Shown: positions 1 to 45,490 of the stretch, one piece after another
Layout of the letters: the number at the start of each line of letters is the position of its first letter
How positions within the stretch are numbered: the first letter of the stretch is position 1
DNA from: a virus
Taxonomy: Duplodnaviria; Caudoviricetes
IMG/VR virus record: IMGVR_UViG_3300025282_000066
Location: 1-45,490 of that record
Length of the DNA stretch: 45,490 bases
Reading direction: 5' to 3' (one strand)
Notes under the pieces: model-generated
Database searches by the model: none
Seen by the model: the letters and a program-made list of their open reading frames with translations, nothing else
What the model was told of the DNA's origin: nothing
Program-made: the position numbers and the translations under genes

Positions 1-1
1 G

Positions 2-3000
2 GAGGCTACAGCCCGTGAAGGTGCCCAAACAATCCCTGTATATGTAAACCTGACAAATCCCCTACGACTAGAGGGCGGAGCTCTTGCGTTTACGATGGCA
101 AATGTGTACAACGAATCTATGGATGCTATGCTTGTCGCCCGGCGAGAGGGTGGTCCTGCTTTGTTGGCTGACAAAGTACGGGCGGAAGTTAAAAGAATGA
201 GTAAAATGGAGATGGGGGATGAAGCTGCCGAGGTGTATTTCAAGTTTATGAATTCTCTGGGGTATGACGGTATTGTTTATAGGCAAATGGTACAAGGTGA
301 ACATAAGAGCACCGTTGTTATTGCGTTTGACCCTGCGAATGTGAAATCACCTTTTAACCGTGGAACATGGGGGCTTGCTGAGCCACGGATGCTCCTCCAA
401 AGTGATGAGACCTTTGATGCACAACAAACAGAGGAATATCTAAACAATCATTGGATTTCAAAATTATCAGACGAGGAACAAACGGCATTGGGGATAGAGT
501 GGAACGGGAGAAGGGTGGAACAAGAGAGAGGCGAGAGGGGTGAATTGGGGGAAGATTGGATTCCAAGCTGGATTGAAGGAGTTAGTTCGGAAGAGCAACT
601 AAGAATACAGGATATTGACAATTACTTTCTTCTAAAAACATTTCAAGCCAGACTGGAGTTTTTGAAAAGACTGAATGAGAATATAGCAAAAGTTGAGGAT
701 GAGCTAACGGAAAAAGCGCCTCCAAAACCTCCGGAAGTCTTAACACCCTCTTTGTTTAAAAAGACGCTTTCAGAAGTTCTAAGAAAGTTTAGACTTGGAA
801 CCTATAAGAAAAGACATAAAGCTATCTTTGAGGCTATGGCAACAGTAGTTGGTGGTAGAGAGGTATTACAACAGTTAATAGATAATGAGAAACTAGTTAT
901 AACTCTAGTAGTAAAGACAACAGAAGAAGGTTTAACACCTTTTCGACAGCCGAAAGATTACAAAGCATTCTTTGCTCCATTTTCCCTTGGACTCAAAGGG
1001 GGTACTATTCCCGGAATTGAGATGGGTATTGATACAAAACTAAAATTAAATGCTTATGCTGTAATAGCAGCTCATGAAGGTTACCATTTTATATGGGATA
1101 CAAAGCATCGTAATAAGAGATTGCTACTACGAAAAATTTGGGCTGAGAAACTTTTAGATAAGTTTTCACAAACTGAAACTGGCAAAGCTTTAATGAAAAA
1201 ATACTCAGATCATTTTGATTCTGCTGTAGAACAGGGTAGTACTATAAATCTTCCGATTCTGGAGTATCAATTGCTTCTTGATGAGCCCGCTTTCCAAAGC
1301 GGAAAAAGGCGTGGCCGTATTCGAGTAGCTTATTCTCGACAAGAAGCAGCATTAATAGATAAGGAAGTTTATTTATATCACGCGAAAAGACAATATCTTC
1401 TGTTGATAATAGACCTATTAAATGAAGCACACTCTGATAAGAAAGCTTTGAGAGATATACAAGAGGAAATGGGAAGGCCTTTAACTTGGAAGGAGGCTAA
1501 GAAGACTTTTGGTCTTAGGCCTAGAACAGAAGAGTTCACTAGTAGATTTATTCAAATAAGAGACCTTTCTACTACGGTATTTGGAGAAGACCTTTTTTCA
1601 GATAAGCAACTACTGACTGAGCTTGACTTTGAGGAGGCTCGGCGTCAGGGTGGGTTTGCCAAGCCTTTACGAAACTCTTTCGCATATCTTTTAATCTATA
1701 TGAGGCGAATGGAAATAATTAAAAGAGCAGGTATTAAAATACCTAAAAAAGATTGGTCCGATTATGTTTTTTTAAAAAAGCTTCTTGTGAAAGCACCCGA
1801 ATATATGATGAACTTCTCCACTCCCAAAGTCATGATGCAGTTAATGGAGAACCAAGGATTAACAATTGAACCCCTTACTCCTGAAATAGTAGATTTTATG
1901 GGAGAAACAAAAGAAAAGGGTTACTTTTATCATGGAACTACTGCTCATCCTGATAATCTCACCGATATCTTTAACACTTCTATAGGAGCTGGACTACATA
2001 TAACTACCAATCCTTTTGTAGCTGGTAGATTTACAGAAGGAGATTATGGAAGAGTATACCTTCTATACGCAAGAGCAGAAAATCCTCTAAGAGTAAGAGA
2101 TATAGATAATTTTAAATCTGTAGGAGGACTTGCTACCGCTATTGCAGATGCCTTGATCCCACATGGCACGACGGCATATGCGAATCTTCTGGCGATGCGT
2201 TCGGCTTTAAAGGAAGAAATTTTAACGAAGATAACGAAAGAATGGCACTATAGAATAGAGACTAAAAAATGGTCTAGAAGAAAATATATGAATAAAAGTT
2301 CACATGTAGACCCAAGGATTCTCGAACTAAGAACTGAGGTTATACAGGATATTATAAAAAGCTATGGTTATGATAGTCTTGTTTATTTAAACCGAGGAGA
2401 AATTCGTGATAGACGCACGGGGAAAGAACCAGAAAATCTATATAATAAAATGGCTAAATTAAGAGCTATGGAATTTGATAGAACTGGTGAATATTTCTCT
2501 GAGGGTCGTGATACTCGATACCTGCATTCTATTACTGATGACGAATTTCGAGCAGAATTTCCTGAAGCAACAGATAGTTATATAATTTTTAACCCTTCTC
2601 ATGTTAAATCTGCTATAGCAAATAACGGAGACTTTGATTTAAATAAGTCTTCTATATTAATGCAGACCGCAGATCTGGAAACCCAACACCTAATTGATGA
2701 AGCCACAGCTTGGGCTTCTTGGGTCGAAGGATTAAGATCAATCTCTATAAATGCAAAGAAGTTTAAAAGGACTGAGGGAAAGCGATATACGGAAAGTTAT
2801 CGTATTTGGGGTACAATGCCCGGCTTCTTTAGAGATATACGAAAGGGTCCCCATATAACTTTCAAACCTGCTTTGTTGGATCAAGAAGAACAAGGTACTT
2901 CTTTCGCGGATGTAATAAATCACAGAAATGAAGAGACTAATTATTATGATATAGATAAAGTTATAATGATGGCTGAATACGAGCATACTAGAGCTGTGGG

Positions 3001-6000
3001 TAGATTACAAGGTTGGCATAAAGTTGCTCGTCAAGATCTTTTAGAAGCTTTGGAAAACGATCTCATGGCTGGAGACGCTATAAACTATTTTGTAGCATTA
3101 GAGTTTATAACAAGAGTAGAGAAAGCCTTTAGACCTCTCTATAAAGAAGCTAAAGGAAGATATGGTTTCATAAGTCATCTTAAAGAAGATACAGGCGAAC
3201 CAGTATTTCTAACAAATAAACATGACGTACAAGCTTTTACAGAAATAGTAAGAAGAGCTATAAAATCTAGACTTGATAAATATATTGCATCTGAGAGTGG
3301 ACACAGAGATCTAAATAAATTAGAACCTATTCTGGGTATTTTGGGATACACAAGAGATAAAGATTTTGTTAGCTTAAGTATAGATCATGTTACTAGTATG
3401 ATTATAAAACATATGGGTAAACTAACTCCTGAGGGTGAACAGATCAAGTGGTCTATAGAAGCTTTTGGTAATGGTGAAATTGATTGGGCTCCGGCTGTAG
3501 AAATAGGAGCGGGCTTAGTAGACTTACTCACAGGATCGCCTCTCGCTGTTCAAAGAGGAATAGAAAGTAATGTTCTCCATAATGAAGATATTCGAACAGA
3601 AGAACAAGATCCCGGCGGGGAATCTATTCGGCTTCGTCAAACTCGACGGGGTGAGAGTAATAGATCTGCCCCGATATCTTTGTTTCACTTGGCTAGTGTA
3701 GTTAACCAGTATCGTTTTATGAAGAGAATTAACTATCTTTTACAGCATGATGAATTTACTCCAGAACAAAGAGAAGCTGTCGAAGCATGGATAGAAAAAG
3801 TTAATAGCGAAGGTACACCTAATCCTCTGGGCTTTAGGGCTGGTTTTAGAGTTAGTCCTCACTATATGGGAGGATTCTTAGATCAAGTAATACCTTCCAA
3901 AGAAACACTAACGGAATGGGGTTTGACGTTTTTATTAGATTTACCAAACTTAGCCCATAGTGTAATTCATGATCAAATCTCTGTTTCTCAAAATAATCCT
4001 TTGCGGTTCAGAGGAGATTTAAAAAACTTTTCAGAGGATTTCTCACATGGGGATGATATTATATTACCTTTCCATTGGTGGGGTGAAGTTTTATCTTATG
4101 AACAAATGTCTCCTACGCTTGAAGGATTAAGCGAAGGTTTACTAGACTATGAAGCTGCTCGTTATAGGGAGTGGCGTGAAGCCAACCCAGACTTAAGTAT
4201 TACTGATTTGTTCTCTGTACAAACACATGTTGACAGAACAGGTAGCGGTAGGTGGGAAATGAAAGCCCTGTCTTTGGCCGCCGATCCCGGAGCTATAGAT
4301 GCTTTAGTTAGTGAACTTAAAGATACACATGGTACAAAAACAATATCAAAAGAAATAAAAAGAGATGGCTTATTTAATACTATCTTAACGCACCGAGGGT
4401 TTACTGAGAAAGATCTTTCAGATCATTATTTAGGTTTAGCTTTAGAGGTAGCACAACTTATTACTTCTCATAGAAACCACGAAATTGTAAAAGCCTTAGG
4501 ACCTATGCTTACAGCTTTTGGACAACTCGATGGAATAACAACTGTAGAAGAATTAATAGAAAGAAGCGAAACAAACGATATCATTAAAACTTTACGGAAA
4601 GTTTTTAAAGTACCTGCAATGCGTTTTATATACGAAGGTACTATGAGAAACTTTAAAAAGGAGTTTATCCTAGCAAACAAAGGTAAGGCTAGAGAGGCTA
4701 TATTGGAATTAGGAGAGCTGTTAGGTTATGATTTCTATGGGAAAAACCACGAAGAACTAGAAGCCTTAGCGACAATACTTTATAAGGTTGGCGTTAATAA
4801 TATGTCTATAGCTTTACAAGAGGCTTCTTTAGGCACAAGAAAGAAACCAAGTCAAGTTTCAATTACCGAAAGAGGAACTGGAATAAGCCATGCTATGAGA
4901 ACTGCGGTAATGAAATACCTCTCTTTGAATAGATCCACCGATGCTAATATAACATTAATTCCAGAACTTGCTGAAGGTTGGAAGGCTGTTATTAAAGCTA
5001 AGTCTCTAGAAGATCCAAAGTCTGGTACGGGCGTTGAGGCTATTGTGGTTAATGAAGAAACTGGAGCAGAACACCGAGTTTCTTTAGATATTACAGAAAT
5101 TTCTGACAAGCCTCAAGAAGCTGACAAGAAGAATAGTCTTATCAAAGCCGACGAAGCCTTAAAACTTTTTGAAGCCGCTTTAAAGAAAGCAGCTATTTAT
5201 GACTTTGGAGAAGACGTTGATTTTGAAGAAGCTATGGAAAAAACTAGAGAAAGGTATACAAATTGGAGTAAGATTCAGGCTTATCTAAAAGAACGAAGGA
5301 ATCGATTCCTTACAATAGGAGAACTTAATGAACTTAAGGCCATGGCTTATCCCAGTACTCCCCAAACAGATATGGCTGTCTTTAGAGGTCTTAATATGTT
5401 AGGGGCCGCAACCTACCAAATAAATCTTGAAAGAGCACAGTTATTAGCTGATGCTATGGGGATTGCTGGTTTTGATGCCGAAATTCAGCTCGCTAGTATG
5501 ATGAATAAGAATATGTATTTCCCTGTGGGATATTCAACTATGTCTGATAGAGGTTATCCAGGTTTACAAATTATGTCTACTCTTACAGGTATAGCTTTAG
5601 AAAGAGCTGCTGTAAGACCTTTAAGAATTAGGGATAACACAACCGGAAAGATGGTTGCCTTCCCTTATAAGAGTTTTGAAGAATTTATAAAGGCTAAACA
5701 AGAAGCCTTTGAAGCTACAGGAGGAGTCTGGGATAAAGCTAAACTTAGAGAGACCTTTAAAGAATTCTTAAGAGATGTAGAGAATGCTGAGGAATCTCTT
5801 GGTTTATATGATACCGCAGATAATCCTTTCCATAAATTATCTAGAGAAGATGCAAAGAAGAAAGTAGAGGATCTAATAACCTTACAGCAATTTATCTGGT
5901 GGGCTAGTTATGAAGCTCCTCCAGCTTCTGTATTCCCTGATTATACTACTGAAGTTTCTGATGAAGCCTTATTACAAGAGCTCCAAGAAGATTGGACCAG

Positions 6001-9000
6001 TCACTCAGAAAGAATGTATAAAGAATTACCTAGAGAAATGGAGATAGAGGTTAACGATGCTAGTGATCAAGAATTAAAATTAAAAGGTAAGGCATCATTG
6101 ATACGTAGTAATGAAGCTAGTAAAAAGACAGGATACCCTATTCAACTATACCATAGAAGTGAGGTAGATGATAGTCGATATATAGACTCAAGTAATCCAA
6201 AGGGGTTTATGTCTACGCAACCTTTATATCAATCCTTACCTTTCCATGATAGAGGAATATTGGCTTTTCAGAGAAGAGCTTTACAGAATAAAGTAGACAG
6301 TCTGTTAGGACCAATTGCGGGTCTTCGAGAAGTTATAGCGCCAATTCCCGGCGTAGATAACTCTCTTGGGTGGGCTTCTCCTTGGAGCGAAAAAACACTA
6401 CCCGCTCGTAGAACAACACTAGCCGAGTATCTACAGCTTTATGGTAAAAATGAAGAGGGAATGTTAGCAGGAACTATAGCAAGAGATTTAGATACTTGGG
6501 CTAGTCGTAGAGGTTTATTAAATGAATTACACGATAAACCTGAATTCTATCCTTATTACTTCTTGATTAGAGAAATTGAAAAAACCTATCAAAGATTTGT
6601 AAAGTATGCTAGATCAGAAATGTCTGAGGAAGAGTTGATATTTAGAAGATCTGAGTGGTTAACTGCTCTCCATAAATTAGACGAGGTATCACGTAATATT
6701 GTTGAGTATGAACACTCTGGTCTAACTTTAGATGGTAAGGCTAGTCTGTTGGCTTTGGTCCGACCTATCCATGATAAAGCTACTTGGAAAGAGATTCTAA
6801 CAAGTACTGTTACCGAAGATCATGCAGAAGGTAAACTTCTTTCACCAACACTAATACACACAGAACTTAAAGCTCCTCTAATGCCAAGTGAAGGTACGCC
6901 TATATTTGAAACCGCGGAAGATAAAGCTTATTGGGATGAGCATATTGGTGAAGCTCATTGGAAAGATATAGTAAATGAATTAACTATAGGGTCTGGTATT
7001 ATCCAAGCCCATGATTTTAATCGTTTCTTAATGGTTCCACTTTACCAGTCCTATATTAGTGAAGTCTTAAAAACATACAAAAGACCCGATGGTACTAAGC
7101 CTTATGCAGATTCTTCTATCTATAAAGATCCTAGAAAGTGGGAAGAAGCGGTAGAAAGACAAGATAGAAAAGAAATTATTAGACGGGCAAAAAATATAGC
7201 GAGAGGCTCAAAAGGTGTGTCGATAATGTTAGATATCTCGGTTGTAGAGTATGCCGATGAAAATAATCCAGATGGTCCTAATCTTGTCAAGCTTATGGTT
7301 GAAAGTGCCGTTGGTCAAACTGTACAAAAAGGAAAAACTAAAACAGAAGTCTCTTTTAATAGTAGACACGCATCAGCTGAAGTAGGCTTTGGTTTCTTAA
7401 GTAGAAGTCCTAGAATATATAAACTTATTGGTGGCAGGTTTAAGATCCATTTAACTCCCGAAGGTGCTCTTAAGTTATTTGGAATTACAGATAATATAAG
7501 ACCTTTAGACGAGTTACAAAATGCTGCTATATCGAATAAAATCTTTGGGGTTAAGTTTGATCAAAACAATGAACCACTTAGGGCTAAGCCTTTACAAGAC
7601 ATAATTAGAGATGCTATTGGTTTTACTACTAGACATCAAATAGAAGAAGCAACTAGAATTAGCGATGCTTTAAACCTAATTGTTAGGCAATCACGGGCCG
7701 ATAAATCTCAAGGTCCTCGTATGATTTCTCATAAACAAGTTACGATAGATCAATTTGGATTAGACGTAGTAGATCTTCACGCTTATAAGACAGGAGAAAT
7801 AGCTCCTCCAGAAGGAAGAACACTTGCTTGGAGAGAAGCTGTTCTCTCACCAATTACAGAATTTCTTCATAGTATAGAAGAAGAAAATCTTTTTAATCCT
7901 TACTTCGATATTCATGCTGAGTTAACCTCTCTTATAAAAAGAGTAAGAGAAGATGTTGGCCCAAGTTATCAACATGCTTTAGGAATCTCTATTGCCCTAT
8001 CCTCCTTAATGATTAATGGGGCTTCAAGAATTCCTTCTGATAGTATGATTATACCCTTCCTTGATCCTCAAATCTACAACACTAGAAGGATAGCCGACAG
8101 CGGTAAAGTCGATATTGATCCCCTTATCAATGAAGCACAGGCCTTATATAGAAAGCTTGTTATTTTCCAAGACTCAGATTCCTTTATTAAGACTTTACCA
8201 GTTTATCACGCTGCGAGAACTTTTGCTTTTGAAATGAGTCTAGATCCCGCTGCTGATATTGAAACTAGTACCGAAGAGGTGTTTATAAACTGGCTTAAGG
8301 AAAAAGGATTATATGAGTTTGATTTAGGTCAGCCAGCGAAAAGCAGTTTCCTTGAATTTGAGGCTGGTCGAGATACTGAACCAAAAATCTATTATAGCTA
8401 TAATCAACATTTAGAAAATTATAAACCCGGCCTGTCTGATGAGGAAAAAAGAAGACAGCTTATCCTGTTGTCTTTAGATGCTGCTCTATCTCATCAAGAA
8501 ACTGCTAACAATCTAAGGGTAGAGTTTGATCAGACTAATCTTGATTCGGAAGAATCAGAGTTAGATACACTTAAGAGTGTATTCTTAGGTAATGTATCTA
8601 AAGACCATGATACGGCTCTGAAATTTGCAGAGACTAGAGATAATATAACTAGACCACATTTAAGAAGAGTATTGAAAAAAATACAGGGTATGGAAGAAAG
8701 AGGAATAGTTAAAGGAAAAGAAACACGATTACTGAGACAACTAATCTTAAACGCTTATGCTATGAATCCTTTGATAGTTAGAGATCTCATGTTTGATTTA
8801 GAAGCCCATTCTATTAAATCTGGTAAAACTGAAGAAGGACAATACTATATTAGATTTGGAGAACGGTTAAAGAGAATAGGAAAGGATCCTCTAGATATTG
8901 TACAAATCTTTGCTCATGAGGTTTCTCATATTGCTAGGGCTAAATTTATCTCAAGCAATTCAGGAGAGTGGGATGCTTTTCAGGCTCTCTTGAGAGGACG

Positions 9001-12000
9001 AGGAAAAGGTCTTGTAAAGAAATTAGTAATGGCATGGCATGGTAATAGATGGAATTCGTCTGCCCAAGAAGAGTATAACAACTATGTAACCAAAGGTCCC
9101 GAAGAATTTATAGCAGCATTGGGACAGTTCTTCTTATTAAAAGATATGTTACCCACAATTAAAAATATGACTACAGAAGAAGCTAAGACTCTCCAAACAG
9201 CTTTGGGGTTTGTGGGCAGGATTATGTCTTTTGTCCGGAATGTATTCTCAGATCTAGATCATGTGTGGTCTCGATTCTTTGTTAGTAATGATGAAGTGAA
9301 TATTTTAATGCATAGATTATTTGGACTAGATATAACAACACCAAACTATAGTCAAGTCTTAGATGTAGAAAATACTGGTCCCCTTACCTTTAATTGGATG
9401 AATAGATTTACTGATGATGATTGGCAACTATCTGAGGGACAACGAGGTACTATGGAAGAAATAGATGCTAGATTTGAAGATGCAGTTGATCATAGAAACA
9501 TATTAGAAATGATGCAAGAAAAAGGTACTATTACCGATGAACAGCTACGTAAGTTAAATAGTCTTCGTAATATGACAGACAGACGTTTAGAAAGCGGGAT
9601 TAGTATTTTTGAATTCTATGACCATCTTCCACATACTATGGCAAAGTTTGGTACCGATGTTAGTATGGGAGACCATACTTGGCAAGTATTAGACCTAGAA
9701 GCTGTATTAGATTCTTCTTTAGGAAACTCCACTGAAATACAACTAGATAGAATAGTTGCTTTCCAGTATGGTGTAAATCAAATGAGACATAAGTTTGGGA
9801 ACCAAATTCAAGATAATGCTGGTGAATTTGCTATGCGTATGAGTAAAGCTTTAGGTAAACTGGGAAGATTTATGGGACTCGGTAGAAATAGAACAGTAGA
9901 TGAAGACCCTATCAGAACCAGAGTACTTAGTGGTATCGCCGGGCATACTGGTAATGAGTATACTTGGGCAGCACCACATATTATTCCTATCTGGTTAACT
10001 ACGCTTATTGATGAGCATATTACTAATACCAGAGGACATTATGATACTCTAGAAGGACTTCCTTCTTTAAGAAAATCTTTAGAAGAAGTAGTCAATGTCG
10101 AAAATGTCTTATTTAGATTACACGGTGTATTACAAAATGAGCTCCTTAGTCCACTCGCTTCTTTTATAAAAGGAGATAACACACCCGGTAAAAAAACCAG
10201 AGAGATTCTCAAGGAAGTAAGTGCTGCTTTTACTTTATTAGTAGAAAACGAAACAGAGACAGATCTAGGATTTTCTGAAGAAACAAAAATTAGATTGGCT
10301 AATCTTAGCCCTAAAAAAAGAGAACTCTTCTATTCTACAATAAAAGAAATGGCACAGGTTATGCGAAGTCTTATGGAAAATATTCAAAAGTCTCGCCAAG
10401 ATTTAGGTGACTGGACAAGTGCAGCTGATTCTTTGATGGGTTACAAACTAAGTCAAGAGATTAAACAAGGGACTAATTCTTCTACTATGTTCGATGCTAT
10501 GAATGAAGAAATACATAACAGGCTATTAGATAATACCCATGACTTTGTAGATCCCTTAACTTTATTTGCCATGAATGCTTTACCCCGTTTCGATACAACA
10601 GAAAACTTAACAGAAGATCTTTTCGGTCCAAAAGGATTGTATGGAAATAAAACAGAACCCTCATCTTTATACGTTCTTTTGATTTCACAATTAGCTAAAA
10701 CTATGGATGAAACCTTTAGTTCTGAAGAAAAGGTATTAAACGCATCTCTTGATCCTGTAAAACAAACAAAGGTTGATGATTTTGTTAGAAAGTTTAAAAC
10801 CTTATTTGAGGATGGAGTTTTAAAAGAAAAGTATCTCTCAGGTTTTAGAATTACTATACAGAAACTAATGAGAGATATGGCTTCTGGAGAAATCACTTGG
10901 TCAAATCTTAATATAGCACATGTGGATAAACTAAAATTTCAATACCATCATTATTTAAAAGAATCTGGTGGTAAAGATGCTACTCATGATATGAGGGTTG
11001 ATAAGAGATTCCAATCGTTGTTCCTTAATAGAGATTCCTTGAGTTTCTTAGAACAGTCTAGAGGAGCTATAGCTTTTGAAATGCCACAGGGACGTATGCC
11101 TTTGTTAGAAGAAAGGTCTTTAACTACTGGGAAAATTTATAATGTAACCCAACTCCATACTCGAAACTTTATGAATCGTGCGTATATGGGACACTACTTA
11201 CCTAATGATGCTTGGTGGATTCCAAAAGTTAGTCAAGCTATTAGAAATCCTATAATTAGAGAAAACCTTACACTACATCCTGTTGAAACTATTAGAAGTC
11301 TAAAGAAGGGTTTGGCAGATACTACACATGAGAGAATGATCCTTCAATACCACTTAGGGATGCGTGGAGACATAGGCCACTTACTTGCTTTGTTTAAGTA
11401 CTTTAATCAGGTGGGAGATTTACATGATATGGCAGGAAATAAAGCTAGTGAGTCTGTTAGAAAAGCCATGACTAAAAGTGTAGAATTCTTAGAACAAAAA
11501 TATGCATTCTTAAGAGGCTTCCAAGAAGAAGGAACATCCTATGGTACTATGGCTGACTGGGCTTTTGAGATGGCTCCTTCAGTTACTAAGATAGCCTTTG
11601 CAGGTAACTTGGGTATTGCTTCTCTTACCGTAGAACATATGATGAATACTTTTGTAACTATGATAGGAGAAAAGAAATTATTAAATGGATTTAGAACAAT
11701 GTTTGCTCCTGTCTTTCATGGTTTATCCAGCGAAGAAACAAAATTAGTAGCAAGTGATATTGCTGATGCTGTAGAAGGAATGACACAAGGCTTCTTACCT
11801 GAGTATGAGCAAGCAGCAAGTGAAGCTGAAGCTGTATTTGGTCAGGATTTTACTAACAAGTGGGCTAGTCAAATGCTGAGATTTCCAAAACATGTTCTTA
11901 GGTCTTCCGCAACAGCTAGAATTATTACATTAAGAAAGGGTATCTACTCCCTTCTTCACAGTAATCCTGCTAAAATAAAAGTACTACTTGATCACATTGA

Positions 12001-13225
12001 AAAGAATCCATTAAAAGAGCCGGGTGATCTAGAAAGAGCCGTAAGAAAATCAAAGATTAGTTGGTGGAGTTATGGAAAAATATTAACGTATCTACAACGA
12101 TCAGGTTTACTGCATCCTGATAGAACAGAAAACTTGGCTGTTGTTTTAGAACTTGGTAATGTGAAAGATAAGTTTTATACTATAGGTAAAGTTGTCTCAC
12201 AACTGTCTGCTAGATTTGATGGTAAATCTGATTCTTATCGAAACTACATGTCAATCCTATCAGCTTTGCGACATGTGGAAAGACAATATTTAAATGAAGT
12301 AGTTGTCTCTCCTAATGCTTTTGATATCTATACAGGCTCTGATAGAAGATCACGAGCAGCAGAAATCTTTAGAAGATTCCCAGTATTATGGGCTTCTCAA
12401 ATGATGATTAGAAGATCTAACAATATGCCATTGCTAGCTTATGGAACCTTTATGGTTTCTATGTTAACTCTAGATATGATCTATATGATGTCTTTACGTC
12501 TAGCAGCTGGAACTTCTTATGAAGATCTAATGAAAGAAATAGAAGACAAGGGCTTTGGAAAGTTTATGTTAACGTATGGAGCTAGATTACCTCTTTGGGG
12601 TAGGTATTATGGTTGGATTGCTGCTGCTGCTGTAGCCCTAAGTAGAGATAATAGAATCGAGGGAGGTTTTGTTCCTGCCGCAGCAATGGCTCAGATACTT
12701 CAAAATATGTACAAATTAGGTATGTCTCCGTGGACTGATGATTATACTCAACAAGATCTAATCAATGCTTCTAGAATTCTCCCCATATTAGGAGATACAC
12801 TAGTAAGATTAAGTGTATATTCTGCTTGGGGAGATCAAATATCTAAGAAGAATCGAAGCAGACGAGGATATGGTAGTCCCTCTTCACAGTTCCAATATAC
12901 ATATACACATATGGGAGTACCTCCAGAATATGATTCAATGTCTTATGAAGCAGTAATGGGCGAGTGGTTTAATGAGATGGGACTAGAGCCAGATTTCCTA
13001 GCCTATGAGAATCAATTCAAGACATTACCGGGAACTAGATCTAATTGGGAGCAGATGGAACAGGAGACCCATATAGACCCTGAGAAGGCTGCGAGAAGAG
13101 ACATGCCCTCCAGACCCTCCGAGATCCTTAGAAGGCCTGAGGCGGGCTCTCAGAGGCTTACAGTGGATCCTATTGAAGCTATCAAAGAAGAGCCGATTCT
13201 AGAGATACCAGAGGAGTTCAGATAA
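2..13225 (+). CDS. Giant polyvalent (probable virion/ejection) protein, 5'-truncated by the window: two ART-PolyVal-like ADP-ribosyltransferase domains, two HExxH zincin-like motifs and a putative T7/N4-type RNA polymerase domain
   Basis: The frame of ORF 95..13225 is open back to base 2 (EATAREGAQTIPVYVNLTNPLRL). ART-like signatures: YDGIVY...VIAFDPANVKSPFNRGTW and YHGT...GLHIT...YARAENPL...GYDSLVY...YIIFNPSHVKSAIANNGDFD. HEGYH at 1073; HEVSH at 8915 followed by EEFIA at 9101. RNAP-like motif A VDRTGSG (4232) and motif B RKVFKVPAMRFIYEG (4595). Confidence 0.8.
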   Translation, partial: EATAREGAQTIPVYVNLTNPLRLEGGALAFTMANVYNESMDAMLVARREGGPALLADKVRAEVKRMSKMEMGDEAAEVYFKFMNSLGYDGIVYRQMVQGEHKSTVVIAFDPANVKSPFNRGTWGLAEPRMLLQSDETFDAQQTEEYLNNHWISKLSDEEQTALGIEWNGRRVEQERGERGELGEDWIPSWIEGVSSEEQLRIQDIDNYFLLKTFQARLEFLKRLNENIAKVEDELTEKAPPKPPEVLTPSLFKKTLSEVLRKFRLGTYKKRHKAIFEAMATVVGGREVLQQLIDNEKLVITLVVKTTEEGLTPFRQPKDYKAFFAPFSLGLKGGTIPGIEMGIDTKLKLNAYAVIAAHEGYHFIWDTKHRNKRLLLRKIWAEKLLDKFSQTETGKALMKKYSDHFDSAVEQGSTINLPILEYQLLLDEPAFQSGKRRGRIRVAYSRQEAALIDKEVYLYHAKRQYLLLIIDLLNEAHSDKKALRDIQEEMGRPLTWKEAKKTFGLRPRTEEFTSRFIQIRDLSTTVFGEDLFSDKQLLTELDFEEARRQGGFAKPLRNSFAYLLIYMRRMEIIKRAGIKIPKKDWSDYVFLKKLLVKAPEYMMNFSTPKVMMQLMENQGLTIEPLTPEIVDFMGETKEKGYFYHGTTAHPDNLTDIFNTSIGAGLHITTNPFVAGRFTEGDYGRVYLLYARAENPLRVRDIDNFKSVGGLATAIADALIPHGTTAYANLLAMRSALKEEILTKITKEWHYRIETKKWSRRKYMNKSSHVDPRILELRTEVIQDIIKSYGYDSLVYLNRGEIRDRRTGKEPENLYNKMAKLRAMEFDRTGEYFSEGRDTRYLHSITDDEFRAEFPEATDSYIIFNPSHVKSAIANNGDFDLNKSSILMQTADLETQHLIDEATAWASWVEGLRSISINAKKFKRTEGKRYTESYRIWGTMPGFFRDIRKGPHITFKPALLDQEEQGTSFADVINHRNEETNYYDIDKVIMMAEYEHTRAVGRLQGWHKVARQDLLEALENDLMAGDAINYFVALEFITRVEKAFRPLYKEAKGRYGFISHLKEDTGEPVFLTNKHDVQAFTEIVRRAIKSRLDKYIASESGHRDLNKLEPILGILGYTRDKDFVSLSIDHVTSMIIKHMGKLTPEGEQIKWSIEAFGNGEIDWAPAVEIGAGLVDLLTGSPLAVQRGIESNVLHNEDIRTEEQDPGGESIRLRQTRRGESNRSAPISLFHLASVVNQYRFMKRINYLLQHDEFTPEQREAVEAWIEKVNSEGTPNPLGFRAGFRVSPHYMGGFLDQVIPSKETLTEWGLTFLLDLPNLAHSVIHDQISVSQNNPLRFRGDLKNFSEDFSHGDDIILPFHWWGEVLSYEQMSPTLEGLSEGLLDYEAARYREWREANPDLSITDLFSVQTHVDRTGSGRWEMKALSLAADPGAIDALVSELKDTHGTKTISKEIKRDGLFNTILTHRGFTEKDLSDHYLGLALEVAQLITSHRNHEIVKALGPMLTAFGQLDGITTVEELIERSETNDIIKTLRKVFKVPAMRFIYEGTMRNFKKEFILANKGKAREAILELGELLGYDFYGKNHEELEALATILYKVGVNNMSIALQEASLGTRKKPSQVSITERGTGISHAMRTAVMKYLSLNRSTDANITLIPELAEGWKAVIKAKSLEDPKSGTGVEAIVVNEETGAEHRVSLDITEISDKPQEADKKNSLIKADEALKLFEAALKKAAIYDFGEDVDFEEAMEKTRERYTNWSKIQAYLKERRNRFLTIGELNELKAMAYPSTPQTDMAVFRGLNMLGAATYQINLERAQLLADAMGIAGFDAEIQLASMMNKNMYFPVGYSTMSDRGYPGLQIMSTLTGIALERAAVRPLRIRDNTTGKMVAFPYKSFEEFIKAKQEAFEATGGVWDKAKLRETFKEFLRDVENAEESLGLYDTADNPFHKLSREDAKKKVEDLITLQQFIWWASYEAPPASVFPDYTTEVSDEALLQELQEDWTSHSERMYKELPREMEIEVNDASDQELKLKGKASLIRSNEASKKTGYPIQLYHRSEVDDSRYIDSSNPKGFMSTQPLYQSLPFHDRGILAFQRRALQNKVDSLLGPIAGLREVIAPIPGVDNSLGWASPWSEKTLPARRTTLAEYLQLYGKNEEGMLAGTIARDLDTWASRRGLLNELHDKPEFYPYYFLIREIEKTYQRFVKYARSEMSEEELIFRRSEWLTALHKLDEVSRNIVEYEHSGLTLDGKASLLALVRPIHDKATWKEILTSTVTEDHAEGKLLSPTLIHTELKAPLMPSEGTPIFETAEDKAYWDEHIGEAHWKDIVNELTIGSGIIQAHDFNRFLMVPLYQSYISEVLKTYKRPDGTKPYADSSIYKDPRKWEEAVERQDRKEIIRRAKNIARGSKGVSIMLDISVVEYADENNPDGPNLVKLMVESAVGQTVQKGKTKTEVSFNSRHASAEVGFGFLSRSPRIYKLIGGRFKIHLTPEGALKLFGITDNIRPLDELQNAAISNKIFGVKFDQNNEPLRAKPLQDIIRDAIGFTTRHQIEEATRISDALNLIVRQSRADKSQGPRMISHKQVTIDQFGLDVVDLHAYKTGEIAPPEGRTLAWREAVLSPITEFLHSIEEENLFNPYFDIHAELTSLIKRVREDVGPSYQHALGISIALSSLMINGASRIPSDSMIIPFLDPQIYNTRRIADSGKVDIDPLINEAQALYRKLVIFQDSDSFIKTLPVYHAARTFAFEMSLDPAADIETSTEEVFINWLKEKGLYEFDLGQPAKSSFLEFEAGRDTEPKIYYSYNQHLENYKPGLSDEEKRRQLILLSLDAALSHQETANNLRVEFDQTNLDSEESELDTLKSVFLGNVSKDHDTALKFAETRDNITRPHLRRVLKKIQGMEERGIVKGKETRLLRQLILNAYAMNPLIVRDLMFDLEAHSIKSGKTEEGQYYIRFGERLKRIGKDPLDIVQIFAHEVSHIARAKFISSNSGEWDAFQALLRGRGKGLVKKLVMAWHGNRWNSSAQEEYNNYVTKGPEEFIAALGQFFLLKDMLPTIKNMTTEEAKTLQTALGFVGRIMSFVRNVFSDLDHVWSRFFVSNDEVNILMHRLFGLDITTPNYSQVLDVENTGPLTFNWMNRFTDDDWQLSEGQRGTMEEIDARFEDAVDHRNILEMMQEKGTITDEQLRKLNSLRNMTDRRLESGISIFEFYDHLPHTMAKFGTDVSMGDHTWQVLDLEAVLDSSLGNSTEIQLDRIVAFQYGVNQMRHKFGNQIQDNAGEFAMRMSKALGKLGRFMGLGRNRTVDEDPIRTRVLSGIAGHTGNEYTWAAPHIIPIWLTTLIDEHITNTRGHYDTLEGLPSLRKSLEEVVNVENVLFRLHGVLQNELLSPLASFIKGDNTPGKKTREILKEVSAAFTLLVENETETDLGFSEETKIRLANLSPKKRELFYSTIKEMAQVMRSLMENIQKSRQDLGDWTSAADSLMGYKLSQEIKQGTNSSTMFDAMNEEIHNRLLDNTHDFVDPLTLFAMNALPRFDTTENLTEDLFGPKGLYGNKTEPSSLYVLLISQLAKTMDETFSSEEKVLNASLDPVKQTKVDDFVRKFKTLFEDGVLKEKYLSGFRITIQKLMRDMASGEITWSNLNIAHVDKLKFQYHHYLKESGGKDATHDMRVDKRFQSLFLNRDSLSFLEQSRGAIAFEMPQGRMPLLEERSLTTGKIYNVTQLHTRNFMNRAYMGHYLPNDAWWIPKVSQAIRNPIIRENLTLHPVETIRSLKKGLADTTHERMILQYHLGMRGDIGHLLALFKYFNQVGDLHDMAGNKASESVRKAMTKSVEFLEQKYAFLRGFQEEGTSYGTMADWAFEMAPSVTKIAFAGNLGIASLTVEHMMNTFVTMIGEKKLLNGFRTMFAPVFHGLSSEETKLVASDIADAVEGMTQGFLPEYEQAASEAEAVFGQDFTNKWASQMLRFPKHVLRSSATARIITLRKGIYSLLHSNPAKIKVLLDHIEKNPLKEPGDLERAVRKSKISWWSYGKILTYLQRSGLLHPDRTENLAVVLELGNVKDKFYTIGKVVSQLSARFDGKSDSYRNYMSILSALRHVERQYLNEVVVSPNAFDIYTGSDRRSRAAEIFRRFPVLWASQMMIRRSNNMPLLAYGTFMVSMLTLDMIYMMSLRLAAGTSYEDLMKEIEDKGFGKFMLTYGARLPLWGRYYGWIAAAAVALSRDNRIEGGFVPAAAMAQILQNMYKLGMSPWTDDYTQQDLINASRILPILGDTLVRLSVYSAWGDQISKKNRSRRGYGSPSSQFQYTYTHMGVPPEYDSMSYEAVMGEWFNEMGLEPDFLAYENQFKTLPGTRSNWEQMEQETHIDPEKAARRDMPSRPSEILRRPEAGSQRLTVDPIEAIKEEPILEIPEEFR

Positions 13226-13299
13226 ATCGACTAGGGGGTCACGAATTTACACGGGGCATAGGATAGGATAGCTTGTTTGCTATTCCCCCCGTACCCCCT

Positions 13300-13320
13300 T
13301 GTTGCTTAGCAACAGAAAGG
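13300..13320 (+). promoter_or_regulatory. Hairpin-plus-RBS element 1 (TGTTGC-TTA-GCAACA-GAAAGG)
   Basis: 6-bp inverted repeat with a 3-nt loop, directly fused to the Shine-Dalgarno of the ATG at 13330. One of four similar elements. Confidence 0.5.
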
Positions 13321-13329
13321 AGATCCGCA

Positions 13330-13524
13330 ATGGCGTATCTCAAGATGACACGAGATGAATACTCTCGTGTCCATGGTGTCTTTGCCGCAGCCGGTGGCAG
13401 GGATGTCAAGGGTGTGTCCGCTGAATTGGAGCGGGCCCACACGCATATCGTAACGCTGGGCGTGAGGCTAGACCTTACGCTCGTCGTTCAGCAGAAGCTT
13501 GCCCAAGAGGCAGGACTCCGCTGA
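13330..13524 (+). CDS. Hypothetical early protein (64 aa)
   Basis: GAAAGGAG RBS before ATG 13330, in frame with track ORF 13273..13524. Confidence 0.7.
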   Translation: MAYLKMTRDEYSRVHGVFAAAGGRDVKGVSAELERAHTHIVTLGVRLDLTLVVQQKLAQEAGLR

Positions 13525-13563
13525 AACCATGGGCTAAGCTACGGCCCTCAACGGTAGCATGAA

Positions 13564-13584
13564 GTCCCATTAGGGACAGAGAGG
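13564..13584 (+). promoter_or_regulatory. Hairpin-plus-RBS element 2 (GTCCC-ATTA-GGGAC-AGAGAGG)
   Basis: 5-bp stem followed by a purine-rich RBS before ATG 13592. Confidence 0.45.
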
Positions 13585-13591
13585 TTCTATT

Positions 13592-13954
13592 ATGAACACC
13601 ATGACCATAACCATTATGAGTCTGTGGGACGCATCAACACATGAGTATGATGTTATCACAGATGAGTGGGATCAGCATATTAAGCCAGAAGTTCTTCTGG
13701 AGAAAGTGTTCGTCCGACAACAGGATGACACTAAAGATGTGCCTAACATACCTTCGATGTGTGCAGGTGATATCGTTAGTGTTAGCACTATTCCGTATAG
13801 TGCGATGCTCGACGGTTTCATGGACAGAAAGAAAGTAGAAAGGAGTGCTCGGTTTCTTTGTACGGCAAACGGATGGAAGAGATTGACCCTTGAGCTCTTC
13901 TACCAGTGGACAACGTCTTCTTCGCTAGAACGAATGCTTCTAGCACGCAAATAG
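13592..13954 (+). CDS. Hypothetical early protein (120 aa)
   Basis: ORF with RBS. The PSMCAGDIV...FLCTANGW segment resembles small phage YodL-like proteins, but the resemblance is weak. Confidence 0.7.
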   Translation: MNTMTITIMSLWDASTHEYDVITDEWDQHIKPEVLLEKVFVRQQDDTKDVPNIPSMCAGDIVSVSTIPYSAMLDGFMDRKKVERSARFLCTANGWKRLTLELFYQWTTSSSLERMLLARK

Positions 13955-13985
13955 GCACAGCTGTCAGCCTTCAATGGCAGCACAT

Positions 13986-14010
13986 TGTCCCTCGTCGGGA
14001 CAGAAAGGGA
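13986..14010 (+). promoter_or_regulatory. Hairpin-plus-RBS element 3 (TGTCCC-TCGTC-GGGACA-GAAAGGGA)
   Basis: 6-bp stem followed by an RBS before ATG 14012/14018. Confidence 0.45.
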
Positions 14011-14017
14011 TATGATC

Positions 14018-15790
14018 ATGAAGATCAAGATTCCCAACAAGACCGTGGCATCCCTCAAGGAAACCACGGACGCAGCCACGGAGCTGTGCTTCGAGGCTCA
14101 CTCGGAGTACGTGGCTGATCTCTACAATCGTGGTAGAGAAGCAGATGAGTTCGTGACTCGTCTGAGGAAGGATGTCCTGTATACCACAGGGCTGACCTTT
14201 AGCGTGCCATTGGCACGTAAGACACACTCGTCCATCTTGGAGGCGTACCTCAAGTACAAGCCCAAGAAGGAGGGTGCATACCCGTTCTACACCTTGGAGC
14301 CAAGCGGCAAGTTGCCTATCGTGACTCGGAATCCGAGCATGGAGGTGGGGGCCGACTGGTCCCAATCCGTCAAGTACTTCGGTACGTGTGGGCATCTGGT
14401 CGATGGCCGGATGCTGGAAGCGGTGTCTATCCACCGCAATGCTCTGCTCCACAGTGGAGCAGATGATGCAACGGATGATGCCGAGAATTATCTGCCACTA
14501 CACGTGTTGCAGATTCTGGCTAAGATGTATGGAGAGGAACAGGAATGCTTCGTCTCCTACCACCAACTCCAAGAGTCAGGGCGGATGATAGAAGAGCTCA
14601 GGGGTGGGGGCTCTGCTAACAACAAGATCTCACGAGCGGTGCTCCTGGATACAAACTTCGTGGTTTGTGATAAGGAGAACCTTGAGATCCTTGAGAACTG
14701 TATCCGAGCCAAGTACGGTGTCTCAAGCAAGATCAAGGACTGGGCATCACGAGTCCTTAATAAATACGATGTGTCAGATCACCACAAGTGCGAGGAAATC
14801 AATCTCGCCTGCTGTTGGAGAGACATCATCACCAAGGGTGGGTCTCATCACACGGTTGAGATCGATGCCCATACCAGTGGCATGGTTCACATGCTCATGC
14901 AAGTGGGACTGTGGATTCGACGAGACATCTGTGCTCGTACTAAGGGATGGGAGAAGCTCTATACTCGCATCGCTAGGATGATCAGGATGTCCTGCCCATG
15001 GGCTGGGCATCTACCCATGAGTGAGATCATGGCAATCGCTAAGAAGGTGATGTCACCTTCCATGTACGGTGGTGGGTCCACTGCCATCGTACCGCAGTTC
15101 TTCAAGAATGTTAAGCATGGAGATGGAAACTGGGTCTTCCCATCTCGCAGCTTGGTAGTTCCCGACTACTACCAGCCATTGTTCAATGAGACCATAAAGG
15201 TCTATGACAAGGGTGTTGGTCATCATGTAGATATCCTGTCGGATACTCAAGATGGGCTCACATGCTTCGACAAGGAAGTCACAAAGAAGTACTCCCAGTA
15301 CTTCCGCAAGTGCTTCCCATTTGTGAAGGGTAGAGGTAAGGAAGATCCCGGACTGTTCGGAAAGTTCATCTCTCATGGTGAGGCCAATCCGAATGGATTG
15401 ATGAAGCTTGCGGGTATGCAGGTACAAATCCATCCGTTCACAGAAGACAAGCTTCGTAAGGTAGGCGTAACAGCCTACGATGCAGAAGGTTACAGGCACA
15501 GCACTGGTGTCTATCCTCTGGTCGAGAGCAGCTACACTGACCTCATGGCGAAGCATACTCACCTACTGGACAGCTACCAGATGGCCTTGTTCGGATGCAT
15601 GGCCGAAGAAGAGGGCGTGTGTGTACGTCCGATCCTCGATGCTGTCAAGGTTCCAGCCGGGAAACTCAAGTGGGCCTTAGAGGCAGCATCACAAACATTC
15701 CTGCATGTCCATGCCAAGCCTCGCTTCCCCGTAGGAACCGAAGGCTTCAAGGCATGGCAAGGCGAAGCCCCCAGCGTTTGGGGCTTCTGA
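14018..15790 (+). CDS. Compact, divergent T7-family single-subunit RNA polymerase-like protein
   Basis: Motif A VEIDAHTSG (Asp at 14864), motif B KKVMSPSMYGG (15041), AKHTHLLDS matching T7 PNFVHSQD (15551), motif C PILDAV (Asp at 15638), in T7 RNAP order and spacing. Start moved from TTG 13985 to the RBS-supported ATG at 14018 (14012 also possible). Confidence 0.7.
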   Translation: MKIKIPNKTVASLKETTDAATELCFEAHSEYVADLYNRGREADEFVTRLRKDVLYTTGLTFSVPLARKTHSSILEAYLKYKPKKEGAYPFYTLEPSGKLPIVTRNPSMEVGADWSQSVKYFGTCGHLVDGRMLEAVSIHRNALLHSGADDATDDAENYLPLHVLQILAKMYGEEQECFVSYHQLQESGRMIEELRGGGSANNKISRAVLLDTNFVVCDKENLEILENCIRAKYGVSSKIKDWASRVLNKYDVSDHHKCEEINLACCWRDIITKGGSHHTVEIDAHTSGMVHMLMQVGLWIRRDICARTKGWEKLYTRIARMIRMSCPWAGHLPMSEIMAIAKKVMSPSMYGGGSTAIVPQFFKNVKHGDGNWVFPSRSLVVPDYYQPLFNETIKVYDKGVGHHVDILSDTQDGLTCFDKEVTKKYSQYFRKCFPFVKGRGKEDPGLFGKFISHGEANPNGLMKLAGMQVQIHPFTEDKLRKVGVTAYDAEGYRHSTGVYPLVESSYTDLMAKHTHLLDSYQMALFGCMAEEEGVCVRPILDAVKVPAGKLKWALEAASQTFLHVHAKPRFPVGTEGFKAWQGEAPSVWGF

Positions 15791-15798
15791 TATACCTC

Positions 15799-15818
15799 GT
15801 CGCTTAGCGACAGAAAGG
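15799..15818 (+). promoter_or_regulatory. Hairpin-plus-RBS element 4 (GTCGC-TTA-GCGAC-AGAAAGG)
   Basis: 5-bp stem with a TTA loop, fused to the RBS before ATG 15827. Confidence 0.5.
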
Positions 15819-15826
15819 ATAGCACC

Positions 15827-16336
15827 ATGGCTATCAAGACCATCATCGTTCCTACTCGTTCTTCACAGAAGTACTCCAATGCGTTGGAGTGTCACGCTGC
15901 CAGTCACCCCACCATGGGTGAGGGCAGGCTGTACTTCTACCTGTCCAAGGACAAGAAGAGTCGGGTTGCCCGCTTCTTCCCCAAGGACTGGGAGAATGGA
16001 TGCTTGTATGTCCGAGCAACCGATGGCTTCCCTGTTGACAAGACAGTGAAAGAGATGGGTGAACACATGGGTCTTGACCATGTGTTGGGACAGATTAACA
16101 TCCCGTCCAACTTCAGGATCTCCAGTACCTGTAAGTTCTACCTCATGGACAGCCCTGAGTTTGAGGATAACACCCTCACGTTCAGCCTTAGGTGGAACAA
16201 GATGACTAAGCAATTCACATGTCCCTTCGAGATGGATCCCACATGGGATGAGGAAGTACTGGGTACTGAATGCTTCGAAGCTATTCAGAGATTTGTCTGG
16301 CAGCAATGGCACGGCTGTGGACTGTATGGTGGCTGA
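15827..16336 (+). CDS. Hypothetical protein (169 aa)
   Basis: ORF with GAAAGGA RBS and the same GC3-rich codon style as the neighbouring early genes. Confidence 0.8.
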   Translation: MAIKTIIVPTRSSQKYSNALECHAASHPTMGEGRLYFYLSKDKKSRVARFFPKDWENGCLYVRATDGFPVDKTVKEMGEHMGLDHVLGQINIPSNFRISSTCKFYLMDSPEFEDNTLTFSLRWNKMTKQFTCPFEMDPTWDEEVLGTECFEAIQRFVWQQWHGCGLYGG

Positions 16337-16386
16337 TGATTTGACCGGGGGGTTACTACCTTGGGCTACCGCCTGAGGTAGAAATT

Positions 16387-16418
16387 TTGACACCTCCTCC
16401 GGGGGGATTGATATAAAT
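16387..16418 (+). promoter_or_regulatory. Possible host sigma70-type promoter
   Basis: TTGACA at 16387 and TG-A-TATAAA at 16409-16417. The 19-nt spacer is non-optimal. Confidence 0.3.
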
Positions 16419-16600
16419 GACTATATACTTATATAGAGAACGGCATGTAGTTGCTAGTGTTACCTACTATATGTAGTGGGTCTATATAGTTGGAGTATAT
16501 AGTAGAACCTAGGGTATAACTATAGTTAGATAGGTGTTTATAATTATATAAGGATTACTCCTATGTTCTATAGAATACCTTAAGGAGTACGTGGTATCTT
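16411..16600. other. AT-rich non-coding tract with multiple short palindromes (possible origin or regulatory region)
   Basis: CTATAT-ACTT-ATATAG, CTATATAG, TAACTATAGTTA, TTCTATAGAA, CCTTAAGG; no credible ORF. Confidence 0.4.
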
Positions 16601-16704
16601 ATGAACTATGGCCCTAGGGGGCACGCTATGCCCCTACGGGCGGAGTGATTATCTTATTAGATAGTCCCATTACTAATAATGGTGATGGAATAGGAGACCT
16701 GACA

Positions 16705-16899
16705 ATGGCAAAGCTGGTCATTATCATGCCCCCAACGGGTGCAAAGAAGGCTCGGACCGAGGAAACTTGGGAGCGAGACCACCAACTCATGCTCGATGCT
16801 GTAGGAACGCAGCACGAGTGGGGCCGCACGGCGGTCAAACGGCTAGTAAACGATGCTGAGACCCTCGGTATCGTGGTGGAGGTGAAGACACAGACCTAG
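16705..16899 (+). CDS. Hypothetical protein (64 aa)
   Basis: AGGAG RBS before ATG 16705, in frame with track ORF 16645..16899, followed by a terminator. Confidence 0.7.
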   Translation: MAKLVIIMPPTGAKKARTEETWERDHQLMLDAVGTQHEWGRTAVKRLVNDAETLGIVVEVKTQT

Positions 16900-16924
16900 G
16901 TCTGCTGTTTTCCCGACCACTATC

Positions 16925-16963
16925 ACACCCTCGGTGTCCTTAGGGGCATCGAGGGTGTTTTTC
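16925..16963 (+). terminator. Rho-independent terminator
   Basis: ACACCCTCGGTGTCC-TTAG-GGGCATCGAGGGTGT stem (with G-U pairs) followed by a T run. Confidence 0.75.
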
Positions 16964-17388
16964 TGTTGACGATGGGGTATGTCCGATACAGCGTGGCTAC
17001 CCCCGTCCCTTAGTTACATCCGCCAAGGTGGGTGTACCTAAGGGGCGTAAGCCTGTCCTGAGCATGGAGTGTAAAAGTTGACTCCTTAAAGACCATTAAA
17101 CTGCTCATCTCTCGCACTTGCCTAAGCAAGCAACCAACTGCCAGTAACTGTAATGGTTATGTGGGATTCCTGTTGATTCAACAGCGGCCCATCAATACTT
17201 GAGGTGATAAGTTCATTTGAACCCACACTCAAGGACCGACAGACATCCGATGTCAGAGAGATATGCGGTATACAAATCACAAGCTCTGTGTCATTGCGGT
17301 TCAGGGAATCCGAGTTAACAAAATTCCCCCGAAGTTCCGGCTACTGGCGTAGCGTGGAGTAGCAGAGACATCTCTCTCACCAAAGAGT

Positions 17389-17476
17389 AGGATCTGTTGC
17401 CCTTGATGGGGTGGTGCCCATCTAAAGGTCAAAATATAAGACCCCACGAGAGGTTCGATTCCTCTCTGGTCCTCCA
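17389..17476 (+). ncRNA. tRNA-like structure (non-canonical)
   Basis: T-arm GAGAGG-TTCGATT-CCTCTC; AGGATC/GGTCCT acceptor-like pairing ending in CCA; internal GATGGG/CCCATC hairpin; no canonical 7-nt anticodon loop. Confidence 0.4.
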
Positions 17477-17581
17477 ATTCAGTAAATGCTACAACAAGCA
17501 TTGCCCTGCTCCTCTGGGTTATGCGAGGACATGGCCCTGTTATGATAGCAGGGAGAGCACATGAATCTACAGCTCATCTTC

Positions 17582-17663
17582 GGGGGTGACATGGAAAGTC
17601 TCCGCAGATATGGCCGCATGTCGGCACCTGCGGACTACGAGGGTTCGAATCCCTCCACCTCCA
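17582..17663 (+). ncRNA. Miniature tmRNA-like RNA (tRNA-like domain only)
   Basis: Acceptor GGGGGTG/CACCTCC-A with G3-U70; stemless D-loop ACATGGAAAGTC; TCCGCAG/CTGCGGA helix; T-arm GAGGG-TTCGAAT-CCCTC. Confidence 0.6.
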
Positions 17664-17685
17664 TTGTGCACTGTCGTGAACTGGC

Positions 17686-17783
17686 CCGACATTAAATAAC
17701 TTGACCACCCTGAGCTTACCGGCAGAGGGGACAAATATATTGAGTGGTTATACTGGAGATACGGGTTCGAGTCCCGTCGTTGG
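17686..17783 (+). ncRNA. tRNA-like structure or degenerate tRNA
   Basis: T-arm ACGGG-TTCGAGT-CCCGT (17761-17777); CCGAC/GTTGG closing pairing; TGACCAC/GTGGTTA helix. Confidence 0.3.
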
Positions 17784-18022
17784 ATAGGCGAGCCTCTAAT
17801 ATGAGGAATATAACTCGACTTATTCTAACCGTGATGTATACAGCGATGGGGTGCTCACCCCCTATAGCTCAATTGGCTAGAGCACCAGTATATCCTCTCA
17901 ATCCCTTCCATTGGATACATCCACCAACAATCGTAAGAAACTTCGATGGTGACATCAAAGCAGAAGTTGGGTGAGTCTTTATTAGACTCACGGGATGGAT
18001 CCAATAACTCAGGAGATCTAAC

Positions 18023-18151
18023 ATGACAAAAGATGAAAAAGCAGACATTGCTCTCTTGTTCAAGACACTGAATGATGCTATGATACGCATCGAGCTACTT
18101 GAAGAGGAATGGAGAAGTGTTCTATTAGGAATGCTGGAGGTAACAAAGTGA
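18023..18151 (+). CDS. Hypothetical protein (42 aa)
   Basis: AGGAG RBS; MTKDEKADIALLFKTLND... Below the track length cutoff. Confidence 0.6.
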   Translation: MTKDEKADIALLFKTLNDAMIRIELLEEEWRSVLLGMLEVTK

Positions 18152-18185
18152 TATTCTGAGGCTACATTTAAACAGGAGAACTAGC

Positions 18186-18419
18186 ATGTGTCCAGACAAG
18201 TTTCTTTTCATTCAAACCCTTGATACACCGGGAAACCACATCACTGTTGGAATGACCCAAACTAATGATGGTATATTCCTAAAGTGGATGGAAGATGTTG
18301 ATGATGAGGTTGTTCAAGTACAAATCTGTGATTCAGATGCTAACGACATTCTCAACTCAATTAAACTCACACAACAAATGATTGACAAAGCAGCAAGACT
18401 AGGAGAACTATCATGTTAG
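18186..18419 (+). CDS. Hypothetical protein
   Basis: AGGAG RBS; part of a tightly packed gene run. Confidence 0.75.
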   Translation: MCPDKFLFIQTLDTPGNHITVGMTQTNDGIFLKWMEDVDDEVVQVQICDSDANDILNSIKLTQQMIDKAARLGELSC

Positions 18420-18724
18420 GACTTGGTAAAGGCCACAACCACGGTACTTGGTACAAGGATTGGCGGTCTCACCCCGGAGAATTAGTCAAGAATACTGAAG
18501 TTTTCGTACCAGAAGACTTGACAGACCTCCAAAAATCAGGTAGTGTATACAAGCCCATAGAAGCATATGCACAACAATGGAAGCACGAGACCGACAAATC
18601 TGGAGTGATGACCAACGCCTACCCCATAGGCGAGCCTCAACGTTCAGACTTGCCACCTCTGTATATTCAGTGGAAGCAAGACTGGAAGAGACGATTCATC
18701 CCCTTCTGGATTGGCGGGAAATAG
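18413..18724 (+). CDS. Hypothetical protein
   Basis: AGGAG RBS; overlaps the upstream stop codon. Confidence 0.7.
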   Translation: MLGLGKGHNHGTWYKDWRSHPGELVKNTEVFVPEDLTDLQKSGSVYKPIEAYAQQWKHETDKSGVMTNAYPIGEPQRSDLPPLYIQWKQDWKRRFIPFWIGGK

Positions 18725-18900
18725 TGCAACACAGCAAGCAACATGATCCTGATAAACTAAAGCAAAGACTAGCCACTATCACGAATAATCTCGGCTGGTC
18801 TACTAAGAAAAAAGTAGAGTTTCTATTAAAATACGAAGAACTTCCAAACGAACTTTTCAAAAAGGCTATTATCCGCCTAGAAAGAAAAACCAATGGATGA
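18724..18900 (+). CDS. Hypothetical protein
   Basis: GTG overlapping the upstream TAG; 3' part of track ORF 18577..18900. Confidence 0.5.
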   Translation: MQHSKQHDPDKLKQRLATITNNLGWSTKKKVEFLLKYEELPNELFKKAIIRLERKTNG

Positions 18901-19045
18901 CCTAGATCTAATCCAATGTGAAGATTACTATGGTGAAGAGTTTCCAAATATTTGGGACTTAGCCTATGAACTCTTTTTTGACAACATGGAGATTCTAAAA
19001 AATGACAACAGGACCAAGGAAACTACAGGATCTAAAGAATCGTGA
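18893..19045 (+). CDS. Small acidic hypothetical protein (50 aa)
   Basis: MDDLDLIQCEDYYGEEFPNIWDLAYELFFD...; fills the gap between neighbouring genes. Confidence 0.45.
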   Translation: MDDLDLIQCEDYYGEEFPNIWDLAYELFFDNMEILKNDNRTKETTGSKES

Positions 19046-19253
19046 AGATGATTCCAAATCTCTTTGGAAACTCCCAAGCGGACAACACGTAATTGTATCT
19101 CGTATTCTTGCTTTCGATCACAAAGGCTGGGAAACTATGATCTTTAAATGTAACTCAACTGGAGAAGACTGGAAATCCAGTATATACGAAACCAGAAGAT
19201 TTGAAACTCATTCTCAATCAATCAATAATCTCATGAAGGATGTTTACGTATGA
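19002..19253 (+). CDS. Hypothetical protein
   Basis: GGAG RBS; contains a WETMIFKC segment. Confidence 0.75.
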   Translation: MTTGPRKLQDLKNREDDSKSLWKLPSGQHVIVSRILAFDHKGWETMIFKCNSTGEDWKSSIYETRRFETHSQSINNLMKDVYV

Positions 19254-19414
19254 ATGGTACTAATCAACGCGACCTTGGTCGTTGGCATGCTTCCAAAGAT
19301 CGTCAAGAAGATGCTCACTGGGATGATAAACCAGACAAATCAAAAGAAAGAGATGACTACTTTAAAGATGGAGACTATCTTCGAGACCTGAAATGGGATC
19401 AAGATCATTCTTAG
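19250..19414 (+). CDS. Hypothetical protein (54 aa)
   Basis: ATGA overlap with the upstream stop; AAGGA RBS. Confidence 0.55.
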   Translation: MNGTNQRDLGRWHASKDRQEDAHWDDKPDKSKERDDYFKDGDYLRDLKWDQDHS

Positions 19415-19422
19415 GGAATAAC

Positions 19423-19698
19423 ATGGACTATAAAATCGTAGAAATCTTTTGGACAGATGCAGAAACTATAGGAGATACTGGCTGGATGCCGTTGACAGAA
19501 GGCGTTCAATCTGCTAAAGTACCACCACCGTTAATGCGTACTGTCGGATATGTATTAGTAGATCACGAAGATTTTATTTCCATTACAGACAGTTTAGGAG
19601 ATCAAGAGTGTGGACACATAACCAAGATTCCTATTCACATGATTCAACGAAAGACTAATCTTTATGAAGAAGACACAATGGGGGATATGGATCGATGA
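19423..19698 (+). CDS. Conserved phage hypothetical protein
   Basis: VEIFWTDA...GW...TVGYV...IP pattern typical of a common small phage family. Start set to ATG 19423. Confidence 0.75.
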   Translation: MDYKIVEIFWTDAETIGDTGWMPLTEGVQSAKVPPPLMRTVGYVLVDHEDFISITDSLGDQECGHITKIPIHMIQRKTNLYEEDTMGDMDR

Positions 19699-19867
19699 TA
19701 TTGGCTGGCTTGAAGATAGCCACACAAAAGATCCTAAGACTGATACATATATCGCTAATCCATCACTATGGCCTACGCTTCGTGAAGCCACGAAAGAAGC
19801 TAAGGAACTTAACACCTTATGGAGAGGCCGTAAAGCATCTTATGAAGCAAAGGAATACAAACCATGA
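19664..19867 (+). CDS. Hypothetical protein
   Basis: ORF coupled to the next gene by an ATGA overlap. Confidence 0.6.
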   Translation: MKKTQWGIWIDDIGWLEDSHTKDPKTDTYIANPSLWPTLREATKEAKELNTLWRGRKASYEAKEYKP

Positions 19868-20145
19868 TATTAAGACAGACTGTAATAGACACAGGTCACC
19901 CAATCGCAAGCAAGATAGAACTAATTGAACATGAAGATACTATAGGCAACCTTTCCTATGAACTACTTCGCCAAGACGTTGATGTCTCCTTTGATTCAAC
20001 TCTTGCTGACTATATTCCTGCATACGATAAAGGTTTCTTCACTAGAAAAGGTCACCACATTCATTGGAGAGCAGAGTTAATTTCTGTACGCCGAACATTC
20101 AGTGGTTGGATAGCCACTTATGGTGTATGGGATCACGAACTCTGA
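19864..20145 (+). CDS. Hypothetical protein
   Basis: AAGGA RBS; ATGA overlap. Confidence 0.7.
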   Translation: MILRQTVIDTGHPIASKIELIEHEDTIGNLSYELLRQDVDVSFDSTLADYIPAYDKGFFTRKGHHIHWRAELISVRRTFSGWIATYGVWDHEL

Positions 20146-20150
20146 TTTAA

Positions 20151-20321
20151 ATGGGACGTACTCATCGTAAAGAAAAGAAAGAGGATCGTCCTAAAAAACG
20201 TAAGTCTTATACTTCCAGAGACAAGGCTAAAAGAACCTTGGATGATTGGGAGAACAAAGACTGGGAAAATCTGTCAACTGATATAGGAGAGCAAAATGGC
20301 TCACGAAATGACGGAAAATGA
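20151..20321 (+). CDS. Small basic hypothetical protein (56 aa)
   Basis: MGRTHRKEKKEDRPKKRK...; fills an intergenic gap. Confidence 0.5.
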   Translation: MGRTHRKEKKEDRPKKRKSYTSRDKAKRTLDDWENKDWENLSTDIGEQNGSRNDGK

Positions 20322-21264
20322 TTCTGCTGTATATTACAAAGAACGTGCTTGGCATGGTCTAGGTAATGTTATACCTGATTCCATGTCAATCATGGATGCA
20401 TACGACAAGTCCGGCCTCAGCTGGGAAGTCACTAAGGTTGGAGGAATTACCGTTGGTAATACTTGGACCGAAGATTACAATGGTATTGTAAGAGACGATA
20501 CCAAAGAAGTACTCGGAATCGTAAGTTCCAAGTACAAGGTAGTACAAAACCACGAGGTATTTGATCTGGCTCAATACTTTAGTTCTGTGGCTACCGTAGA
20601 ATCTGCTGGATCAGTACAAGGTGGACGAAAGAACTACCTGTTACTTCATTCAGATTCATTTGATGCTAACACCAACGACACAATAGAGAGGTACATGGCT
20701 CTGTTCTGGGGTCATGACGGAACCTCCAGTCTTATCATTAAACCTACCTCTATCCGAGTAGTATGTAAGAATACAATGGATATGGCTTTGGCTCAAAAGG
20801 CTACAAGTTTGGTTATCAAGCATCACGGTAATATAGAAGAAAAGATGGATACCGCTAGGACCATCGTTTCTCAATATCGTGAGACTGGTATTCTCTTCCA
20901 ACGTGAGGTTGAATACCTCGCAGGCAAGAACATCACTCACGAGGAACTAAGGAAATTCTTCTTCGAAGCATACTCCAGATTCTGGAATGAGTTCAATGTC
21001 GCTCCCATGAACAAGGAAGAGGACAAGTTATACGAAAGTGCTTGCCACACAATCCTTAACTGGGAGAACACATTCGAAGCTGAAACTGTAGACATTATTC
21101 CCAGCCCTTGGGTTGCAGTGAATGCAGTAACTAATTACATTCAGCACCGAGTTGCTAAGCATGGACGCCAAGCCTCTATAGATTCCAAGGCATTCAATAA
21201 CTTGAATGGTATAAATGCTAAGAAGACAAAGAACATCATGCAGATGGCATTGTCTCACTTCTGA
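20296..21264 (+). CDS. DUF932 / phage-plasmid TIGR03299-like protein
   Basis: AWHGLG; LGIVSSKYKVVQN; VESAGSVQGGR; GHDGTSS...TSIRVVCKNT; W.AVNAVT.Y..H. Confidence 0.85.
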   Translation: MAHEMTENDSAVYYKERAWHGLGNVIPDSMSIMDAYDKSGLSWEVTKVGGITVGNTWTEDYNGIVRDDTKEVLGIVSSKYKVVQNHEVFDLAQYFSSVATVESAGSVQGGRKNYLLLHSDSFDANTNDTIERYMALFWGHDGTSSLIIKPTSIRVVCKNTMDMALAQKATSLVIKHHGNIEEKMDTARTIVSQYRETGILFQREVEYLAGKNITHEELRKFFFEAYSRFWNEFNVAPMNKEEDKLYESACHTILNWENTFEAETVDIIPSPWVAVNAVTNYIQHRVAKHGRQASIDSKAFNNLNGINAKKTKNIMQMALSHF

Positions 21265-21271
21265 TCCCCAA

Positions 21272-21310
21272 GGTCTCACTTGTCTCCCCTTCGGGGGAGC
21301 AGGTGGACCA
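21272..21310 (+). promoter_or_regulatory. Long stem-loop with cUUCGg tetraloop (processing, stabilising or terminator element)
   Basis: CACTTG-T-CTCCCC-TTCG-GGGGAG-CAGGTG directly after the stop codon; no U tract. Confidence 0.5.
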
Positions 21311-21477
21311 CTATCACGGAGGTACCAATGCTAGCCCAACTACTATATCCCATGCGAATGAGAATTATATTATTCATACCCTTAGTAATGTATTGTTGAT
21401 GAACATCGTTATAGGCATACTTATAACTATTTCTTGTCTAAGCTTACTTAAAACGATTATGGAGTTAAGGAAACTAG

Positions 21478-21756
21478 ATGAAAAAAGACGTTGATCAAAA
21501 CTTTGGTGGATCTTTCAATGCCCACAAACATTGGAAAAAGTTACGTGAGAAGCATCGTAAAAAGGAAGCTCAAGAAGCAAGGGGTATATTTAGCCGAGCC
21601 CAACCAGAGACCTATCAACCCAACAACCAAACAATAGAAGGTTCTGAAAGAATAATATCAAAAGAATTGTATGATCTTAATTATGAGCTTGCTTTTGGTA
21701 GAATTACTAAAGAAGAATACGAACAAAGGAGATCAGAACTTGATTTGGGAGAGTGA
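21478..21756 (+). CDS. Hypothetical protein
   Basis: AAGGA RBS. The C-terminal GRITKEEYEQRR resembles a SHOCT-like helix. Confidence 0.7.
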   Translation: MKKDVDQNFGGSFNAHKHWKKLREKHRKKEAQEARGIFSRAQPETYQPNNQTIEGSERIISKELYDLNYELAFGRITKEEYEQRRSELDLGE

Positions 21757-24184
21757 AACTGAAGACGTTCAGTTAGACCGACGTAATGGTCAGATTATAT
21801 ACGAGCAGTCCATGCTGGAATATGGTCGGCACAAATACTGGAAGGACTACGAACGGGCTCCTGATGAAGGAATACCTGAGCAATGTCTTATTGATTCCTC
21901 TATCAAAGAACTAGAAAATAAATACCAAGAGTGGATTGATCGGGTATGTAGTGCTCCTAAAGTTCCTAGTTGGGTCTACCCCTTGATGGAATTAGGCTCA
22001 CGTAAGATGGCTGATATAACTATACGTGCTGTCATACGTCATTGGTTTTCTCCCTCCTATTGGAATGGAAGTTACAACGAACATATACACACACCTCCAG
22101 TAGCTCAAAAGATAGCGTGTCAGATTGCAAATGATGTATCTGATATTATTGCCTACCAACAAGCCAAAGAAGCAAACTACACCGACTGGAAGAGACAATC
22201 TAAGTTCATTAAGAACTGGACTCTAAAGAGATGCCGAGCATTCTCCAAGAAAATGCAAACCAATGTCAAATTAAGTACTAGGGCCAAGCATTCTTTCGGA
22301 CATCACATGCTAGAGATAGCCTGTAGTTCTAATATTATTGAGATGAGAAAAGAAAAGATAAAAACTAGATCAGGTAAGTTCCGTACTTGTAGTTTTGTTG
22401 AGTTCCATCCAGAGGTACTCAAAGAGTTACATAAGAGACACGATATTCTCCAGAATTCTACCTTAGTTTACAGACCAATGCTTATTCCTCCAATAGAACA
22501 TACTCTCCTTGCTTCTGGAGGATACATAACAAGAAATCTCAGAAAACCTGTAGTACAACGATATCAAAACAATTACTTTGGAGACATGCCTAAGCAGCAG
22601 AAGTTCTCAGAGCCATCAGAACTTGTTTTACGAGGCCTGAATGGCATGCAAAAAACTGAATGGACTGTGGATAAAAAGGTATATGAGGTAATGAAGAATC
22701 TGTTTGAGAACAATACTCAAATAGGTAATCTTCCGCCTTATGGGTTTGATGAGTTCATGTATTCCGAAGACTACCCAAAAGGTGGACCCAAAGAAGAACA
22801 AGCCAAATGGCTACAGATTCGAGAAGAATGTTGGGGTAATTGGTACAAATCTGAACAAGCCAGAGGACGTATGTTAGTACGGCTTGCTTTAGCCGAAGAC
22901 CTAATGAGATGGGATTACTTCTATCATGTATATACCTTAGACTTCCGGGGCCGGGCTTACACCACATGTGAATTACTATCACCACAATCCTCAGATTTTG
23001 ATCGTGGATTGATTAAGTTTGCCGTCAGAAAAAAGCTAGATAAATTTGGTATCTATTGGCGTAAAGTTAATATTGCCAACTTATTTGATCAAGACAAAGG
23101 CACCTTTGATGAACGTGTTCAATGGGTAGAAGATAATCATGATATGCTACTTAGAATTGCTCAAGATCCTTATGAGAATAAAGAATGGGTTGATGATAGA
23201 AAGAAAAAGAATAAATCTTTTCGTAGACTTCAAGCAATCTTTGATTATGCTTTAGAAGATAACTGCTCCGACATATCAGTTCAACTTGACGGAAAGTGTA
23301 ATGGGAATCAACATTGGAGCTCCATTATGAGAGATCCTGATATTGCAAAACTTACAAGTGTGTCACCCGATGACAGGCCACAAGATTTATATCAATTTGT
23401 AGCCGATGGGGTCACCAGTTATTGTAAGATGCATATTAATGAGAACCCTTGGTATGGACAGTTCCTAGACTATTGGAAAGATGGGATAAATAGGAACGTA
23501 ACTAAACGATCTACTATGTGTGAGGCCTATGGGCTTACGTTCTATGGCATCCAAAAATACATACGCTTAGAGGGTCATGTAGATTGGGTACCGCGTGAGT
23601 CCCGAGGAGGAGCCATAGTCGAACTTGCTAGGGCAACTCAAGCAGCTCTAAATACAACCTTAAGTAGTAGTAATTCCGGAAAAGAATATCTTAAAGAAAT
23701 ATCTAATGTTGCTTCTGATCTTAATCAACATCTATGTTGGACTACACCCTCTGGCTTCAAAGTAGTACACTACTATACTGAAATTCAGACTCGTAGGTCT
23801 ATAGCCAAGTTATTTAATAGCCGTGAACTACACTTCTTTGTGAAGACAGACATTCCAAATGCTAAAGCTGCAAAGCAAGCTATTTCACCTAATTATATTC
23901 ACTCACTCGATGCTGCCCATATGTTTCTCGTACTAGCTGCTTTGCTTTCACAAGGTATAACAGATTTTTGTATGGTACATGATTCCTATGGATGTCATGC
24001 TAATGATGTCCCTTTAATGGCTAAGATTACCAGAGAAGAATTTGCAGGCATGCATCGCAATAATCAACTACAGTTCTTTAAAGAAGATATAGAAAAATCT
24101 TTGGGGGTAAACCTCCCTGATGTTCCAGCACAGGGAAACTTTAATGTAGACTCTGTGCTGGACTCACAATATTTCTTTGCATAA
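21740..24184 (+). CDS. T7-type DNA-directed RNA polymerase (gp1-like)
   Basis: PMLIPP, DFRGRAY, motif A QLDGKCNGNQH, motif B RNVTKRSTMCEAYG, WTTPSGF, SPNYIHSLDAAH, motif C VHDSYG, C-terminal YFFA. Start uncertain: TTG 21740 follows AAGGAG, while the track gives 21671. Confidence 0.97.
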   Translation: MIWESETEDVQLDRRNGQIIYEQSMLEYGRHKYWKDYERAPDEGIPEQCLIDSSIKELENKYQEWIDRVCSAPKVPSWVYPLMELGSRKMADITIRAVIRHWFSPSYWNGSYNEHIHTPPVAQKIACQIANDVSDIIAYQQAKEANYTDWKRQSKFIKNWTLKRCRAFSKKMQTNVKLSTRAKHSFGHHMLEIACSSNIIEMRKEKIKTRSGKFRTCSFVEFHPEVLKELHKRHDILQNSTLVYRPMLIPPIEHTLLASGGYITRNLRKPVVQRYQNNYFGDMPKQQKFSEPSELVLRGLNGMQKTEWTVDKKVYEVMKNLFENNTQIGNLPPYGFDEFMYSEDYPKGGPKEEQAKWLQIREECWGNWYKSEQARGRMLVRLALAEDLMRWDYFYHVYTLDFRGRAYTTCELLSPQSSDFDRGLIKFAVRKKLDKFGIYWRKVNIANLFDQDKGTFDERVQWVEDNHDMLLRIAQDPYENKEWVDDRKKKNKSFRRLQAIFDYALEDNCSDISVQLDGKCNGNQHWSSIMRDPDIAKLTSVSPDDRPQDLYQFVADGVTSYCKMHINENPWYGQFLDYWKDGINRNVTKRSTMCEAYGLTFYGIQKYIRLEGHVDWVPRESRGGAIVELARATQAALNTTLSSSNSGKEYLKEISNVASDLNQHLCWTTPSGFKVVHYYTEIQTRRSIAKLFNSRELHFFVKTDIPNAKAAKQAISPNYIHSLDAAHMFLVLAALLSQGITDFCMVHDSYGCHANDVPLMAKITREEFAGMHRNNQLQFFKEDIEKSLGVNLPDVPAQGNFNVDSVLDSQYFFA

Positions 24185-24198
24185 TATGGAGGTGACAT

Positions 24199-24453
24199 TT
24201 GAAAACTCAACTTGTGATTACAAACGAGGGAGACCTCGAACATAATGTAAAATACATAACTCAATTGGCATTAGAACCGGGAGATACTAAGTCTCTCACT
24301 ATTAACTTTCCATCAGAGAATATGATGCATATCTTTATGGATAATTTATTCAAAACCTTTATTATAAACCGAGTACCAAGAGATAATAATTTAGATATTA
24401 CCTTAAACATACCCGGAGATCCAAACGATGACGAAAGGATGGACTATGATTGA
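24199..24453 (+). CDS. Hypothetical protein
   Basis: GGAGG RBS before a TTG start. Confidence 0.7.
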   Translation: MKTQLVITNEGDLEHNVKYITQLALEPGDTKSLTINFPSENMMHIFMDNLFKTFIINRVPRDNNLDITLNIPGDPNDDERMDYD

Positions 24454-24568
24454 TGAAGGTGATTATGTAGACATTGTTGATAAATTAAATGATGATGAAT
24501 GGAATGAACTTTGGGACGATGAAGACGAGGCTATGTTTGATAACCTAAAGGAAGACTGTGATGGATAG
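24446..24568 (+). CDS. Very acidic 40-aa peptide
   Basis: AAGGA RBS; MIDEGDYVDIVDKLNDDEWNELWDDEDEAMFDNLKEDCDG. Confidence 0.5.
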   Translation: MIDEGDYVDIVDKLNDDEWNELWDDEDEAMFDNLKEDCDG

Positions 24569-24725
24569 TCTCGAAGGTGCTATTCTTGCAGATCATATTA
24601 CCTCATTAGTAATAGAAGAGGTTCTAAAAGCCGAGGGAGAGGATGCTAAAACCCGACTAAATTGGGAACTAGAACAACTAAGTATTGATATAGATAAAGC
24701 AATAAGGAATTTCTCAGATGACTAG
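24561..24725 (+). CDS. Hypothetical protein (54 aa)
   Basis: AAGGA RBS; overlaps both neighbours. Confidence 0.5.
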   Translation: MDSLEGAILADHITSLVIEEVLKAEGEDAKTRLNWELEQLSIDIDKAIRNFSDD

Positions 24726-25380
24726 AGTATTAGTAATTGGTGATCTACATTTACCGGCTGAGCGTAAAGATTACCTAGACTTTTGTCTTTCCCTCAAAAG
24801 AAAATACAAAACAGAAGAAACAATATTTATTGGTGACATAATGGATCACCATGCAATTTCATTCCATAACAAACATCCTGAAGCTGTCGCAGCTCAACAG
24901 GAATATGGATTGGTAATGGAAAGTCTAAAAAATTGGCGCAAAAAATTTAGAGAGGCCAAAGTATGTATTGGAAATCACGATGAACGAGTTCACAGAATTG
25001 CTTCTGCCTCAGGCATTCCCAGCATGTACTTACAGGACTATAAAACAGTCTATGGTACACCGAATTGGGAGTGGAACTATGAATTTGAGGTTGACGGAAT
25101 ATACTATACGCATGGCACTGGTACGCAAGGCTTTCGTCCTGCAATGTCGATTGCAACTTCGAGAGGCCAAAGCACTGTATCAGGTCATGTCCACTCTATC
25201 GCAGCCATCCATACCATGAATGGCCCGACAGATCGTGTCTTATTTGGTTTTAATGTTCCTTGTGGGGTTGACAGACACCACAAAGTAATGTATTATGGAC
25301 GTAACTTCTTAAAGAAGCCAGTGAACGGAGCTGGCGTAGTAATTAATGGGAAACCCTATATGGAGATAATGGATGGATAA
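24718..25380 (+). CDS. Calcineurin-like metallophosphoesterase
   Basis: GDLH, GDIMD, GNHD, HG and GHVH motifs in the canonical order. Confidence 0.9.
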   Translation: MTRVLVIGDLHLPAERKDYLDFCLSLKRKYKTEETIFIGDIMDHHAISFHNKHPEAVAAQQEYGLVMESLKNWRKKFREAKVCIGNHDERVHRIASASGIPSMYLQDYKTVYGTPNWEWNYEFEVDGIYYTHGTGTQGFRPAMSIATSRGQSTVSGHVHSIAAIHTMNGPTDRVLFGFNVPCGVDRHHKVMYYGRNFLKKPVNGAGVVINGKPYMEIMDG

Positions 25381-25558
25381 TGACTTAAAGATTGCAGATG
25401 CAGTCGAAGAAGAATCTGATGAGATGTTCATCAAGGTATCAGACCTTGAGAACTTTATGCAGCAGATTAGTTTTACCTTGATGTCAATTGTTAATGGCAT
25501 CGATCAAACGATGAAAGAACTCAAAAGGAGTACACCTAGTGATGACAACAAAGATTGA
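25373..25558 (+). CDS. Hypothetical protein
   Basis: GGAG RBS; overlaps both neighbours. Confidence 0.65.
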   Translation: MDNDLKIADAVEEESDEMFIKVSDLENFMQQISFTLMSIVNGIDQTMKELKRSTPSDDNKD

Positions 25559-26048
25559 GGCATTTACCACCGAAACCGTTGAGGTTCAGTGGGGCCACCT
25601 ACATCAGCCCGATGAAAAGTTCGGTGCTGATTCAGCAAATCATAATATCAGTATCCTTGTAGACAAGGTTTTGCAAAAGAAGCTTGACCAACTCCTCAAG
25701 GAATCTGGTGCTACTAAGATCAACGGTATGCGTACCGACGATGATGGTCGAGTAATCCTTAAGGCCAAGTCAAAGACTCTGGTCAAGAAAGGTGAGAAAA
25801 CCTTCCCCTGTCGGGATGCCTCGGCTGCAAAGACCGATGTCCTTCCCTTCGGAGGTGACACTGTTCGTCTGCGTCTGGCCCCTGCGGTCTTGGCTCGTGA
25901 CGGTAGCATGTCCTTGTATCTTAATGGTTGTCAAATCATTGAGAAGAACAGCGACGATTTCGATACCACTGGTGGCTTTGAAGCTACCGCTGGCTATACA
26001 AATCCAATCGACACGGATCCAACCAACGTGGATGATCTACCCATCTGA
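25539..26048 (+). CDS. Single-stranded DNA-binding protein (T7 gp2.5-like)
   Basis: WGHLHQPDEKF, GGDTVRL, SLYLNGCQIIE, acidic tail DDLPI; position after the RNAP matches T7 synteny. Confidence 0.8.
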   Translation: MMTTKIEAFTTETVEVQWGHLHQPDEKFGADSANHNISILVDKVLQKKLDQLLKESGATKINGMRTDDDGRVILKAKSKTLVKKGEKTFPCRDASAAKTDVLPFGGDTVRLRLAPAVLARDGSMSLYLNGCQIIEKNSDDFDTTGGFEATAGYTNPIDTDPTNVDDLPI

Positions 26049-26437
26049 TGGAATGGGTTTTCCCAATCAGTCCCGTCGCAGCAAGTAGGCCTCGTGTCTC
26101 ACGACACGGGGCTTACTATGCTGGCCCTTACAAGAAGTTCAGGGAGGAATGTTGGGACCTAGTGCCAATGGTACTGGGTCCCGACTTCCAACCCTTTGAT
26201 CGTGGATTGTACGTTGATCTTGAACTATATGTTCGTAGACCAAAGACTACTAAACTTCATACACCAAAACCTGATATTGATAATTATCAAAAAGCTGTGT
26301 TTGATGTACTAAATGATAGACTATGGACTGACGATAGTTTAATCGAAGCAGTCTATGCTACTAAGCAATGGGCCTGTGAAGGCGAAGAAGGATACTTTGT
26401 AGTAGGAGTAAACTATGCAGGCGAGTATGACCTCTAA
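26048..26437 (+). CDS. rusA: RusA-family Holliday junction resolvase
   Basis: PVAASRPR, KPDIDNYQKAVFDVLN and WTDDSLI catalytic motifs. Confidence 0.88.
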   Translation: MEWVFPISPVAASRPRVSRHGAYYAGPYKKFREECWDLVPMVLGPDFQPFDRGLYVDLELYVRRPKTTKLHTPKPDIDNYQKAVFDVLNDRLWTDDSLIEAVYATKQWACEGEEGYFVVGVNYAGEYDL

Positions 26438-26965
26438 CTTAATCCATCCCCCCTTACACAAAGAACTATTAAAGGTTCACGATCAATTAGCCCGCCGTAA
26501 TAATCTAAGTACAGATCTTATTATGGCTTCGGCTTTGGTAGAAAAAGACTTTGGCTCTGCTTGCATTGCAGCCATCGCTACTTTGGGTGGACTGCATGCT
26601 CCTCTAGAACAAACCATGCATCTATTATTGATTGAGGATTCGGTACAGATAGCTGATAATATTATATCATCTGGTTTAAGAGTACCCGGCTGGGGTTCTA
26701 GTTTTGCTAAAGACCACAGTGATCCTTTGTTTGACATCTTAGACAGTAAAATATCTAGAATAGATAACGAATTATATTATAAGATTGTATCTATTACCGC
26801 CTTACTTTTAAACAAAACAAAGAAACCATTGTTCCCTAATGCTGCTTGTTATACAGCAGCCTGTTGTATTATAAATGATATTGATCCACGAGTTGCTTTA
26901 AAAACTTTGATCCAAGGAAGGATTGAGGCTTGGTCGGAAATATACTTACAGAACTATAGGTCCCG

Positions 26966-26975
<10 letters not shown>
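26427..26975 (+). CDS. Truncated citrate synthase / citryl-CoA lyase-like protein
   Basis: ATLGGLHAP (cf. GPLHGG), VPGWGS...DP (cf. GFGH...DPR), FPNAACY (cf. PNVDFY), GRIEAW (cf. R..GW). Start 26427 or 26415. Confidence 0.65.
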
Positions 26976-27038
<63 letters not shown>

Positions 27039-27041
27039 TTA

Positions 27042-27115
27042 GGCTCCGTAGCCCAATCGGCAGAGGCAGTGGACTTAAAATCCATCAAGTGTGGGTTCGA
27101 GTCCCACCGGAGCTA
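27042..27115 (+). tRNA. tRNA-Leu(UAA), short variable arm
   Basis: GGCTCCG/CGGAGCT acceptor; GTGGA-CTTAAAA-TCCAT anticodon arm; TTCGAGT T-loop. Confidence 0.9.
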
Positions 27116-27116
27116 T

Positions 27117-27189
27117 GGGCTGGTAGCTCAGTGGTTAGAGCACACGACTCATAATCGTCTGGTCGTTGGTTCGAATCCAACCCAGCCTA
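27117..27189 (+). tRNA. tRNA with CAU anticodon, probably Ile2 (lysidine) rather than Met
   Basis: Cloverleaf; CGACTCATAATCG anticodon arm as in bacterial ileX-type tRNAs. Confidence 0.88.
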
Positions 27190-27212
27190 TTAAAATTAAC
27201 TAAGGAAAACAA

Positions 27213-27380
27213 ATGAACTCGAAGACTAAAAAAGAAGACTATACTCATAAAGAGTTGGTCAAGATAATTGAGAACTTTGCTTATGCCTGTAACTGGGATA
27301 CAGCTGATTACGATATGGCTGAGCATCTAGGTGAGAAGTATTTCCCAATCTTTGTTGGAGATGATGATGAAAGTATTTAG
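27213..27380 (+). CDS. Hypothetical protein (55 aa)
   Basis: TAAGGA RBS; below the track length cutoff. Confidence 0.6.
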   Translation: MNSKTKKEDYTHKELVKIIENFAYACNWDTADYDMAEHLGEKYFPIFVGDDDESI

Positions 27381-27606
27381 AATTGAAGTTGATGTGACCA
27401 GTACCGCTTGGGAATCTGCTGAAGCTTTTGTCGAGGCAGAGAATTTAAAAGAGGCTATTAAGCTATTCAAAGATAACCCTTATGATTATGACTGGGATAA
27501 CTGGAATACACACGATAGCGAGATGCAACACTGGGAAGTCGATGAAGAACAGTGTAATGAAGATGAGTACAAGACAGCACGACTGGAGAAAACAGATGTT
27601 GAATGA
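27367..27606 (+). CDS. Acidic hypothetical protein
   Basis: GGAG RBS before an ATG run; in track ORF 27331..27606. Confidence 0.7.
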   Translation: MKVFRIEVDVTSTAWESAEAFVEAENLKEAIKLFKDNPYDYDWDNWNTHDSEMQHWEVDEEQCNEDEYKTARLEKTDVE

Positions 27607-27865
27607 ATTCGAAGATATTATACGAGATAAGATTATAAATACAAAGGCTTGGTATGTTCTGAAGTATGATCTTGTTGCAGAGGAACGCCATCTCGAAGAG
27701 GCCCTCGAAGCAGTGATCGATCAAGTGGTTGATAATGTATACTGTGATCTCGATACTATGATTGAGGATTACATGAATAAAATTGGTGGTATACAAGCCG
27801 CTGAACTAATGCGTGAGTATGTGATTGAAAGTAAGGAATCAGAAGAGGAGGATGATGATGGGTAG
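27596..27865 (+). CDS. Acidic hypothetical protein
   Basis: GGAG RBS before ATG 27596; 3' part of track ORF 27482..27865. Confidence 0.7.
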   Translation: MLNEFEDIIRDKIINTKAWYVLKYDLVAEERHLEEALEAVIDQVVDNVYCDLDTMIEDYMNKIGGIQAAELMREYVIESKESEEEDDDG

Positions 27866-28130
27866 AGTTAAATCATTAATGTTACTTGAAGGTGGAGATG
27901 ATATTGTATGGAAAAGGGGTGGACAAACCTACGAAGGTACTGTAGAATACCTTCAGACCGACTCTCATTCCGGAACAGGAGAATCTTATGTTGTCTCTAG
28001 GATGGACGGAGAAGTTCTAAAAGAGTACACCGTATACCCATCAGAGATAAGGTTTGATAAGTTGATTCAATTTCGCAGAAGCATGGACAGATTAGAAACC
28101 CTAATGTCTTCGGAGGATTTAAATGATTAA
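27858..28130 (+). CDS. Hypothetical protein (possibly SH3-like beta fold)
   Basis: GGAGGA RBS; GDDIVWKRGGQTYEGTVE pattern. Confidence 0.65.
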   Translation: MGRVKSLMLLEGGDDIVWKRGGQTYEGTVEYLQTDSHSGTGESYVVSRMDGEVLKEYTVYPSEIRFDKLIQFRRSMDRLETLMSSEDLND

Positions 28131-28506
28131 AAGATTTATGTTAGTTATGATGTCTTTGTTAGCTGGTTGTAGTACCACAAGTTGGTTTAAGACTGCCGTG
28201 CCAACAGACATGCCCGCTGCCATCAATAGTTCGTCAGGCTGTAGCCCCATGCTCGGCTGGCTTGGTGGCATATGTATTCTAGGTGGTATGGTTCTCCTAG
28301 TAATTACAAGAGGTTCCATGGGCTGGAGACCAGTCATTGGTGGCCTAATCTTTATTGGAATTAACTATGCATTATATATGTATGGTAATTGGTTCTTTCT
28401 ACCCGTCGCTATTGCAACTGGTGCGATCAGTTTAGCATGGAGTGGTAAGATTGTTTGGAAGATCGTTAACGATAATGATCTCAAGCTTAAGGAGCTTAAG
28501 TTATGA
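28123..28506 (+). CDS. Membrane lipoprotein-like protein
   Basis: Lipobox LAGC at residues 14-17, followed by three hydrophobic segments. Confidence 0.7.
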   Translation: MIKRFMLVMMSLLAGCSTTSWFKTAVPTDMPAAINSSSGCSPMLGWLGGICILGGMVLLVITRGSMGWRPVIGGLIFIGINYALYMYGNWFFLPVAIATGAISLAWSGKIVWKIVNDNDLKLKELKL

Positions 28507-28619
28507 TGAGTTCAATTCTTGGTACTGTTTTCTTTAGCATCGTCATCTTTGTGGCTGGTGCATTTATTGGTCGCCCTCTCTTTGGTTGGGTAACCAAGTG
28601 GCTTCCTTGGAATAAGTGA
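28503..28619 (+). CDS. Small membrane protein (38 aa)
   Basis: AAGGAG RBS; ATGA overlap; MMSSILGTVFFSIVIFVAGAFIGRPLFGW... Confidence 0.6.
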   Translation: MMSSILGTVFFSIVIFVAGAFIGRPLFGWVTKWLPWNK

Positions 28620-28627
28620 GGATGTAA

Positions 28628-30370
28628 ATGTCAAAGGTAATATCCAGAAGCAGGTGTCCCAAATGTGCCTTAGCTGGCAACGACACCGCTGGTGATAATC
28701 TTGCTATCTATGAAGATGGCGGTAAGTATTGTTTTGCTTGTAATTATGTACAAAAAGGATCTAATAATTTGAGTAATAAAACAGAAGAAGAAGCCTATGT
28801 TCCTCCTCCGAAGACAAAGAGTCCTAATGGTCTTAGGTTTCTTAAAGGAAACATTACAGCTATTCCAGAACGAAGAATCAATGAGGACACCTGTCGTAAG
28901 TATGGCTATGAAACCTTAGTCAGTAATGGCAAGCGTGTAGAGATTGCTTCGTTCTCTAGGGATGGAACAGTAGTAGGACAGAAACTACGGGGTCCTAACA
29001 AGACCTTCCAATGGAGAGGACAAACTATCAACACTCCTTTATGGGGTCAAGAATTATTCAAGGCCAAGGGTGGTCGTATGATCACAATTACTGAAGGTGA
29101 GATAGACTGCTTGTCTGTGTCCCAACTTCTGAATAACAGATGGCCTGTAGTTTCTTTACCTAATGGTGCCGCCGGTGCTGCCAGAGCAATCAAGGATAAC
29201 CTTGAGTTTGTTTCTTCCTATGATGAGATCATCCTGATGTTTGATCAAGATCAATCTGGTCGTGATGCAGTTCAAGCAGTAGCCCAGCTATTACCTCCCG
29301 GTAAATGTAAAATAGCCAAGCTACCTTACAAGGATGCTAACGAATGCCTCGTGAAGGGTCAGGGGAAAGCTGTAGTAGCTGCTATCTGGGAAGCCCAGCA
29401 CTACAGTCCAGATGAGATTGTTCATGTATCTCAGATCATTGCTGATCCAAACATGGAACACACTAGAGTATACCCCTTTCCGTTCGACAATTTGTCTGAG
29501 TTCTTACTTGGTCAGCGGAGTGGTGAAATTACTCTTTGGGCTAGCGGTACTGGGAGTGGGAAGTCTACTATCCTTCGTGAGCTCATGCATCACCACCTGA
29601 TAGAGGGTCGTAGTGTAGGTGCGATCATGCTTGAAGAGTCTCCTCAAGAGACTGTTGATGATATGGTCTCTTTGATCTTGAGTAAACCTGTTAGAGCCAT
29701 TCGAGCCAAGAAGCTTATGAATGAACTTAGAGAGAAGCTTGGTAAACCTAGTATTGAAGTTGATATAATTAATGATCTAACTGATGAGGAATATGCTGAA
29801 GCAAGGAGAATGCTTGAGACCACCAGTCTCTATGTGTACGATCATCTTGGTCATTCTGCTTTGGATAATCTTTGTGCAAGAATGGAATTCATGGCAGTAT
29901 CCTTAGGAGTTGATGTCATCGTTCTTGATCACATCACTGCTGCTGCTGCTGGTTTATTGAATACTTCCTCGGACTATGATAATTCTAATTCCGAGAGACT
30001 GTTGATTGATAATATCATGAAGGAACTAAGAGCACTGGTCAGTAGAACAGGTGTTAGAATTGATGTGGTATCCCAACTCAAGAAGACAATTAAGTCTTAC
30101 GAAGAAGGGGATCGTGTTACACTACAAGACCTTAGGGGCTCTGGTTCTTTAGCCTCTGTACCTAATGTTGTTGTTGCTCTTGAACGAGACAGGCAGAATC
30201 CAGATCCTGTGATTGCTAACACTACGACAGTTAGAGTTCTAAAGAACAGACTAACAGGTAGGGCTGGTGTTGCTACATGTTTATTCTATGATCGTTGTAG
30301 TGGTAGACTTAAGGAACTTGACTTTGCAATTGCTGACGATGGTAGAGTTATTACTGATCCAGAAACATGA
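28628..30370 (+). CDS. DNA primase/helicase (T7 gp4-like)
   Basis: Zn finger CPKC...CFAC, TOPRIM TEGEIDCL and MFDQD, Walker A GTGSGKST, VLDHI, LRGSG, KNRLTG. Confidence 0.97.
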   Translation: MSKVISRSRCPKCALAGNDTAGDNLAIYEDGGKYCFACNYVQKGSNNLSNKTEEEAYVPPPKTKSPNGLRFLKGNITAIPERRINEDTCRKYGYETLVSNGKRVEIASFSRDGTVVGQKLRGPNKTFQWRGQTINTPLWGQELFKAKGGRMITITEGEIDCLSVSQLLNNRWPVVSLPNGAAGAARAIKDNLEFVSSYDEIILMFDQDQSGRDAVQAVAQLLPPGKCKIAKLPYKDANECLVKGQGKAVVAAIWEAQHYSPDEIVHVSQIIADPNMEHTRVYPFPFDNLSEFLLGQRSGEITLWASGTGSGKSTILRELMHHHLIEGRSVGAIMLEESPQETVDDMVSLILSKPVRAIRAKKLMNELREKLGKPSIEVDIINDLTDEEYAEARRMLETTSLYVYDHLGHSALDNLCARMEFMAVSLGVDVIVLDHITAAAAGLLNTSSDYDNSNSERLLIDNIMKELRALVSRTGVRIDVVSQLKKTIKSYEEGDRVTLQDLRGSGSLASVPNVVVALERDRQNPDPVIANTTTVRVLKNRLTGRAGVATCLFYDRCSGRLKELDFAIADDGRVITDPET

Positions 30371-31020
30371 TTGTAGTATCAGGTATGCCCCGAAGTGGGT
30401 CAAGTCTAATGATGCAAACCCTAAAGCATCTTGGAGTTCCCCTTATTGGTGAAGACAGTTATAACTTTGAGGGTAATAGTTATCTCCACAGTCAAGATAT
30501 TTCTGATGAAGATCAAGAAAGGATAACAAAACACAATCCTTGGGGTTATTATGATATTCCTTTTGAAGAACACCGTAACTATACACATAATCCCCATAAC
30601 GGGGAGGCTATAAAAATTCTAGGCCCTGTGTTGATTTCCTTTATACCTAATGAAAACATAGAACGTGTGTTATTATGTGAGCGTAGAGATAAGGATGCCC
30701 AAGCAACAAGCTATGAAAATCTAGCAAAACTAGATGTAGAAGTTATGGATAAAGAGATCAGTGATGGACGCATGGATCCTTCGAGTGTGCGAGCAAGGTC
30801 TATAGAAATATACAGAACTATGAACTTCAAAGATTATAGGAGGTTAGTTAATTTTGGTCAACTATCTATCCAACGGTGGTGGCGAGACCGCAATATTAAG
30901 TTCATGACTTGTTTTTATGAGGACATGCTCGAAACTTCCGAGTTGAGTATCAGAGAAATACAAAATTTCTTAGGTCTACAAGGACCAAGAGATAAAGCGA
31001 TAGAAAATATAAGGAAATAA
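30367..31020 (+). CDS. Sulfotransferase-family protein
   Basis: N-terminal VSGMPRSGSSLM PAPS-binding loop; NPWGYYD; C-terminal FYEDMLE...IQNFLG. Confidence 0.75.
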   Translation: MIVVSGMPRSGSSLMMQTLKHLGVPLIGEDSYNFEGNSYLHSQDISDEDQERITKHNPWGYYDIPFEEHRNYTHNPHNGEAIKILGPVLISFIPNENIERVLLCERRDKDAQATSYENLAKLDVEVMDKEISDGRMDPSSVRARSIEIYRTMNFKDYRRLVNFGQLSIQRWWRDRNIKFMTCFYEDMLETSELSIREIQNFLGLQGPRDKAIENIRK

Positions 31021-31023
31021 AAG

Positions 31024-32715
31024 ATGAGACTAGCTTTCGACATCGAGGCTAACGGCCTGAGCGAAGTCACAATCGAAAAGAAAGGTGTACCTACACCCGA
31101 AGGTGATGATATCTTTTGCTTGTGTATACAAGACGTAGACACAGGTGAAAAACATACATTCTTAAGAGACGAAATAGAAACAGGAGTTGAATTACTAAGG
31201 GAAGCTGACTTAATTATTGGTCATAGTATTATCATGTATGATATTCCCATGCTTGAAAGATACTATGGTCCTATTAAGACAAAAACATTCGATACTTTGA
31301 TTGTATCTAGATTAATGTACCCCGATAGACAAGACCACCCACTTGGTTCCAACAGCCTCAAAGCTTGGGGTGAATATCTTAACTGCCCTAAGCAAGAGTT
31401 TCATGATTTCTCTGAACTATCAGAAAAGATGGTGGAATACTGCGTTCAAGATGTAGAAGTAACTACAAAAGTGTTTCATGAAGAGCAGGAATATTTCAAA
31501 CGGTTCCCCAAGTCTGTAAAGTTGGAGCATAAAGTTGCTAGAATTATATCAGATCAAATCGTTAATGGTTTTGGGTTTGATATGACACGAGCTGAAGAAT
31601 TCGAAGGCGATCTTCTTATGGAAAAAGTAGGTATCGAAGACGAGTTAGGACAGATCTTTCTTCCTTATATAGATGAGAGATATTCTGATAAGACTGGTAA
31701 ACGATTAAAGGATAAGATTACAATATTTAATCCTAGTTCCCGCAAACAAATTGCCGAGAGATTACATACTAAGTATGGATGGAATCCTCCCAAGACTGAG
31801 AAGGGTAATCCTAAGTTAGATGAAGCCGTTCTTAAGAAGCTACCTTATTATGAGGCCAAGAAACTAGTAAAATACTTTACTATTACCAAGCTCCTCAGTC
31901 AAGTAGAAGACTGGATAAGCCGAGCTAATGTGTCTCGTGATGGAAGGGTACATGGTAGTGTCAACACTCAAGGTACCGTCACAGGACGCATGACAGCCTC
32001 TCAGCCCAACCTACAACAGGTTTCCAGTAACTCCAGAGCTAGGGCCTTATTCATACCACAGAAAAGTTGGGTTCAGGTAGGAATAGATGCCTCGGGTTTG
32101 GAAGCGAGGCTACTAGCTAGTCGTATGGCTAGATGGGATAAAGGAGACTTTGCTTATCAAGTTCTTAATGAAGATATCCATGAGGTTAATCAAAAGGCTG
32201 CTGGTCTGCCCGACAGAGACTCTGCGAAGACCTTCTTCTATGCCCTAATATACGGAGCAGGTGATTTTAAGATTGGTCAGATCGTAGGAGGTGGACCAAA
32301 GAAAGGTAGAATTATCAAACAACAATACCTAGATTCAATGCCAGCTCTTAAGCAATTACTTGCTAATGTAGAGTGGCAAGTACACCGCAAGAAAACAATT
32401 ACATTATTAGATGGTCGAGAGGTACCCTGTAGAGCGGTACATAAAGCATTGAACGTACAGATACAAGGTGATGGTGCTATATTAATGAAGTTAGGTCAGG
32501 TCTTATTTAGCCGAAGCCTTAGACCGTTCAAGAATCAGGTTAAGTTTATGGCAACTGTTCATGATGAGTGGCAGTTGGAATGTGATCCCGTCATTTCTGA
32601 TATCATAGGAACTCTAGGATGTCAGGCAATCAAGAAAGCAGGTAAAATACTTGGATGCCAAATTGAAATGGACGGAGAGTTTAGAGTTGGAAACAATTGG
32701 TCGGAGTGTCATTGA
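31024..32715 (+). CDS. DNA polymerase family A with 3'-5' exonuclease (T7 gp5-like)
   Basis: FDIEANGL, YCVQDV, TVTGRM...PNLQQV, DASGLEAR, RDSAKTFFYALIYGAG, VHDEWQ. Confidence 0.97.
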   Translation: MRLAFDIEANGLSEVTIEKKGVPTPEGDDIFCLCIQDVDTGEKHTFLRDEIETGVELLREADLIIGHSIIMYDIPMLERYYGPIKTKTFDTLIVSRLMYPDRQDHPLGSNSLKAWGEYLNCPKQEFHDFSELSEKMVEYCVQDVEVTTKVFHEEQEYFKRFPKSVKLEHKVARIISDQIVNGFGFDMTRAEEFEGDLLMEKVGIEDELGQIFLPYIDERYSDKTGKRLKDKITIFNPSSRKQIAERLHTKYGWNPPKTEKGNPKLDEAVLKKLPYYEAKKLVKYFTITKLLSQVEDWISRANVSRDGRVHGSVNTQGTVTGRMTASQPNLQQVSSNSRARALFIPQKSWVQVGIDASGLEARLLASRMARWDKGDFAYQVLNEDIHEVNQKAAGLPDRDSAKTFFYALIYGAGDFKIGQIVGGGPKKGRIIKQQYLDSMPALKQLLANVEWQVHRKKTITLLDGREVPCRAVHKALNVQIQGDGAILMKLGQVLFSRSLRPFKNQVKFMATVHDEWQLECDPVISDIIGTLGCQAIKKAGKILGCQIEMDGEFRVGNNWSECH

Positions 32716-33038
32716 TGAGTTACTTAAAGATTTATATTGCAGGTCCCATGAGGGGAATCAAAGATTTTAACCACAAAGAATTTAACAGAGCTGAAGAAAG
32801 TTTAAAGTCAAAGGGAATTTATCAAGTTATAAATCCCTGTACTTCTGACGTTGATTCAGGTTTAACAGATAAAGAATTAGAAACTTCTAAAGGACTGCGA
32901 ATTGTTATGGCTAGAGACTTGACTGATGTCTGTTCTTGTGATAGCATATACATGTTGCACGGTTGGCAGAAATCCGAAGGGGCAAGAATTGAACACAATT
33001 TGGCTGTTATGTTAGATTTAATGATTATTTATCAATGA
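32715..33038 (+). CDS. DUF4406 / nucleoside 2-deoxyribosyltransferase-like protein
   Basis: IYIAGPMRG, VINP, CDSIYMLHGWQKSEGARIE. Confidence 0.8.
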   Translation: MSYLKIYIAGPMRGIKDFNHKEFNRAEESLKSKGIYQVINPCTSDVDSGLTDKELETSKGLRIVMARDLTDVCSCDSIYMLHGWQKSEGARIEHNLAVMLDLMIIYQ

Positions 33039-33574
33039 ATCCGCAACTAATCGAAACCAATATTAAGGTTATCTTCTATGGTAAGTCTAACCGGAAGGAT
33101 TGGAGAGCGAAAGTATATCGATTTCTATCCCGGCAACCGATGACACACTCTGTTGTTTGGTTCACGCAGCCAGATAAGGAATACGTGTACGTCATAAATC
33201 CAAATGGTGGGATGTATTTAGTAGAGAAATCTAAGTATGATTGGATATTAAAGCGACAGGGTATAACGATAGAAGAAACCGTAGTCGATCTTGGTTCAGC
33301 TCCTGTCAGTTTATATCAGCTCAGTTGTTTTTTAGATAGACCTGAGTTTCGTTTATCAAACACTATAGAGAACTCTTTCTGGTGGCTAGTCGGTCGATTC
33401 ATTTCAAAAACTTATACACCAATGTCGTGTTCTTTAGCTACAAGCTACTTATTAAGAATGTGTGGATTCAAGGTTGATCTTCATATAGCCCCACATCTAC
33501 TACACAAGGAGATCCGAGATGGAGTTAATAATCATTTCTGGACTAGCAAGGGTTGGCAAGACCACATTAGCTAA
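33035..33574 (+). CDS. Hypothetical protein, possibly a permuted papain-like (NlpC/P60) fold
   Basis: THSVV near the N-terminus and SCS...LLRMCG...IAPHLL near the C-terminus (His-before-Cys order). Confidence 0.55.
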   Translation: MNPQLIETNIKVIFYGKSNRKDWRAKVYRFLSRQPMTHSVVWFTQPDKEYVYVINPNGGMYLVEKSKYDWILKRQGITIEETVVDLGSAPVSLYQLSCFLDRPEFRLSNTIENSFWWLVGRFISKTYTPMSCSLATSYLLRMCGFKVDLHIAPHLLHKEIRDGVNNHFWTSKGWQDHIS

Positions 33575-34265
33575 TCTTTTGGCAAAGGAATCTTTTGAAC
33601 TCGGTCTTGTTCCTAAGTTGTTGTCGTTTGCAGATCCTCTGAAGAAAGAGGCAGAAGAAAGAGGCTACTCAAAAGAAAAAGATAATGAAGAGTATCGAAA
33701 GTTTTGTCAAGAGTTTGGGGCTATGTTTCGTAAAGTAAATCCAAATCATTGGGTAGATTTATTCGAGATAGAACTCAATATAATTTTAAAAGAAGAGAAA
33801 TTGGAGTTATATAAGAATAATCCTTATTGGGAAAGGTGTGTAATAGTAGATGATTGTAGATATCAGAACGAAGTCGGGCTCGGCTTGAAGAACAACGCTA
33901 CTATGATTTTCTTATCTTCTGGAACTAGAGAATTGTCCGAGGCAAACGCTACTTGGAGAGAACACCACTCAGAAGAATTGGCTAGAGCTATTGAAGATGG
34001 AGATGAAGAGAAGATCCAATGGTATGATTGTCATTTATTAAATGATGGTGATGTAAAGGGCTTGTCAATAAAGGCAAGAGCCATGGCTCCTATTTGGTGT
34101 GGTATCCAAGCCAATGCTCTAACTACAAACCTAGAAGACCTCAGTAATTCGGGTTCATTAGAGGGAATGGATAACATGCTTAATGATTTAATTGACATCT
34201 TATTAAAGGAGTTTGAGGATGGAGAAGAAGATGATGATCCCGTGCCCGACGATGGCTGTGATTGA
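33519..34265 (+). CDS. Deoxynucleoside monophosphate kinase
   Basis: ISGLARVGKTT P-loop, SFADPLK, RKFCQEFG, IVDDCRYQNE, HHSE. Confidence 0.85.
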   Translation: MELIIISGLARVGKTTLANLLAKESFELGLVPKLLSFADPLKKEAEERGYSKEKDNEEYRKFCQEFGAMFRKVNPNHWVDLFEIELNIILKEEKLELYKNNPYWERCVIVDDCRYQNEVGLGLKNNATMIFLSSGTRELSEANATWREHHSEELARAIEDGDEEKIQWYDCHLLNDGDVKGLSIKARAMAPIWCGIQANALTTNLEDLSNSGSLEGMDNMLNDLIDILLKEFEDGEEDDDPVPDDGCD

Positions 34266-34980
34266 TGGAGATATCATTGCATATAAAGTTGCCTTTAGAG
34301 CTGAGGTAGATGATCCCGCCTTTATTCCTCAAATGGTTGAAGAATATCTTGAAAGCTGGCTTCCAGATGAAGCAGAAGATTTTAGAATTGCTCTATCTTG
34401 TAGCCGTAAGGATAACTACAGGCGAAATATCTGGCCTCTCTATAAAATGAATAGAGATACTCAGGATACACCGGAATATTTAAAAGAAATTAAAGATTAT
34501 ATACAGGACATATACCCAATTGATTACGTCGATAGACTAGAGGCTGATGATTTACTAGGAATAGCAGCTTCCAGCGGCACTGGGATTGCCGTTACAATTG
34601 ATAAAGATTTACGAGGGGTGTCAGGATGGCATTATAATCCTGATAAAGAAGAGAAGTCTGTATATATCAGCCCGGAAGAAGCAGAACTCTTTTTCTTAGT
34701 TCAGTGGATGACAGGAGATAGTACAGATAATATCCCCGGACTGTGGCGAATAGGCCCCAAACGTGCTCGATCTCTCATGAAAAAGTGGGAAGGTGAGGAC
34801 ATTTATCAGAATATTATTGATATGTATCACGAAGAGAAGTACATACCAAAGAAAACGTGTGATTTAGAAGGCGACGATCTTGCTTTTGCCATGGCAAGGT
34901 GCGTTAAGATACTAGAAAATGGTGATTATGATAGTTCCACGGACAAAATTAACCTTTGGGTCCCTAAAGTTGGAGTATAA
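34231..34980 (+). CDS. 5'-3' exonuclease (T7 gp6-like)
   Basis: IDGDIIAY, YKMNR, LEADDLLG, IDKDL, GDSTDNIPGLWRIGPKRA. Start approximate. Confidence 0.92.
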   Translation: MMIPCPTMAVIDGDIIAYKVAFRAEVDDPAFIPQMVEEYLESWLPDEAEDFRIALSCSRKDNYRRNIWPLYKMNRDTQDTPEYLKEIKDYIQDIYPIDYVDRLEADDLLGIAASSGTGIAVTIDKDLRGVSGWHYNPDKEEKSVYISPEEAELFFLVQWMTGDSTDNIPGLWRIGPKRARSLMKKWEGEDIYQNIIDMYHEEKYIPKKTCDLEGDDLAFAMARCVKILENGDYDSSTDKINLWVPKVGV

Positions 34981-34987
34981 AGAACAA

Positions 34988-36895
34988 ATGGATAACTTTC
35001 AGCAGTTTATAGCAAAATCTAAGTACTGTCGTTGGGATGATGAGCTTGGTAGACGAGAAACTTGGGAAGAATGTGTCGATAGATACTATGATTATATTCT
35101 TTCTCGCTTCCCTGTCTTTTCTGGGTTCCCTGATATTGAAGATGCCCGTATGGCTACCAAAAATCTAGAGGTTTTCCCCAGTATGAGGGCATTGATGACC
35201 GCTGGACCTGCCGCAGATGTAGACGATACATGTATGTACAACTGCTCTTATGTGGCTGTGAATGACCCCAAGGTTTTCTCTGAAATTATGTATATCCTGT
35301 GCTGTGGTACGGGTGTGGGTTTTTCTTGTGAGTCTAAGTATATTGAGCAGTTACCTGTGGTTCCTGAAGAGATTGAACGAACACACGATGATGTTCTAGT
35401 TGTAGAGGATTCTCGCAAAGGCTGGGCTGAAGCCTATAGTAGTTTACTGAAGTATCTTTACCAAGGTATTCACCCTACTTGGGAGACTCATCTGATTCGA
35501 CCTGCCGGTGCTAGACTCAAGACCTTTGGAGGAAGAGCCTCTGGTCCCGAGCCTCTAGAGAAACTATTTAGATATACAGTTAATAAGTTCATGGGAGCTC
35601 AAGGTAGACACCTTAAGCCCATTGAGGTTCATGATATTGTATGCATGATTGGGGAGATTGTTATTGCTGGGGCCGTTCGTAGGTCCGCATTGATTTCCTT
35701 ATCCGATCTTTATGACAGAGACATGGCTACTGCTAAGTCTGGTCCTTGGTGGGAGACATCAGGACATAGAAGACTGAGCAATAACTCAGCAGTGTATACA
35801 ACTAAGCCGGGAATGTCTGAATTTCTAGATGAGTGGGTTGCTATGTATACCTCTCGATCTGGAGAACGGGGCATCTGTAATCGTGAAGCTCTTGCTATGC
35901 TTGCTGAAAAAGCAAACAGAAAACCCTGTGATGATTGGGGAACCAATCCATGCAGTGAAATCATTCTTCGCCCAAGACAATTCTGTAATTTAACAGAGGT
36001 TGTTATTAGAGAAGATGATGATTATGAAAGCTTAAAGAAGAAGGTAAGATTGGCTACCATACTAGGTACAATTCAATCTGCCTGTACAAAGTTCCCTTAT
36101 CTGGGAGAGGAATGGAAAACAAACTGTGAAGAAGAAAGATTGCTTGGTGTATCTTTTACAGGGATATATGACAGCAAGCTTATGTCTGGTCAACTTGGTA
36201 TGCCCAAGCTTCGTTGGACTCTTAAGAAGCTTAAGGAATATACGCAAGATGTAAACCTACACTTCTCTGAGTTACTGAACATAAACCCAAGTGCTTCTAT
36301 CACATGTTGTAAACCAAGTGGAACAACAAGCTGTGTTGCAGGCACAAGCTCCGGTATGCATCCAAGATATGCCAACCAATACTTGCGTCGAGTTAGGATT
36401 GATACCAAGGATCCTATTTGTCAGTTTATGATTGACAGTGGGATGCCACATGAGCCTTGTGTTTCTCAACCAGACAAAACCATGGTCTTTAGTTTTCCAC
36501 TACAGTCTCCAAAGGGATGCATAACTCAAGATGAATTAGATCCTGTGACTCACCTTGAACTGTGGCTGGAATATCAAAAGACTTGGTGTGACCACAAGCC
36601 CAGTATTACTATATCTTATTCTGATATAAACTTCTTAGAGGTAGGTAGCTGGGTATGGAATAATTGGAAGTATGTAAGCGGGGTGTCCTTCCTGCCGAAG
36701 GATAATAATGTTTACGATCAGGCTCCCTTTGAAGCAATTACAGAAACTGAATATAATATATTGACTGAAAAGATGCCACAAGATATAATATGGTCAAAGC
36801 TTTCTTCTTATGAAAAAGAAGACTCGACTACTAATTCTCAAGAACTTGCATGCCATGGGGATGCTTGTGAAGTTGTTGATTTAACGGAGGTTTAA
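34988..36895 (+). CDS. nrdJ: Class II (adenosylcobalamin-dependent) ribonucleotide reductase
   Basis: RRETWEE, PSMRAL, YNCSY, GTGVGFS, RRSALI, TNPCSEI, CNLTEV, KPSGT, C-terminal CHGDAC. Start set to ATG 34988. Confidence 0.93.
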   Translation: MDNFQQFIAKSKYCRWDDELGRRETWEECVDRYYDYILSRFPVFSGFPDIEDARMATKNLEVFPSMRALMTAGPAADVDDTCMYNCSYVAVNDPKVFSEIMYILCCGTGVGFSCESKYIEQLPVVPEEIERTHDDVLVVEDSRKGWAEAYSSLLKYLYQGIHPTWETHLIRPAGARLKTFGGRASGPEPLEKLFRYTVNKFMGAQGRHLKPIEVHDIVCMIGEIVIAGAVRRSALISLSDLYDRDMATAKSGPWWETSGHRRLSNNSAVYTTKPGMSEFLDEWVAMYTSRSGERGICNREALAMLAEKANRKPCDDWGTNPCSEIILRPRQFCNLTEVVIREDDDYESLKKKVRLATILGTIQSACTKFPYLGEEWKTNCEEERLLGVSFTGIYDSKLMSGQLGMPKLRWTLKKLKEYTQDVNLHFSELLNINPSASITCCKPSGTTSCVAGTSSGMHPRYANQYLRRVRIDTKDPICQFMIDSGMPHEPCVSQPDKTMVFSFPLQSPKGCITQDELDPVTHLELWLEYQKTWCDHKPSITISYSDINFLEVGSWVWNNWKYVSGVSFLPKDNNVYDQAPFEAITETEYNILTEKMPQDIIWSKLSSYEKEDSTTNSQELACHGDACEVVDLTEV

Positions 36896-36896
36896 A

Positions 36897-37121
36897 ATGA
36901 GCCAACATAGTTTACAAACAATTCAACGAAAGATTTCAATGAATGCTTCTGTTACTCCTGCTGAAATGTTATTATTAATGCGGGATGTAATATTAAAGTT
37001 GAAGCTTATAGAGGAGAAATTACGTGGACTGGAAGAGACTTCCCAAACTAGACGAACTTCTAGTACAGTATCTAAGAGAAAAATATCCTCCAGTAAAGTA
37101 TCAAGAGACGATGACGAATGA
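36897..37121 (+). CDS. Hypothetical protein
   Basis: GGAGG RBS. The 3' end overlaps the next gene. Confidence 0.6.
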   Translation: MSQHSLQTIQRKISMNASVTPAEMLLLMRDVILKLKLIEEKLRGLEETSQTRRTSSTVSKRKISSSKVSRDDDE

Positions 37122-37215
37122 TGAGATGGTTCGTCTTTTGTCTATCCAACATGGTAGAGAAGAACTTATTCAGCACATTGAAAAAGTAATAACCAATCAA
37201 AGAAAAGGAGTATAG
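37024..37215 (+). CDS. Small protein, T7 gp6.5-like position and pattern
   Basis: GAGGAG RBS before GTG; PKLDELLVQYLREKYP...GREELIQHI. Confidence 0.65.
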   Translation: MDWKRLPKLDELLVQYLREKYPPVKYQETMTNDEMVRLLSIQHGREELIQHIEKVITNQRKGV

Positions 37216-37217
37216 TT

Positions 37218-37709
37218 ATGGGGTTTTTTAGTGATGTTGTTTCTTGGGTTGGCGAGACTTTCGGAATTAAAGAACTGGATTGGGAAGGACAAAAAGAAGA
37301 GGCTATAGAGTTGGCTAAAGAAGAATATCAAAAAGAAAGAGCTCGCTTAACAGCAGACCTCCAATCTGCTAGTTCTAAAGCAAGAATAAGAGCAGAGAGA
37401 GATCTCGCTATTCTAGATAAAGCACACAATAAGAAACTCCGTACTATGGTAACAGAGAGAGACCTTAAAACCTCACAAATGGATGCTGAATTTAAAGCAA
37501 AACAAAAGGATCTAGCTTCTCAAGCGGATCTAGCTTCTCAAACGAAAGTTGGAGACAAGGATTTTGACCGCAAAAAAATGTTAGGATTACGAGATCGAGC
37601 TATAAGAATGCCAACTGTTGGACCAAGACCGGGCCAAGGCACAGTAATTCCACGACCCAGTAGTACTTCTCCAAGATCTGGACAGGATATGGGAAGAAGA
37701 CCGAGGTAA
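37218..37709 (+). CDS. Hypothetical, probable virion protein (coiled-coil)
   Basis: AAGGAG RBS; MGFF start; located upstream of the portal like T7 gp6.7/7.3. Confidence 0.7.
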   Translation: MGFFSDVVSWVGETFGIKELDWEGQKEEAIELAKEEYQKERARLTADLQSASSKARIRAERDLAILDKAHNKKLRTMVTERDLKTSQMDAEFKAKQKDLASQADLASQTKVGDKDFDRKKMLGLRDRAIRMPTVGPRPGQGTVIPRPSSTSPRSGQDMGRRPR

Positions 37710-37726
37710 TATAAAGGAGTTTAATT

Positions 37727-38089
37727 ATGAGTTTTGGAGGAGGACCAACTATAGGTGGTGGTATGTCCGCAAGCGATCGAAAAGATTTACTATCCTATGA
37801 AAATACCTTAGCAGAAGAACGTGATATGAAAGCTAGAGAATTCCAAATGGAATCAGAACGCCGCCGTGAGTCTCAAGAACGAGAGATTCGAAAGCAAACA
37901 GAGCTTACAGAAAAACAACGGATCGCAGAACTTGAAGCAATGGAACAGGCTGGTATTGACGCTGCTCCTTCGGAATACGATGCCAATTTATTAGATCTAG
38001 AAAATCGAACATCATCTATGTGGGCAAGTCTAGGTCAGGGTACTAGTCCCGATCCAGTGCCTGACCCAACCACAGATAGGCCTAAGTAA
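37727..38089 (+). CDS. Hypothetical, probable virion protein
   Basis: AAGGAG RBS; Gly-rich N-terminus; immediately before the portal. Confidence 0.7.
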   Translation: MSFGGGPTIGGGMSASDRKDLLSYENTLAEERDMKAREFQMESERRRESQEREIRKQTELTEKQRIAELEAMEQAGIDAAPSEYDANLLDLENRTSSMWASLGQGTSPDPVPDPTTDRPK

Positions 38090-38095
38090 TAAATT

Positions 38096-39688
38096 ATGTC
38101 AACTAATGCAGACAGATTCCGAATACTGGATTCTTTAAGGACTAGTAAACTAGAGAGATCTAGATTTTGCTCAAGCCTTACGATTCCTTCGGTTCTTCCA
38201 CCGGAAGGTTGGAATGAACAATCCCAATTACCGCAGCCCTATAGTTCTATTTCGGCCCGTGGAGTAACTTCCATGGCTTCTCGAATGTTGTCTGCATTAT
38301 TGCCTTTGAATGATGCTCCCTTCTTTAGGTTTGAGTTATCATCCGGCATACAACCAGAGATAGAAATAGACTCGTATCTTAGTAATCTTTCTTATCAAGT
38401 ATATAATAAGATCTCTAGTGGTAATCTAAGGGAATCTATATATCAAATACTTCAGCATCTTATTGTTGTTGGGGATGTGATGGTGATCTTAGAGGACGAT
38501 ATGAATATTCGCTTGATCCGTATTGATAGGTTCGTGGTCCGAAGAAGTGTGAACGGAGATATCAATGAAATCATCTATAAAGAATACGAAACCGTAGACG
38601 ATGATCAGAATGATCAGGATATTCTTTTCTCTTCATCTCTTGATGCCGATAGTAAACAAGGCTACAAGCCGCTGTATACACGGCTCACAAGGGATGAGGA
38701 AGATGTGTGGAAATCAGTAACTGAAGATACCGAGGGAGATGTCACGAACTCTGGTGAGTTTACTGTACCGAACTTTATTGTCCTTCGATGGGCCAGTATT
38801 GCTGGAGAGAACTATGGTCGAAGCCACTGCGAAGATATGATAGGTGATATTAAAGCCCTTGAGGGTTTCACGGAAGGTTTAATCAACGGCATTACTGCCT
38901 CGTCTATTTTCTGGATGGCCGTAGACCCAACGGGTATGGCTGAAGTAGATGATATTAACGGCACTCCAACAGGTGGTTGGGTCAGTGCTAGACCAAACGA
39001 GGTACATGTTGTTTCTCCAGCAACTACTATGAATCCCCAGATCAATCATACCCAGAATGGTGTGAATCTTCTTAGGCAGGAAATTGGTAGAGCCTTCTTG
39101 CTTGACTCTGCCAGTATTCCCCAAGGAGAACGAGTGACGGCGACGGCTGTCCGTATGATTGGTCAAGAACTTGAGCATGTTCTCGGCGGTGCTTTCTCAG
39201 CAATCGCTAGAGATCTTATGCGACCATTGGTTGCTCGTGTTGTATTCCTTATGACTACCAATGGAGAGGTAGATGAACGGCTCGAAGAAATGTTTTCTAA
39301 AGAAGGCTTATTAAATGTTGATATTATAACAGGTCTCCAAGCACTTAGTAGAGATTCTGATCTTCATAAACTTATGCAAATGGGTGAGATGATACGAAAC
39401 CTTCCTGAAGCAGCAGCCATGATGTTCCGATGGGATCAGTATGGTAAGGCTCTGATTACTTCATTGGGCTTTAATTCTGAACTCTGGATTAAGTCAGAAG
39501 AACAAGTACGGGAAGAACAAATGAAGCTCGCCCAAGCTCAAGGGCAAGTACAAAGTGCTCAGCAAAATGAGCTTATGATAAATCAAGCTGTAACCGGGGC
39601 TGTGGCTCAAGCAGCACAACAGGATATTTCTGAAACTGGTGGAGCAGGAATCCAACAAGTTATGCAACAAATGCAAGGAGTACAGTAA
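38096..39688 (+). CDS. Portal / head-to-tail connector (T7 gp8-like)
   Basis: LTIPSVLP, ARGVTSMASRMLSALLPLNDAPFFR, GENYGRS, ERVTATAVR...ELEHVLGGAFS, ITGLQALSR. Confidence 0.95.
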   Translation: MSTNADRFRILDSLRTSKLERSRFCSSLTIPSVLPPEGWNEQSQLPQPYSSISARGVTSMASRMLSALLPLNDAPFFRFELSSGIQPEIEIDSYLSNLSYQVYNKISSGNLRESIYQILQHLIVVGDVMVILEDDMNIRLIRIDRFVVRRSVNGDINEIIYKEYETVDDDQNDQDILFSSSLDADSKQGYKPLYTRLTRDEEDVWKSVTEDTEGDVTNSGEFTVPNFIVLRWASIAGENYGRSHCEDMIGDIKALEGFTEGLINGITASSIFWMAVDPTGMAEVDDINGTPTGGWVSARPNEVHVVSPATTMNPQINHTQNGVNLLRQEIGRAFLLDSASIPQGERVTATAVRMIGQELEHVLGGAFSAIARDLMRPLVARVVFLMTTNGEVDERLEEMFSKEGLLNVDIITGLQALSRDSDLHKLMQMGEMIRNLPEAAAMMFRWDQYGKALITSLGFNSELWIKSEEQVREEQMKLAQAQGQVQSAQQNELMINQAVTGAVAQAAQQDISETGGAGIQQVMQQMQGVQ

Positions 39689-41635
39689 ATGACAACCGAT
39701 CCTCAGGCTTTAAACTTAACAGCGTCTACTACTACGTATAATGGAAAGAAAGTCGTAGTTAGTAATCAAAGTGCAGTACTTTCTTTATCTGCCAATGCAT
39801 TAGTTACAGCTGCGGTTTCTTCGCAGTTAGTTCCTATTACTTTAGCTGGAGTTAATATCTCTGATGCTTATACTAATGGAGCTGCTGCGGTTGCTGCTAC
39901 TACTACACTTACATTTGATGATGATATTGAAACCACAAGTTTGTCAACTGACCCCTATGTACAATTTACTGATGCTGGAGGACAGACAAGGACTTACTTT
40001 GGAGTGAGTACACTTGGAGTCTCCGGCTCAGCTACCTTTACATTTGATAAGGCTGCTGTTCTGGATTCTACTATTACACTTATTTCCTATATGGACGGTG
40101 TAACTACTACGGTAATCTTCAAGGCTGCTGCTAGGGGGACAACGAATGGTTCCAAATCAGGTGAGTATACTTTGTTTGCCATAGACGATGCCACTTCAAC
40201 TGGTGAGCCTGCCTCTGCTATCGATTCTGCCGCAAACTTAGTGGCTGCTATTAATTCAGCTAATGGTTTGCCGGACCTAGAAGCTTATGCTAATCGGGTA
40301 TCAGATACTGACGAAACAACGGCCAATGGTAAGGTTTATTTAAAGGGACGGGATGCTGATGACGGTACTAATACGGCAATTACACTTTCAGTAGCTACTG
40401 CTGCTACAGGTACTGTAACTATTACAGACTTCACCAAACTAAATACTGGAGATAAGATAAACCTGATTGCTACAGACACCACTAACTATGATTTTGTTAA
40501 TGGCGATCAAAGTTCGGTGGCGGGAACGTGGGAATCCACAAGCTCCAACGCTGTCACAGCTACTAATTTGATGAACGTCATTAATACTTCATCGGGTCCA
40601 TCGGGAACAAGGTTCACTGCTTCTGCTGCGGTATCAGAAGTACAAGCGGTAGGAACAGTAACTATTACAGCCTTTACCGAACTCAATGCGGGTGATAAGG
40701 TAAACCTAATTGCTACTGATGGCACTAACTACGATTTTGTTAATGGTGATCAAAGTTCAGTCGCCGGTACATGGGAATCCACAACATCTAATGATGCCAC
40801 AGCTACTAATTTAATGAATGTTATCAACACCTCATCAGGTCCAGCTGGAACTAGATTTACTGCTACGGTAGATGGGGCTGTGGTAACTGTTACTCAGGCT
40901 ACGTCTGGTGCAGATGGTAATACTACAGTTACTCTAACAGACAGCGGAACTGCTGGCATGACCAAGGCAAATTTCACTGGTGGCGTAGACACAGGGGTAG
41001 TAACTATTACTCAGGCCACGGTTGGTGCAGCTGGTAATACCACAATTACTCTAACAGACCCGCTTGATGGGATGTCAAAAACAGATTTCACTGGTGGTGG
41101 TGCCTTTACAGATTCTACCAGTGTTAATCCTCCCGCCGCTTTTACGGGTGGTGTTGATGAGACTGTAGATATTACTAAGAACAAGTGGTCTCGTAAAGGT
41201 AGTGCAGAGAATGCTGCTGAATCCCTGAAGGATGCTATTAACGAGACAAGTTCAGGCCATGGTTATACTGATGGCTTGACAGCAACTCGGAGTGGGGCTG
41301 TCCTAACGATTACCCAAGATGTTGCAGGAGCTACGGGGAATACTGATGTTACTTATAACAAGGAGTTTCAAGAGATTTGTTCTATTCTTCCGCGAGATTT
41401 TACAGGTGGTGTAGCGGCATCTACTCCTAAGCTTGGGATTCAATACTCTACTAATGGTACTGATTGGACTTCTGCGGTTGAGATAGCTTCTGATGTAGCT
41501 GCAAATGTAACAGGAATTAAATTATTTACTTTACCCGAGGCGGTGACTTCTTATCCAGCATACAGGCTAATATTTAATTCTGATTTAGCAACAGCTGGGA
41601 CCACTGGCAGACTTACCTTTGTCGGGGCCTATTGA
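39689..41635 (+). CDS. Thr/Ala/Gly-rich structural protein with nested repeated domains (head fibre or decoration candidate)
   Basis: Beta-rich composition, internal duplication, four FTGG termini; lies between portal and scaffold. Confidence 0.75.
   Translation: MTTDPQALNLTASTTTYNGKKVVVSNQSAVLSLSANALVTAAVSSQLVPITLAGVNISDAYTNGAAAVAATTTLTFDDDIETTSLSTDPYVQFTDAGGQTRTYFGVSTLGVSGSATFTFDKAAVLDSTITLISYMDGVTTTVIFKAAARGTTNGSKSGEYTLFAIDDATSTGEPASAIDSAANLVAAINSANGLPDLEAYANRVSDTDETTANGKVYLKGRDADDGTNTAITLSVATAATGTVTITDFTKLNTGDKINLIATDTTNYDFVNGDQSSVAGTWESTSSNAVTATNLMNVINTSSGPSGTRFTASAAVSEVQAVGTVTITAFTELNAGDKVNLIATDGTNYDFVNGDQSSVAGTWESTTSNDATATNLMNVINTSSGPAGTRFTATVDGAVVTVTQATSGADGNTTVTLTDSGTAGMTKANFTGGVDTGVVTITQATVGAAGNTTITLTDPLDGMSKTDFTGGGAFTDSTSVNPPAAFTGGVDETVDITKNKWSRKGSAENAAESLKDAINETSSGHGYTDGLTATRSGAVLTITQDVAGATGNTDVTYNKEFQEICSILPRDFTGGVAASTPKLGIQYSTNGTDWTSAVEIASDVAANVTGIKLFTLPEAVTSYPAYRLIFNSDLATAGTTGRLTFVGAY
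40409..40864 (+). repeat. Intragenic duplication of about 71 aa with an 81-aa period
   Basis: GTVTIT.FT.LN.GDK.NLIATD.TNYDFVNGDQSSVAGTWEST.SN..TATNLMNVINTSSGP.GTRFTA at 40409 and 40652. Confidence 0.9.
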
Positions 41636-41636
41636 G

Positions 41637-41843
41637 GTGTCTTCTCCTAATGGGTGGAACGAATACAAGGTACATATTGTTCACGAATTAGAAAGAACTA
41701 ATAAGGAACTTACTTTCATAGATCGTAGACTTGCAAAAATAGAAAAGAAGCTGACAATACTAGATACGAAAATATATGTCGCTTCTTTCTTCTTCAGTGT
41801 TGTATTTGCAGGGGTATTTAATTTGATTTTAAGGAAGTTTTAA
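41637..41843 (+). CDS. Small coiled-coil protein with a C-terminal transmembrane helix
   Basis: NGWNEYK.HIVHELER, coiled coil, hydrophobic tail. Start uncertain (41619 TTG or 41637 GTG). Confidence 0.65.
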   Translation: MSSPNGWNEYKVHIVHELERTNKELTFIDRRLAKIEKKLTILDTKIYVASFFFSVVFAGVFNLILRKF

Positions 41844-41844
41844 A

Positions 41845-42831
41845 ATGGGAATAGAAACTCCTTTGCGTAAGCTAGAAATTATTGGTAATACTACAACTAG
41901 TATTTTAAAAGCTAATCACTCTAATCTTATTTCAAAAGGTTCGAGAGAGTATGTCCTTTCTATTAGAGCAGAGCTACTCAATGTTCGAAGCTTTAAGATT
42001 CCTGAGGATTGGGACACAGACTGGAATATAAGACTTGGTCCTATTTGGACTCCAGCAGAGTTAGGTTCTACTAATCTTGTGTGCTGGCTGAGTCCAGAAT
42101 ACTACCATCCTCTAAGTACTGATGATGGTATAATTGCTCAAGCTGAAGACCGATCTGGCAATGGAGTTACTTGGGAAAATACCAATTCTGATGATTCTTG
42201 CCCTGAGTTTACTTCGGCGTTAAATGAATTTAAAGGTATGGGGTTTAATGGATCTCAGTATATATATTCTTTGGATGAGTCTGGAGACGGTGAGTTAGAT
42301 CCCGGTACAGGAGACTTTTCTATAACTATGATAGCAGAGTTTGGTGGAATTAGTACTGCTGAGAAATATGTATTAGCTTCCGATGTTAGTAGAGGTTTTG
42401 CTTTAAGTGTTAAAGAAGTTTCTGGAACTGATAAATATAAAGTTTACTTTGATGGTTCGGCTACAGAAGCTGCGTTTTCGGTTGATCATACAGTTCCAAT
42501 AATACTAACTGTAGGCAGGTCTGGAGGTGATCAGTTTCTTAAGTTTGCTAATATTTCTATAAACGATACAGCAATTACTGGAACTGAAAATATGGATATT
42601 GATAATACTCAGCAATTCTTTATCGGCGGAAGAGAAGGTGTGGCCGATAGATCAGGACAGAATACATTTACTGGAAATATCTATGAAATTATGTTTTACA
42701 ATGGTACTTTAAGTACTGATGATATTAAAAACTTGGAAGGGTATCTAGCACATAAATATGCTCAGACATCCTTCCTATATTCAGAACATCCTTATAAAAC
42801 TAACCCACCAAGAGCAGGAGTCCCTGCATAA
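41845..42831 (+). CDS. LamG / concanavalin A-like domain structural protein
   Basis: WTPAELG...LVCWL, EDRSGNG, GTGDFSI, FIGGR, FTGNIYEIMFYNGTLSTDDIKNLEGYLAHKY, HPYK..PP. Confidence 0.8.
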   Translation: MGIETPLRKLEIIGNTTTSILKANHSNLISKGSREYVLSIRAELLNVRSFKIPEDWDTDWNIRLGPIWTPAELGSTNLVCWLSPEYYHPLSTDDGIIAQAEDRSGNGVTWENTNSDDSCPEFTSALNEFKGMGFNGSQYIYSLDESGDGELDPGTGDFSITMIAEFGGISTAEKYVLASDVSRGFALSVKEVSGTDKYKVYFDGSATEAAFSVDHTVPIILTVGRSGGDQFLKFANISINDTAITGTENMDIDNTQQFFIGGREGVADRSGQNTFTGNIYEIMFYNGTLSTDDIKNLEGYLAHKYAQTSFLYSEHPYKTNPPRAGVPA

Positions 42832-42841
42832 GGAGAGTATT

Positions 42842-43009
42842 ATGGCAAAGAAAAAGGAAAAGAAAAGTAAAACCAAGAGAGCCCCTGCTCGGAAGTTTAC
42901 TCCCATGGGAGCTAGTAAGGTTAAAGGAAGAAAGAGTATAAGAAGTGCTCGTGTACCCACTGCAAAAACTGTGTCATTTACGGCTGCCGGTGGTGGCGGC
43001 GGACGTTAA
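42842..43009 (+). CDS. Small highly basic protein (55 aa)
   Basis: TAAGGAG RBS before ATG 42842; Lys/Arg-rich. Confidence 0.65.
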   Translation: MAKKKEKKSKTKRAPARKFTPMGASKVKGRKSIRSARVPTAKTVSFTAAGGGGGR

Positions 43010-43029
43010 CAATAAGGAGTATATGATTT

Positions 43030-43980
43030 ATGTCTAACGAACAAGTTGAACAATCCTCTGACGGGACTCAGCTTAATATAGAACCTACCCAGCCCCAAAG
43101 TGCTTCGGCTACTTTCCCGACTGGTAAGGTAGAAGATGCTCAGTATGAAGCAGAACAAAGAGCTTTTAAAACATATGTTGATAATACTGGACAACCTATT
43201 CCTGAGAATTTTAAGGATGCTGAGGGTTGGTTCTCTAGTCTTAAGGAAGCTCAGGCTAATTACACAAGAGGCCAACAAGAAATTGCTTCGCTAAGAGAGC
43301 AGTATGCTAATCAAGAAGACTCTACTCCTGTAGAGCCCGAGACACCAGCTGTGCCAGAAGAGCCCGCGATTACTTCAGATTCTCCTCAACTACGTATTCA
43401 AGAACAAGTTAAGGAAGAATCTTCGGCTATTGAGGCTTCTAATATTGGAGTAAACCAAGAAACATATGAGGCTTGGGCTATGGAAATGGCAGCTACGGGT
43501 AGTATTTCAAACGAAACTAGAACTGAGATTCGAAGTAAAACAGGTTTCTCAGATAAGATGATTGATGATTATGTGTCTGGTCAGAAGGCTAGGCTACGAG
43601 AAAACTTTTCTAAAGCTTCCAATGTTGTTGGGGGACAGGAAAAGTTACAACATATATTCGACTGGGCTGGTAAGAATCTTAGCTCAGAAGATCAACAAAT
43701 GATAAACATAGGACTTGCGTCCCCATCATACGAGGTGACCCTAAGAGGATTATCGTCTATGTATGACCAAGCTGTTACTTCTGCAAAGGCCTCAGAGCCA
43801 GCTAAGAATCAGAATCTCGCCACTGTTCCGGCAAGTGAGACTGGTATTCGGCCTTATGGATCTAAGTCAGAATTCAATCAAGAACGCAACAATCCTAAGT
43901 TTACTAGAGAAGGTCAGTTTAGAAGGATGGTTGAAGATAGAATGTCTATAACCGACTGGAATAACTTACCTCAATTCTAG
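43030..43980 (+). CDS. Capsid assembly scaffolding protein (T7 gp9-like)
   Basis: IPENFK, acidic middle region, VGGQEKLQHIFDWAGKNLS, C-terminal NPKF...FRRMVEDRM; directly upstream of the capsid gene. Confidence 0.85.
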   Translation: MSNEQVEQSSDGTQLNIEPTQPQSASATFPTGKVEDAQYEAEQRAFKTYVDNTGQPIPENFKDAEGWFSSLKEAQANYTRGQQEIASLREQYANQEDSTPVEPETPAVPEEPAITSDSPQLRIQEQVKEESSAIEASNIGVNQETYEAWAMEMAATGSISNETRTEIRSKTGFSDKMIDDYVSGQKARLRENFSKASNVVGGQEKLQHIFDWAGKNLSSEDQQMINIGLASPSYEVTLRGLSSMYDQAVTSAKASEPAKNQNLATVPASETGIRPYGSKSEFNQERNNPKFTREGQFRRMVEDRMSITDWNNLPQF

Positions 43981-44159
43981 GGCAGGACGGACCCTAAGAC
44001 AGTTATCTAAATTGATCACGCCCCTCTTTGGATAAAGAGACAAGGTAATATCAGACTTGAGTAACAGTCGCCAAGTAAAAGACTCCAAAAGGAACAATCT
44101 AAAGCTAGGTTTAAATCCGATTTAACTAATAGTTTTAAATTTCTTTAAGGAGAAATATT

Positions 44160-45440
44160 ATGAGTGCAGCAAGTAGTTTAGCTGTTGGACATCTTCCATA
44201 TCGGGATAGTCTCACAGCCGCAACAAGTGGCGCTAATGCCGCTAATACAGGTAAGCTTTGGCTACCTATCTGGGCGGGAGAAATCATCCACGCCTATGAT
44301 GAATATAATATGTTTGAACCCCTCGTCAACTCACGTACTATCGCAAGTGGTACGACAATTGAGTTCCCAATCACGGGTACCGTTGACCTGAATCCCTCAT
44401 GGGATGCTGGTGAAGAGTTGGTTGGTGGTGCAGACTCAACCGCAACTACGTTCCAAGTTCGTCTCGATAAGCGACCAATGGCCGCTCACTTCGAGATTGA
44501 TAACGTGGACCTTATGTTGACTCAGTGGGAATTCCGTAGTGAACTTGCTCGTCAAGCTGCTATGACTTTATCCAACACGAGAGATAAGCAGCTCTATTCT
44601 TATCTTTGCCGTGCTGCGGTTACAAGTCAGACTACGTTAGATGCTTCCCATGTACGAGGTAACATGAATCTCGATACCGCTTTGTATGGCGAAACTGCGA
44701 CAAGTACTCGTAAGCTTCGTGAGTGGGGCGCTACGGGTGCAGACGCTGATGATCGTTCAACGGGTGCTTTGTCAGCTCTTGAAGCTGTTGAGAAGTACAT
44801 TGTATTCTTACAAGAGAATAACATACCCTATGATCAGCTGTATATGGCTATTAGCCCGCAGTGCTTCATGGATATCCGTTCTCTTGGCGTGGCTCGTGTG
44901 GCTGCGGATATGGATACGGGAGGCCGTCAGGCTTACTTTGGTGGTAATACCGATGGTGGCAATGCTACTGGTCTTGGTGACCATTATACCAACGGTTATC
45001 GTCAGATCCATGACTCACTTGAGTACATGGGCTGTACGATTGTTAAGACGAACCATGGTTCGGATCAGCTTCGTAATACCGATGGTGGTAATACGCTTGG
45101 TGAAGACAAGTATAATCTTGACTTCGCTGCTGACCTTGCAGGTTCAGATACGACTGGGCTTATTAACGGCGTTCGTGCTGTTATGTGGACCCCAGAAGCT
45201 ATCGCTGGTATTCGTTTGCAAGGCTTGAAGGTTGATACGATTGATGATGTCCGTCGTAATACAACTTTCTCGGTCGCTTCGATGATGAGTGGCACGGGCG
45301 TTCTGCGTCCCGAGTGTGCTGCGATTATTCATACTCGTCTCGGTCATTCAGGCAGTGACTATGATACACGCGCTGAAATGAATACCCAGATGAAGGTTGA
45401 TGCTGACGGTTACGTCGATTCTACTGGAACTGGTGTCTGA
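44160..45440 (+). CDS. Major capsid protein (T7 gp10-like)
   Basis: LWLPIWAGEI, RTIASGTTIEFPITG, EFRSELARQAAMTL, GTGVLRPECA; TAAGGAG RBS. Confidence 0.93.
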   Translation: MSAASSLAVGHLPYRDSLTAATSGANAANTGKLWLPIWAGEIIHAYDEYNMFEPLVNSRTIASGTTIEFPITGTVDLNPSWDAGEELVGGADSTATTFQVRLDKRPMAAHFEIDNVDLMLTQWEFRSELARQAAMTLSNTRDKQLYSYLCRAAVTSQTTLDASHVRGNMNLDTALYGETATSTRKLREWGATGADADDRSTGALSALEAVEKYIVFLQENNIPYDQLYMAISPQCFMDIRSLGVARVAADMDTGGRQAYFGGNTDGGNATGLGDHYTNGYRQIHDSLEYMGCTIVKTNHGSDQLRNTDGGNTLGEDKYNLDFAADLAGSDTTGLINGVRAVMWTPEAIAGIRLQGLKVDTIDDVRRNTTFSVASMMSGTGVLRPECAAIIHTRLGHSGSDYDTRAEMNTQMKVDADGYVDSTGTGV

Positions 45441-45490
45441 TCGTAACTAGCGTAGTATTCTACTACGTTGTACGAACCCCTCTCCTAGGC

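Follow-up and report, generated by a model that had tools for sequence, protein, structure and literature searches.

A marine T7-like phage with two single-subunit RNA polymerases and a likely third, rearranged module in its giant protein

How many RNA polymerases (RNAPs) of the T7 family does this phage locus encode, and could they act one after another? The window, i.e., the whole stretch of DNA analysed here, comprises 45,490 nucleotides of the IMG/VR record IMGVR_UViG_3300025282_000066. The original prediction, which was made from the letters alone, placed three single-subunit RNAPs on a T7-type chassis. All ten motifs quoted in its support were located on the + strand in frame 2, distributed over three ORFs, and the motif residues coincide with invariant columns of both protein families concerned (the giant's module and the compact RNAP), which lifts them beyond chance. 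The chassis was borne out by PHROG matches to head and replication genes, namely portal, scaffold, capsid, primase/helicase, DNA polymerase and a gp2.5-like SSB (E 3.4e-7). Pfam, PHROGs and single-sequence PDB searches of the window detected the canonical RNAP and neither of the other two candidates.

The phage is an uncultured, marine T7-like phage of the AG-10.1 type. In the available part of PMC12361551, AG-10.1 is described as an uncultured marine subgroup of the Autographiviridae (about 67 kb) with T7-type core genes, where an extra RNAP of ~650 aa (~600-700 aa) lies downstream of a 3274-5566-aa protein and is followed by a typical RNAP. T7-type core genes and a large genome are present here, and so is a giant protein encoded ahead of the RNAP genes. 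Moreover, a contig with homologues of all three proteins (locus L025) appears as AG-10.1 in the supplement of that study. The canonical RNAP is 49% identical to the RNAP of a listed member and forms one clade (support 1.0) with the canonical RNAPs of the relatives; this tree evidence stems from the RNAP, whereas PMC12361551, as far as available, uses a seven-core-gene tree.

The canonical gp1-type RNAP is encoded at 21671..24184 on the + strand (814-837 aa; PF00940, E 5.9e-77; phrog_414, E 2.2e-160). It carries DFRGR (22940), DGKCNG (23288), RNVTKRSTMCEAYG (23492) and VHDS (23975). The product of the 837-aa ORF is an ordinary enzyme of the T7 type, with only 27.7% identity to its best cultured match. 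The AGTTGGAGYATA sites are candidate sites for this enzyme.

The second RNAP, a compact protein of 592 aa, is encoded at 14012..15790 on the + strand (ORF 13985/14012-15790). DxxGR and motifs A, B and C follow each other in canonical order with both Asp present, including IDAHTSG (motif A, 14861), KKVMSPSMYG (motif B, 15041), HTHLLD (15554) and ILDA (motif C, 15632); the key residues are Arg191, Asp285, Lys344, Tyr352, His517/Asp520 and Asp543. In hhalign comparisons the protein is colinear with canonical RNAPs over 412 columns (97.7%, E 1.5e-12), and its profile matches POLRMT (E 4e-5). The predicted structure (pLDDT 80.5, pTM 0.83) adopts a palm/fingers fold of the POLRMT/T7 RNAP type with a TMq of about 0.5 to both, and 41 of the 41 Foldseek matches listed are POLRMT, yeast mtRNAP or T7 RNAP (best E 1.5e-10). 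Its N-terminal domain is short, and the thumb helix bundle is missing. The Asp of motifs A and C are retained in 24/24 second RNAPs, a set that extends gradually to near-canonical forms, and the His of motif C, found in 20 of these 24, is a Leu in the window's protein. In the RNAP tree the second RNAPs do not form one supported clade, nor are they recent copies of the gp1-type gene. Since fold, profile and conserved motifs agree, the early protein of about 590 aa is established as a T7-family RNAP, thumb-less in the model and predicted to be active.

The third candidate resides in a giant protein, the C-terminal 4376 aa of which are encoded at 95..13225 (+ strand) in an ORF truncated at the left edge of the window; its full length is 5825 aa according to near-identical records. 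The giant is the last gene of an ejection-type run and does not contain a single Cys (0/5825), as is also true for the four upstream proteins, and 15 of 22 homologous giant frames are likewise free of Cys, with none exceeding three. Cysteine-free and last in its run, the giant thus shows the position and composition expected of a virion RNAP, and it probably occupies the slot of T7 gp16 or N4 gp50. The N4 vRNAP contains no Cys either, according to the accessible part of PMC11445570. The giant harbours an ART-PolyVal ADP-ribosyltransferase domain (1925..2635, + strand; Pfam PF18760, E 8.7e-12), a second copy of which is located just upstream of the window (PF18760, E 7.3e-11), and, on the C-terminal side of the RNAP module, a HExxH metallopeptidase-type motif (8915..8929, + strand), a position also seen in N4 vRNAP. 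The resulting RNAP, HExxH and ART layout fits the N4-type polyvalent proteins covered in the available part of PMC5512222.

The RNAP-like module spans aa 1190-2385 (3662..7249, + strand), and alignment and segment searches indicate that its motifs are rearranged. A helix and a motif C-like hairpin (VIHDQ, Asp1293; 3857..3976) lie upstream of motif A (VDRTGSG, Asp1380; 4229..4249), which is followed by motif B (RKVFKVPAMRFIYEG, with Arg1501, Lys1505 and Tyr1513; 4595..4642) and a pre-thumb helix plus DxxGR hairpin (Asn1767, Arg1819; 5360..5608), where the thumb is deleted; all are on the + strand, and the residues were assigned by pattern and weak profile matches. The original prediction was right about motifs A and B, which are both in place and conserved, but had given no motif C, and its apparent site is upstream of A. 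Asp1293, Asp1380, Lys1505, Tyr1513 and Arg1819 are kept in 16/16 diverse homologues (Arg1501 in 15/16), and motif A of distant homologues reads YFDKSFNGKHH. The order C-A-B-DxxGR is found in all 16 aligned homologues and the canonical order DxxGR-A-B-C in none of them; the L238 homologue, held out of the alignment, also has the order C-A-B. Ten columns of the alignment (17 sequences, 1196 residues, 17-94% identity) are invariant, and six of these are polymerase-motif residues. The motifs of both additional candidates are thus conserved among homologues.

Eight canonical test segments were searched over the whole module, six of which fell in register on motif residues and two did not, and four control segments gave P-values of 0.15-0.9. 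The strongest match links T7 310-442 to the pre-thumb/DxxGR region (P 3.2e-5), motif B was recovered with P 0.005, T7 805-825 matched best at the motif C-like hairpin (P 0.024; reverse search P 0.007) and T7 531-579 at motif A (P 0.28); most of these values are weak singly, and the alignments searched are also those from which the sites were chosen by eye. When the blocks were tested in different orders, the one observed reached a score of 49.6, compared with 28.2 for the canonical arrangement; including the motif C block brought no improvement on 49.5, and the control with the compact RNAP showed no preference for the canonical arrangement. Whole-module hhalign probabilities were 0.3-3%, the best match to alignment A9 fell off the motifs, no relevant PDB sequence match was obtained, and none of the 17 module members matched Pfam RNA_pol. 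The scrambled order would explain why Pfam misses the module, provided that the module is active. Neither N4 mini-vRNAP nor T7 RNAP is colinear with the module, and an HMM search for N4 mini-vRNAP homology was negative; the best match of motif B, to N4 mini-vRNAP 581-689 (P 0.015, probability 2.9%), aligns only from DxY to motif B. Judged by its sequence, the giant likely carries a third single-subunit RNAP module, and hence, two of the three proposed RNAPs are established and the third is graded likely.

The base composition reveals a GC-rich island (13300..18000, GC about 0.50 vs 0.38-0.41 around), which is possibly a long terminal repeat of ~4 kb; its contig depth is about twice that of the flanks, a value confounded with GC. 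Four elements consisting of a hairpin and ACAGA[AG]AGG (13299..15820, + strand; at about 13300, 13564, 13986 and 15799) are positioned upstream of the island genes, one for each. Accordingly, a hairpin precedes 4/4 island genes vs 2/29 other genes (background 5-10%), and in the stems the sequence changes while pairing is kept. By reading, however, a clear hairpin stands before only about 11/20 second-RNAP genes.

On balance, we favour a reading in which two free RNAPs act together with a giant bearing a likely third, which is predicted to be active in its rearranged order and to start a three-step cascade. The giant would be ejected along with the DNA, and its module would bring Asp1293 of motif C and Asp1380 of motif A together in a single active site, to which the downstream motif B and DxxGR hairpin would contribute. 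It would then recognise the short hairpins before the island genes, such that the compact RNAP is made, which itself is unlikely to be injected because it contains 14 Cys. The block transcribed next by the compact RNAP would contain the gene of the gp1-type RNAP, and this enzyme would, like its T7 counterpart, express the genes for replication and virion. The three ORFs, the family assignment of the two free RNAPs, the conserved motifs and their order in the giant, the Cys counts, the gene order and the hairpins are observed; we infer the fold and activity of the giant's module, its packaging, the promoter assignment and the order of the stages. The weak profile scores of the module, the Leu in motif C of the window's compact RNAP and the position and patchy occurrence of the hairpins speak against this reading. 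A broader version is more doubtful: a globally distributed group of marine phages may inject an active RNAP with reversed blocks (C, A+B, DxxGR), which would be the first natural rearrangement in the T7/mitochondrial family. From hairpin promoters within a terminal repeat of ~4 kb, this RNAP would start production of the thumb-less second RNAP, and that in turn of the gp1-type RNAP, i.e., three phage enzymes and no host RNAP.

Among the alternatives, the one that survives best, albeit unlikely, retains three active RNAPs and wires them differently: the hairpins would be RNA processing or translation elements, and the compact RNAP an accessory rather than the middle step. The hairpins indeed adjoin or overlap the ribosome-binding site, and the phylogeny of the second RNAPs and the GC bias in the depth of the putative repeat fit this view. 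It is opposed by the finding that module and second RNAP are jointly present or absent in 10/10 records at least 90% complete, only two of which are negative. The trio sought in related contigs is complete in eight of these records, and in the other two, neither the module nor the second RNAP is present.

Slightly less probable still, only two RNAPs work, the RNAP-derived module of the giant now being a DNA-binding or DNA-pulling ejection part, and host RNAP transcribes the island. Profile scores are weak, the scrambled order could reflect decay, and two of ten near-complete relatives do without the module. Yet, the two putative metal-binding Asp, the Lys and Tyr of motif B and the Arg of DxxGR persist in 16/16 homologues down to 17% identity, where little else is kept, and sigma-70-like sites between 12.9 and 25.5 kb do not exceed chance (23 vs 25.5).

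We give marginally less credence again to an active giant RNAP without true scrambling, comprising either partly decayed copies, two or three in tandem, or a motif C elsewhere with an upstream IHD look-alike. There are two candidate pre-motif C helices, at aa 1255-1283 and at a QxxD motif (aa 2304-2307; 7004..7015, + strand; Q 13/16, D 14/16), which resembles T7 HSQD (781-787; P 0.11), and the DxxGR-to-QxxD spacing of 462-565 aa is near the about 506 aa of N4 vRNAP, as a second module would give. However, neither an invariant Asp nor a conserved motif C follows QxxD in the 16 homologues, aa 1930-2300 lack a second conserved motif A or B, and the upstream site reads IHD, IYD or IQD plus S, Q, A, M or C in 16/16 (IHDS in two). 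It is highly improbable that the module represents a DNA polymerase of family A or an enzyme resembling a primase, which protects or copies incoming DNA: motifs A, B, C and DxxGR are common to the Pol A superfamily and some homologous giants contain an RNase_H_2 domain, but the strongest segment match is the RNAP pre-thumb/DxRGR region, Glu never follows the motif C Asp in the giants, in contrast to VHDE in the phage's own DNA polymerase, and polymerase and primase are encoded separately.

If active, the giant's module would imply that the T7/POLRMT fold tolerates reordered catalytic blocks, bear on the origin of N4's split RNAPII and virion RNAP, and assign a function to the AG-10.1 giants left unexplained in the available part of the 2025 survey (PMC12361551). 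A likely third RNAP in the giant would allow the phage to carry its first transcription enzyme into the cell, and a phage with three own RNAPs would bypass host transcription control entirely. The 592-aa RNAP is smaller than N4 RNAPII (673 aa, according to the part of PMC4496689 at hand), and therefore, a test case for a minimal single-subunit RNAP and possibly an orthogonal expression tool.

Compared to known systems, the window phage shares with AG-10.1 the T7-type core genes and the succession of giant, extra RNAP and typical RNAP. Hence, the architecture was not as unprecedented as originally assumed: extra RNAP and giant are in print, as is PF00940 in four of the giants. The available part of PMC12361551 counts two RNAP genes in AG-10.1 (23 members), reports PF00940 in four giants only, with a function graded "unclear", and proposes no virion RNAP, cascade, motif rearrangement, cysteine loss or hairpins; nor does it report an SSB, whereas the window phage has its gp2.5-like match. 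New with respect to this paper are the general occurrence of the likely scrambled virion-type module and a GC-rich island in which every gene is preceded by a hairpin. As in T7, replication genes, portal, scaffold and capsid come after the canonical RNAP, and, as for gp14-16, there is a run of cysteine-free proteins with the largest last. Yet, T7 encodes a single RNAP and begins transcription with that of the host, and its gp16 of about 1300 aa lacks a polymerase module, in contrast to more RNAPs and a giant of 5825 aa here.

N4 (Schitoviridae) employs vRNAP gp50, RNAPII gp15+gp16 and then host RNAP. The available parts of PMC5512222 and PMC11445570 describe its giant as cysteine-free, with the RNAP module in the middle, HExxH towards the C-terminus and, in some cases, ART, and that of PMC4496689 its second RNAP as minimal, with a short thumb and a short N-terminal domain. 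The window giant is likewise cysteine-free, the last ejection gene, and has an RNAP module followed by HExxH; hairpins in early DNA are also common to both phages (PMC4496689, PMC5512222, PMC11445570, each as far as available), as is a minimal second RNAP, which here is a single chain. The sequence-level match of the giants is limited to motif B, and the window's hairpins lack the GNA loop of N4. Distinct from N4 are the T7-type head, replication genes and gene order, with all genes on one strand, the motif order C-A-B-DxxGR of the giant rather than DxxGR-A-B-C, and a likely third phage RNAP where N4 resorts to host RNAP.

A set of two established single-subunit RNA polymerases (RNAPs) and a probable third is a real feature of the window, and all ten RNAP motifs quoted in the original prediction were found at the positions assigned to them. 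Two of the proposed enzymes, a compact and a canonical RNAP, were borne out; the third, part of a giant protein, is upheld at the level of conserved motifs, with fold and activity of the module as predictions. The canonical RNAP (21671-24184; PF00940, E 5.9e-77; phrog_414, E 2.2e-160) is an ordinary T7-type enzyme, and a T7-type replication and head module extends from 21.7 kb onward, in agreement with the proposed T7-type chassis. Among 50,697 cultured-phage records, the closest match of the canonical RNAP is 27.7% identical, and none matches the giant or the compact RNAP. In the relative G006, the canonical RNAP (locus L044) is interrupted by a stretch of undetermined bases that is probably a gap in the assembly.

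The compact RNAP (592 amino acids; 14012-15790) yields no match in a Pfam search and was assigned by colinear profile alignment, structural modeling and Foldseek. Between the pre-thumb helix and a point past motif C, its 14-sequence profile is colinear with canonical RNAPs (97.7%, E 1.5e-12) and matches mitochondrial RNAP structures (E 4e-5); in the alignment the thumb is mostly and the N-terminal domain largely deleted. The structure check of an AlphaFold2 model built from 12 sequences (pLDDT 80.5, pTM 0.83) agreed with the prediction, all Foldseek matches listed being POLRMT, yeast mtRNAP or T7 RNAP. The motif A and motif C Asp residues of this enzyme family are metal ligands, and the motif C His likewise has a recognized role. 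Twenty-four second RNAPs were compared: 14 newly added sequences and, after removal of near-duplicates, 10 from the 14-row alignment A7. All 24 have both Asp residues and the motif B Tyr; the motif B Lys is retained by 23 and the motif C His by 20, and the window protein has Leu in place of this His. The compact protein is graded as very likely a working RNAP. A FastTree phylogeny of 62 proteins places the group's canonical RNAPs in one clade (support 1.0); 21 of the 24 second RNAPs constitute a separate long-branched group and three lie closer to the canonical enzymes, a placement possibly affected by long-branch attraction. Since they are placed apart from the canonical clade, the second RNAPs do not appear to be recent duplicates.

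The giant (95-13225 within the window) comprises 5825 amino acids at full length, as seen in overlapping records of the same phage, and its RNAP-like module spans residues 1190-2385. Sixteen homologues from viral and metagenome contigs were compared (two near-duplicates of alignment A6 dropped), and R1211, D1293, G1319, D1380, Y1445, K1505, Y1513, R1819, G2037 and G2054 are invariant in all of them. Motif A around D1380 reads YFDKSFNGKHH in distant homologues versus AFDGSCSGIQH in T7. D1293 lies 87-138 residues upstream of motif A in the context IHDS, IHDA, IHDQ, IYDQ or VQDS, and a stretch resembling T7 310-442 (pre-thumb helix and DWRGR hairpin, thumb deleted) follows 242-324 residues downstream of motif B (P 3.2e-5). 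As the order is DxxGR, A, B, C in both T7 and N4, the motif order of the module would be rearranged; a simple circular permutation was rejected as its description. When the whole module was searched, 6/8 canonical test segments landed in register on these sites, most with weak P-values, and 2/8 missed; reversed-alignment controls gave P 0.14-0.83. A block-order test favored A/B before DxxGR (49.5 versus 28.2), motif C adding nothing and the compact-RNAP control being non-discriminating. Only the stretch from DxY to motif B aligns with the N4 mini-vRNAP. Judged from sequence, the module would adopt a polymerase fold and is probably an active RNAP, and a true rearrangement is favored slightly less firmly.

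The giant contains no cysteine; 15 of 22 giant frames have none (maximum 3), and the two free RNAPs of the window have 14 and 15. Cysteine suppression is described for Schitoviridae ejection proteins, where the vRNAP is equated with T7 gp16 (accessible part of PMC11445570). The overlapping records add four cysteine-free proteins (244, 335, 191 and 1325 amino acids) upstream of the giant, along with tail genes and a terminase-like gene, labeled by reading of translations. The window record itself is linear in IMG/VR (completeness 68%), and the same proteins are encoded on contigs up to 67 kb. Three tRNA genes, Arg(tct), Leu(taa) and Met(cat), lie at 26966-27190, and two proteins, one of 648 residues that is Thr-rich and internally repetitive and a 328-residue virion protein, are encoded between the portal and scaffold genes (39689-42831). 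Two ORFs lacking a PHROG match, 30367-31020 and 26415-26975, presumably resemble a sulfotransferase-type fold and a citrate-synthase C-terminal fragment.

The search of relatives recovered module, second RNAP and canonical RNAP together in 8/10 records at least 90% complete (G006, G007, G016, G017, G019, G021, G024 and G025), a set retrieved by RNAP queries that includes some close kin and only two negatives. In these two, G029 and G030, an HMM search detected neither module nor second RNAP, and both have a cysteine-poor giant, providing natural controls for a one-RNAP state. Their giants (loci L249/L250 and L254) harbor HExxH, almost no cysteine and no detectable RNAP module.

Behind the giant lies an island (13.3-18 kb) with a GC content of about 50% versus 38-41% around it (49-52% in the equivalent region of 8 records measured). 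A 5-6-bp hairpin leading into ACAGA[AG]AGG stands before each of the first four island genes. This 9-mer occurs four times in the window, always within the island; 2/29 other genes have a hairpin at the equivalent position. The stem sequences differ and pairing is maintained. In N4, the promoter hairpins have a loop of 3 bases and four spacer bases (PMC4496689, as far as accessible). In contrast, the island hairpins have no GNA loop, and they overlap with the ribosome-binding site; a role as RNA elements is therefore as plausible as one as promoters. In sequencing run X1, possibly the one from which the window derives, contig 13883-18094 reaches a depth of 55, against 29 and 27 in its two flanks, which hints at a terminal repeat of about 4 kb, contig depth being distinct from copy number and the depth step coinciding with the GC step; runs X8 and X11 show a comparable, noisier step, and X6 is uninformative.

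Further elements are found in and beyond the island. An AT-rich patch of short CTATAG-like palindromes (16400-16640; comparable after the island in G002 and G005) is followed by a 15-bp terminator-like hairpin (16925-16958), and AGTTGGAGYATA, a candidate phage RNAP promoter, occurs three times on the + strand (16488, 31520, 34968). tRNA-like remnants, none called by ARAGORN, cluster at 17000-17920, with an Rfam tmRNA match under the gathering score (17582-17666, E 3.2e-13) and a weak YrlA match (17733-17916). Locus L003 of the same phage lacks 166 nt (17333-17498), joining 17332 to 17499, and two other contigs stop exactly at these junction points.

Whether the full three-step transcription cascade holds is evenly balanced. 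According to the accessible text of PMC5512222, N4-like RNAP modules are fused to an HExxH peptidase and sometimes ART, and are said to be restricted to N4-like phages; HExxH and ART are both present in the giant, too. ART is found in some homologous giants only, and accessory domains are exchanged among them, with RNase_H_2 (PF13482) in one and a weak Exo5-like match in another (P0010, P0011; L014, L015). The marine Autographiviridae group AG-10.1 is reported, in the available parts of PMC12361551, to lack an SSB, whereas the window has a short gp2.5-like match (25539-26048; phrog_112, E 3.4e-7). The contig of locus L025 is a listed AG-10.1 member (PMC12361551 supplement, accessible part). 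The architecture, originally thought to be unlike that of described phages, is in part already in print: since the same description, as far as accessible, includes an extra RNAP of ~650 amino acids in 23 members, downstream of a protein of 3274-5566 amino acids, and PF00940 in four of the large proteins with a function given as unclear, the two-RNAP layout is known and the third RNAP foreshadowed in AG-10.1.

Follow-up and report, generated by a model that had tools for sequence, protein, structure and literature searches.

A T7/N4-type RNA polymerase core, probably with reordered blocks, in a giant protein of an uncultured T7-like phage

Introduction

The locus described here raises the question whether a giant open reading frame of an uncultured phage (Caudoviricetes) encodes a virion RNA polymerase like that of coliphage N4, and if so, where its active-site residues are found. 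The N4 enzyme, gp50 (Schitoviridae), is a protein of 3500 amino acids, with the mini-vRNAP at residues 998-2103. The DNA analysed, called the window in what follows, is the whole stretch of 45,490 nt of IMG/VR record IMGVR_UViG_3300025282_000066, and all coordinates given below are on its plus (+) strand. A sequence-only reading had proposed a T7/N4-type polymerase domain within a giant N4-vRNAP-like protein, and conservation, language-model features and structure comparison agree on this. The interpretation that we favour, and hold to be rather probable, is that this core is likely active, probably has the block order C-A-B-pre-thumb-DxxGR, is likely packaged and ejected, and would transcribe an adjacent cassette of genes preceded by hairpins.

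The giant gene and its family

The 3' part of the giant gene (4407 codons) occupies positions 2..13225, its 5' end lying beyond the window edge. The ATG at position 95, earlier taken as the start, was the wrong choice, since the reading frame reaches the window edge without a stop, and in a locus with 99.9% identity (L001:2354-19831, protein P0001) the full-length protein has 5825 aa. Residue numbers are counted here from ATG 95 (window numbering); as this codon is not the start of the 5825-aa protein, 1449 must be added to obtain full-length numbers. Counted in this way, the residues quoted in the sequence-only reading are all at their places: QTRRG at 1182 (nt 3638), D1380, R1501-K1505-Y1513, PFHDRG at 2049 (nt 6239) and QAHDF with D2307 (nt 7013).

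Conservation was mainly judged from an alignment of 31 family rows, most of which share 15-32% identity with the window protein, a few being near-duplicates; the partial row L016 was excluded. The giant gene is located late in the structural module, downstream of another large gene of no assigned function, and it follows the terminase region in 3/5 complete relatives having a terminase match. The giant protein is likely an internal virion or ejection protein.

Motifs A and B and the fingers

The polymerase region is preceded by a conserved N-terminal flank (3452..3727), in which G1125, G1127 and R1211 are invariant in the 31-row alignment. Motif A (4217..4273) contains D1380 (nt 4232), the equivalent of T7 D537. 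This residue is invariant in 31/31 rows and is kept in 42/43 and 49/49 rows of deeper alignments, it ends a short strand before a helix in both AlphaFold2 models, and a profile match to a T7-anchored set, to which motif sites were not supplied, brings residues 1376-1393 into register with T7 533-550, so that the earlier proposal of D1380 as motif A is borne out. The proposed motif B, R1501-x3-K1505-x7-Y1513, stands as well, with the Lys and the Tyr present in 31/31 rows and the Arg in 28/31. It lies with the fingers helices at 4583..4897, a stretch that matches T7 623-695; the profile match places residues 1497-1524 on T7 623-650 (motif B itself at about T7 623-651), and the structurally aligned range takes in this motif. 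Motif A, motif B and the fingers are thus kept in the family, and in the predicted models they fold like T7 RNA polymerase.

Two AlphaFold2 models were compared with known structures, a small one of residues 1240-1615 (pLDDT 85.2, pTM 0.77) and a large one of residues 1120-2319 (pLDDT 75.8, pTM 0.72). When the small model was compared by VIA with 48,161 chains, Z reached at least 5 for only two of them, human mitochondrial RNA polymerase (Z 6.4, rmsd 4.2, 135 residues aligned) and T7 RNA polymerase (Z 6.4, rmsd 3.1, 126 aligned), with family A DNA polymerases next; these values, like all VIA scores reported here, are below 8, a range that the tool itself rates as inconclusive when taken alone. 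With the large model T7 RNA polymerase came first at Z 7.1, an unrelated helical chain tying at Z 6.9, and in a second VIA comparison T7 RNA polymerase took ranks 1-9 (Z 7.0-7.8), followed by a chain at 5.5. The superposition is limited to about 100-135 residues, corresponding to T7 531-695, i.e., motif A through the fingers. Neither N4 mini-vRNAP nor permuted RNA-dependent polymerases were among the VIA matches listed.

ESM features relate the protein to RNA_pol clusters at 0.90-0.91 and to vRNAP clusters at no more than 0.89, and gave nothing for residues 1750-2400. Standard searches with the polymerase region found no match in Pfam profiles, in PDB sequences (sequence and profile searches), in GenBank phages or in GTDB genomes (one pattern searched), and none of 17 family members matched a vRNAP Pfam at E 0.1. 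Among PHROGs, the only match to the giant protein was one unknown family on its ADP-ribosyltransferase part. Foldseek searches of the PDB and of a viral structure library gave no match at E 0.001, T7 RNA polymerase surfacing only at E 1.7-2.3.

Since the structural match covers only motif A through the fingers, the domain might be derived from a polymerase without being used for transcription, for example as a DNA grip or ejection scaffold, or its activity might be limited to the synthesis of primers or short RNA. Two more polymerases are encoded by the phage, and promoter-binding elements were not found: no counterpart of the T7 H784-x-x-D787 helix, of the specificity loop or of the N-terminal domain could be placed in the giant polymerase. 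We nevertheless consider such a function unlikely, as invariance is centred on the catalytic residues of T7 and N4 (two Asp, Lys, Tyr, Arg) in rows that are 15-30% identical, and a scaffold would not need such residues.

The hairpin cassette and two further polymerases

If the core is indeed an active polymerase, candidate targets are close by. Directly 3' of the giant gene is a GC-rich cassette of four genes, with a short hairpin ahead of every gene. The first hairpin (13300..13321; 6 bp, 3-nt loop), a candidate promoter, is found with GAAAGG before ATG 13330, the second (13564..13584; 5 bp) with GAGAGG before ATG 13592, the third (13986..14008; 6 bp) with GAAAGG before ATG 14018 and the fourth (15799..15818; 5 bp, 3-nt loop) with GAAAGG before ATG 15827. 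Hairpins precede 4/4 cassette genes vs 4/34 other genes (Fisher p 0.001, with a higher GC content in the cassette than in the control). In relatives the stems are altered with pairing kept, and a clear hairpin-start element is missing in 9/24 loci.

The third cassette gene (14018..15790) encodes a compact single-subunit RNA polymerase-like protein of 590 aa, with its motifs in the usual order and a profile match of E 3.5e-26 to yeast mitochondrial RNA polymerase. It is followed by a 169-aa gene of no known function (15827..16336), whose product is a possible cofactor; an ORF of 160-240 aa is present after the compact polymerase in most loci. A third polymerase, an ordinary T7-type RNA polymerase of 837 aa (PF00940, E 5.9e-77), is encoded at 21671..24184, and enzymes of this type are present in 5/5 complete relatives as well as in the window. 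The remaining gene content is also T7-like (primase-helicase, family A DNA polymerase, portal, scaffold and capsid), and the genomes of relatives measure 65-70 kb.

An N4-like cascade of three polymerases in a T7-like genome is likely. The giant protein, judging from its size, position and architecture and from the hairpin cassette downstream, would enter the cell together with the DNA, where it may recognise short hairpins in the DNA in the manner of N4 vRNAP and make the RNA for the compact polymerase. The latter could then transcribe the next tier, T7-type polymerase included, which in turn would serve late genes and those for replication; how these last two tiers follow each other is guessed from the positions of the genes. 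That all of this holds together, i.e., that a DNA-dependent RNA polymerase of family A, its palm reshuffled, is active, is ejected from the virion, reads hairpin promoters and starts a three-polymerase cascade in an undescribed T7-like clade with genomes of 65-70 kb, is in our judgement an even call.

It is also conceivable that the polymerase is active while the hairpins act in RNA, as 5' stabilisers or as processing or translation signals, or mark the borders of a recombining cassette, in which case a host enzyme would read the cassette and the giant polymerase would have other targets or pull DNA in. The hairpins abut the Shine-Dalgarno-like GAAAGG, have loops of 3-5 nt and occur as near-identical copies in different relatives, all of which would suit such roles. 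Their restriction to the cassette adjoining the giant gene (all four occurrences of ACAGARAGG are in the cassette) and the resemblance of their size and sequence-free stems to N4 early promoters (PMC4496689) make this combined explanation quite improbable.

The order of the blocks

In the giant polymerase the usual order DxxGR, A, B, C was not found. Upstream of motif A the alignments contain no conserved GR motif, and QTRRG, once suggested for T/DxxGR, had to be given up, with T1183 in only 2/18 rows. Within 300 residues after motif B they likewise contain no conserved Asp on a hairpin. What does follow motif B is a pre-thumb block (5375..5455) around N1767, which is invariant in 31/31 rows; it is similar to T7 315-341 (E 3.4e-6, against 3 sequences), with residues 1761-1785 on T7 315-339 in the T7-anchored profile match. 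Behind it is a likely equivalent of T/DxxGR (5525..5596), weakly matching T7 417-438, with residues 1816-1826 on T7 422-432 in the T7-anchored set; its R1819 (nt 5549) is invariant in 31/31 rows, and distant rows have G-R-x-Y.

A candidate for motif C precedes motif A (3944..3982), as indicated by conservation, profile and AlphaFold2. It is a predicted beta-hairpin with D1293 (nt 3971) at the turn of its two strands in both models, and this residue is invariant in 31/31 rows and present in 45/46 and 49/50 rows of deeper alignments; residues 1287-1296 weakly match T7 806-815 in the T7-anchored set. None of the VIA structural alignments took in this hairpin as motif C, and one alignment with T7 (rank 6), which starts at model residue 170 (1289) on T7 434, is not in favour of the assignment. 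From sequence and predicted structure, D1293 is likely the best candidate for motif C, and it may form a pair of metal ligands with D1380.

With N1767 and R1819 located after motif B, the sequences suggest that the order is probably C-A-B-thumb-DxxGR: D1293, N1767 and R1819 are invariant and take the corresponding positions (C-A-B-pre-thumb-DxxGR) relative to motifs A and B. The profile matches of the blocks score weakly (E 0.002-0.1), the values for the DxxGR block (11.9) and the QxxD block discussed below (12.6) being barely above those for two negative blocks (10.1 and 11.1). A column-shuffle null was too lenient, the negative blocks passing at 1/83, so its value is not taken as a p value. 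Blocks in reshuffled order would account for the failure of standard profile and Foldseek searches to detect the family. The large insertions or degenerate enzyme previously put forward to explain the distance to motif C probably give way to reordering, as R1819 and D1293 are better candidates than those then considered.

Of the two earlier candidates for motif C, PFHDRG drops out, with D2052 in only 7/19 rows. The second, Q2304-x-x-D2307 (7004..7015; 31-row alignment and profile), is indeed a conserved site, with Q2304 in 26/31 rows and D2307 as Asp in 26/31 and Glu in the other 5, but probably not motif C. Its QxHD, reminiscent of the family A motif C, and one VIA alignment (rank 7) that extends to model residue 1187 (2306) would suit motifs in their usual order, in which an insertion of about 550-600 residues would separate motif B from D2307 as motif C, yet this is highly improbable: Glu replaces Asp in five rows, H2306 is not conserved, the best profile match, weak in score, is to T7 432-444, a helix rather than a hairpin is predicted to follow (with a pLDDT below 50 here, where the model is cut off), the pre-thumb block would still come after motif B, and the invariant D1293 would be left without explanation. 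Two further Asp positions were rejected as motif residues, D1757 with D, E, Q, S, N and others in its column, and D1909 with D or N.

Relation to known polymerases and phages

The core proposed here, with motif C before motif A, is related to the enzymes of T7 and mitochondria by its motif A strand-helix, motif B and fingers, which superpose on T7 531-695 (Z 6.4-7.8), and to T7 also by its pre-thumb block. It differs from both in its probable block order and in being embedded in a protein of 4000-5800 aa. Unlike the order proposed for the giant protein, that of N4 is T420/R424, D559, R666-Y678, D951, and apart from a weak match at motif B no sequence or Pfam match was found between the two.

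For the topology there is a precedent: in the RNA-dependent polymerases of Birnaviridae and Permutotetraviridae, the motif C hairpin precedes A in a C-A-B order, and a normal active site is feasible (PMC4666646). As in these enzymes, the motif C candidate is encoded before motif A, whereas superfamily and template are different, more blocks would be displaced and, in structure, family A polymerases match best. The same source documents such permuted palms for some viral RNA-dependent polymerases; our literature searches found none in the T7/N4/mitochondrial family. Nor did these searches, which covered openly accessible papers without their supplements, find a description of the giant polymerase family; such proteins could be listed in the supplement of PMC5512222.

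With the Autographiviridae the phage shares an own T7-type RNA polymerase and T7-like replication and head genes. It deviates from these phages in the 65-70-kb genomes of its relatives, and no match to the family of T7 gp16, the last internal virion protein, was found. T7 is not known to have a virion polymerase. As in N4, short-hairpin elements precede what are likely the first genes, and these include a second, small polymerase; here this is a single chain, as opposed to the two-chain RNAPII of N4, and the T7-like genome with a third, T7-type polymerase is another difference.

A 2017 survey confines N4-like virion polymerases to N4-like phages (PMC5512222). If our interpretation is true, the clade carries the N4 virion-polymerase strategy into T7-like genomes and links both phage groups, and a natural, conserved reordering would reveal which modules of the enzyme are movable. 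As one genome combines three divergent polymerases with candidate promoters, its transcription programme lends itself to direct testing; polymerases that are compact or read hairpins might also serve as tools.

Accessory domains

The layout of N4 vRNAP, a central single-subunit polymerase with an HExxH peptidase domain behind it and an optional ART fusion (PMC5512222), recurs in the giant protein. An ART-PolyVal ADP-ribosyltransferase domain (residues 611-847, 1925..2635; PF18760, E 8.7e-12) is accessory, being detected by phmmer in 2/27 family representatives. C-terminal of the polymerase, HExxH (residues 2941-2945) and EFxA form a zincin-like metallopeptidase signature (8915..9115); HExxH is found after the polymerase in 23/27 representatives, and its region gave SprT-like matches (E 8e-5 to 2e-3) in 4/12 relatives scanned.

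Conservation of the polymerase region

Relatives of the giant protein, in which the sequence-only reading had proposed a cryptic virion RNA polymerase, were gathered stepwise from viral and metagenome contigs, yielding 96 protein representatives, the complete ones being 4000 to 5800 aa long. No relatives were found in GTDB genomes, searched with one pattern, or among GenBank phages; the polymerase region was also negative against PDB sequences, Pfam and GenBank phages. Residues are numbered here from ATG 95 (full-length number = +1449), as in the sequence-only reading, although this ATG is internal; the reading frame is uninterrupted up to the window edge, and the entire gene of 5825 aa is contained in a locus with 99.9% identity (L001:2354-19831, protein P0001). 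In an alignment of 31 rows, a few of them near-duplicates and with the partial row L016 excluded, the following residues are invariant within 1100-2600: G1125, G1127, R1211, D1293, G1319, D1380, K1505, Y1513, N1767, R1819 and G2037.

The aspartate proposed for motif A, D1380, is thus found in all 31 rows, and in distant rows the motif reads D-x3-(S/N)-G-x-H-H, near the T7 pattern. The assignment of motif B to R1501-K1505-Y1513 holds as well, with R1501 present in 28 of 31 rows. Two other proposals had to be dropped, as neither QTRRG, suggested as the T/DxxGR motif (T in 2 of 18 rows), nor PFHD, a candidate for motif C (D2052 in 7 of 19 rows), is conserved. The remaining candidate for motif C, D2307 in QAHDF, is indeed conserved (26 of 31 rows, Glu in the other five; Q2304 likewise in 26 of 31), but its block, 2301-2313, best matches T7 432-444.

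Order of the motifs

T7 RNA polymerase has motifs A, B, C and DX2GR in common with mini-vRNAP, the polymerase fragment of the giant N4 virion RNA polymerase (vRNAP; PMC4496689). Short-block profiles were matched to a T7-anchored polymerase profile of 29 rows, with T7 and N4 positions verified on the sequence records. The best matches of blocks 1376-1393 and 1497-1524 are T7 533-550 (motif A) and 623-650 (motif B), and 1287-1296 best matches T7 806-815 (motif C), which places D1293 on D812; D537 and D812 are the catalytic pair of T7 RNA polymerase. Further downstream, 1761-1785 best matches T7 315-339 (pre-thumb; E 3.4e-6 with an HMM against three sequences) and 1816-1826 best matches T7 422-432, with R1819 on R425. 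Every block match is weak (E 0.002-0.1, with a shuffle null that is too lenient), and 1816-1826 and 2301-2313 score 11.9 and 12.6, where two negative blocks reach 10.1 and 11.1. Of the sixteen blocks tried, the remaining ten yielded nothing interpretable beyond two faint matches (1902-1929 to N4 mini-vRNAP 465-492 and 1188-1216 to T7 130-158).

The case for a changed block order is built on the landing places of invariant residues and not on scores. The order implied by these alignments is C, A, B, pre-thumb, DxxGR, and since one circular permutation of T7 would not produce it, more than one rearrangement would be implied. A motif C that precedes motif A would be shared with the birnavirus and permutotetravirus RdRPs, for which this order is described (PMC4666646). 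We consider it quite probable that D1293 is the functional motif C.

Predicted structure

AlphaFold2 models were obtained for 1120-2319 (75 rows, pLDDT 75.8, pTM 0.72) and 1240-1615 (55 rows, pLDDT 85.2, pTM 0.77). In both, two short strands are joined by a turn that carries D1293, and D1380 ends a three-residue strand ahead of a helix; the latter strand needs a partner, for which the D1293 hairpin is the likely candidate. Confidence in the small model is lower just N-terminal of D1293 (58 for 1280-1289), and the D2307 region lies at the cut end of the model with pLDDT <50.

Foldseek gave no match at E 0.001. With VIA, the large model ranked T7 RNA polymerase first among 48,161 (Z 7.1, rmsd 3.7, 128 aligned), 1379-1601 being aligned on T7 534-695, with an unrelated helical chain tied (Z 6.9). 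With the small model, Z 5 was reached by human mitochondrial and T7 RNA polymerase alone (both 6.4), most of the next ranks being family A DNA polymerases, and in a second look at 391 chains T7 RNA polymerase filled ranks 1-9 (Z 7.0-7.8; next 5.5). Because T7 and mitochondrial RNA polymerase top these ranks, the predicted fold from motif A to the fingers is that of a family A polymerase, and homology of the A-B-fingers part is nearly certain. The refuting conditions given with the sequence-only reading included the lack of a palm fold and of a second catalytic Asp near D1380; the models answer these only in part, with D1293 as the candidate second Asp. VIA never aligned that hairpin as motif C, which its sequence-ordered ranges could not show; one row began at 1289 on T7 434, which is of no help to this assignment.

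The cassette and the other polymerases

Directly 3' of the giant gene lies a four-gene cassette (13225-16400) of 51% GC versus 37%, a contrast kept in all 24 loci examined. All four genes are preceded by a perfect 5-6 bp hairpin abutting GA(A/G)AGG (window 13300, 13564, 13986 and 15799), and a comparable hairpin occurs at 4 of 34 other gene starts (p 0.001, with a control that was not GC-matched). On visual inspection, similar elements whose stems differ yet remain paired are clear in 15 of the 24 loci, doubtful in five and absent in four. The N4 early promoters are short hairpins too, in which the variable bases of the stem count for pairing only (PMC4496689). Near-identical hairpin copies recur in loci L012, L036 and L044, a possible sign of cassette shuffling.

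The cassette includes a previously unannotated gene for a compact, single-subunit RNA polymerase-like protein of about 590 aa (14018-15790). By itself it has no family match. An ORF of 590-700 codons occurs at the same place in 24 aligned loci; these ORFs were grouped for the most part by position, and all but one close relative share 11-36% identity with the window copy. In them R189, D283 and D541 are invariant, and their profile matches mitochondrial RNA polymerase (E 3.5e-26), T7 RNA polymerase (1e-17) and N4 RNAP2 (1e-7). The compact polymerase-like protein has its motifs in the usual order, and the T7 N-terminal domain is apparently absent. As a T7-type RNA polymerase of 814-839 aa is also present in all five complete relatives tested (21671-24184 in the window; PF00940, E 5.9e-77), three single-subunit polymerase genes per genome are the rule among the genomes checked.

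Possible mode of action

The conserved residues, the partial fold, the cassette and the set of genes are observed; around them, the following scheme can be proposed. The giant protein is most likely packaged and then ejected, and in its reordered core D1293 and D1380 would act as metal ligands, with K1505, Y1513 and R1819 acting as in T7. It may initiate at the hairpins and thereby express the compact polymerase together with the small genes beside it, after which later tiers could be handled by the compact and T7-type enzymes. As a whole, with a packaged and reordered polymerase, hairpin starts and three polymerase tiers, this scheme is somewhat more likely than not to hold. The giant protein is likened to N4 vRNAP in its working mode, but differs from it in sequence, motif order and genome type. 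No description of the family was found in the literature searched, the coverage of which was limited.

Genome context and additional domains

The window covers part of the genome of a T7-like phage, with genes for a primase-helicase, family A DNA polymerase, portal, scaffold and capsid. Of five complete relatives, three have a terminase match 7-10 kb upstream of the giant gene and two yielded none, and an unknown gene of 1300-1700 codons directly precedes the giant gene (L003:1658-5650 and equivalents), in L007 with an exonuclease-like domain. The position of the giant gene fits the ejection-protein slot, without proving it. In L013 it is split over two frames near 15832-15874, perhaps by an assembly error or a frameshift.

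The sole family match of the giant protein is ART-PolyVal at residues 611-847, a window-type ART being detected in 2 of 27 representatives; the tail of a second ART-PolyVal-like domain lies at the window edge (2-350, E 1.8e-6). Of 27 representatives, 23 have an HExxH...EFxA signature C-terminal of the polymerase, and the HExxH peptidase signature is absent from four giants (L049, L064, L065 and L068). HExxH is matched four times in the full protein, and an additional HEGYH motif is located at window 1073-1087. An RNase_H_2/DnaQ-like exonuclease domain, absent from the window protein, follows the polymerase in P0003-P0006, near window residue 2735 (in P0004 a nuclease-like insert is also visible by eye), and precedes it in the distant L053-L068 clade, near residues 500-760.

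AT-rich, TATA-type short repeats 3' of the cassette (16400-16620) possibly mark an origin, a packaging region or a genome end. A long stretch poor in ORFs and rich in hairpins and tRNA-like sequences (repeat families D1, D2 and D10) lies at 16900-17900, with further such sites at 24256, 26972 and 27123. Among the replication genes are a weak citrate synthase C-terminal match (26415-26975, E 5.8e-5) and a sulfotransferase gene (30367-31020).

Follow-up and report, generated by a model that had tools for sequence, protein, structure and literature searches.

Several genes of an uncultured marine phage are each preceded by a short hairpin, and each hairpin is fused to a ribosome-binding site. This locus raises two questions: whether the hairpins act as DNA or as RNA, and which polymerase would read them if they were promoters. 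The window is the whole stretch of DNA analysed (45,490 nucleotides). Its source phage is T7-like and encodes two T7-family RNA polymerases (592 and 837 aa). Comparing sequences, we favour, with a probability of about 0.45, the reading that the four hairpins are DNA-hairpin promoters, each joined to a ribosome-binding site, and that the 592-aa mini-polymerase reads them.

Hairpins and their constant flank

The block that holds the four hairpins and the mini-polymerase gene is GC-rich. All four hairpins of the preliminary description are present, on the + strand. Hairpin 1 (13300..13320) is TGTTGC-TTA-GCAACA (13300-13314), with 6 bp and the loop TTA, fused to AGAAAGG. Its relatives are TGTTGCT-TAG-AGCAACA in locus L003 and TGTGGC-TCA-GCCACA in L002. 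Hairpin 2 (13564..13584) consists of GTCCC-ATTA-GGGAC (13564-13577; 5 bp, loop ATTA), fused to AGAGAGG. Hairpin 3 (13986..14008) is TGTCCC-TCGTC-GGGACA (13986-14002; 6 bp, loop TCGTC), fused to AGAAAGG. Finally, hairpin 4 (15799..15818) is GTCGC-TTA-GCGAC (15799-15811; 5 bp, loop TTA), also fused to AGAAAGG. It has the relatives GTCAC-TTA-GTGAC, ATCCC-GTTA-GGGAT, TACCCT-CAC-AGGGTA and TGAGCC-AAA-GGCTCA.

The motif had been given as ACAGA(A/G)AGG. Exact ACAGARAGG has four matches in the window (both strands), each 3' of a hairpin. However, the constant part is AGAAAGG and not ACAGA, because AC is the stem base and changes with its partner (L005, L012). The 9-mer alone, with one mismatch allowed, is not enriched (24 found, 25.2 expected). 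For the scan, a hairpin was defined as a Watson-Crick stem of 5 bp or more with a loop of 3-5 nt, ending at AGARAGG. Such hairpins occur at four of the five AGARAGG sites in the module and at none of 12 elsewhere on the + strand. On the - strand, one of eight sites has an abutting hairpin. Dinucleotide shuffling of the module (2,000 runs) gave no hairpin in 1,986 cases, one hairpin in 14, and more than one in none.

The claim that stems differ while pairing is preserved holds over eight related loci, with 27 sites and 18 distinct hairpins. These sites belong to three polymerase lineages and are not independent. All 18 hairpins have 5-7 Watson-Crick pairs throughout, the finder having searched for Watson-Crick stems. 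The loops vary from 3 to 5 nt (3-4 nt in 16 of 18) and are free in sequence. AGAAAGG is kept at 25 of the 27 sites across unrelated stems; among 23 ordinary Shine-Dalgarno sites of the AGG type in the rest of the window, none has AGAA in front. The distance from AGG to ATG is 7-9 nt at 26 of 27 sites; in other genes it is 6-12, mostly 9-10. This spacing varies with the sequence 3' of AGG (9 nt in 8/8 sites with AGGag, 7 nt in 4/6 with AGGtt), and the AGAA on the 5' side therefore needs another role. Counted from the loop centre, the first G of GG lies at 12, 12.5 or 13 nt and the second at 13-14, in 26 of the 27 sites.

Candidate polymerases

A giant polyvalent protein is encoded at 95..13225 (+ strand; the C-terminal 4,376 of 5,825 aa), with an ART-PolyVal domain and HExxH motifs. 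In the preliminary description, the hairpins were proposed to be N4-type promoters, with this protein supplying the virion polymerase domain that reads them. N4-like virion RNAP modules do occur in such an architecture, according to the available part of PMC5512222. PF00940 is reported in four giant proteins of the marine phage group AG-10.1 in the main text of PMC12361551, and the block probably lies at a genome end, by a weak depth hint. Nevertheless, no RNAP domain was found. The 4,376 aa in the window have no RNAP match in Pfam, PHROGs or PDB. A four-sequence profile of the giant protein against PDB, and Atlas for residues 1700-2750, gave no RNAP match either. A T7-family HMM matched none of nine giant sequences, full-length P0012 included, and motif scans of giant sequences found neither motif A nor DxDGD. 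For the 1,449 N-terminal aa, which lie beyond the window, coverage came from precomputed Pfam, one HMM and the motif scans only. The fold model of residues 1780-2700 (pLDDT 42.4, no Foldseek match) is too poor to decide.

The N4 virion-RNAP early promoters P1-P3 are described in the available part of PMC4496689. They resemble the elements here in a 5-7-bp stem whose non-conserved bases are free if paired. They also share 4 nt (here AGAA) between a 5-bp stem and AGG, and a place probably near the genome end. In contrast, P1-P3 have a conserved template G-N-A triloop, which these hairpins lack. The N4 spacer pairs with four template As, whereas the spacer here is purine-rich on the top strand, and the N4 ruler would put +1 at A here, not at G. 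More precisely, the N4 loop rule (3-nt loop, template 5'G and 3'A, closed by C:G; C-GNA-G) is satisfied by one of the 18 distinct hairpins and by none of the four in the window. On these four, the ruler meets template -8G in two and places +1 on template T in all (N4 needs C). We consider this proposal highly improbable. The promoter idea within it survives, with its Watson-Crick stems, LUZ7-like GG distance and no sigma-70 site. The N4 determinants are missing.

The mini-polymerase is the more likely reader of the hairpins. It is a T7-family single-subunit RNA polymerase (14012..15790, + strand) of 592 aa, or 590 from the second ATG at 14018. N4 RNAPII, with 673 aa, is larger. Compared with the canonical T7-like RNA polymerase of the window (837 aa; 21671..24184, + strand; PF00940, E 6e-77), the alignment shows the loss of most of the N-terminal domain, the usual promoter-binding region. 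The DxxGR-equivalent motif comes after about 190 residues in the mini-polymerase and after more than 400 in the enzyme of 837 aa. The catalytic motif residues R191, D285, K344, Y352, H517, D520 and D543 are invariant in an alignment of nine homologues. The family profile matches mitochondrial RNAP (E 9e-5), and Atlas features give PF00940 clusters at 0.93-0.95. Direct BLASTP of the two polymerases and phmmer against PDB gave no match; the family profile alone found one. The mini-polymerase has no match in the prokaryote genome collection or in GenBank phages, and its predicted structure (pLDDT 31.7) is too low in confidence to serve as evidence. P0006, P0007 and P0008 gave no viral loci, and P0010 and P0011 were left out as spurious matches.

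The other module genes are small and have no family match. They encode 64 aa (13330..13524), 120 aa (13592..13954; homologues in L009 and L013) and 169 aa (15827..16336), all on the + strand. The position of the 64-aa ORF shifts between relatives. The 169-aa ORF is a conserved partner in all three polymerase lineages and a candidate cofactor. Its best PDB profile match, interferon gamma (E 0.0013), is not credible.

By gene layout, this phage fits the published marine group AG-10.1. In the main text of PMC12361551, these Autographiviridae likewise have a giant protein, then an extra smaller RNAP among small ORFs, upstream of the typical RNAP. The sizes differ: their giant proteins are reported at 3,274-5,566 aa (here 5,825 aa), and their extra RNAP has about 650 aa (here 592 aa). 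The group is also said to be without SSB, whereas the window has a Gp2.5-like SSB match in PHROGs (phrog_112, 25539-26048, E 3.4e-7). The words 'promoter' and 'hairpin' do not occur in that main text. Our literature search for a description of these elements led to this paper only, one supplementary file aside.

Contig depth is about 2-2.5-fold over the module in six of eight runs, a contig depth not being a copy number. By this weak hint, the block is probably located at a genome end. As evidence for a terminal repeat the depth is weak: X2 is a poor fit (28 against 25.5-27), the runs are possibly from one campaign, and part of the signal could come from GC bias or a sibling strain.

Promoter or RNA leader

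The Pseudomonas phage LUZ7 uses an early vRNAP and a middle RNAPII with Drc. In the available part of PMC9163698, the mapped start of its early promoters is a G 13-14 bp from the hairpin centre. In its middle promoters, the start lies about 15 bp from a GC-rich hairpin of 6 bp or more whose loop has 3-4 nt; they are read by a truncated RNAPII with an ssDNA-binding cofactor. As far as that source and the available part of PMC7145618 describe them, LUZ7 and the present phage share a short GC-rich hairpin with a small loop and a G 12-14 nt from the loop centre. They also share an N-terminally truncated T7-family polymerase with a small partner gene. Here, unlike in LUZ7, the polymerase is a single chain of 592 aa, and the T7-like genome encodes a normal RNAP besides it; stems are often just 5 bp, with loops up to 5 nt (PMC9163698; PMC7145618). 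The putative start region here is moreover the Shine-Dalgarno itself; the LUZ7 starts were mapped (PMC9163698).

The fixed distance from stem to GG, which matches the mapped LUZ7 promoters, thus argues for promoters as a geometric fit and not as a mapped start. So do the all-Watson-Crick stems, the constancy of AGAAAGG, and a strong terminator-like stem in L008 (z -5.1) whose end lies about 10 nt 5' of an element. A fifth hairpin, with GGG at an equal distance and no adjoining Shine-Dalgarno, points the same way. It lies at 16618..16640 (+ strand), with 6 bp, the loop CGCTA and then TACGGG. Its stems covary (GGGGCA, GTGGCA, GAGGCA, GGGCTC) around one shared loop in the window, L003, L004, L005 and L002, and it is a candidate promoter for the next unit. 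No sigma-70 consensus precedes the module genes (five weak sites in the region, 6.9 expected), and no multi-copy T7-type promoter was found among the 20 largest repeat families.

Other observations stand against promoters. The AGG is in Shine-Dalgarno register. Transcripts that began at AGG or GG would therefore have a leader of 9-12 nt, and sites with AGGtt or AGGct would be left almost without a Shine-Dalgarno. Folded as DNA, the hairpins are weak (-2.2 to -5.5 kcal/mol, with no advantage for the template strand) and their loops vary; extrusion from duplex DNA is therefore doubtful without a helper. Stems of 6 bp or more occur in just 8 of the 18 distinct hairpins. There is no hairpin before the first genes of L008 and L012, or before the second gene of L012. 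The sequence of hairpin 3 also precedes a polymerase just 30% identical, in L012 and L013. The fixed stem-to-GG distance could be mere common descent. In addition, the mini-polymerase gene follows a putative promoter that the enzyme itself would read, and the promoter reading has to assume packaging or another start.

What the preliminary description missed is that, at 13564 and 13986, the hairpin forms the 3' half of a longer element, about 55 nt in length, with a pseudoknot upstream. We predict two H-type pseudoknots on the + strand. The first, at 13531..13558 (GGGC/GCCC), has a 6-bp stem with one bulge and the loop TCAA, and covaries over 13 copies. The second, at 13953..13981 (AGGC/GCCT), has a 7-bp stem with one top-strand T-G pair and the loop TCAA; it also covaries. 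Of 203 cells, 99% are paired, with nine pairs changed on both sides, and none of 500 shuffles scored as high. Two-sided changes affect two of four pairs in the short stem and six of seven in the long stem. The loops are 2-3 nt across the 6-7-bp stem and 4 nt across the 4-bp stem. By the rules of pseudoknot geometry, an H-type RNA pseudoknot is compatible with such lengths only on the top strand. Thus, the upstream sequence probably folds as RNA, a further point against promoters.

These data bear on a second reading, in which a polycistronic transcript starts at a left-end element and the units serve as its RNA leaders. Pseudoknot, hairpin and AGAAAGG would fold within the mRNA, and the units would stabilise 5' ends, mark processing sites or serve as a common translational operator. 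We regard it as a tentative but real possibility. A leader or translational element had already been named as the alternative, and it is still a close rival because AGG is in Shine-Dalgarno register and the pseudoknot is RNA-like. Besides the covariation and the loop geometry, the long stem has two top-strand G-U cells and no A-C cell, and the hairpin loop sequence is free. Conversely, an RNA leader leaves the invariant AGAA and the fixed stem-to-GG distance unexplained, save by descent. Pseudoknot type follows the upstream gene (5/5 for the 64-aa gene), and the L008 terminator lies 5' of an element. In the stretches 13530-13590 and 13950-14010, Rfam covariance models matched nothing at E up to 5.

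Two regulatory variants were not supported, and both count against a leader. One is a hairpin that keeps the Shine-Dalgarno open: its predicted accessibility does not exceed that obtained with shuffled upstream sequence (13 of 26 sites; mean 0.62 against 0.60). The other, a pseudoknot loop that pairs with the Shine-Dalgarno, is mismatched at one pair in 7 of 13 copies. Hammerhead, pistol and HDV-like ribozymes were rejected, for their layouts differ in stem order, the linker is variable, and Rfam has no match. A loose pattern scan returned 38 stretches, three in this phage group; the remainder lack the pseudoknot.

The promoter reading would work as follows. The template-strand hairpin would form, perhaps aided by the 169-aa partner or a host SSB. 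With the stem base as its reference point, the mini-polymerase would initiate at AGG or GG, and the transcript would thus begin at the Shine-Dalgarno core. Longer read-through transcripts would use that AGG too as a ribosome-binding site, and the pseudoknot 5' of two units would be an RNA structure that closes or protects the transcript of the preceding gene. The module might sit in a terminal repeat at the first-entering end. Late read-through might supply the mini-polymerase for packaging; alternatively, the enzyme might be expressed first from the left-end element.

That element (13228..13299, + strand) has GGGGTCACGAATTTAC at 13235-13250, a variable inner hairpin and then CCCCCCGTACCCC. 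It occurs in the window, L002, L003, L008 and L012, is single copy in the window, and has a predicted fold with a long stem stacked on hairpin 1. It is a candidate genome terminus or first promoter. Its 16-mer also matches L015, an unrelated genome without mini-polymerase. At the other side, the module has a structured 3' end with G-U-containing stems (16340..16410, + strand; z -3.4, 1 of 200 shuffles equally good). Related folds are present in L012 (z -2.6) and L002 (z -0.9), and it is a candidate transcript end.

Gene seams and significance

The hairpin elements mark seams where genes swap between relatives. The 64-aa gene precedes the 120-aa gene in the window, and the order is reversed in L009; extra genes are present in L003, L004 and L008. 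In L013, the 120-aa gene family of the window and the element lead into the 30%-identical polymerase. Such changes of order and content suggest a third reading. The units may be kept chiefly because they provide short homology for gene swaps, their structure and ribosome-binding site being passengers; alternatively, the base of the hairpin may mark a nuclease or recombinase cut. In the available part of PMC2839356, the PeSL cassettes of the T4-type phages RB49 and phi1 likewise have a repeated intergenic stem-loop and Shine-Dalgarno before small variable genes, at modular shuffling seams. Unlike them, the units here have no sigma-70 promoter and an added pseudoknot. None of the four hairpins is called terminator-like on the + strand, and no U-tract follows them. 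Moreover, recombination needs sequence identity and not pairing, yet these stems diverge with pairing kept, and no integrase or recombinase was recognised in the module by Pfam or PHROGs. We consider this reading improbable as the main role. As promoters, the repeated units could double as recombination seams.

Taken whole, the scenario would be a T7-like phage with a stand-alone 590-aa RNAP in a first-entering terminal repeat, delivered or made first. This enzyme would read loop-tolerant DNA hairpins and start at the Shine-Dalgarno, and the genes would be swappable cassettes closed by an RNA pseudoknot. In this full form we find it rather unlikely.

The extra small polymerase of these widespread marine phages had already been noted, without a known promoter or role. 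The hairpin elements give it a concrete candidate template. If the RNA reading is true, the leader, with its covarying pseudoknot and hairpin, is a phage RNA motif that no Rfam family matches. If the promoter reading is true, hairpin-promoter transcription extends from N4-like phages to the T7 lineage. The mini-polymerase would then rank with the smallest single-chain RNA polymerases that are promoter-specific, and would be of interest for transcription in vitro.

Hairpin units at the seams of the block

The four hairpins of the preliminary description were recovered at 13300, 13564, 13986 and 15799 (+). ACAGARAGG has just four exact copies in the window, each directly after one of them. On the plus strand, a hairpin adjoins four of five AGARAGG sites in the block and 0/12 elsewhere; on the minus strand, one of eight sites carries it. 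Shuffling the block 2,000 times gave one hairpin-AGARAGG at most.

Eight related phage loci were compared after removing duplicates (L002, L003, L004, L005, L008, L009, L012 and L013). All retain the block, with three polymerase lineages (80-100%, 35% and 30% identity). AGARAG(G/T) upstream of a block ORF of at least 45 aa defined 27 sites, including the window's four, which share descent and are not independent counts. The hairpins are conserved in these relatives: the sites represent 18 distinct hairpins, each of which has a stem of 5-7 Watson-Crick pairs and a 3-5-nt loop. AGAAAGG is identical at 25/27 sites, and its first base is the stem end at 26/27. The hairpin is missing, with an ordinary Shine-Dalgarno instead, at three ORFs (the first of L008 and the first two of L012).

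A longer element lies upstream of the hairpins at 13564 and 13986. It consists of NGGY, 2-3 nt, a 6-7-bp stem with a loop starting RCCY, and then TCAA. Modelled as a pseudoknot, its 13 distinct copies pair in 99% of 203 cells, with two-sided change in nine pairs; kinship among copies can inflate covariation tests of this kind. None of 500 shuffles scored as high, and slid controls reached 25-42%. The short stem occurs as GGGC/GCCC, AGGC/GCCT and GGGT/ACCC. In the long stem there are two G-U cells on the top strand and no A-C cells, which points to sense-strand folding. Pairing between the loop and the Shine-Dalgarno, an alternative model, fitted more poorly. No Rfam family matches the pseudoknot-hairpin element, and its covariance model found zero copies in the window beyond the block.

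The block elements are seams where genes change between relatives. In the window the 64-aa gene comes before the 120-aa gene; in L009 it comes after the homologue of the latter. L003, L004 and L008 have additional block genes, and in L013 the 120-aa family and the window's element precede a 30%-identical polymerase. The spacer 3' of AGAAAGG goes with the downstream gene, and pseudoknot type with the upstream gene (5/5 for the 64-aa gene). This shuffling at element seams resembles the PeSL cassettes, in the accessible part of their description (PMC2839356). However, a sigma-70 consensus was found before no block gene here. That the units are sites of shuffling or cutting alone seems improbable.

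The giant protein and the two polymerases

The window covers part of a phage genome that occurs in marine metagenomes. Its gene content is T7-like (primase-helicase, family A DNA polymerase, portal, scaffold and capsid), with an 837-aa T7-type RNA polymerase at 21671-24184. The giant polyvalent ORF (95-13225, +) covers the last 4,376 aa of a 5,825-aa protein, with several HExxH motifs and ART-PolyVal as its sole Pfam match. Giant-protein domains come and go among relatives; one of these proteins, P0014, has an RNase H-like domain absent from the window. The block (about 13230-16410) has a GC of 0.50-0.53, versus 0.33-0.43 in the giant gene upstream. GC3 is 0.47-0.65 in its four genes; the giant gene and the six core genes for which it was determined have 0.26-0.44.

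Direct searches of Pfam, PHROGs and PDB gave no match for the 592-aa ORF. Across its eight homologues (569-609 aa; two more matches were discarded as spurious), R191, D285, K344, Y352-G353, H517, D520 and D543 are invariant. Their order is that of the T7-family motifs. The family profile matches mitochondrial RNAP at E 9e-5, PF00940 scores are weak in two members, and Atlas leads to PF00940 clusters at 0.93-0.95. Aligned with the 837-aa enzyme, the ORF lacks most of the N-terminal region and retains a stretch at the specificity-loop position. A 166-169-aa gene follows the polymerase in all three lineages. N4 RNAPII (673 aa) is described among the smallest of the family and requires an ssDNA-binding cofactor, in the available text (PMC4496689).

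The available text on AG-10.1, a group of marine Autographiviridae, gives 23 members with an extra RNAP of ~650 aa downstream of the giant gene, and the words 'promoter' and 'hairpin' are absent from it (PMC12361551). The window shares this order of giant gene and extra RNAP, a match by layout. In contrast, it has an SSB-like match, and the group is said there to be without SSB (PMC12361551).

The hairpins had been proposed as N4-like promoters read by an RNAP in the giant protein. N4 requires a template C-GNA-G triloop, -8G, four template As and +1C, according to the portion of the source available (PMC4496689). The triloop is present in one of the 18 distinct hairpins and in none of the window's, and hairpin stability on the template strand is not above that on the top strand. 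PF00940, reported in four AG-10.1 giant proteins in the text available (PMC12361551), favours the proposal. However, Pfam, PHROGs, PDB, profile, Atlas, HMM and motif searches detected no polymerase domain in the giant protein, which is not proof of absence; its fold model is too poor to use. We regard the proposal as highly unlikely. The four hairpins are not members of the N4 promoter class, but a mechanistic resemblance survives.

Promoters or RNA leaders

Our leading reading is that the hairpins are promoters, at a probability of roughly 0.45. In LUZ7, early transcripts start at a G whose distance from the hairpin centre is 13-14 bp; its truncated RNAPII starts ~15 bp from GC-rich hairpins with loops of 3-4 nt, as given in the accessible part of the source (PMC9163698). 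Here, loop centre to GG is 12-14 nt at 26/27 sites, near the distances of the mapped LUZ7 starts, a fit of geometry. AGAA precedes AGG in 0/23 AGG-type Shine-Dalgarno sites (28 other genes examined), and the distance to ATG varies with the bases 3' of AGG. In L008, a strong terminator-like stem stops ~10 nt upstream of an element. A fifth covarying hairpin, spotted post hoc at 16618-16640 (+), follows an AT-rich stretch and has a conserved loop CGCTA, then TACGGG. Its GGG is at equal distance with no adjoining Shine-Dalgarno, and it is a candidate promoter. Two further GC-rich hairpins between genes, each having GG at 12-14 nt from the centre of its loop, lie at 17971-17991 (+), ahead of a small-gene array, and at 21284-21299 (+), ahead of genes preceding the 837-aa RNAP.

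Other findings speak against promoters. With AGG placed in Shine-Dalgarno register, any newly started transcript would carry a very short leader. As DNA, the hairpins have little stability; the pseudoknot resembles RNA structure, and one element is common to polymerases 30% alike. The units might instead be RNA leaders, a reading only somewhat less probable than promoters; however, testing accessibility as a sign of such a role gave a null result (13/26 sites). Promoters and leaders are compatible, since read-through transcripts would include the structures.

Neighbouring features, genome ends and significance

A tmRNA-like element at 17582-17666 (+) matches Rfam RF00023 (39 bits, E 3e-13, under the gathering score), with variant copies in several sequencing runs. 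It has no tag reading frame, because 38 nt separate the two ends of the tRNA-like domain. It could be an SmpB decoy. Region 16900-18000 (+) differs between strains and has a tRNA-like RNA cluster that ARAGORN did not report. The cluster includes a YrlA-like RNA (17733-17916, +, E 0.05) and, at 17389-17473 (+), a weak match resembling tRNA-Sec. Strong terminator-like stems with T tails, at 16925-16958 (+) and at L008 841-868 (+), resemble T7's phage-polymerase terminator. Elsewhere there are a citrate-synthase-like ORF (26415-26975, weak Pfam match), a sulfotransferase (30367-31020), and tRNA-Arg(TCT), tRNA-Leu(TAA) and tRNA-Met (26966-27190). The first two tRNAs decode AT-rich codons, which suggests a host GC above that of the phage core. 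Two internal repeat pairs (214 nt, 81%; ~100 nt, 80%) lie at 40408-41097, within the 648-aa ORF that follows the portal gene.

Contigs mostly confined to the block are ~2-2.5x deeper than flanks in six of eight runs: X9 (55 vs 27-29), X13 (10-11.5 vs 5-6.7), X14 (7-10 vs ~5), X1 (17.9 vs 5-7), X7 (44 vs 16-19) and X12 (35 vs 14-20). In X4 and X2 the block lies within long contigs, and X2 fits doubling poorly. These depths hint at a terminal repeat of ~4 kb beginning near the conserved left element, and only hint, since contig depth is not copy number. If true, block genes would enter first, with a second copy behind the giant late gene. The left-end 16-mer, grown to ~20 bases, is also present at 6001-6016 of L015, an unrelated 78-kb phage contig from which the mini-polymerase is absent; this may be by chance.

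In a known phage group, the element set forms a real, conserved regulatory cassette linked to a miniature polymerase. Our literature search found no earlier description of the hairpin cassette. From this analysis, it appears to be a new variation on the hairpin-promoter or PeSL-like design, and it is directly testable in vitro.

Follow-up and report, generated by a model that had tools for sequence, protein, structure and literature searches.

Mycobacterium phage DS6A carries the closest described relative of the RNA reported here. The available text of PMC4131195 lists it among tmRNAs as "Mycobacterium phage DS6A (TLD only)", that is, as a tRNA-like domain (TLD) alone. Expressed in E. coli, the DS6A RNA inhibits the host tmRNA (Mao et al. 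2009, as cited in the accessible parts of PMC11915505 and PMC4131195), and a DS6A-like molecule, chargeable or not, is described as a strong inhibitor of tmRNA, perhaps via SmpB titration (PMC4131195, same portion). The accessible sections of PMC11915505 count nine "standard, no CDS" entries among 97,179 tmRNA sequences; 79 of the 97,179 are from phages, and some of the nine may be phage entries. CDS-less tmRNAs are also described from organelles (RF02544; plastid genes of about 65 bp in Mallomonadaceae, PMC11915505, accessible sections) and consist, as here, of a TLD without a tag frame. However, these are the organelle's own tmRNA, usually permuted in mitochondria, whereas the form described below is a phage gene that would act alongside a full host tmRNA. 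The literature within our scope, largely outside subscription journals, held no description of a widespread phage family of TLD-only tmRNAs.

A TLD-only tmRNA gene in a T7-like phage

We analyzed the 45,490-base record of a T7-like phage, 68% complete, which we refer to as the window. Its plus strand holds, at 17582-17663, a TLD-only (CDS-less) tmRNA gene, hereafter mini-tmRNA, which is 82 nt long through the discriminator base; sequence and coordinates were checked (Table 1). The minimum free energy (MFE) and centroid folds coincide (-35.6 kcal/mol, z -2.89), and none of 200 shuffled sequences was equally stable. These folds bear out what the first-pass annotation had claimed for the 82 nt: an acceptor with G3-U70, A73, a stemless D-loop and a T-arm. 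Its 7-bp helix closed by 20 nt also stands as a helix but not as one closed by a plain loop, as the 20 nt hold a 4-bp tip hairpin. An alternative inner pairing for 17608-17621 was dropped, being broken by variants at 17612 and 17619.

Table 1 Coordinates of the mini-tmRNA gene, its parts and other features of the window
Feature	Position	Strand	Remarks
Acceptor stem, 5' strand	17582-17588	+	7 bp, pairs with 17656-17662; G3 at 17584 opposite U70
Stemless D-loop	17589-17600	+	12 nt, unpaired in MFE and centroid folds
D-loop GG, A and G	17593-17594, 17595, 17598	+	Align with conserved tmRNA D-loop/SmpB-contact positions
P2a helix	17601-17607/17628-17634	+	7 bp enclosing 20 nt; asymmetric internal loop inside
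Tip hairpin inside P2a	17613-17616/17622-17625	+	4 bp
Linker C-UAC	17635-17638	+	A 17637 corresponds to E. coli A334 (SmpB contact)
T-arm	17639-17655	+	5 bp and 7-nt loop
Acceptor stem, 3' strand, and discriminator	17656-17663	+	U70 at 17660; discriminator A73 at 17663
YrlA-like permuted tRNA mimic	17725-17916	+	T-arm, long hairpin, D-arm; 24.6 bits, E 0.02; z -3.41
Terminator-like hairpin	16925-16966	+	15 bp and T run, just ahead of the RNA cluster
Repeated 23-31-nt motif	16477-16507, 31512-31534, 34957-34987		Possible phage promoter
Single-subunit RNA polymerase	21671-24184		Preceded by small ORFs
4376-aa protein	95-13225		ART-PolyVal ADP-ribosyltransferase domain at residues 611-847

The gene does not encode CCA (17664-17666 reads TTG), which would be added by the host. 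The P2 region (17601-17634) has no stop codon in any frame, so that the 82-nt RNA lacks a tag frame. For D-loop and linker positions other than A15, U17, A334 and G19 (A20, for example), we use what we take to be the E. coli numbering. The window copy departs from the family consensus in having U at the A20 position (shared by only 4 of 53 members), in lacking a U17 equivalent, its D-loop being one base short, and in a C·C mismatch at the base of P2. No sigma-70 promoter was found near the gene (two sites in the scan, 3.8 expected), nor any clear phage-promoter repeat ahead of it. The contig of the only matching RNA run, metatranscriptome X22, spans 17116-17330 and ends before the gene.

In Infernal searches with Rfam models and in ARAGORN, checks that the first-pass annotation had itself suggested, the locus was not scored as an ordinary tRNA. 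The standard tmRNA model (RF00023) matched 17582-17666 with 39.1 bits (E 1.2e-13), below its gathering score of 47. This alignment spans both ends of the model, so that its tRNA-like domain aligns end to end with the window RNA, and 38 nt of the window stand for 326 middle model positions. RF02544 (mitochondrial tmRNA) was not listed as the best match for the locus. ARAGORN called neither a tRNA nor a tmRNA there, and the Rfam tRNA model (RF00005) remained under its gathering score of 29 bits; across the window, ARAGORN and Rfam at gathering score reported only three tRNAs, at 26966-27190.

Other classes were considered and rejected. An ordinary tRNA (RF00005) is contradicted by both programs and by the missing D-stem and anticodon arm. 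Unlike a standard tmRNA, the RNA has no mRNA-like domain, with neither tag frame, resume codon, stop codon nor pseudoknots, and ARAGORN finds no tmRNA. A permuted, two-piece tmRNA fits poorly (RF04321, just 12.8 bits, E 7.4), and both halves pair within the 82 nt. As for an attP/attB scar of ssrA, both gene ends are present and paired, and no PF00589 integrase was found in the phage records G000-G002 (G000 being 68% complete).

The DS6A RNA (L122:3479-3558; tmID 11587, Phage__Mycobacterium.9) agrees with the window RNA in its length of about 80 nt, G3·U70, A73, stemless D-loop, short P2a, asymmetric internal loop, small GC tip hairpin, linker ending in AC and T-arm, and in having neither an encoded CCA nor a tag frame. 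The features that mark the DS6A type are found at 17582-17663: the GG and G19 equivalent, the A334-equivalent linker, the T-arm and a short closed P2. A covariance model built from 25 IMG/VR copies, excluding both DS6A and the window sequence (R1), gave 61.0 bits for DS6A, 54.2 for the window RNA and 20.3 for the window's best tRNA; tRNA-Ala controls attain 34-44 bits under the mini-tmRNA model. Similarly, RF00023 scored 43.2 bits on DS6A versus 39.1 on the window. The two copies differ in setting and sequence: the window copy lies in a marine T7-like phage in which no integrase was found and adjoins a YrlA-like RNA, the 3' part of its D-loop reads AAAGUC rather than being UCGA-like, and its P2 sequence is different throughout.

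Because its structure, the covariation of its family and its match to the DS6A RNA agree, we identify 17582-17663 as a TLD-only tmRNA of the DS6A type, a kind already known, though the first-pass annotation had not recognised it as such. The same fold, covariation and DS6A match uphold the earlier proposal of a mimic of the tmRNA tRNA-like domain without an mRNA-like domain. That annotation put forward three functions, namely SmpB sequestration, rescue without tagging and a decoy for anticodon nucleases, of which the first has a published precedent and the last fits poorly. The locus is a real, conserved RNA gene.

A family of mini-tmRNAs in viral DNA

We searched 20 of the 64 parts of IMG/VR (about a third) with a pattern that fixes only the acceptor stem, including G3·U70, and the T-arm. 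This yielded 121 loci, or an estimated 390 or so for the whole database. Including the window there were 122 matches: ARAGORN called 45 of them tRNA-Ala; in 12, mostly 3' ends of full tmRNAs, the acceptor stem was broken, and the other 65 fell into neither group. On anatomy, L041 and L045 were moved into the mini group from the ARAGORN calls, and the doubtful L020, L028 and L059 were removed. After this curation the family comprises 63 loci. They represent 52 distinct sequences, 68-87 nt long, among which is one identical to the window's. None is called a tmRNA by ARAGORN, those that were scored fall below the Rfam cut-off, and CCA is encoded in 17 of the 52. The pattern misses DS6A, whose T-stem differs, and thus undercounts the family. 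The TLD-only form is commoner than in print, with 52 distinct sequences against nine database entries.

The P2a helix distinguishes this group. Before the three doubtful members were dropped, 36 of 55 distinct minis had a P2a of at least 6 bp at the expected place, versus 1 of 38 tRNA-Ala and none of 10 broken-stem matches; its mean length was 6.6, against 3.4 in shuffles (p 0.017 for the window's P2a). In 25 sequences hand-picked for clean, similar length, and hence a favourable choice, the P2a covariation score was 0.415, compared with at most 0.105 in slid registers, with two-sided changes at all seven pairs and 78% of cells pairing. The acceptor stem (P1) covaries at pairs 5 and 6, and neither the length nor the sequence of the tip loop is conserved.

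Since the first pattern had fixed G3·U70, a second was needed that placed no constraint on positions 3, 70 and 73 and was restricted to lengths of 76 and 77. It returned 43 loci, or 23 distinct sequences, of which 22 were complete and one was a mis-registered 79-nt member. All 22 complete copies carry G3·U70 and A73, a constancy that points to selection on charging. According to the part of PMC8363625 available to us, SmpB contacts A15, U17, G19 and A334 in E. coli tmRNA. The search pattern did not fix these bases, which we read from 53 members aligned with the model: 52 retain the second D-loop G, 43 the G19 equivalent, 52 the A334 equivalent and 47 the C that follows it. The window RNA has the second D-loop G, the equivalents of G19 and A334, and the following C. 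While tRNA-Ala has the alanine identity elements and T-arm in common with the window RNA, the latter lacks a D-stem and anticodon arm and has P2a and the A334-type linker, whose A, scored free of any alignment, is present in 52 of 55 minis but in only 4 of 38 tRNA-Ala controls. Judging from these positions, the conserved face of the family is the one read by AlaRS, EF-Tu and SmpB.

The mini form is rare in bacterial and archaeal genomes. There, 120 matches in 31 of 64 genome_contigs parts comprised 108 3' ends of full tmRNAs, 8 with a complete acceptor stem and 4 with a broken one; three of these 8 are among the 80 titled matches, all in MAG contigs. Around 38 family loci with long flanks, no full tmRNA lies within 2.5 kb, and a tRNA does in 8. 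Setting aside 9 near-duplicates left 29 loci with 146 neighbouring ORFs, among which we found no SmpB, an integrase or recombinase near 2 loci, and one Ro60. In a large viral contig (L040:2501-4694), a Ro60 (TROVE) gene follows about 800 bases downstream of a mini-tmRNA, and one locus that already holds a mini-tmRNA has a second, weaker model match (L021:4411-4494, 40.7 bits).

BLASTN of 17200-18000 against cultured phages gave T-arm matches only. None of seven cultured phages matched by BLAST to a family member has the mini form; five carry permuted tmRNAs, one a full tmRNA and one no match. The permuted genes (88-130 bits) are in Pseudomonas SM1, Caulobacter CcrRogue, Ruegeria RpAliso, Xanthomonas Rb1 and Alcaligenes QDWS595 (L276-L280, in this order), and the full gene is in SlimJimmy (L281); all are unannotated in their records. 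Ruegeria RpAliso has two YrlA-like matches besides its permuted tmRNA.

The phage and its non-coding RNA cluster

Besides the RNA polymerase (RNAP), the window encodes a T7-type primase/helicase, a family A polymerase, a head-tail connector, a capsid protein and the 4376-aa protein (42 of 107 ORFs scanned), and its closest cultured relatives are about 27% identical in RNAP. Twelve metagenome runs cover at least half of 16900-18300, all of them marine and three possibly the record's own source. The mini-tmRNA lies in a stretch without recognisable genes that runs from 16336 to about 18020 and separates the late genes from the small ORFs preceding the RNAP.

In a related-phage contig of run X4 the block 17582-17665 has moved behind 17990; the same joint occurs in X20, and loose contig ends start at 17665 in X4, X17, X20 and X24. 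The unit kept in related contigs matches the predicted RNA and is a movable block. Among the substitutions listed for it, which leave out changes near contig ends, 11 sites vary: nine are unpaired, one changes G-C to G·U, and one, the G>A variant at 17630, would disrupt a P2a pair, and none of the listed changes compensates for it. A 4-base insertion in related contigs falls in the tip loop.

In the complete relative G001 (70 kb, 100% complete, RNAP 64% identical to the window's), a mini-tmRNA also precedes the same set of early genes, and its P2, of 13 bp, differs entirely. Neither SmpB nor TROVE is encoded by G001, which also lacks a tyrosine integrase and a full tmRNA. The window likewise has no SmpB, and G000-G002 have no full tmRNA, tyrosine integrase (PF00589) or Ro60. 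As SmpB is found neither in the window, nor in G001, nor among the 146 ORFs at 29 family loci, any SmpB involved would be the host's. No mini-tmRNA match came from G003 and G004, two relatives that are 10% and 12% complete and may not extend to the locus.

Next to the mini-tmRNA lies the YrlA-like RNA (Table 1), a cleaner copy of which (40.3 bits, E 3.7e-6) stands beside the mini-tmRNA of G001. By eye it shows no GNCGAAN0-1G Ro60 motif as given in the accessible text of PMC4201824, and it is possibly a Y-like RNA that works without a phage Ro60. A YrlA-like search pattern matched 19 loci, two of them this phage; the 12 others that were checked lie in or at tRNA genes. Upstream, 17389-17477 holds a degenerate tRNA-like element (19.4 bits with the tRNA-Sec model) with a good T-arm, an encoded CCA and a possible CUA anticodon loop; it belongs to a 166-base stretch (17333-17498) that is absent from the otherwise identical G002. 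The structured non-coding segment 17116-17330, covered by the X22 metatranscriptome contig and by contigs of DNA run X16, has no Rfam match and a fold z of only -1.62 over 17040-17340; it is possibly an expressed RNA of no known family. A hairpin module at 17504-17576 is kept, and has moved independently, in G001 and in contigs of X4, X17, X20 and X24. Overall, the non-coding cluster is shuffled in modules.

Elsewhere in the window, a GC-rich ORF of 601 aa (13985-15790) has no Pfam, PHROG or PDB match, although PF00940 is present in 18-98% of the members of its ESM Atlas look-alikes (score 0.94-0.95). It shows no significant BLAST similarity to the main RNAP, and the 20 kb of G001 that we examined did not contain it. 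It likely represents a second, divergent T7-type RNA polymerase, as suggested by the structural look-alikes.

Proposed competition with host tmRNA and alternative readings

On balance, we think that the mini-tmRNA, charged with alanine and bound to SmpB, probably competes with host tmRNA and so lowers tagging. It would be transcribed early in infection, matured by host enzymes through RNase P cleavage of the 5' end, 3' trimming and CCA addition, and charged with alanine by the host. With host SmpB and EF-Tu, the charged TLD would then assemble into an Ala-TLD·SmpB·EF-Tu complex; crystallography has shown SmpB bound to a TLD fragment of 63 nt (PMC3929946, accessible part). Given the conserved AlaRS/EF-Tu/SmpB face and the fact that no phage SmpB was seen, such a complex with host proteins is the most likely one. 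It would enter non-stop ribosomes, which would receive one alanine, no tag and no stop codon; SmpB would be drawn from host tmRNA, and fewer stalled proteins would be tagged and degraded during infection. We favour competition because ribosome release is reported to need translation to a stop codon on tmRNA (PMC2481249, available text) and because of the DS6A result, the inhibition of tmRNA in E. coli being a published precedent for SmpB competition. G3·U70 and A73 are held in all 22 free-position copies although the inhibition is independent of charge in the accessible account of PMC4131195, which suggests more than a passive sponge. Blocking trans-translation would not be a general phage interest, as some phages need it (lambda-immP22, according to the available text of PMC2481249) and six of the seven cultured phages above have full or permuted tmRNAs.

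The same constancy of G3·U70 and A73 would also suit a tag-free rescue, the main rival reading, which we regard as possible though unlikely. The charged RNA would enter non-stop ribosomes with host SmpB, eject the mRNA and add one or more untemplated alanines; the ribosome would be freed by drop-off or a back-up release factor, and the product would escape the tag or receive a poly-Ala tail. SmpB and a TLD fragment make untemplated polyalanine in vitro (Shimizu and Ueda 2006, as cited in the accessible parts of PMC3929946 and PMC2481249), and mitochondria, alongside nuclear SmpB, as well as some plastids have retained tmRNAs without a CDS (PMC11915505, accessible sections). This reading is, however, at odds with the reported need for a tmRNA stop codon in release (PMC2481249, as above) and with the sole tested phage form, which inhibited tmRNA and did not replace it (PMC11915505, same sections); moreover, no release factor was found among the 146 neighbouring ORFs or 42 window ORFs. 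We consider it improbable that the RNA is a decoy or spare substrate for host defence nucleases cutting tRNA or tmRNA, as one of several early tRNA mimics. It does cluster with the YrlA-like RNA and the degenerate tRNA-like element ahead of early genes, similarly in G001, but it has no anticodon arm, its tip loop varies in length and sequence, the conserved part is the AlaRS and SmpB face, and a tRNA lies within 2.5 kb of only 8 of the 38 family loci.

That the locus is no RNA gene at all, but an att site or scar of host ssrA, half of a permuted tmRNA or a decayed tRNA-Ala, seems to us highly improbable. tmRNA 3' ends do serve as att sites, and account for most of the 12 broken-stem matches among the 122, and 2 of the 29 family loci have an integrase or recombinase nearby. 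Yet here the ends pair at 7 of 7 positions, P2a covaries and the block moves intact between related phages; there is no tyrosine integrase in G000-G002, the permuted model scores 12.8 bits, and neither ARAGORN nor Rfam calls a tRNA.

Competition with host tmRNA remains our preferred reading. A more far-reaching picture, which we offer only tentatively and think unlikely, is that hundreds of phages rewire ribosome rescue with a charged, SmpB-hijacking mini-tmRNA that goes into non-stop ribosomes and adds untemplated alanines in place of the degradation tag. In the T7-like clade it would be one module of a shuffled cassette of tRNA mimics, together with the Ro60-less YrlA-like RNA, placed ahead of the early genes and seizing translation quality control at the start of infection.

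What the window copy newly contributes is the T7-like clade and the cassette context, with no new mechanism. In the literature searched, as far as its accessible text goes, the TLD-only phage form is a single curiosity, that of DS6A; the 52 distinct copies in a third of IMG/VR point to a strategy against trans-translation that phages use repeatedly. A natural inhibitor of only 82 nt would also be useful for probing this pathway, and the invariant alanine mark offers a sharp comparison, charged versus unchargeable, of whether phages block or redirect ribosome rescue.
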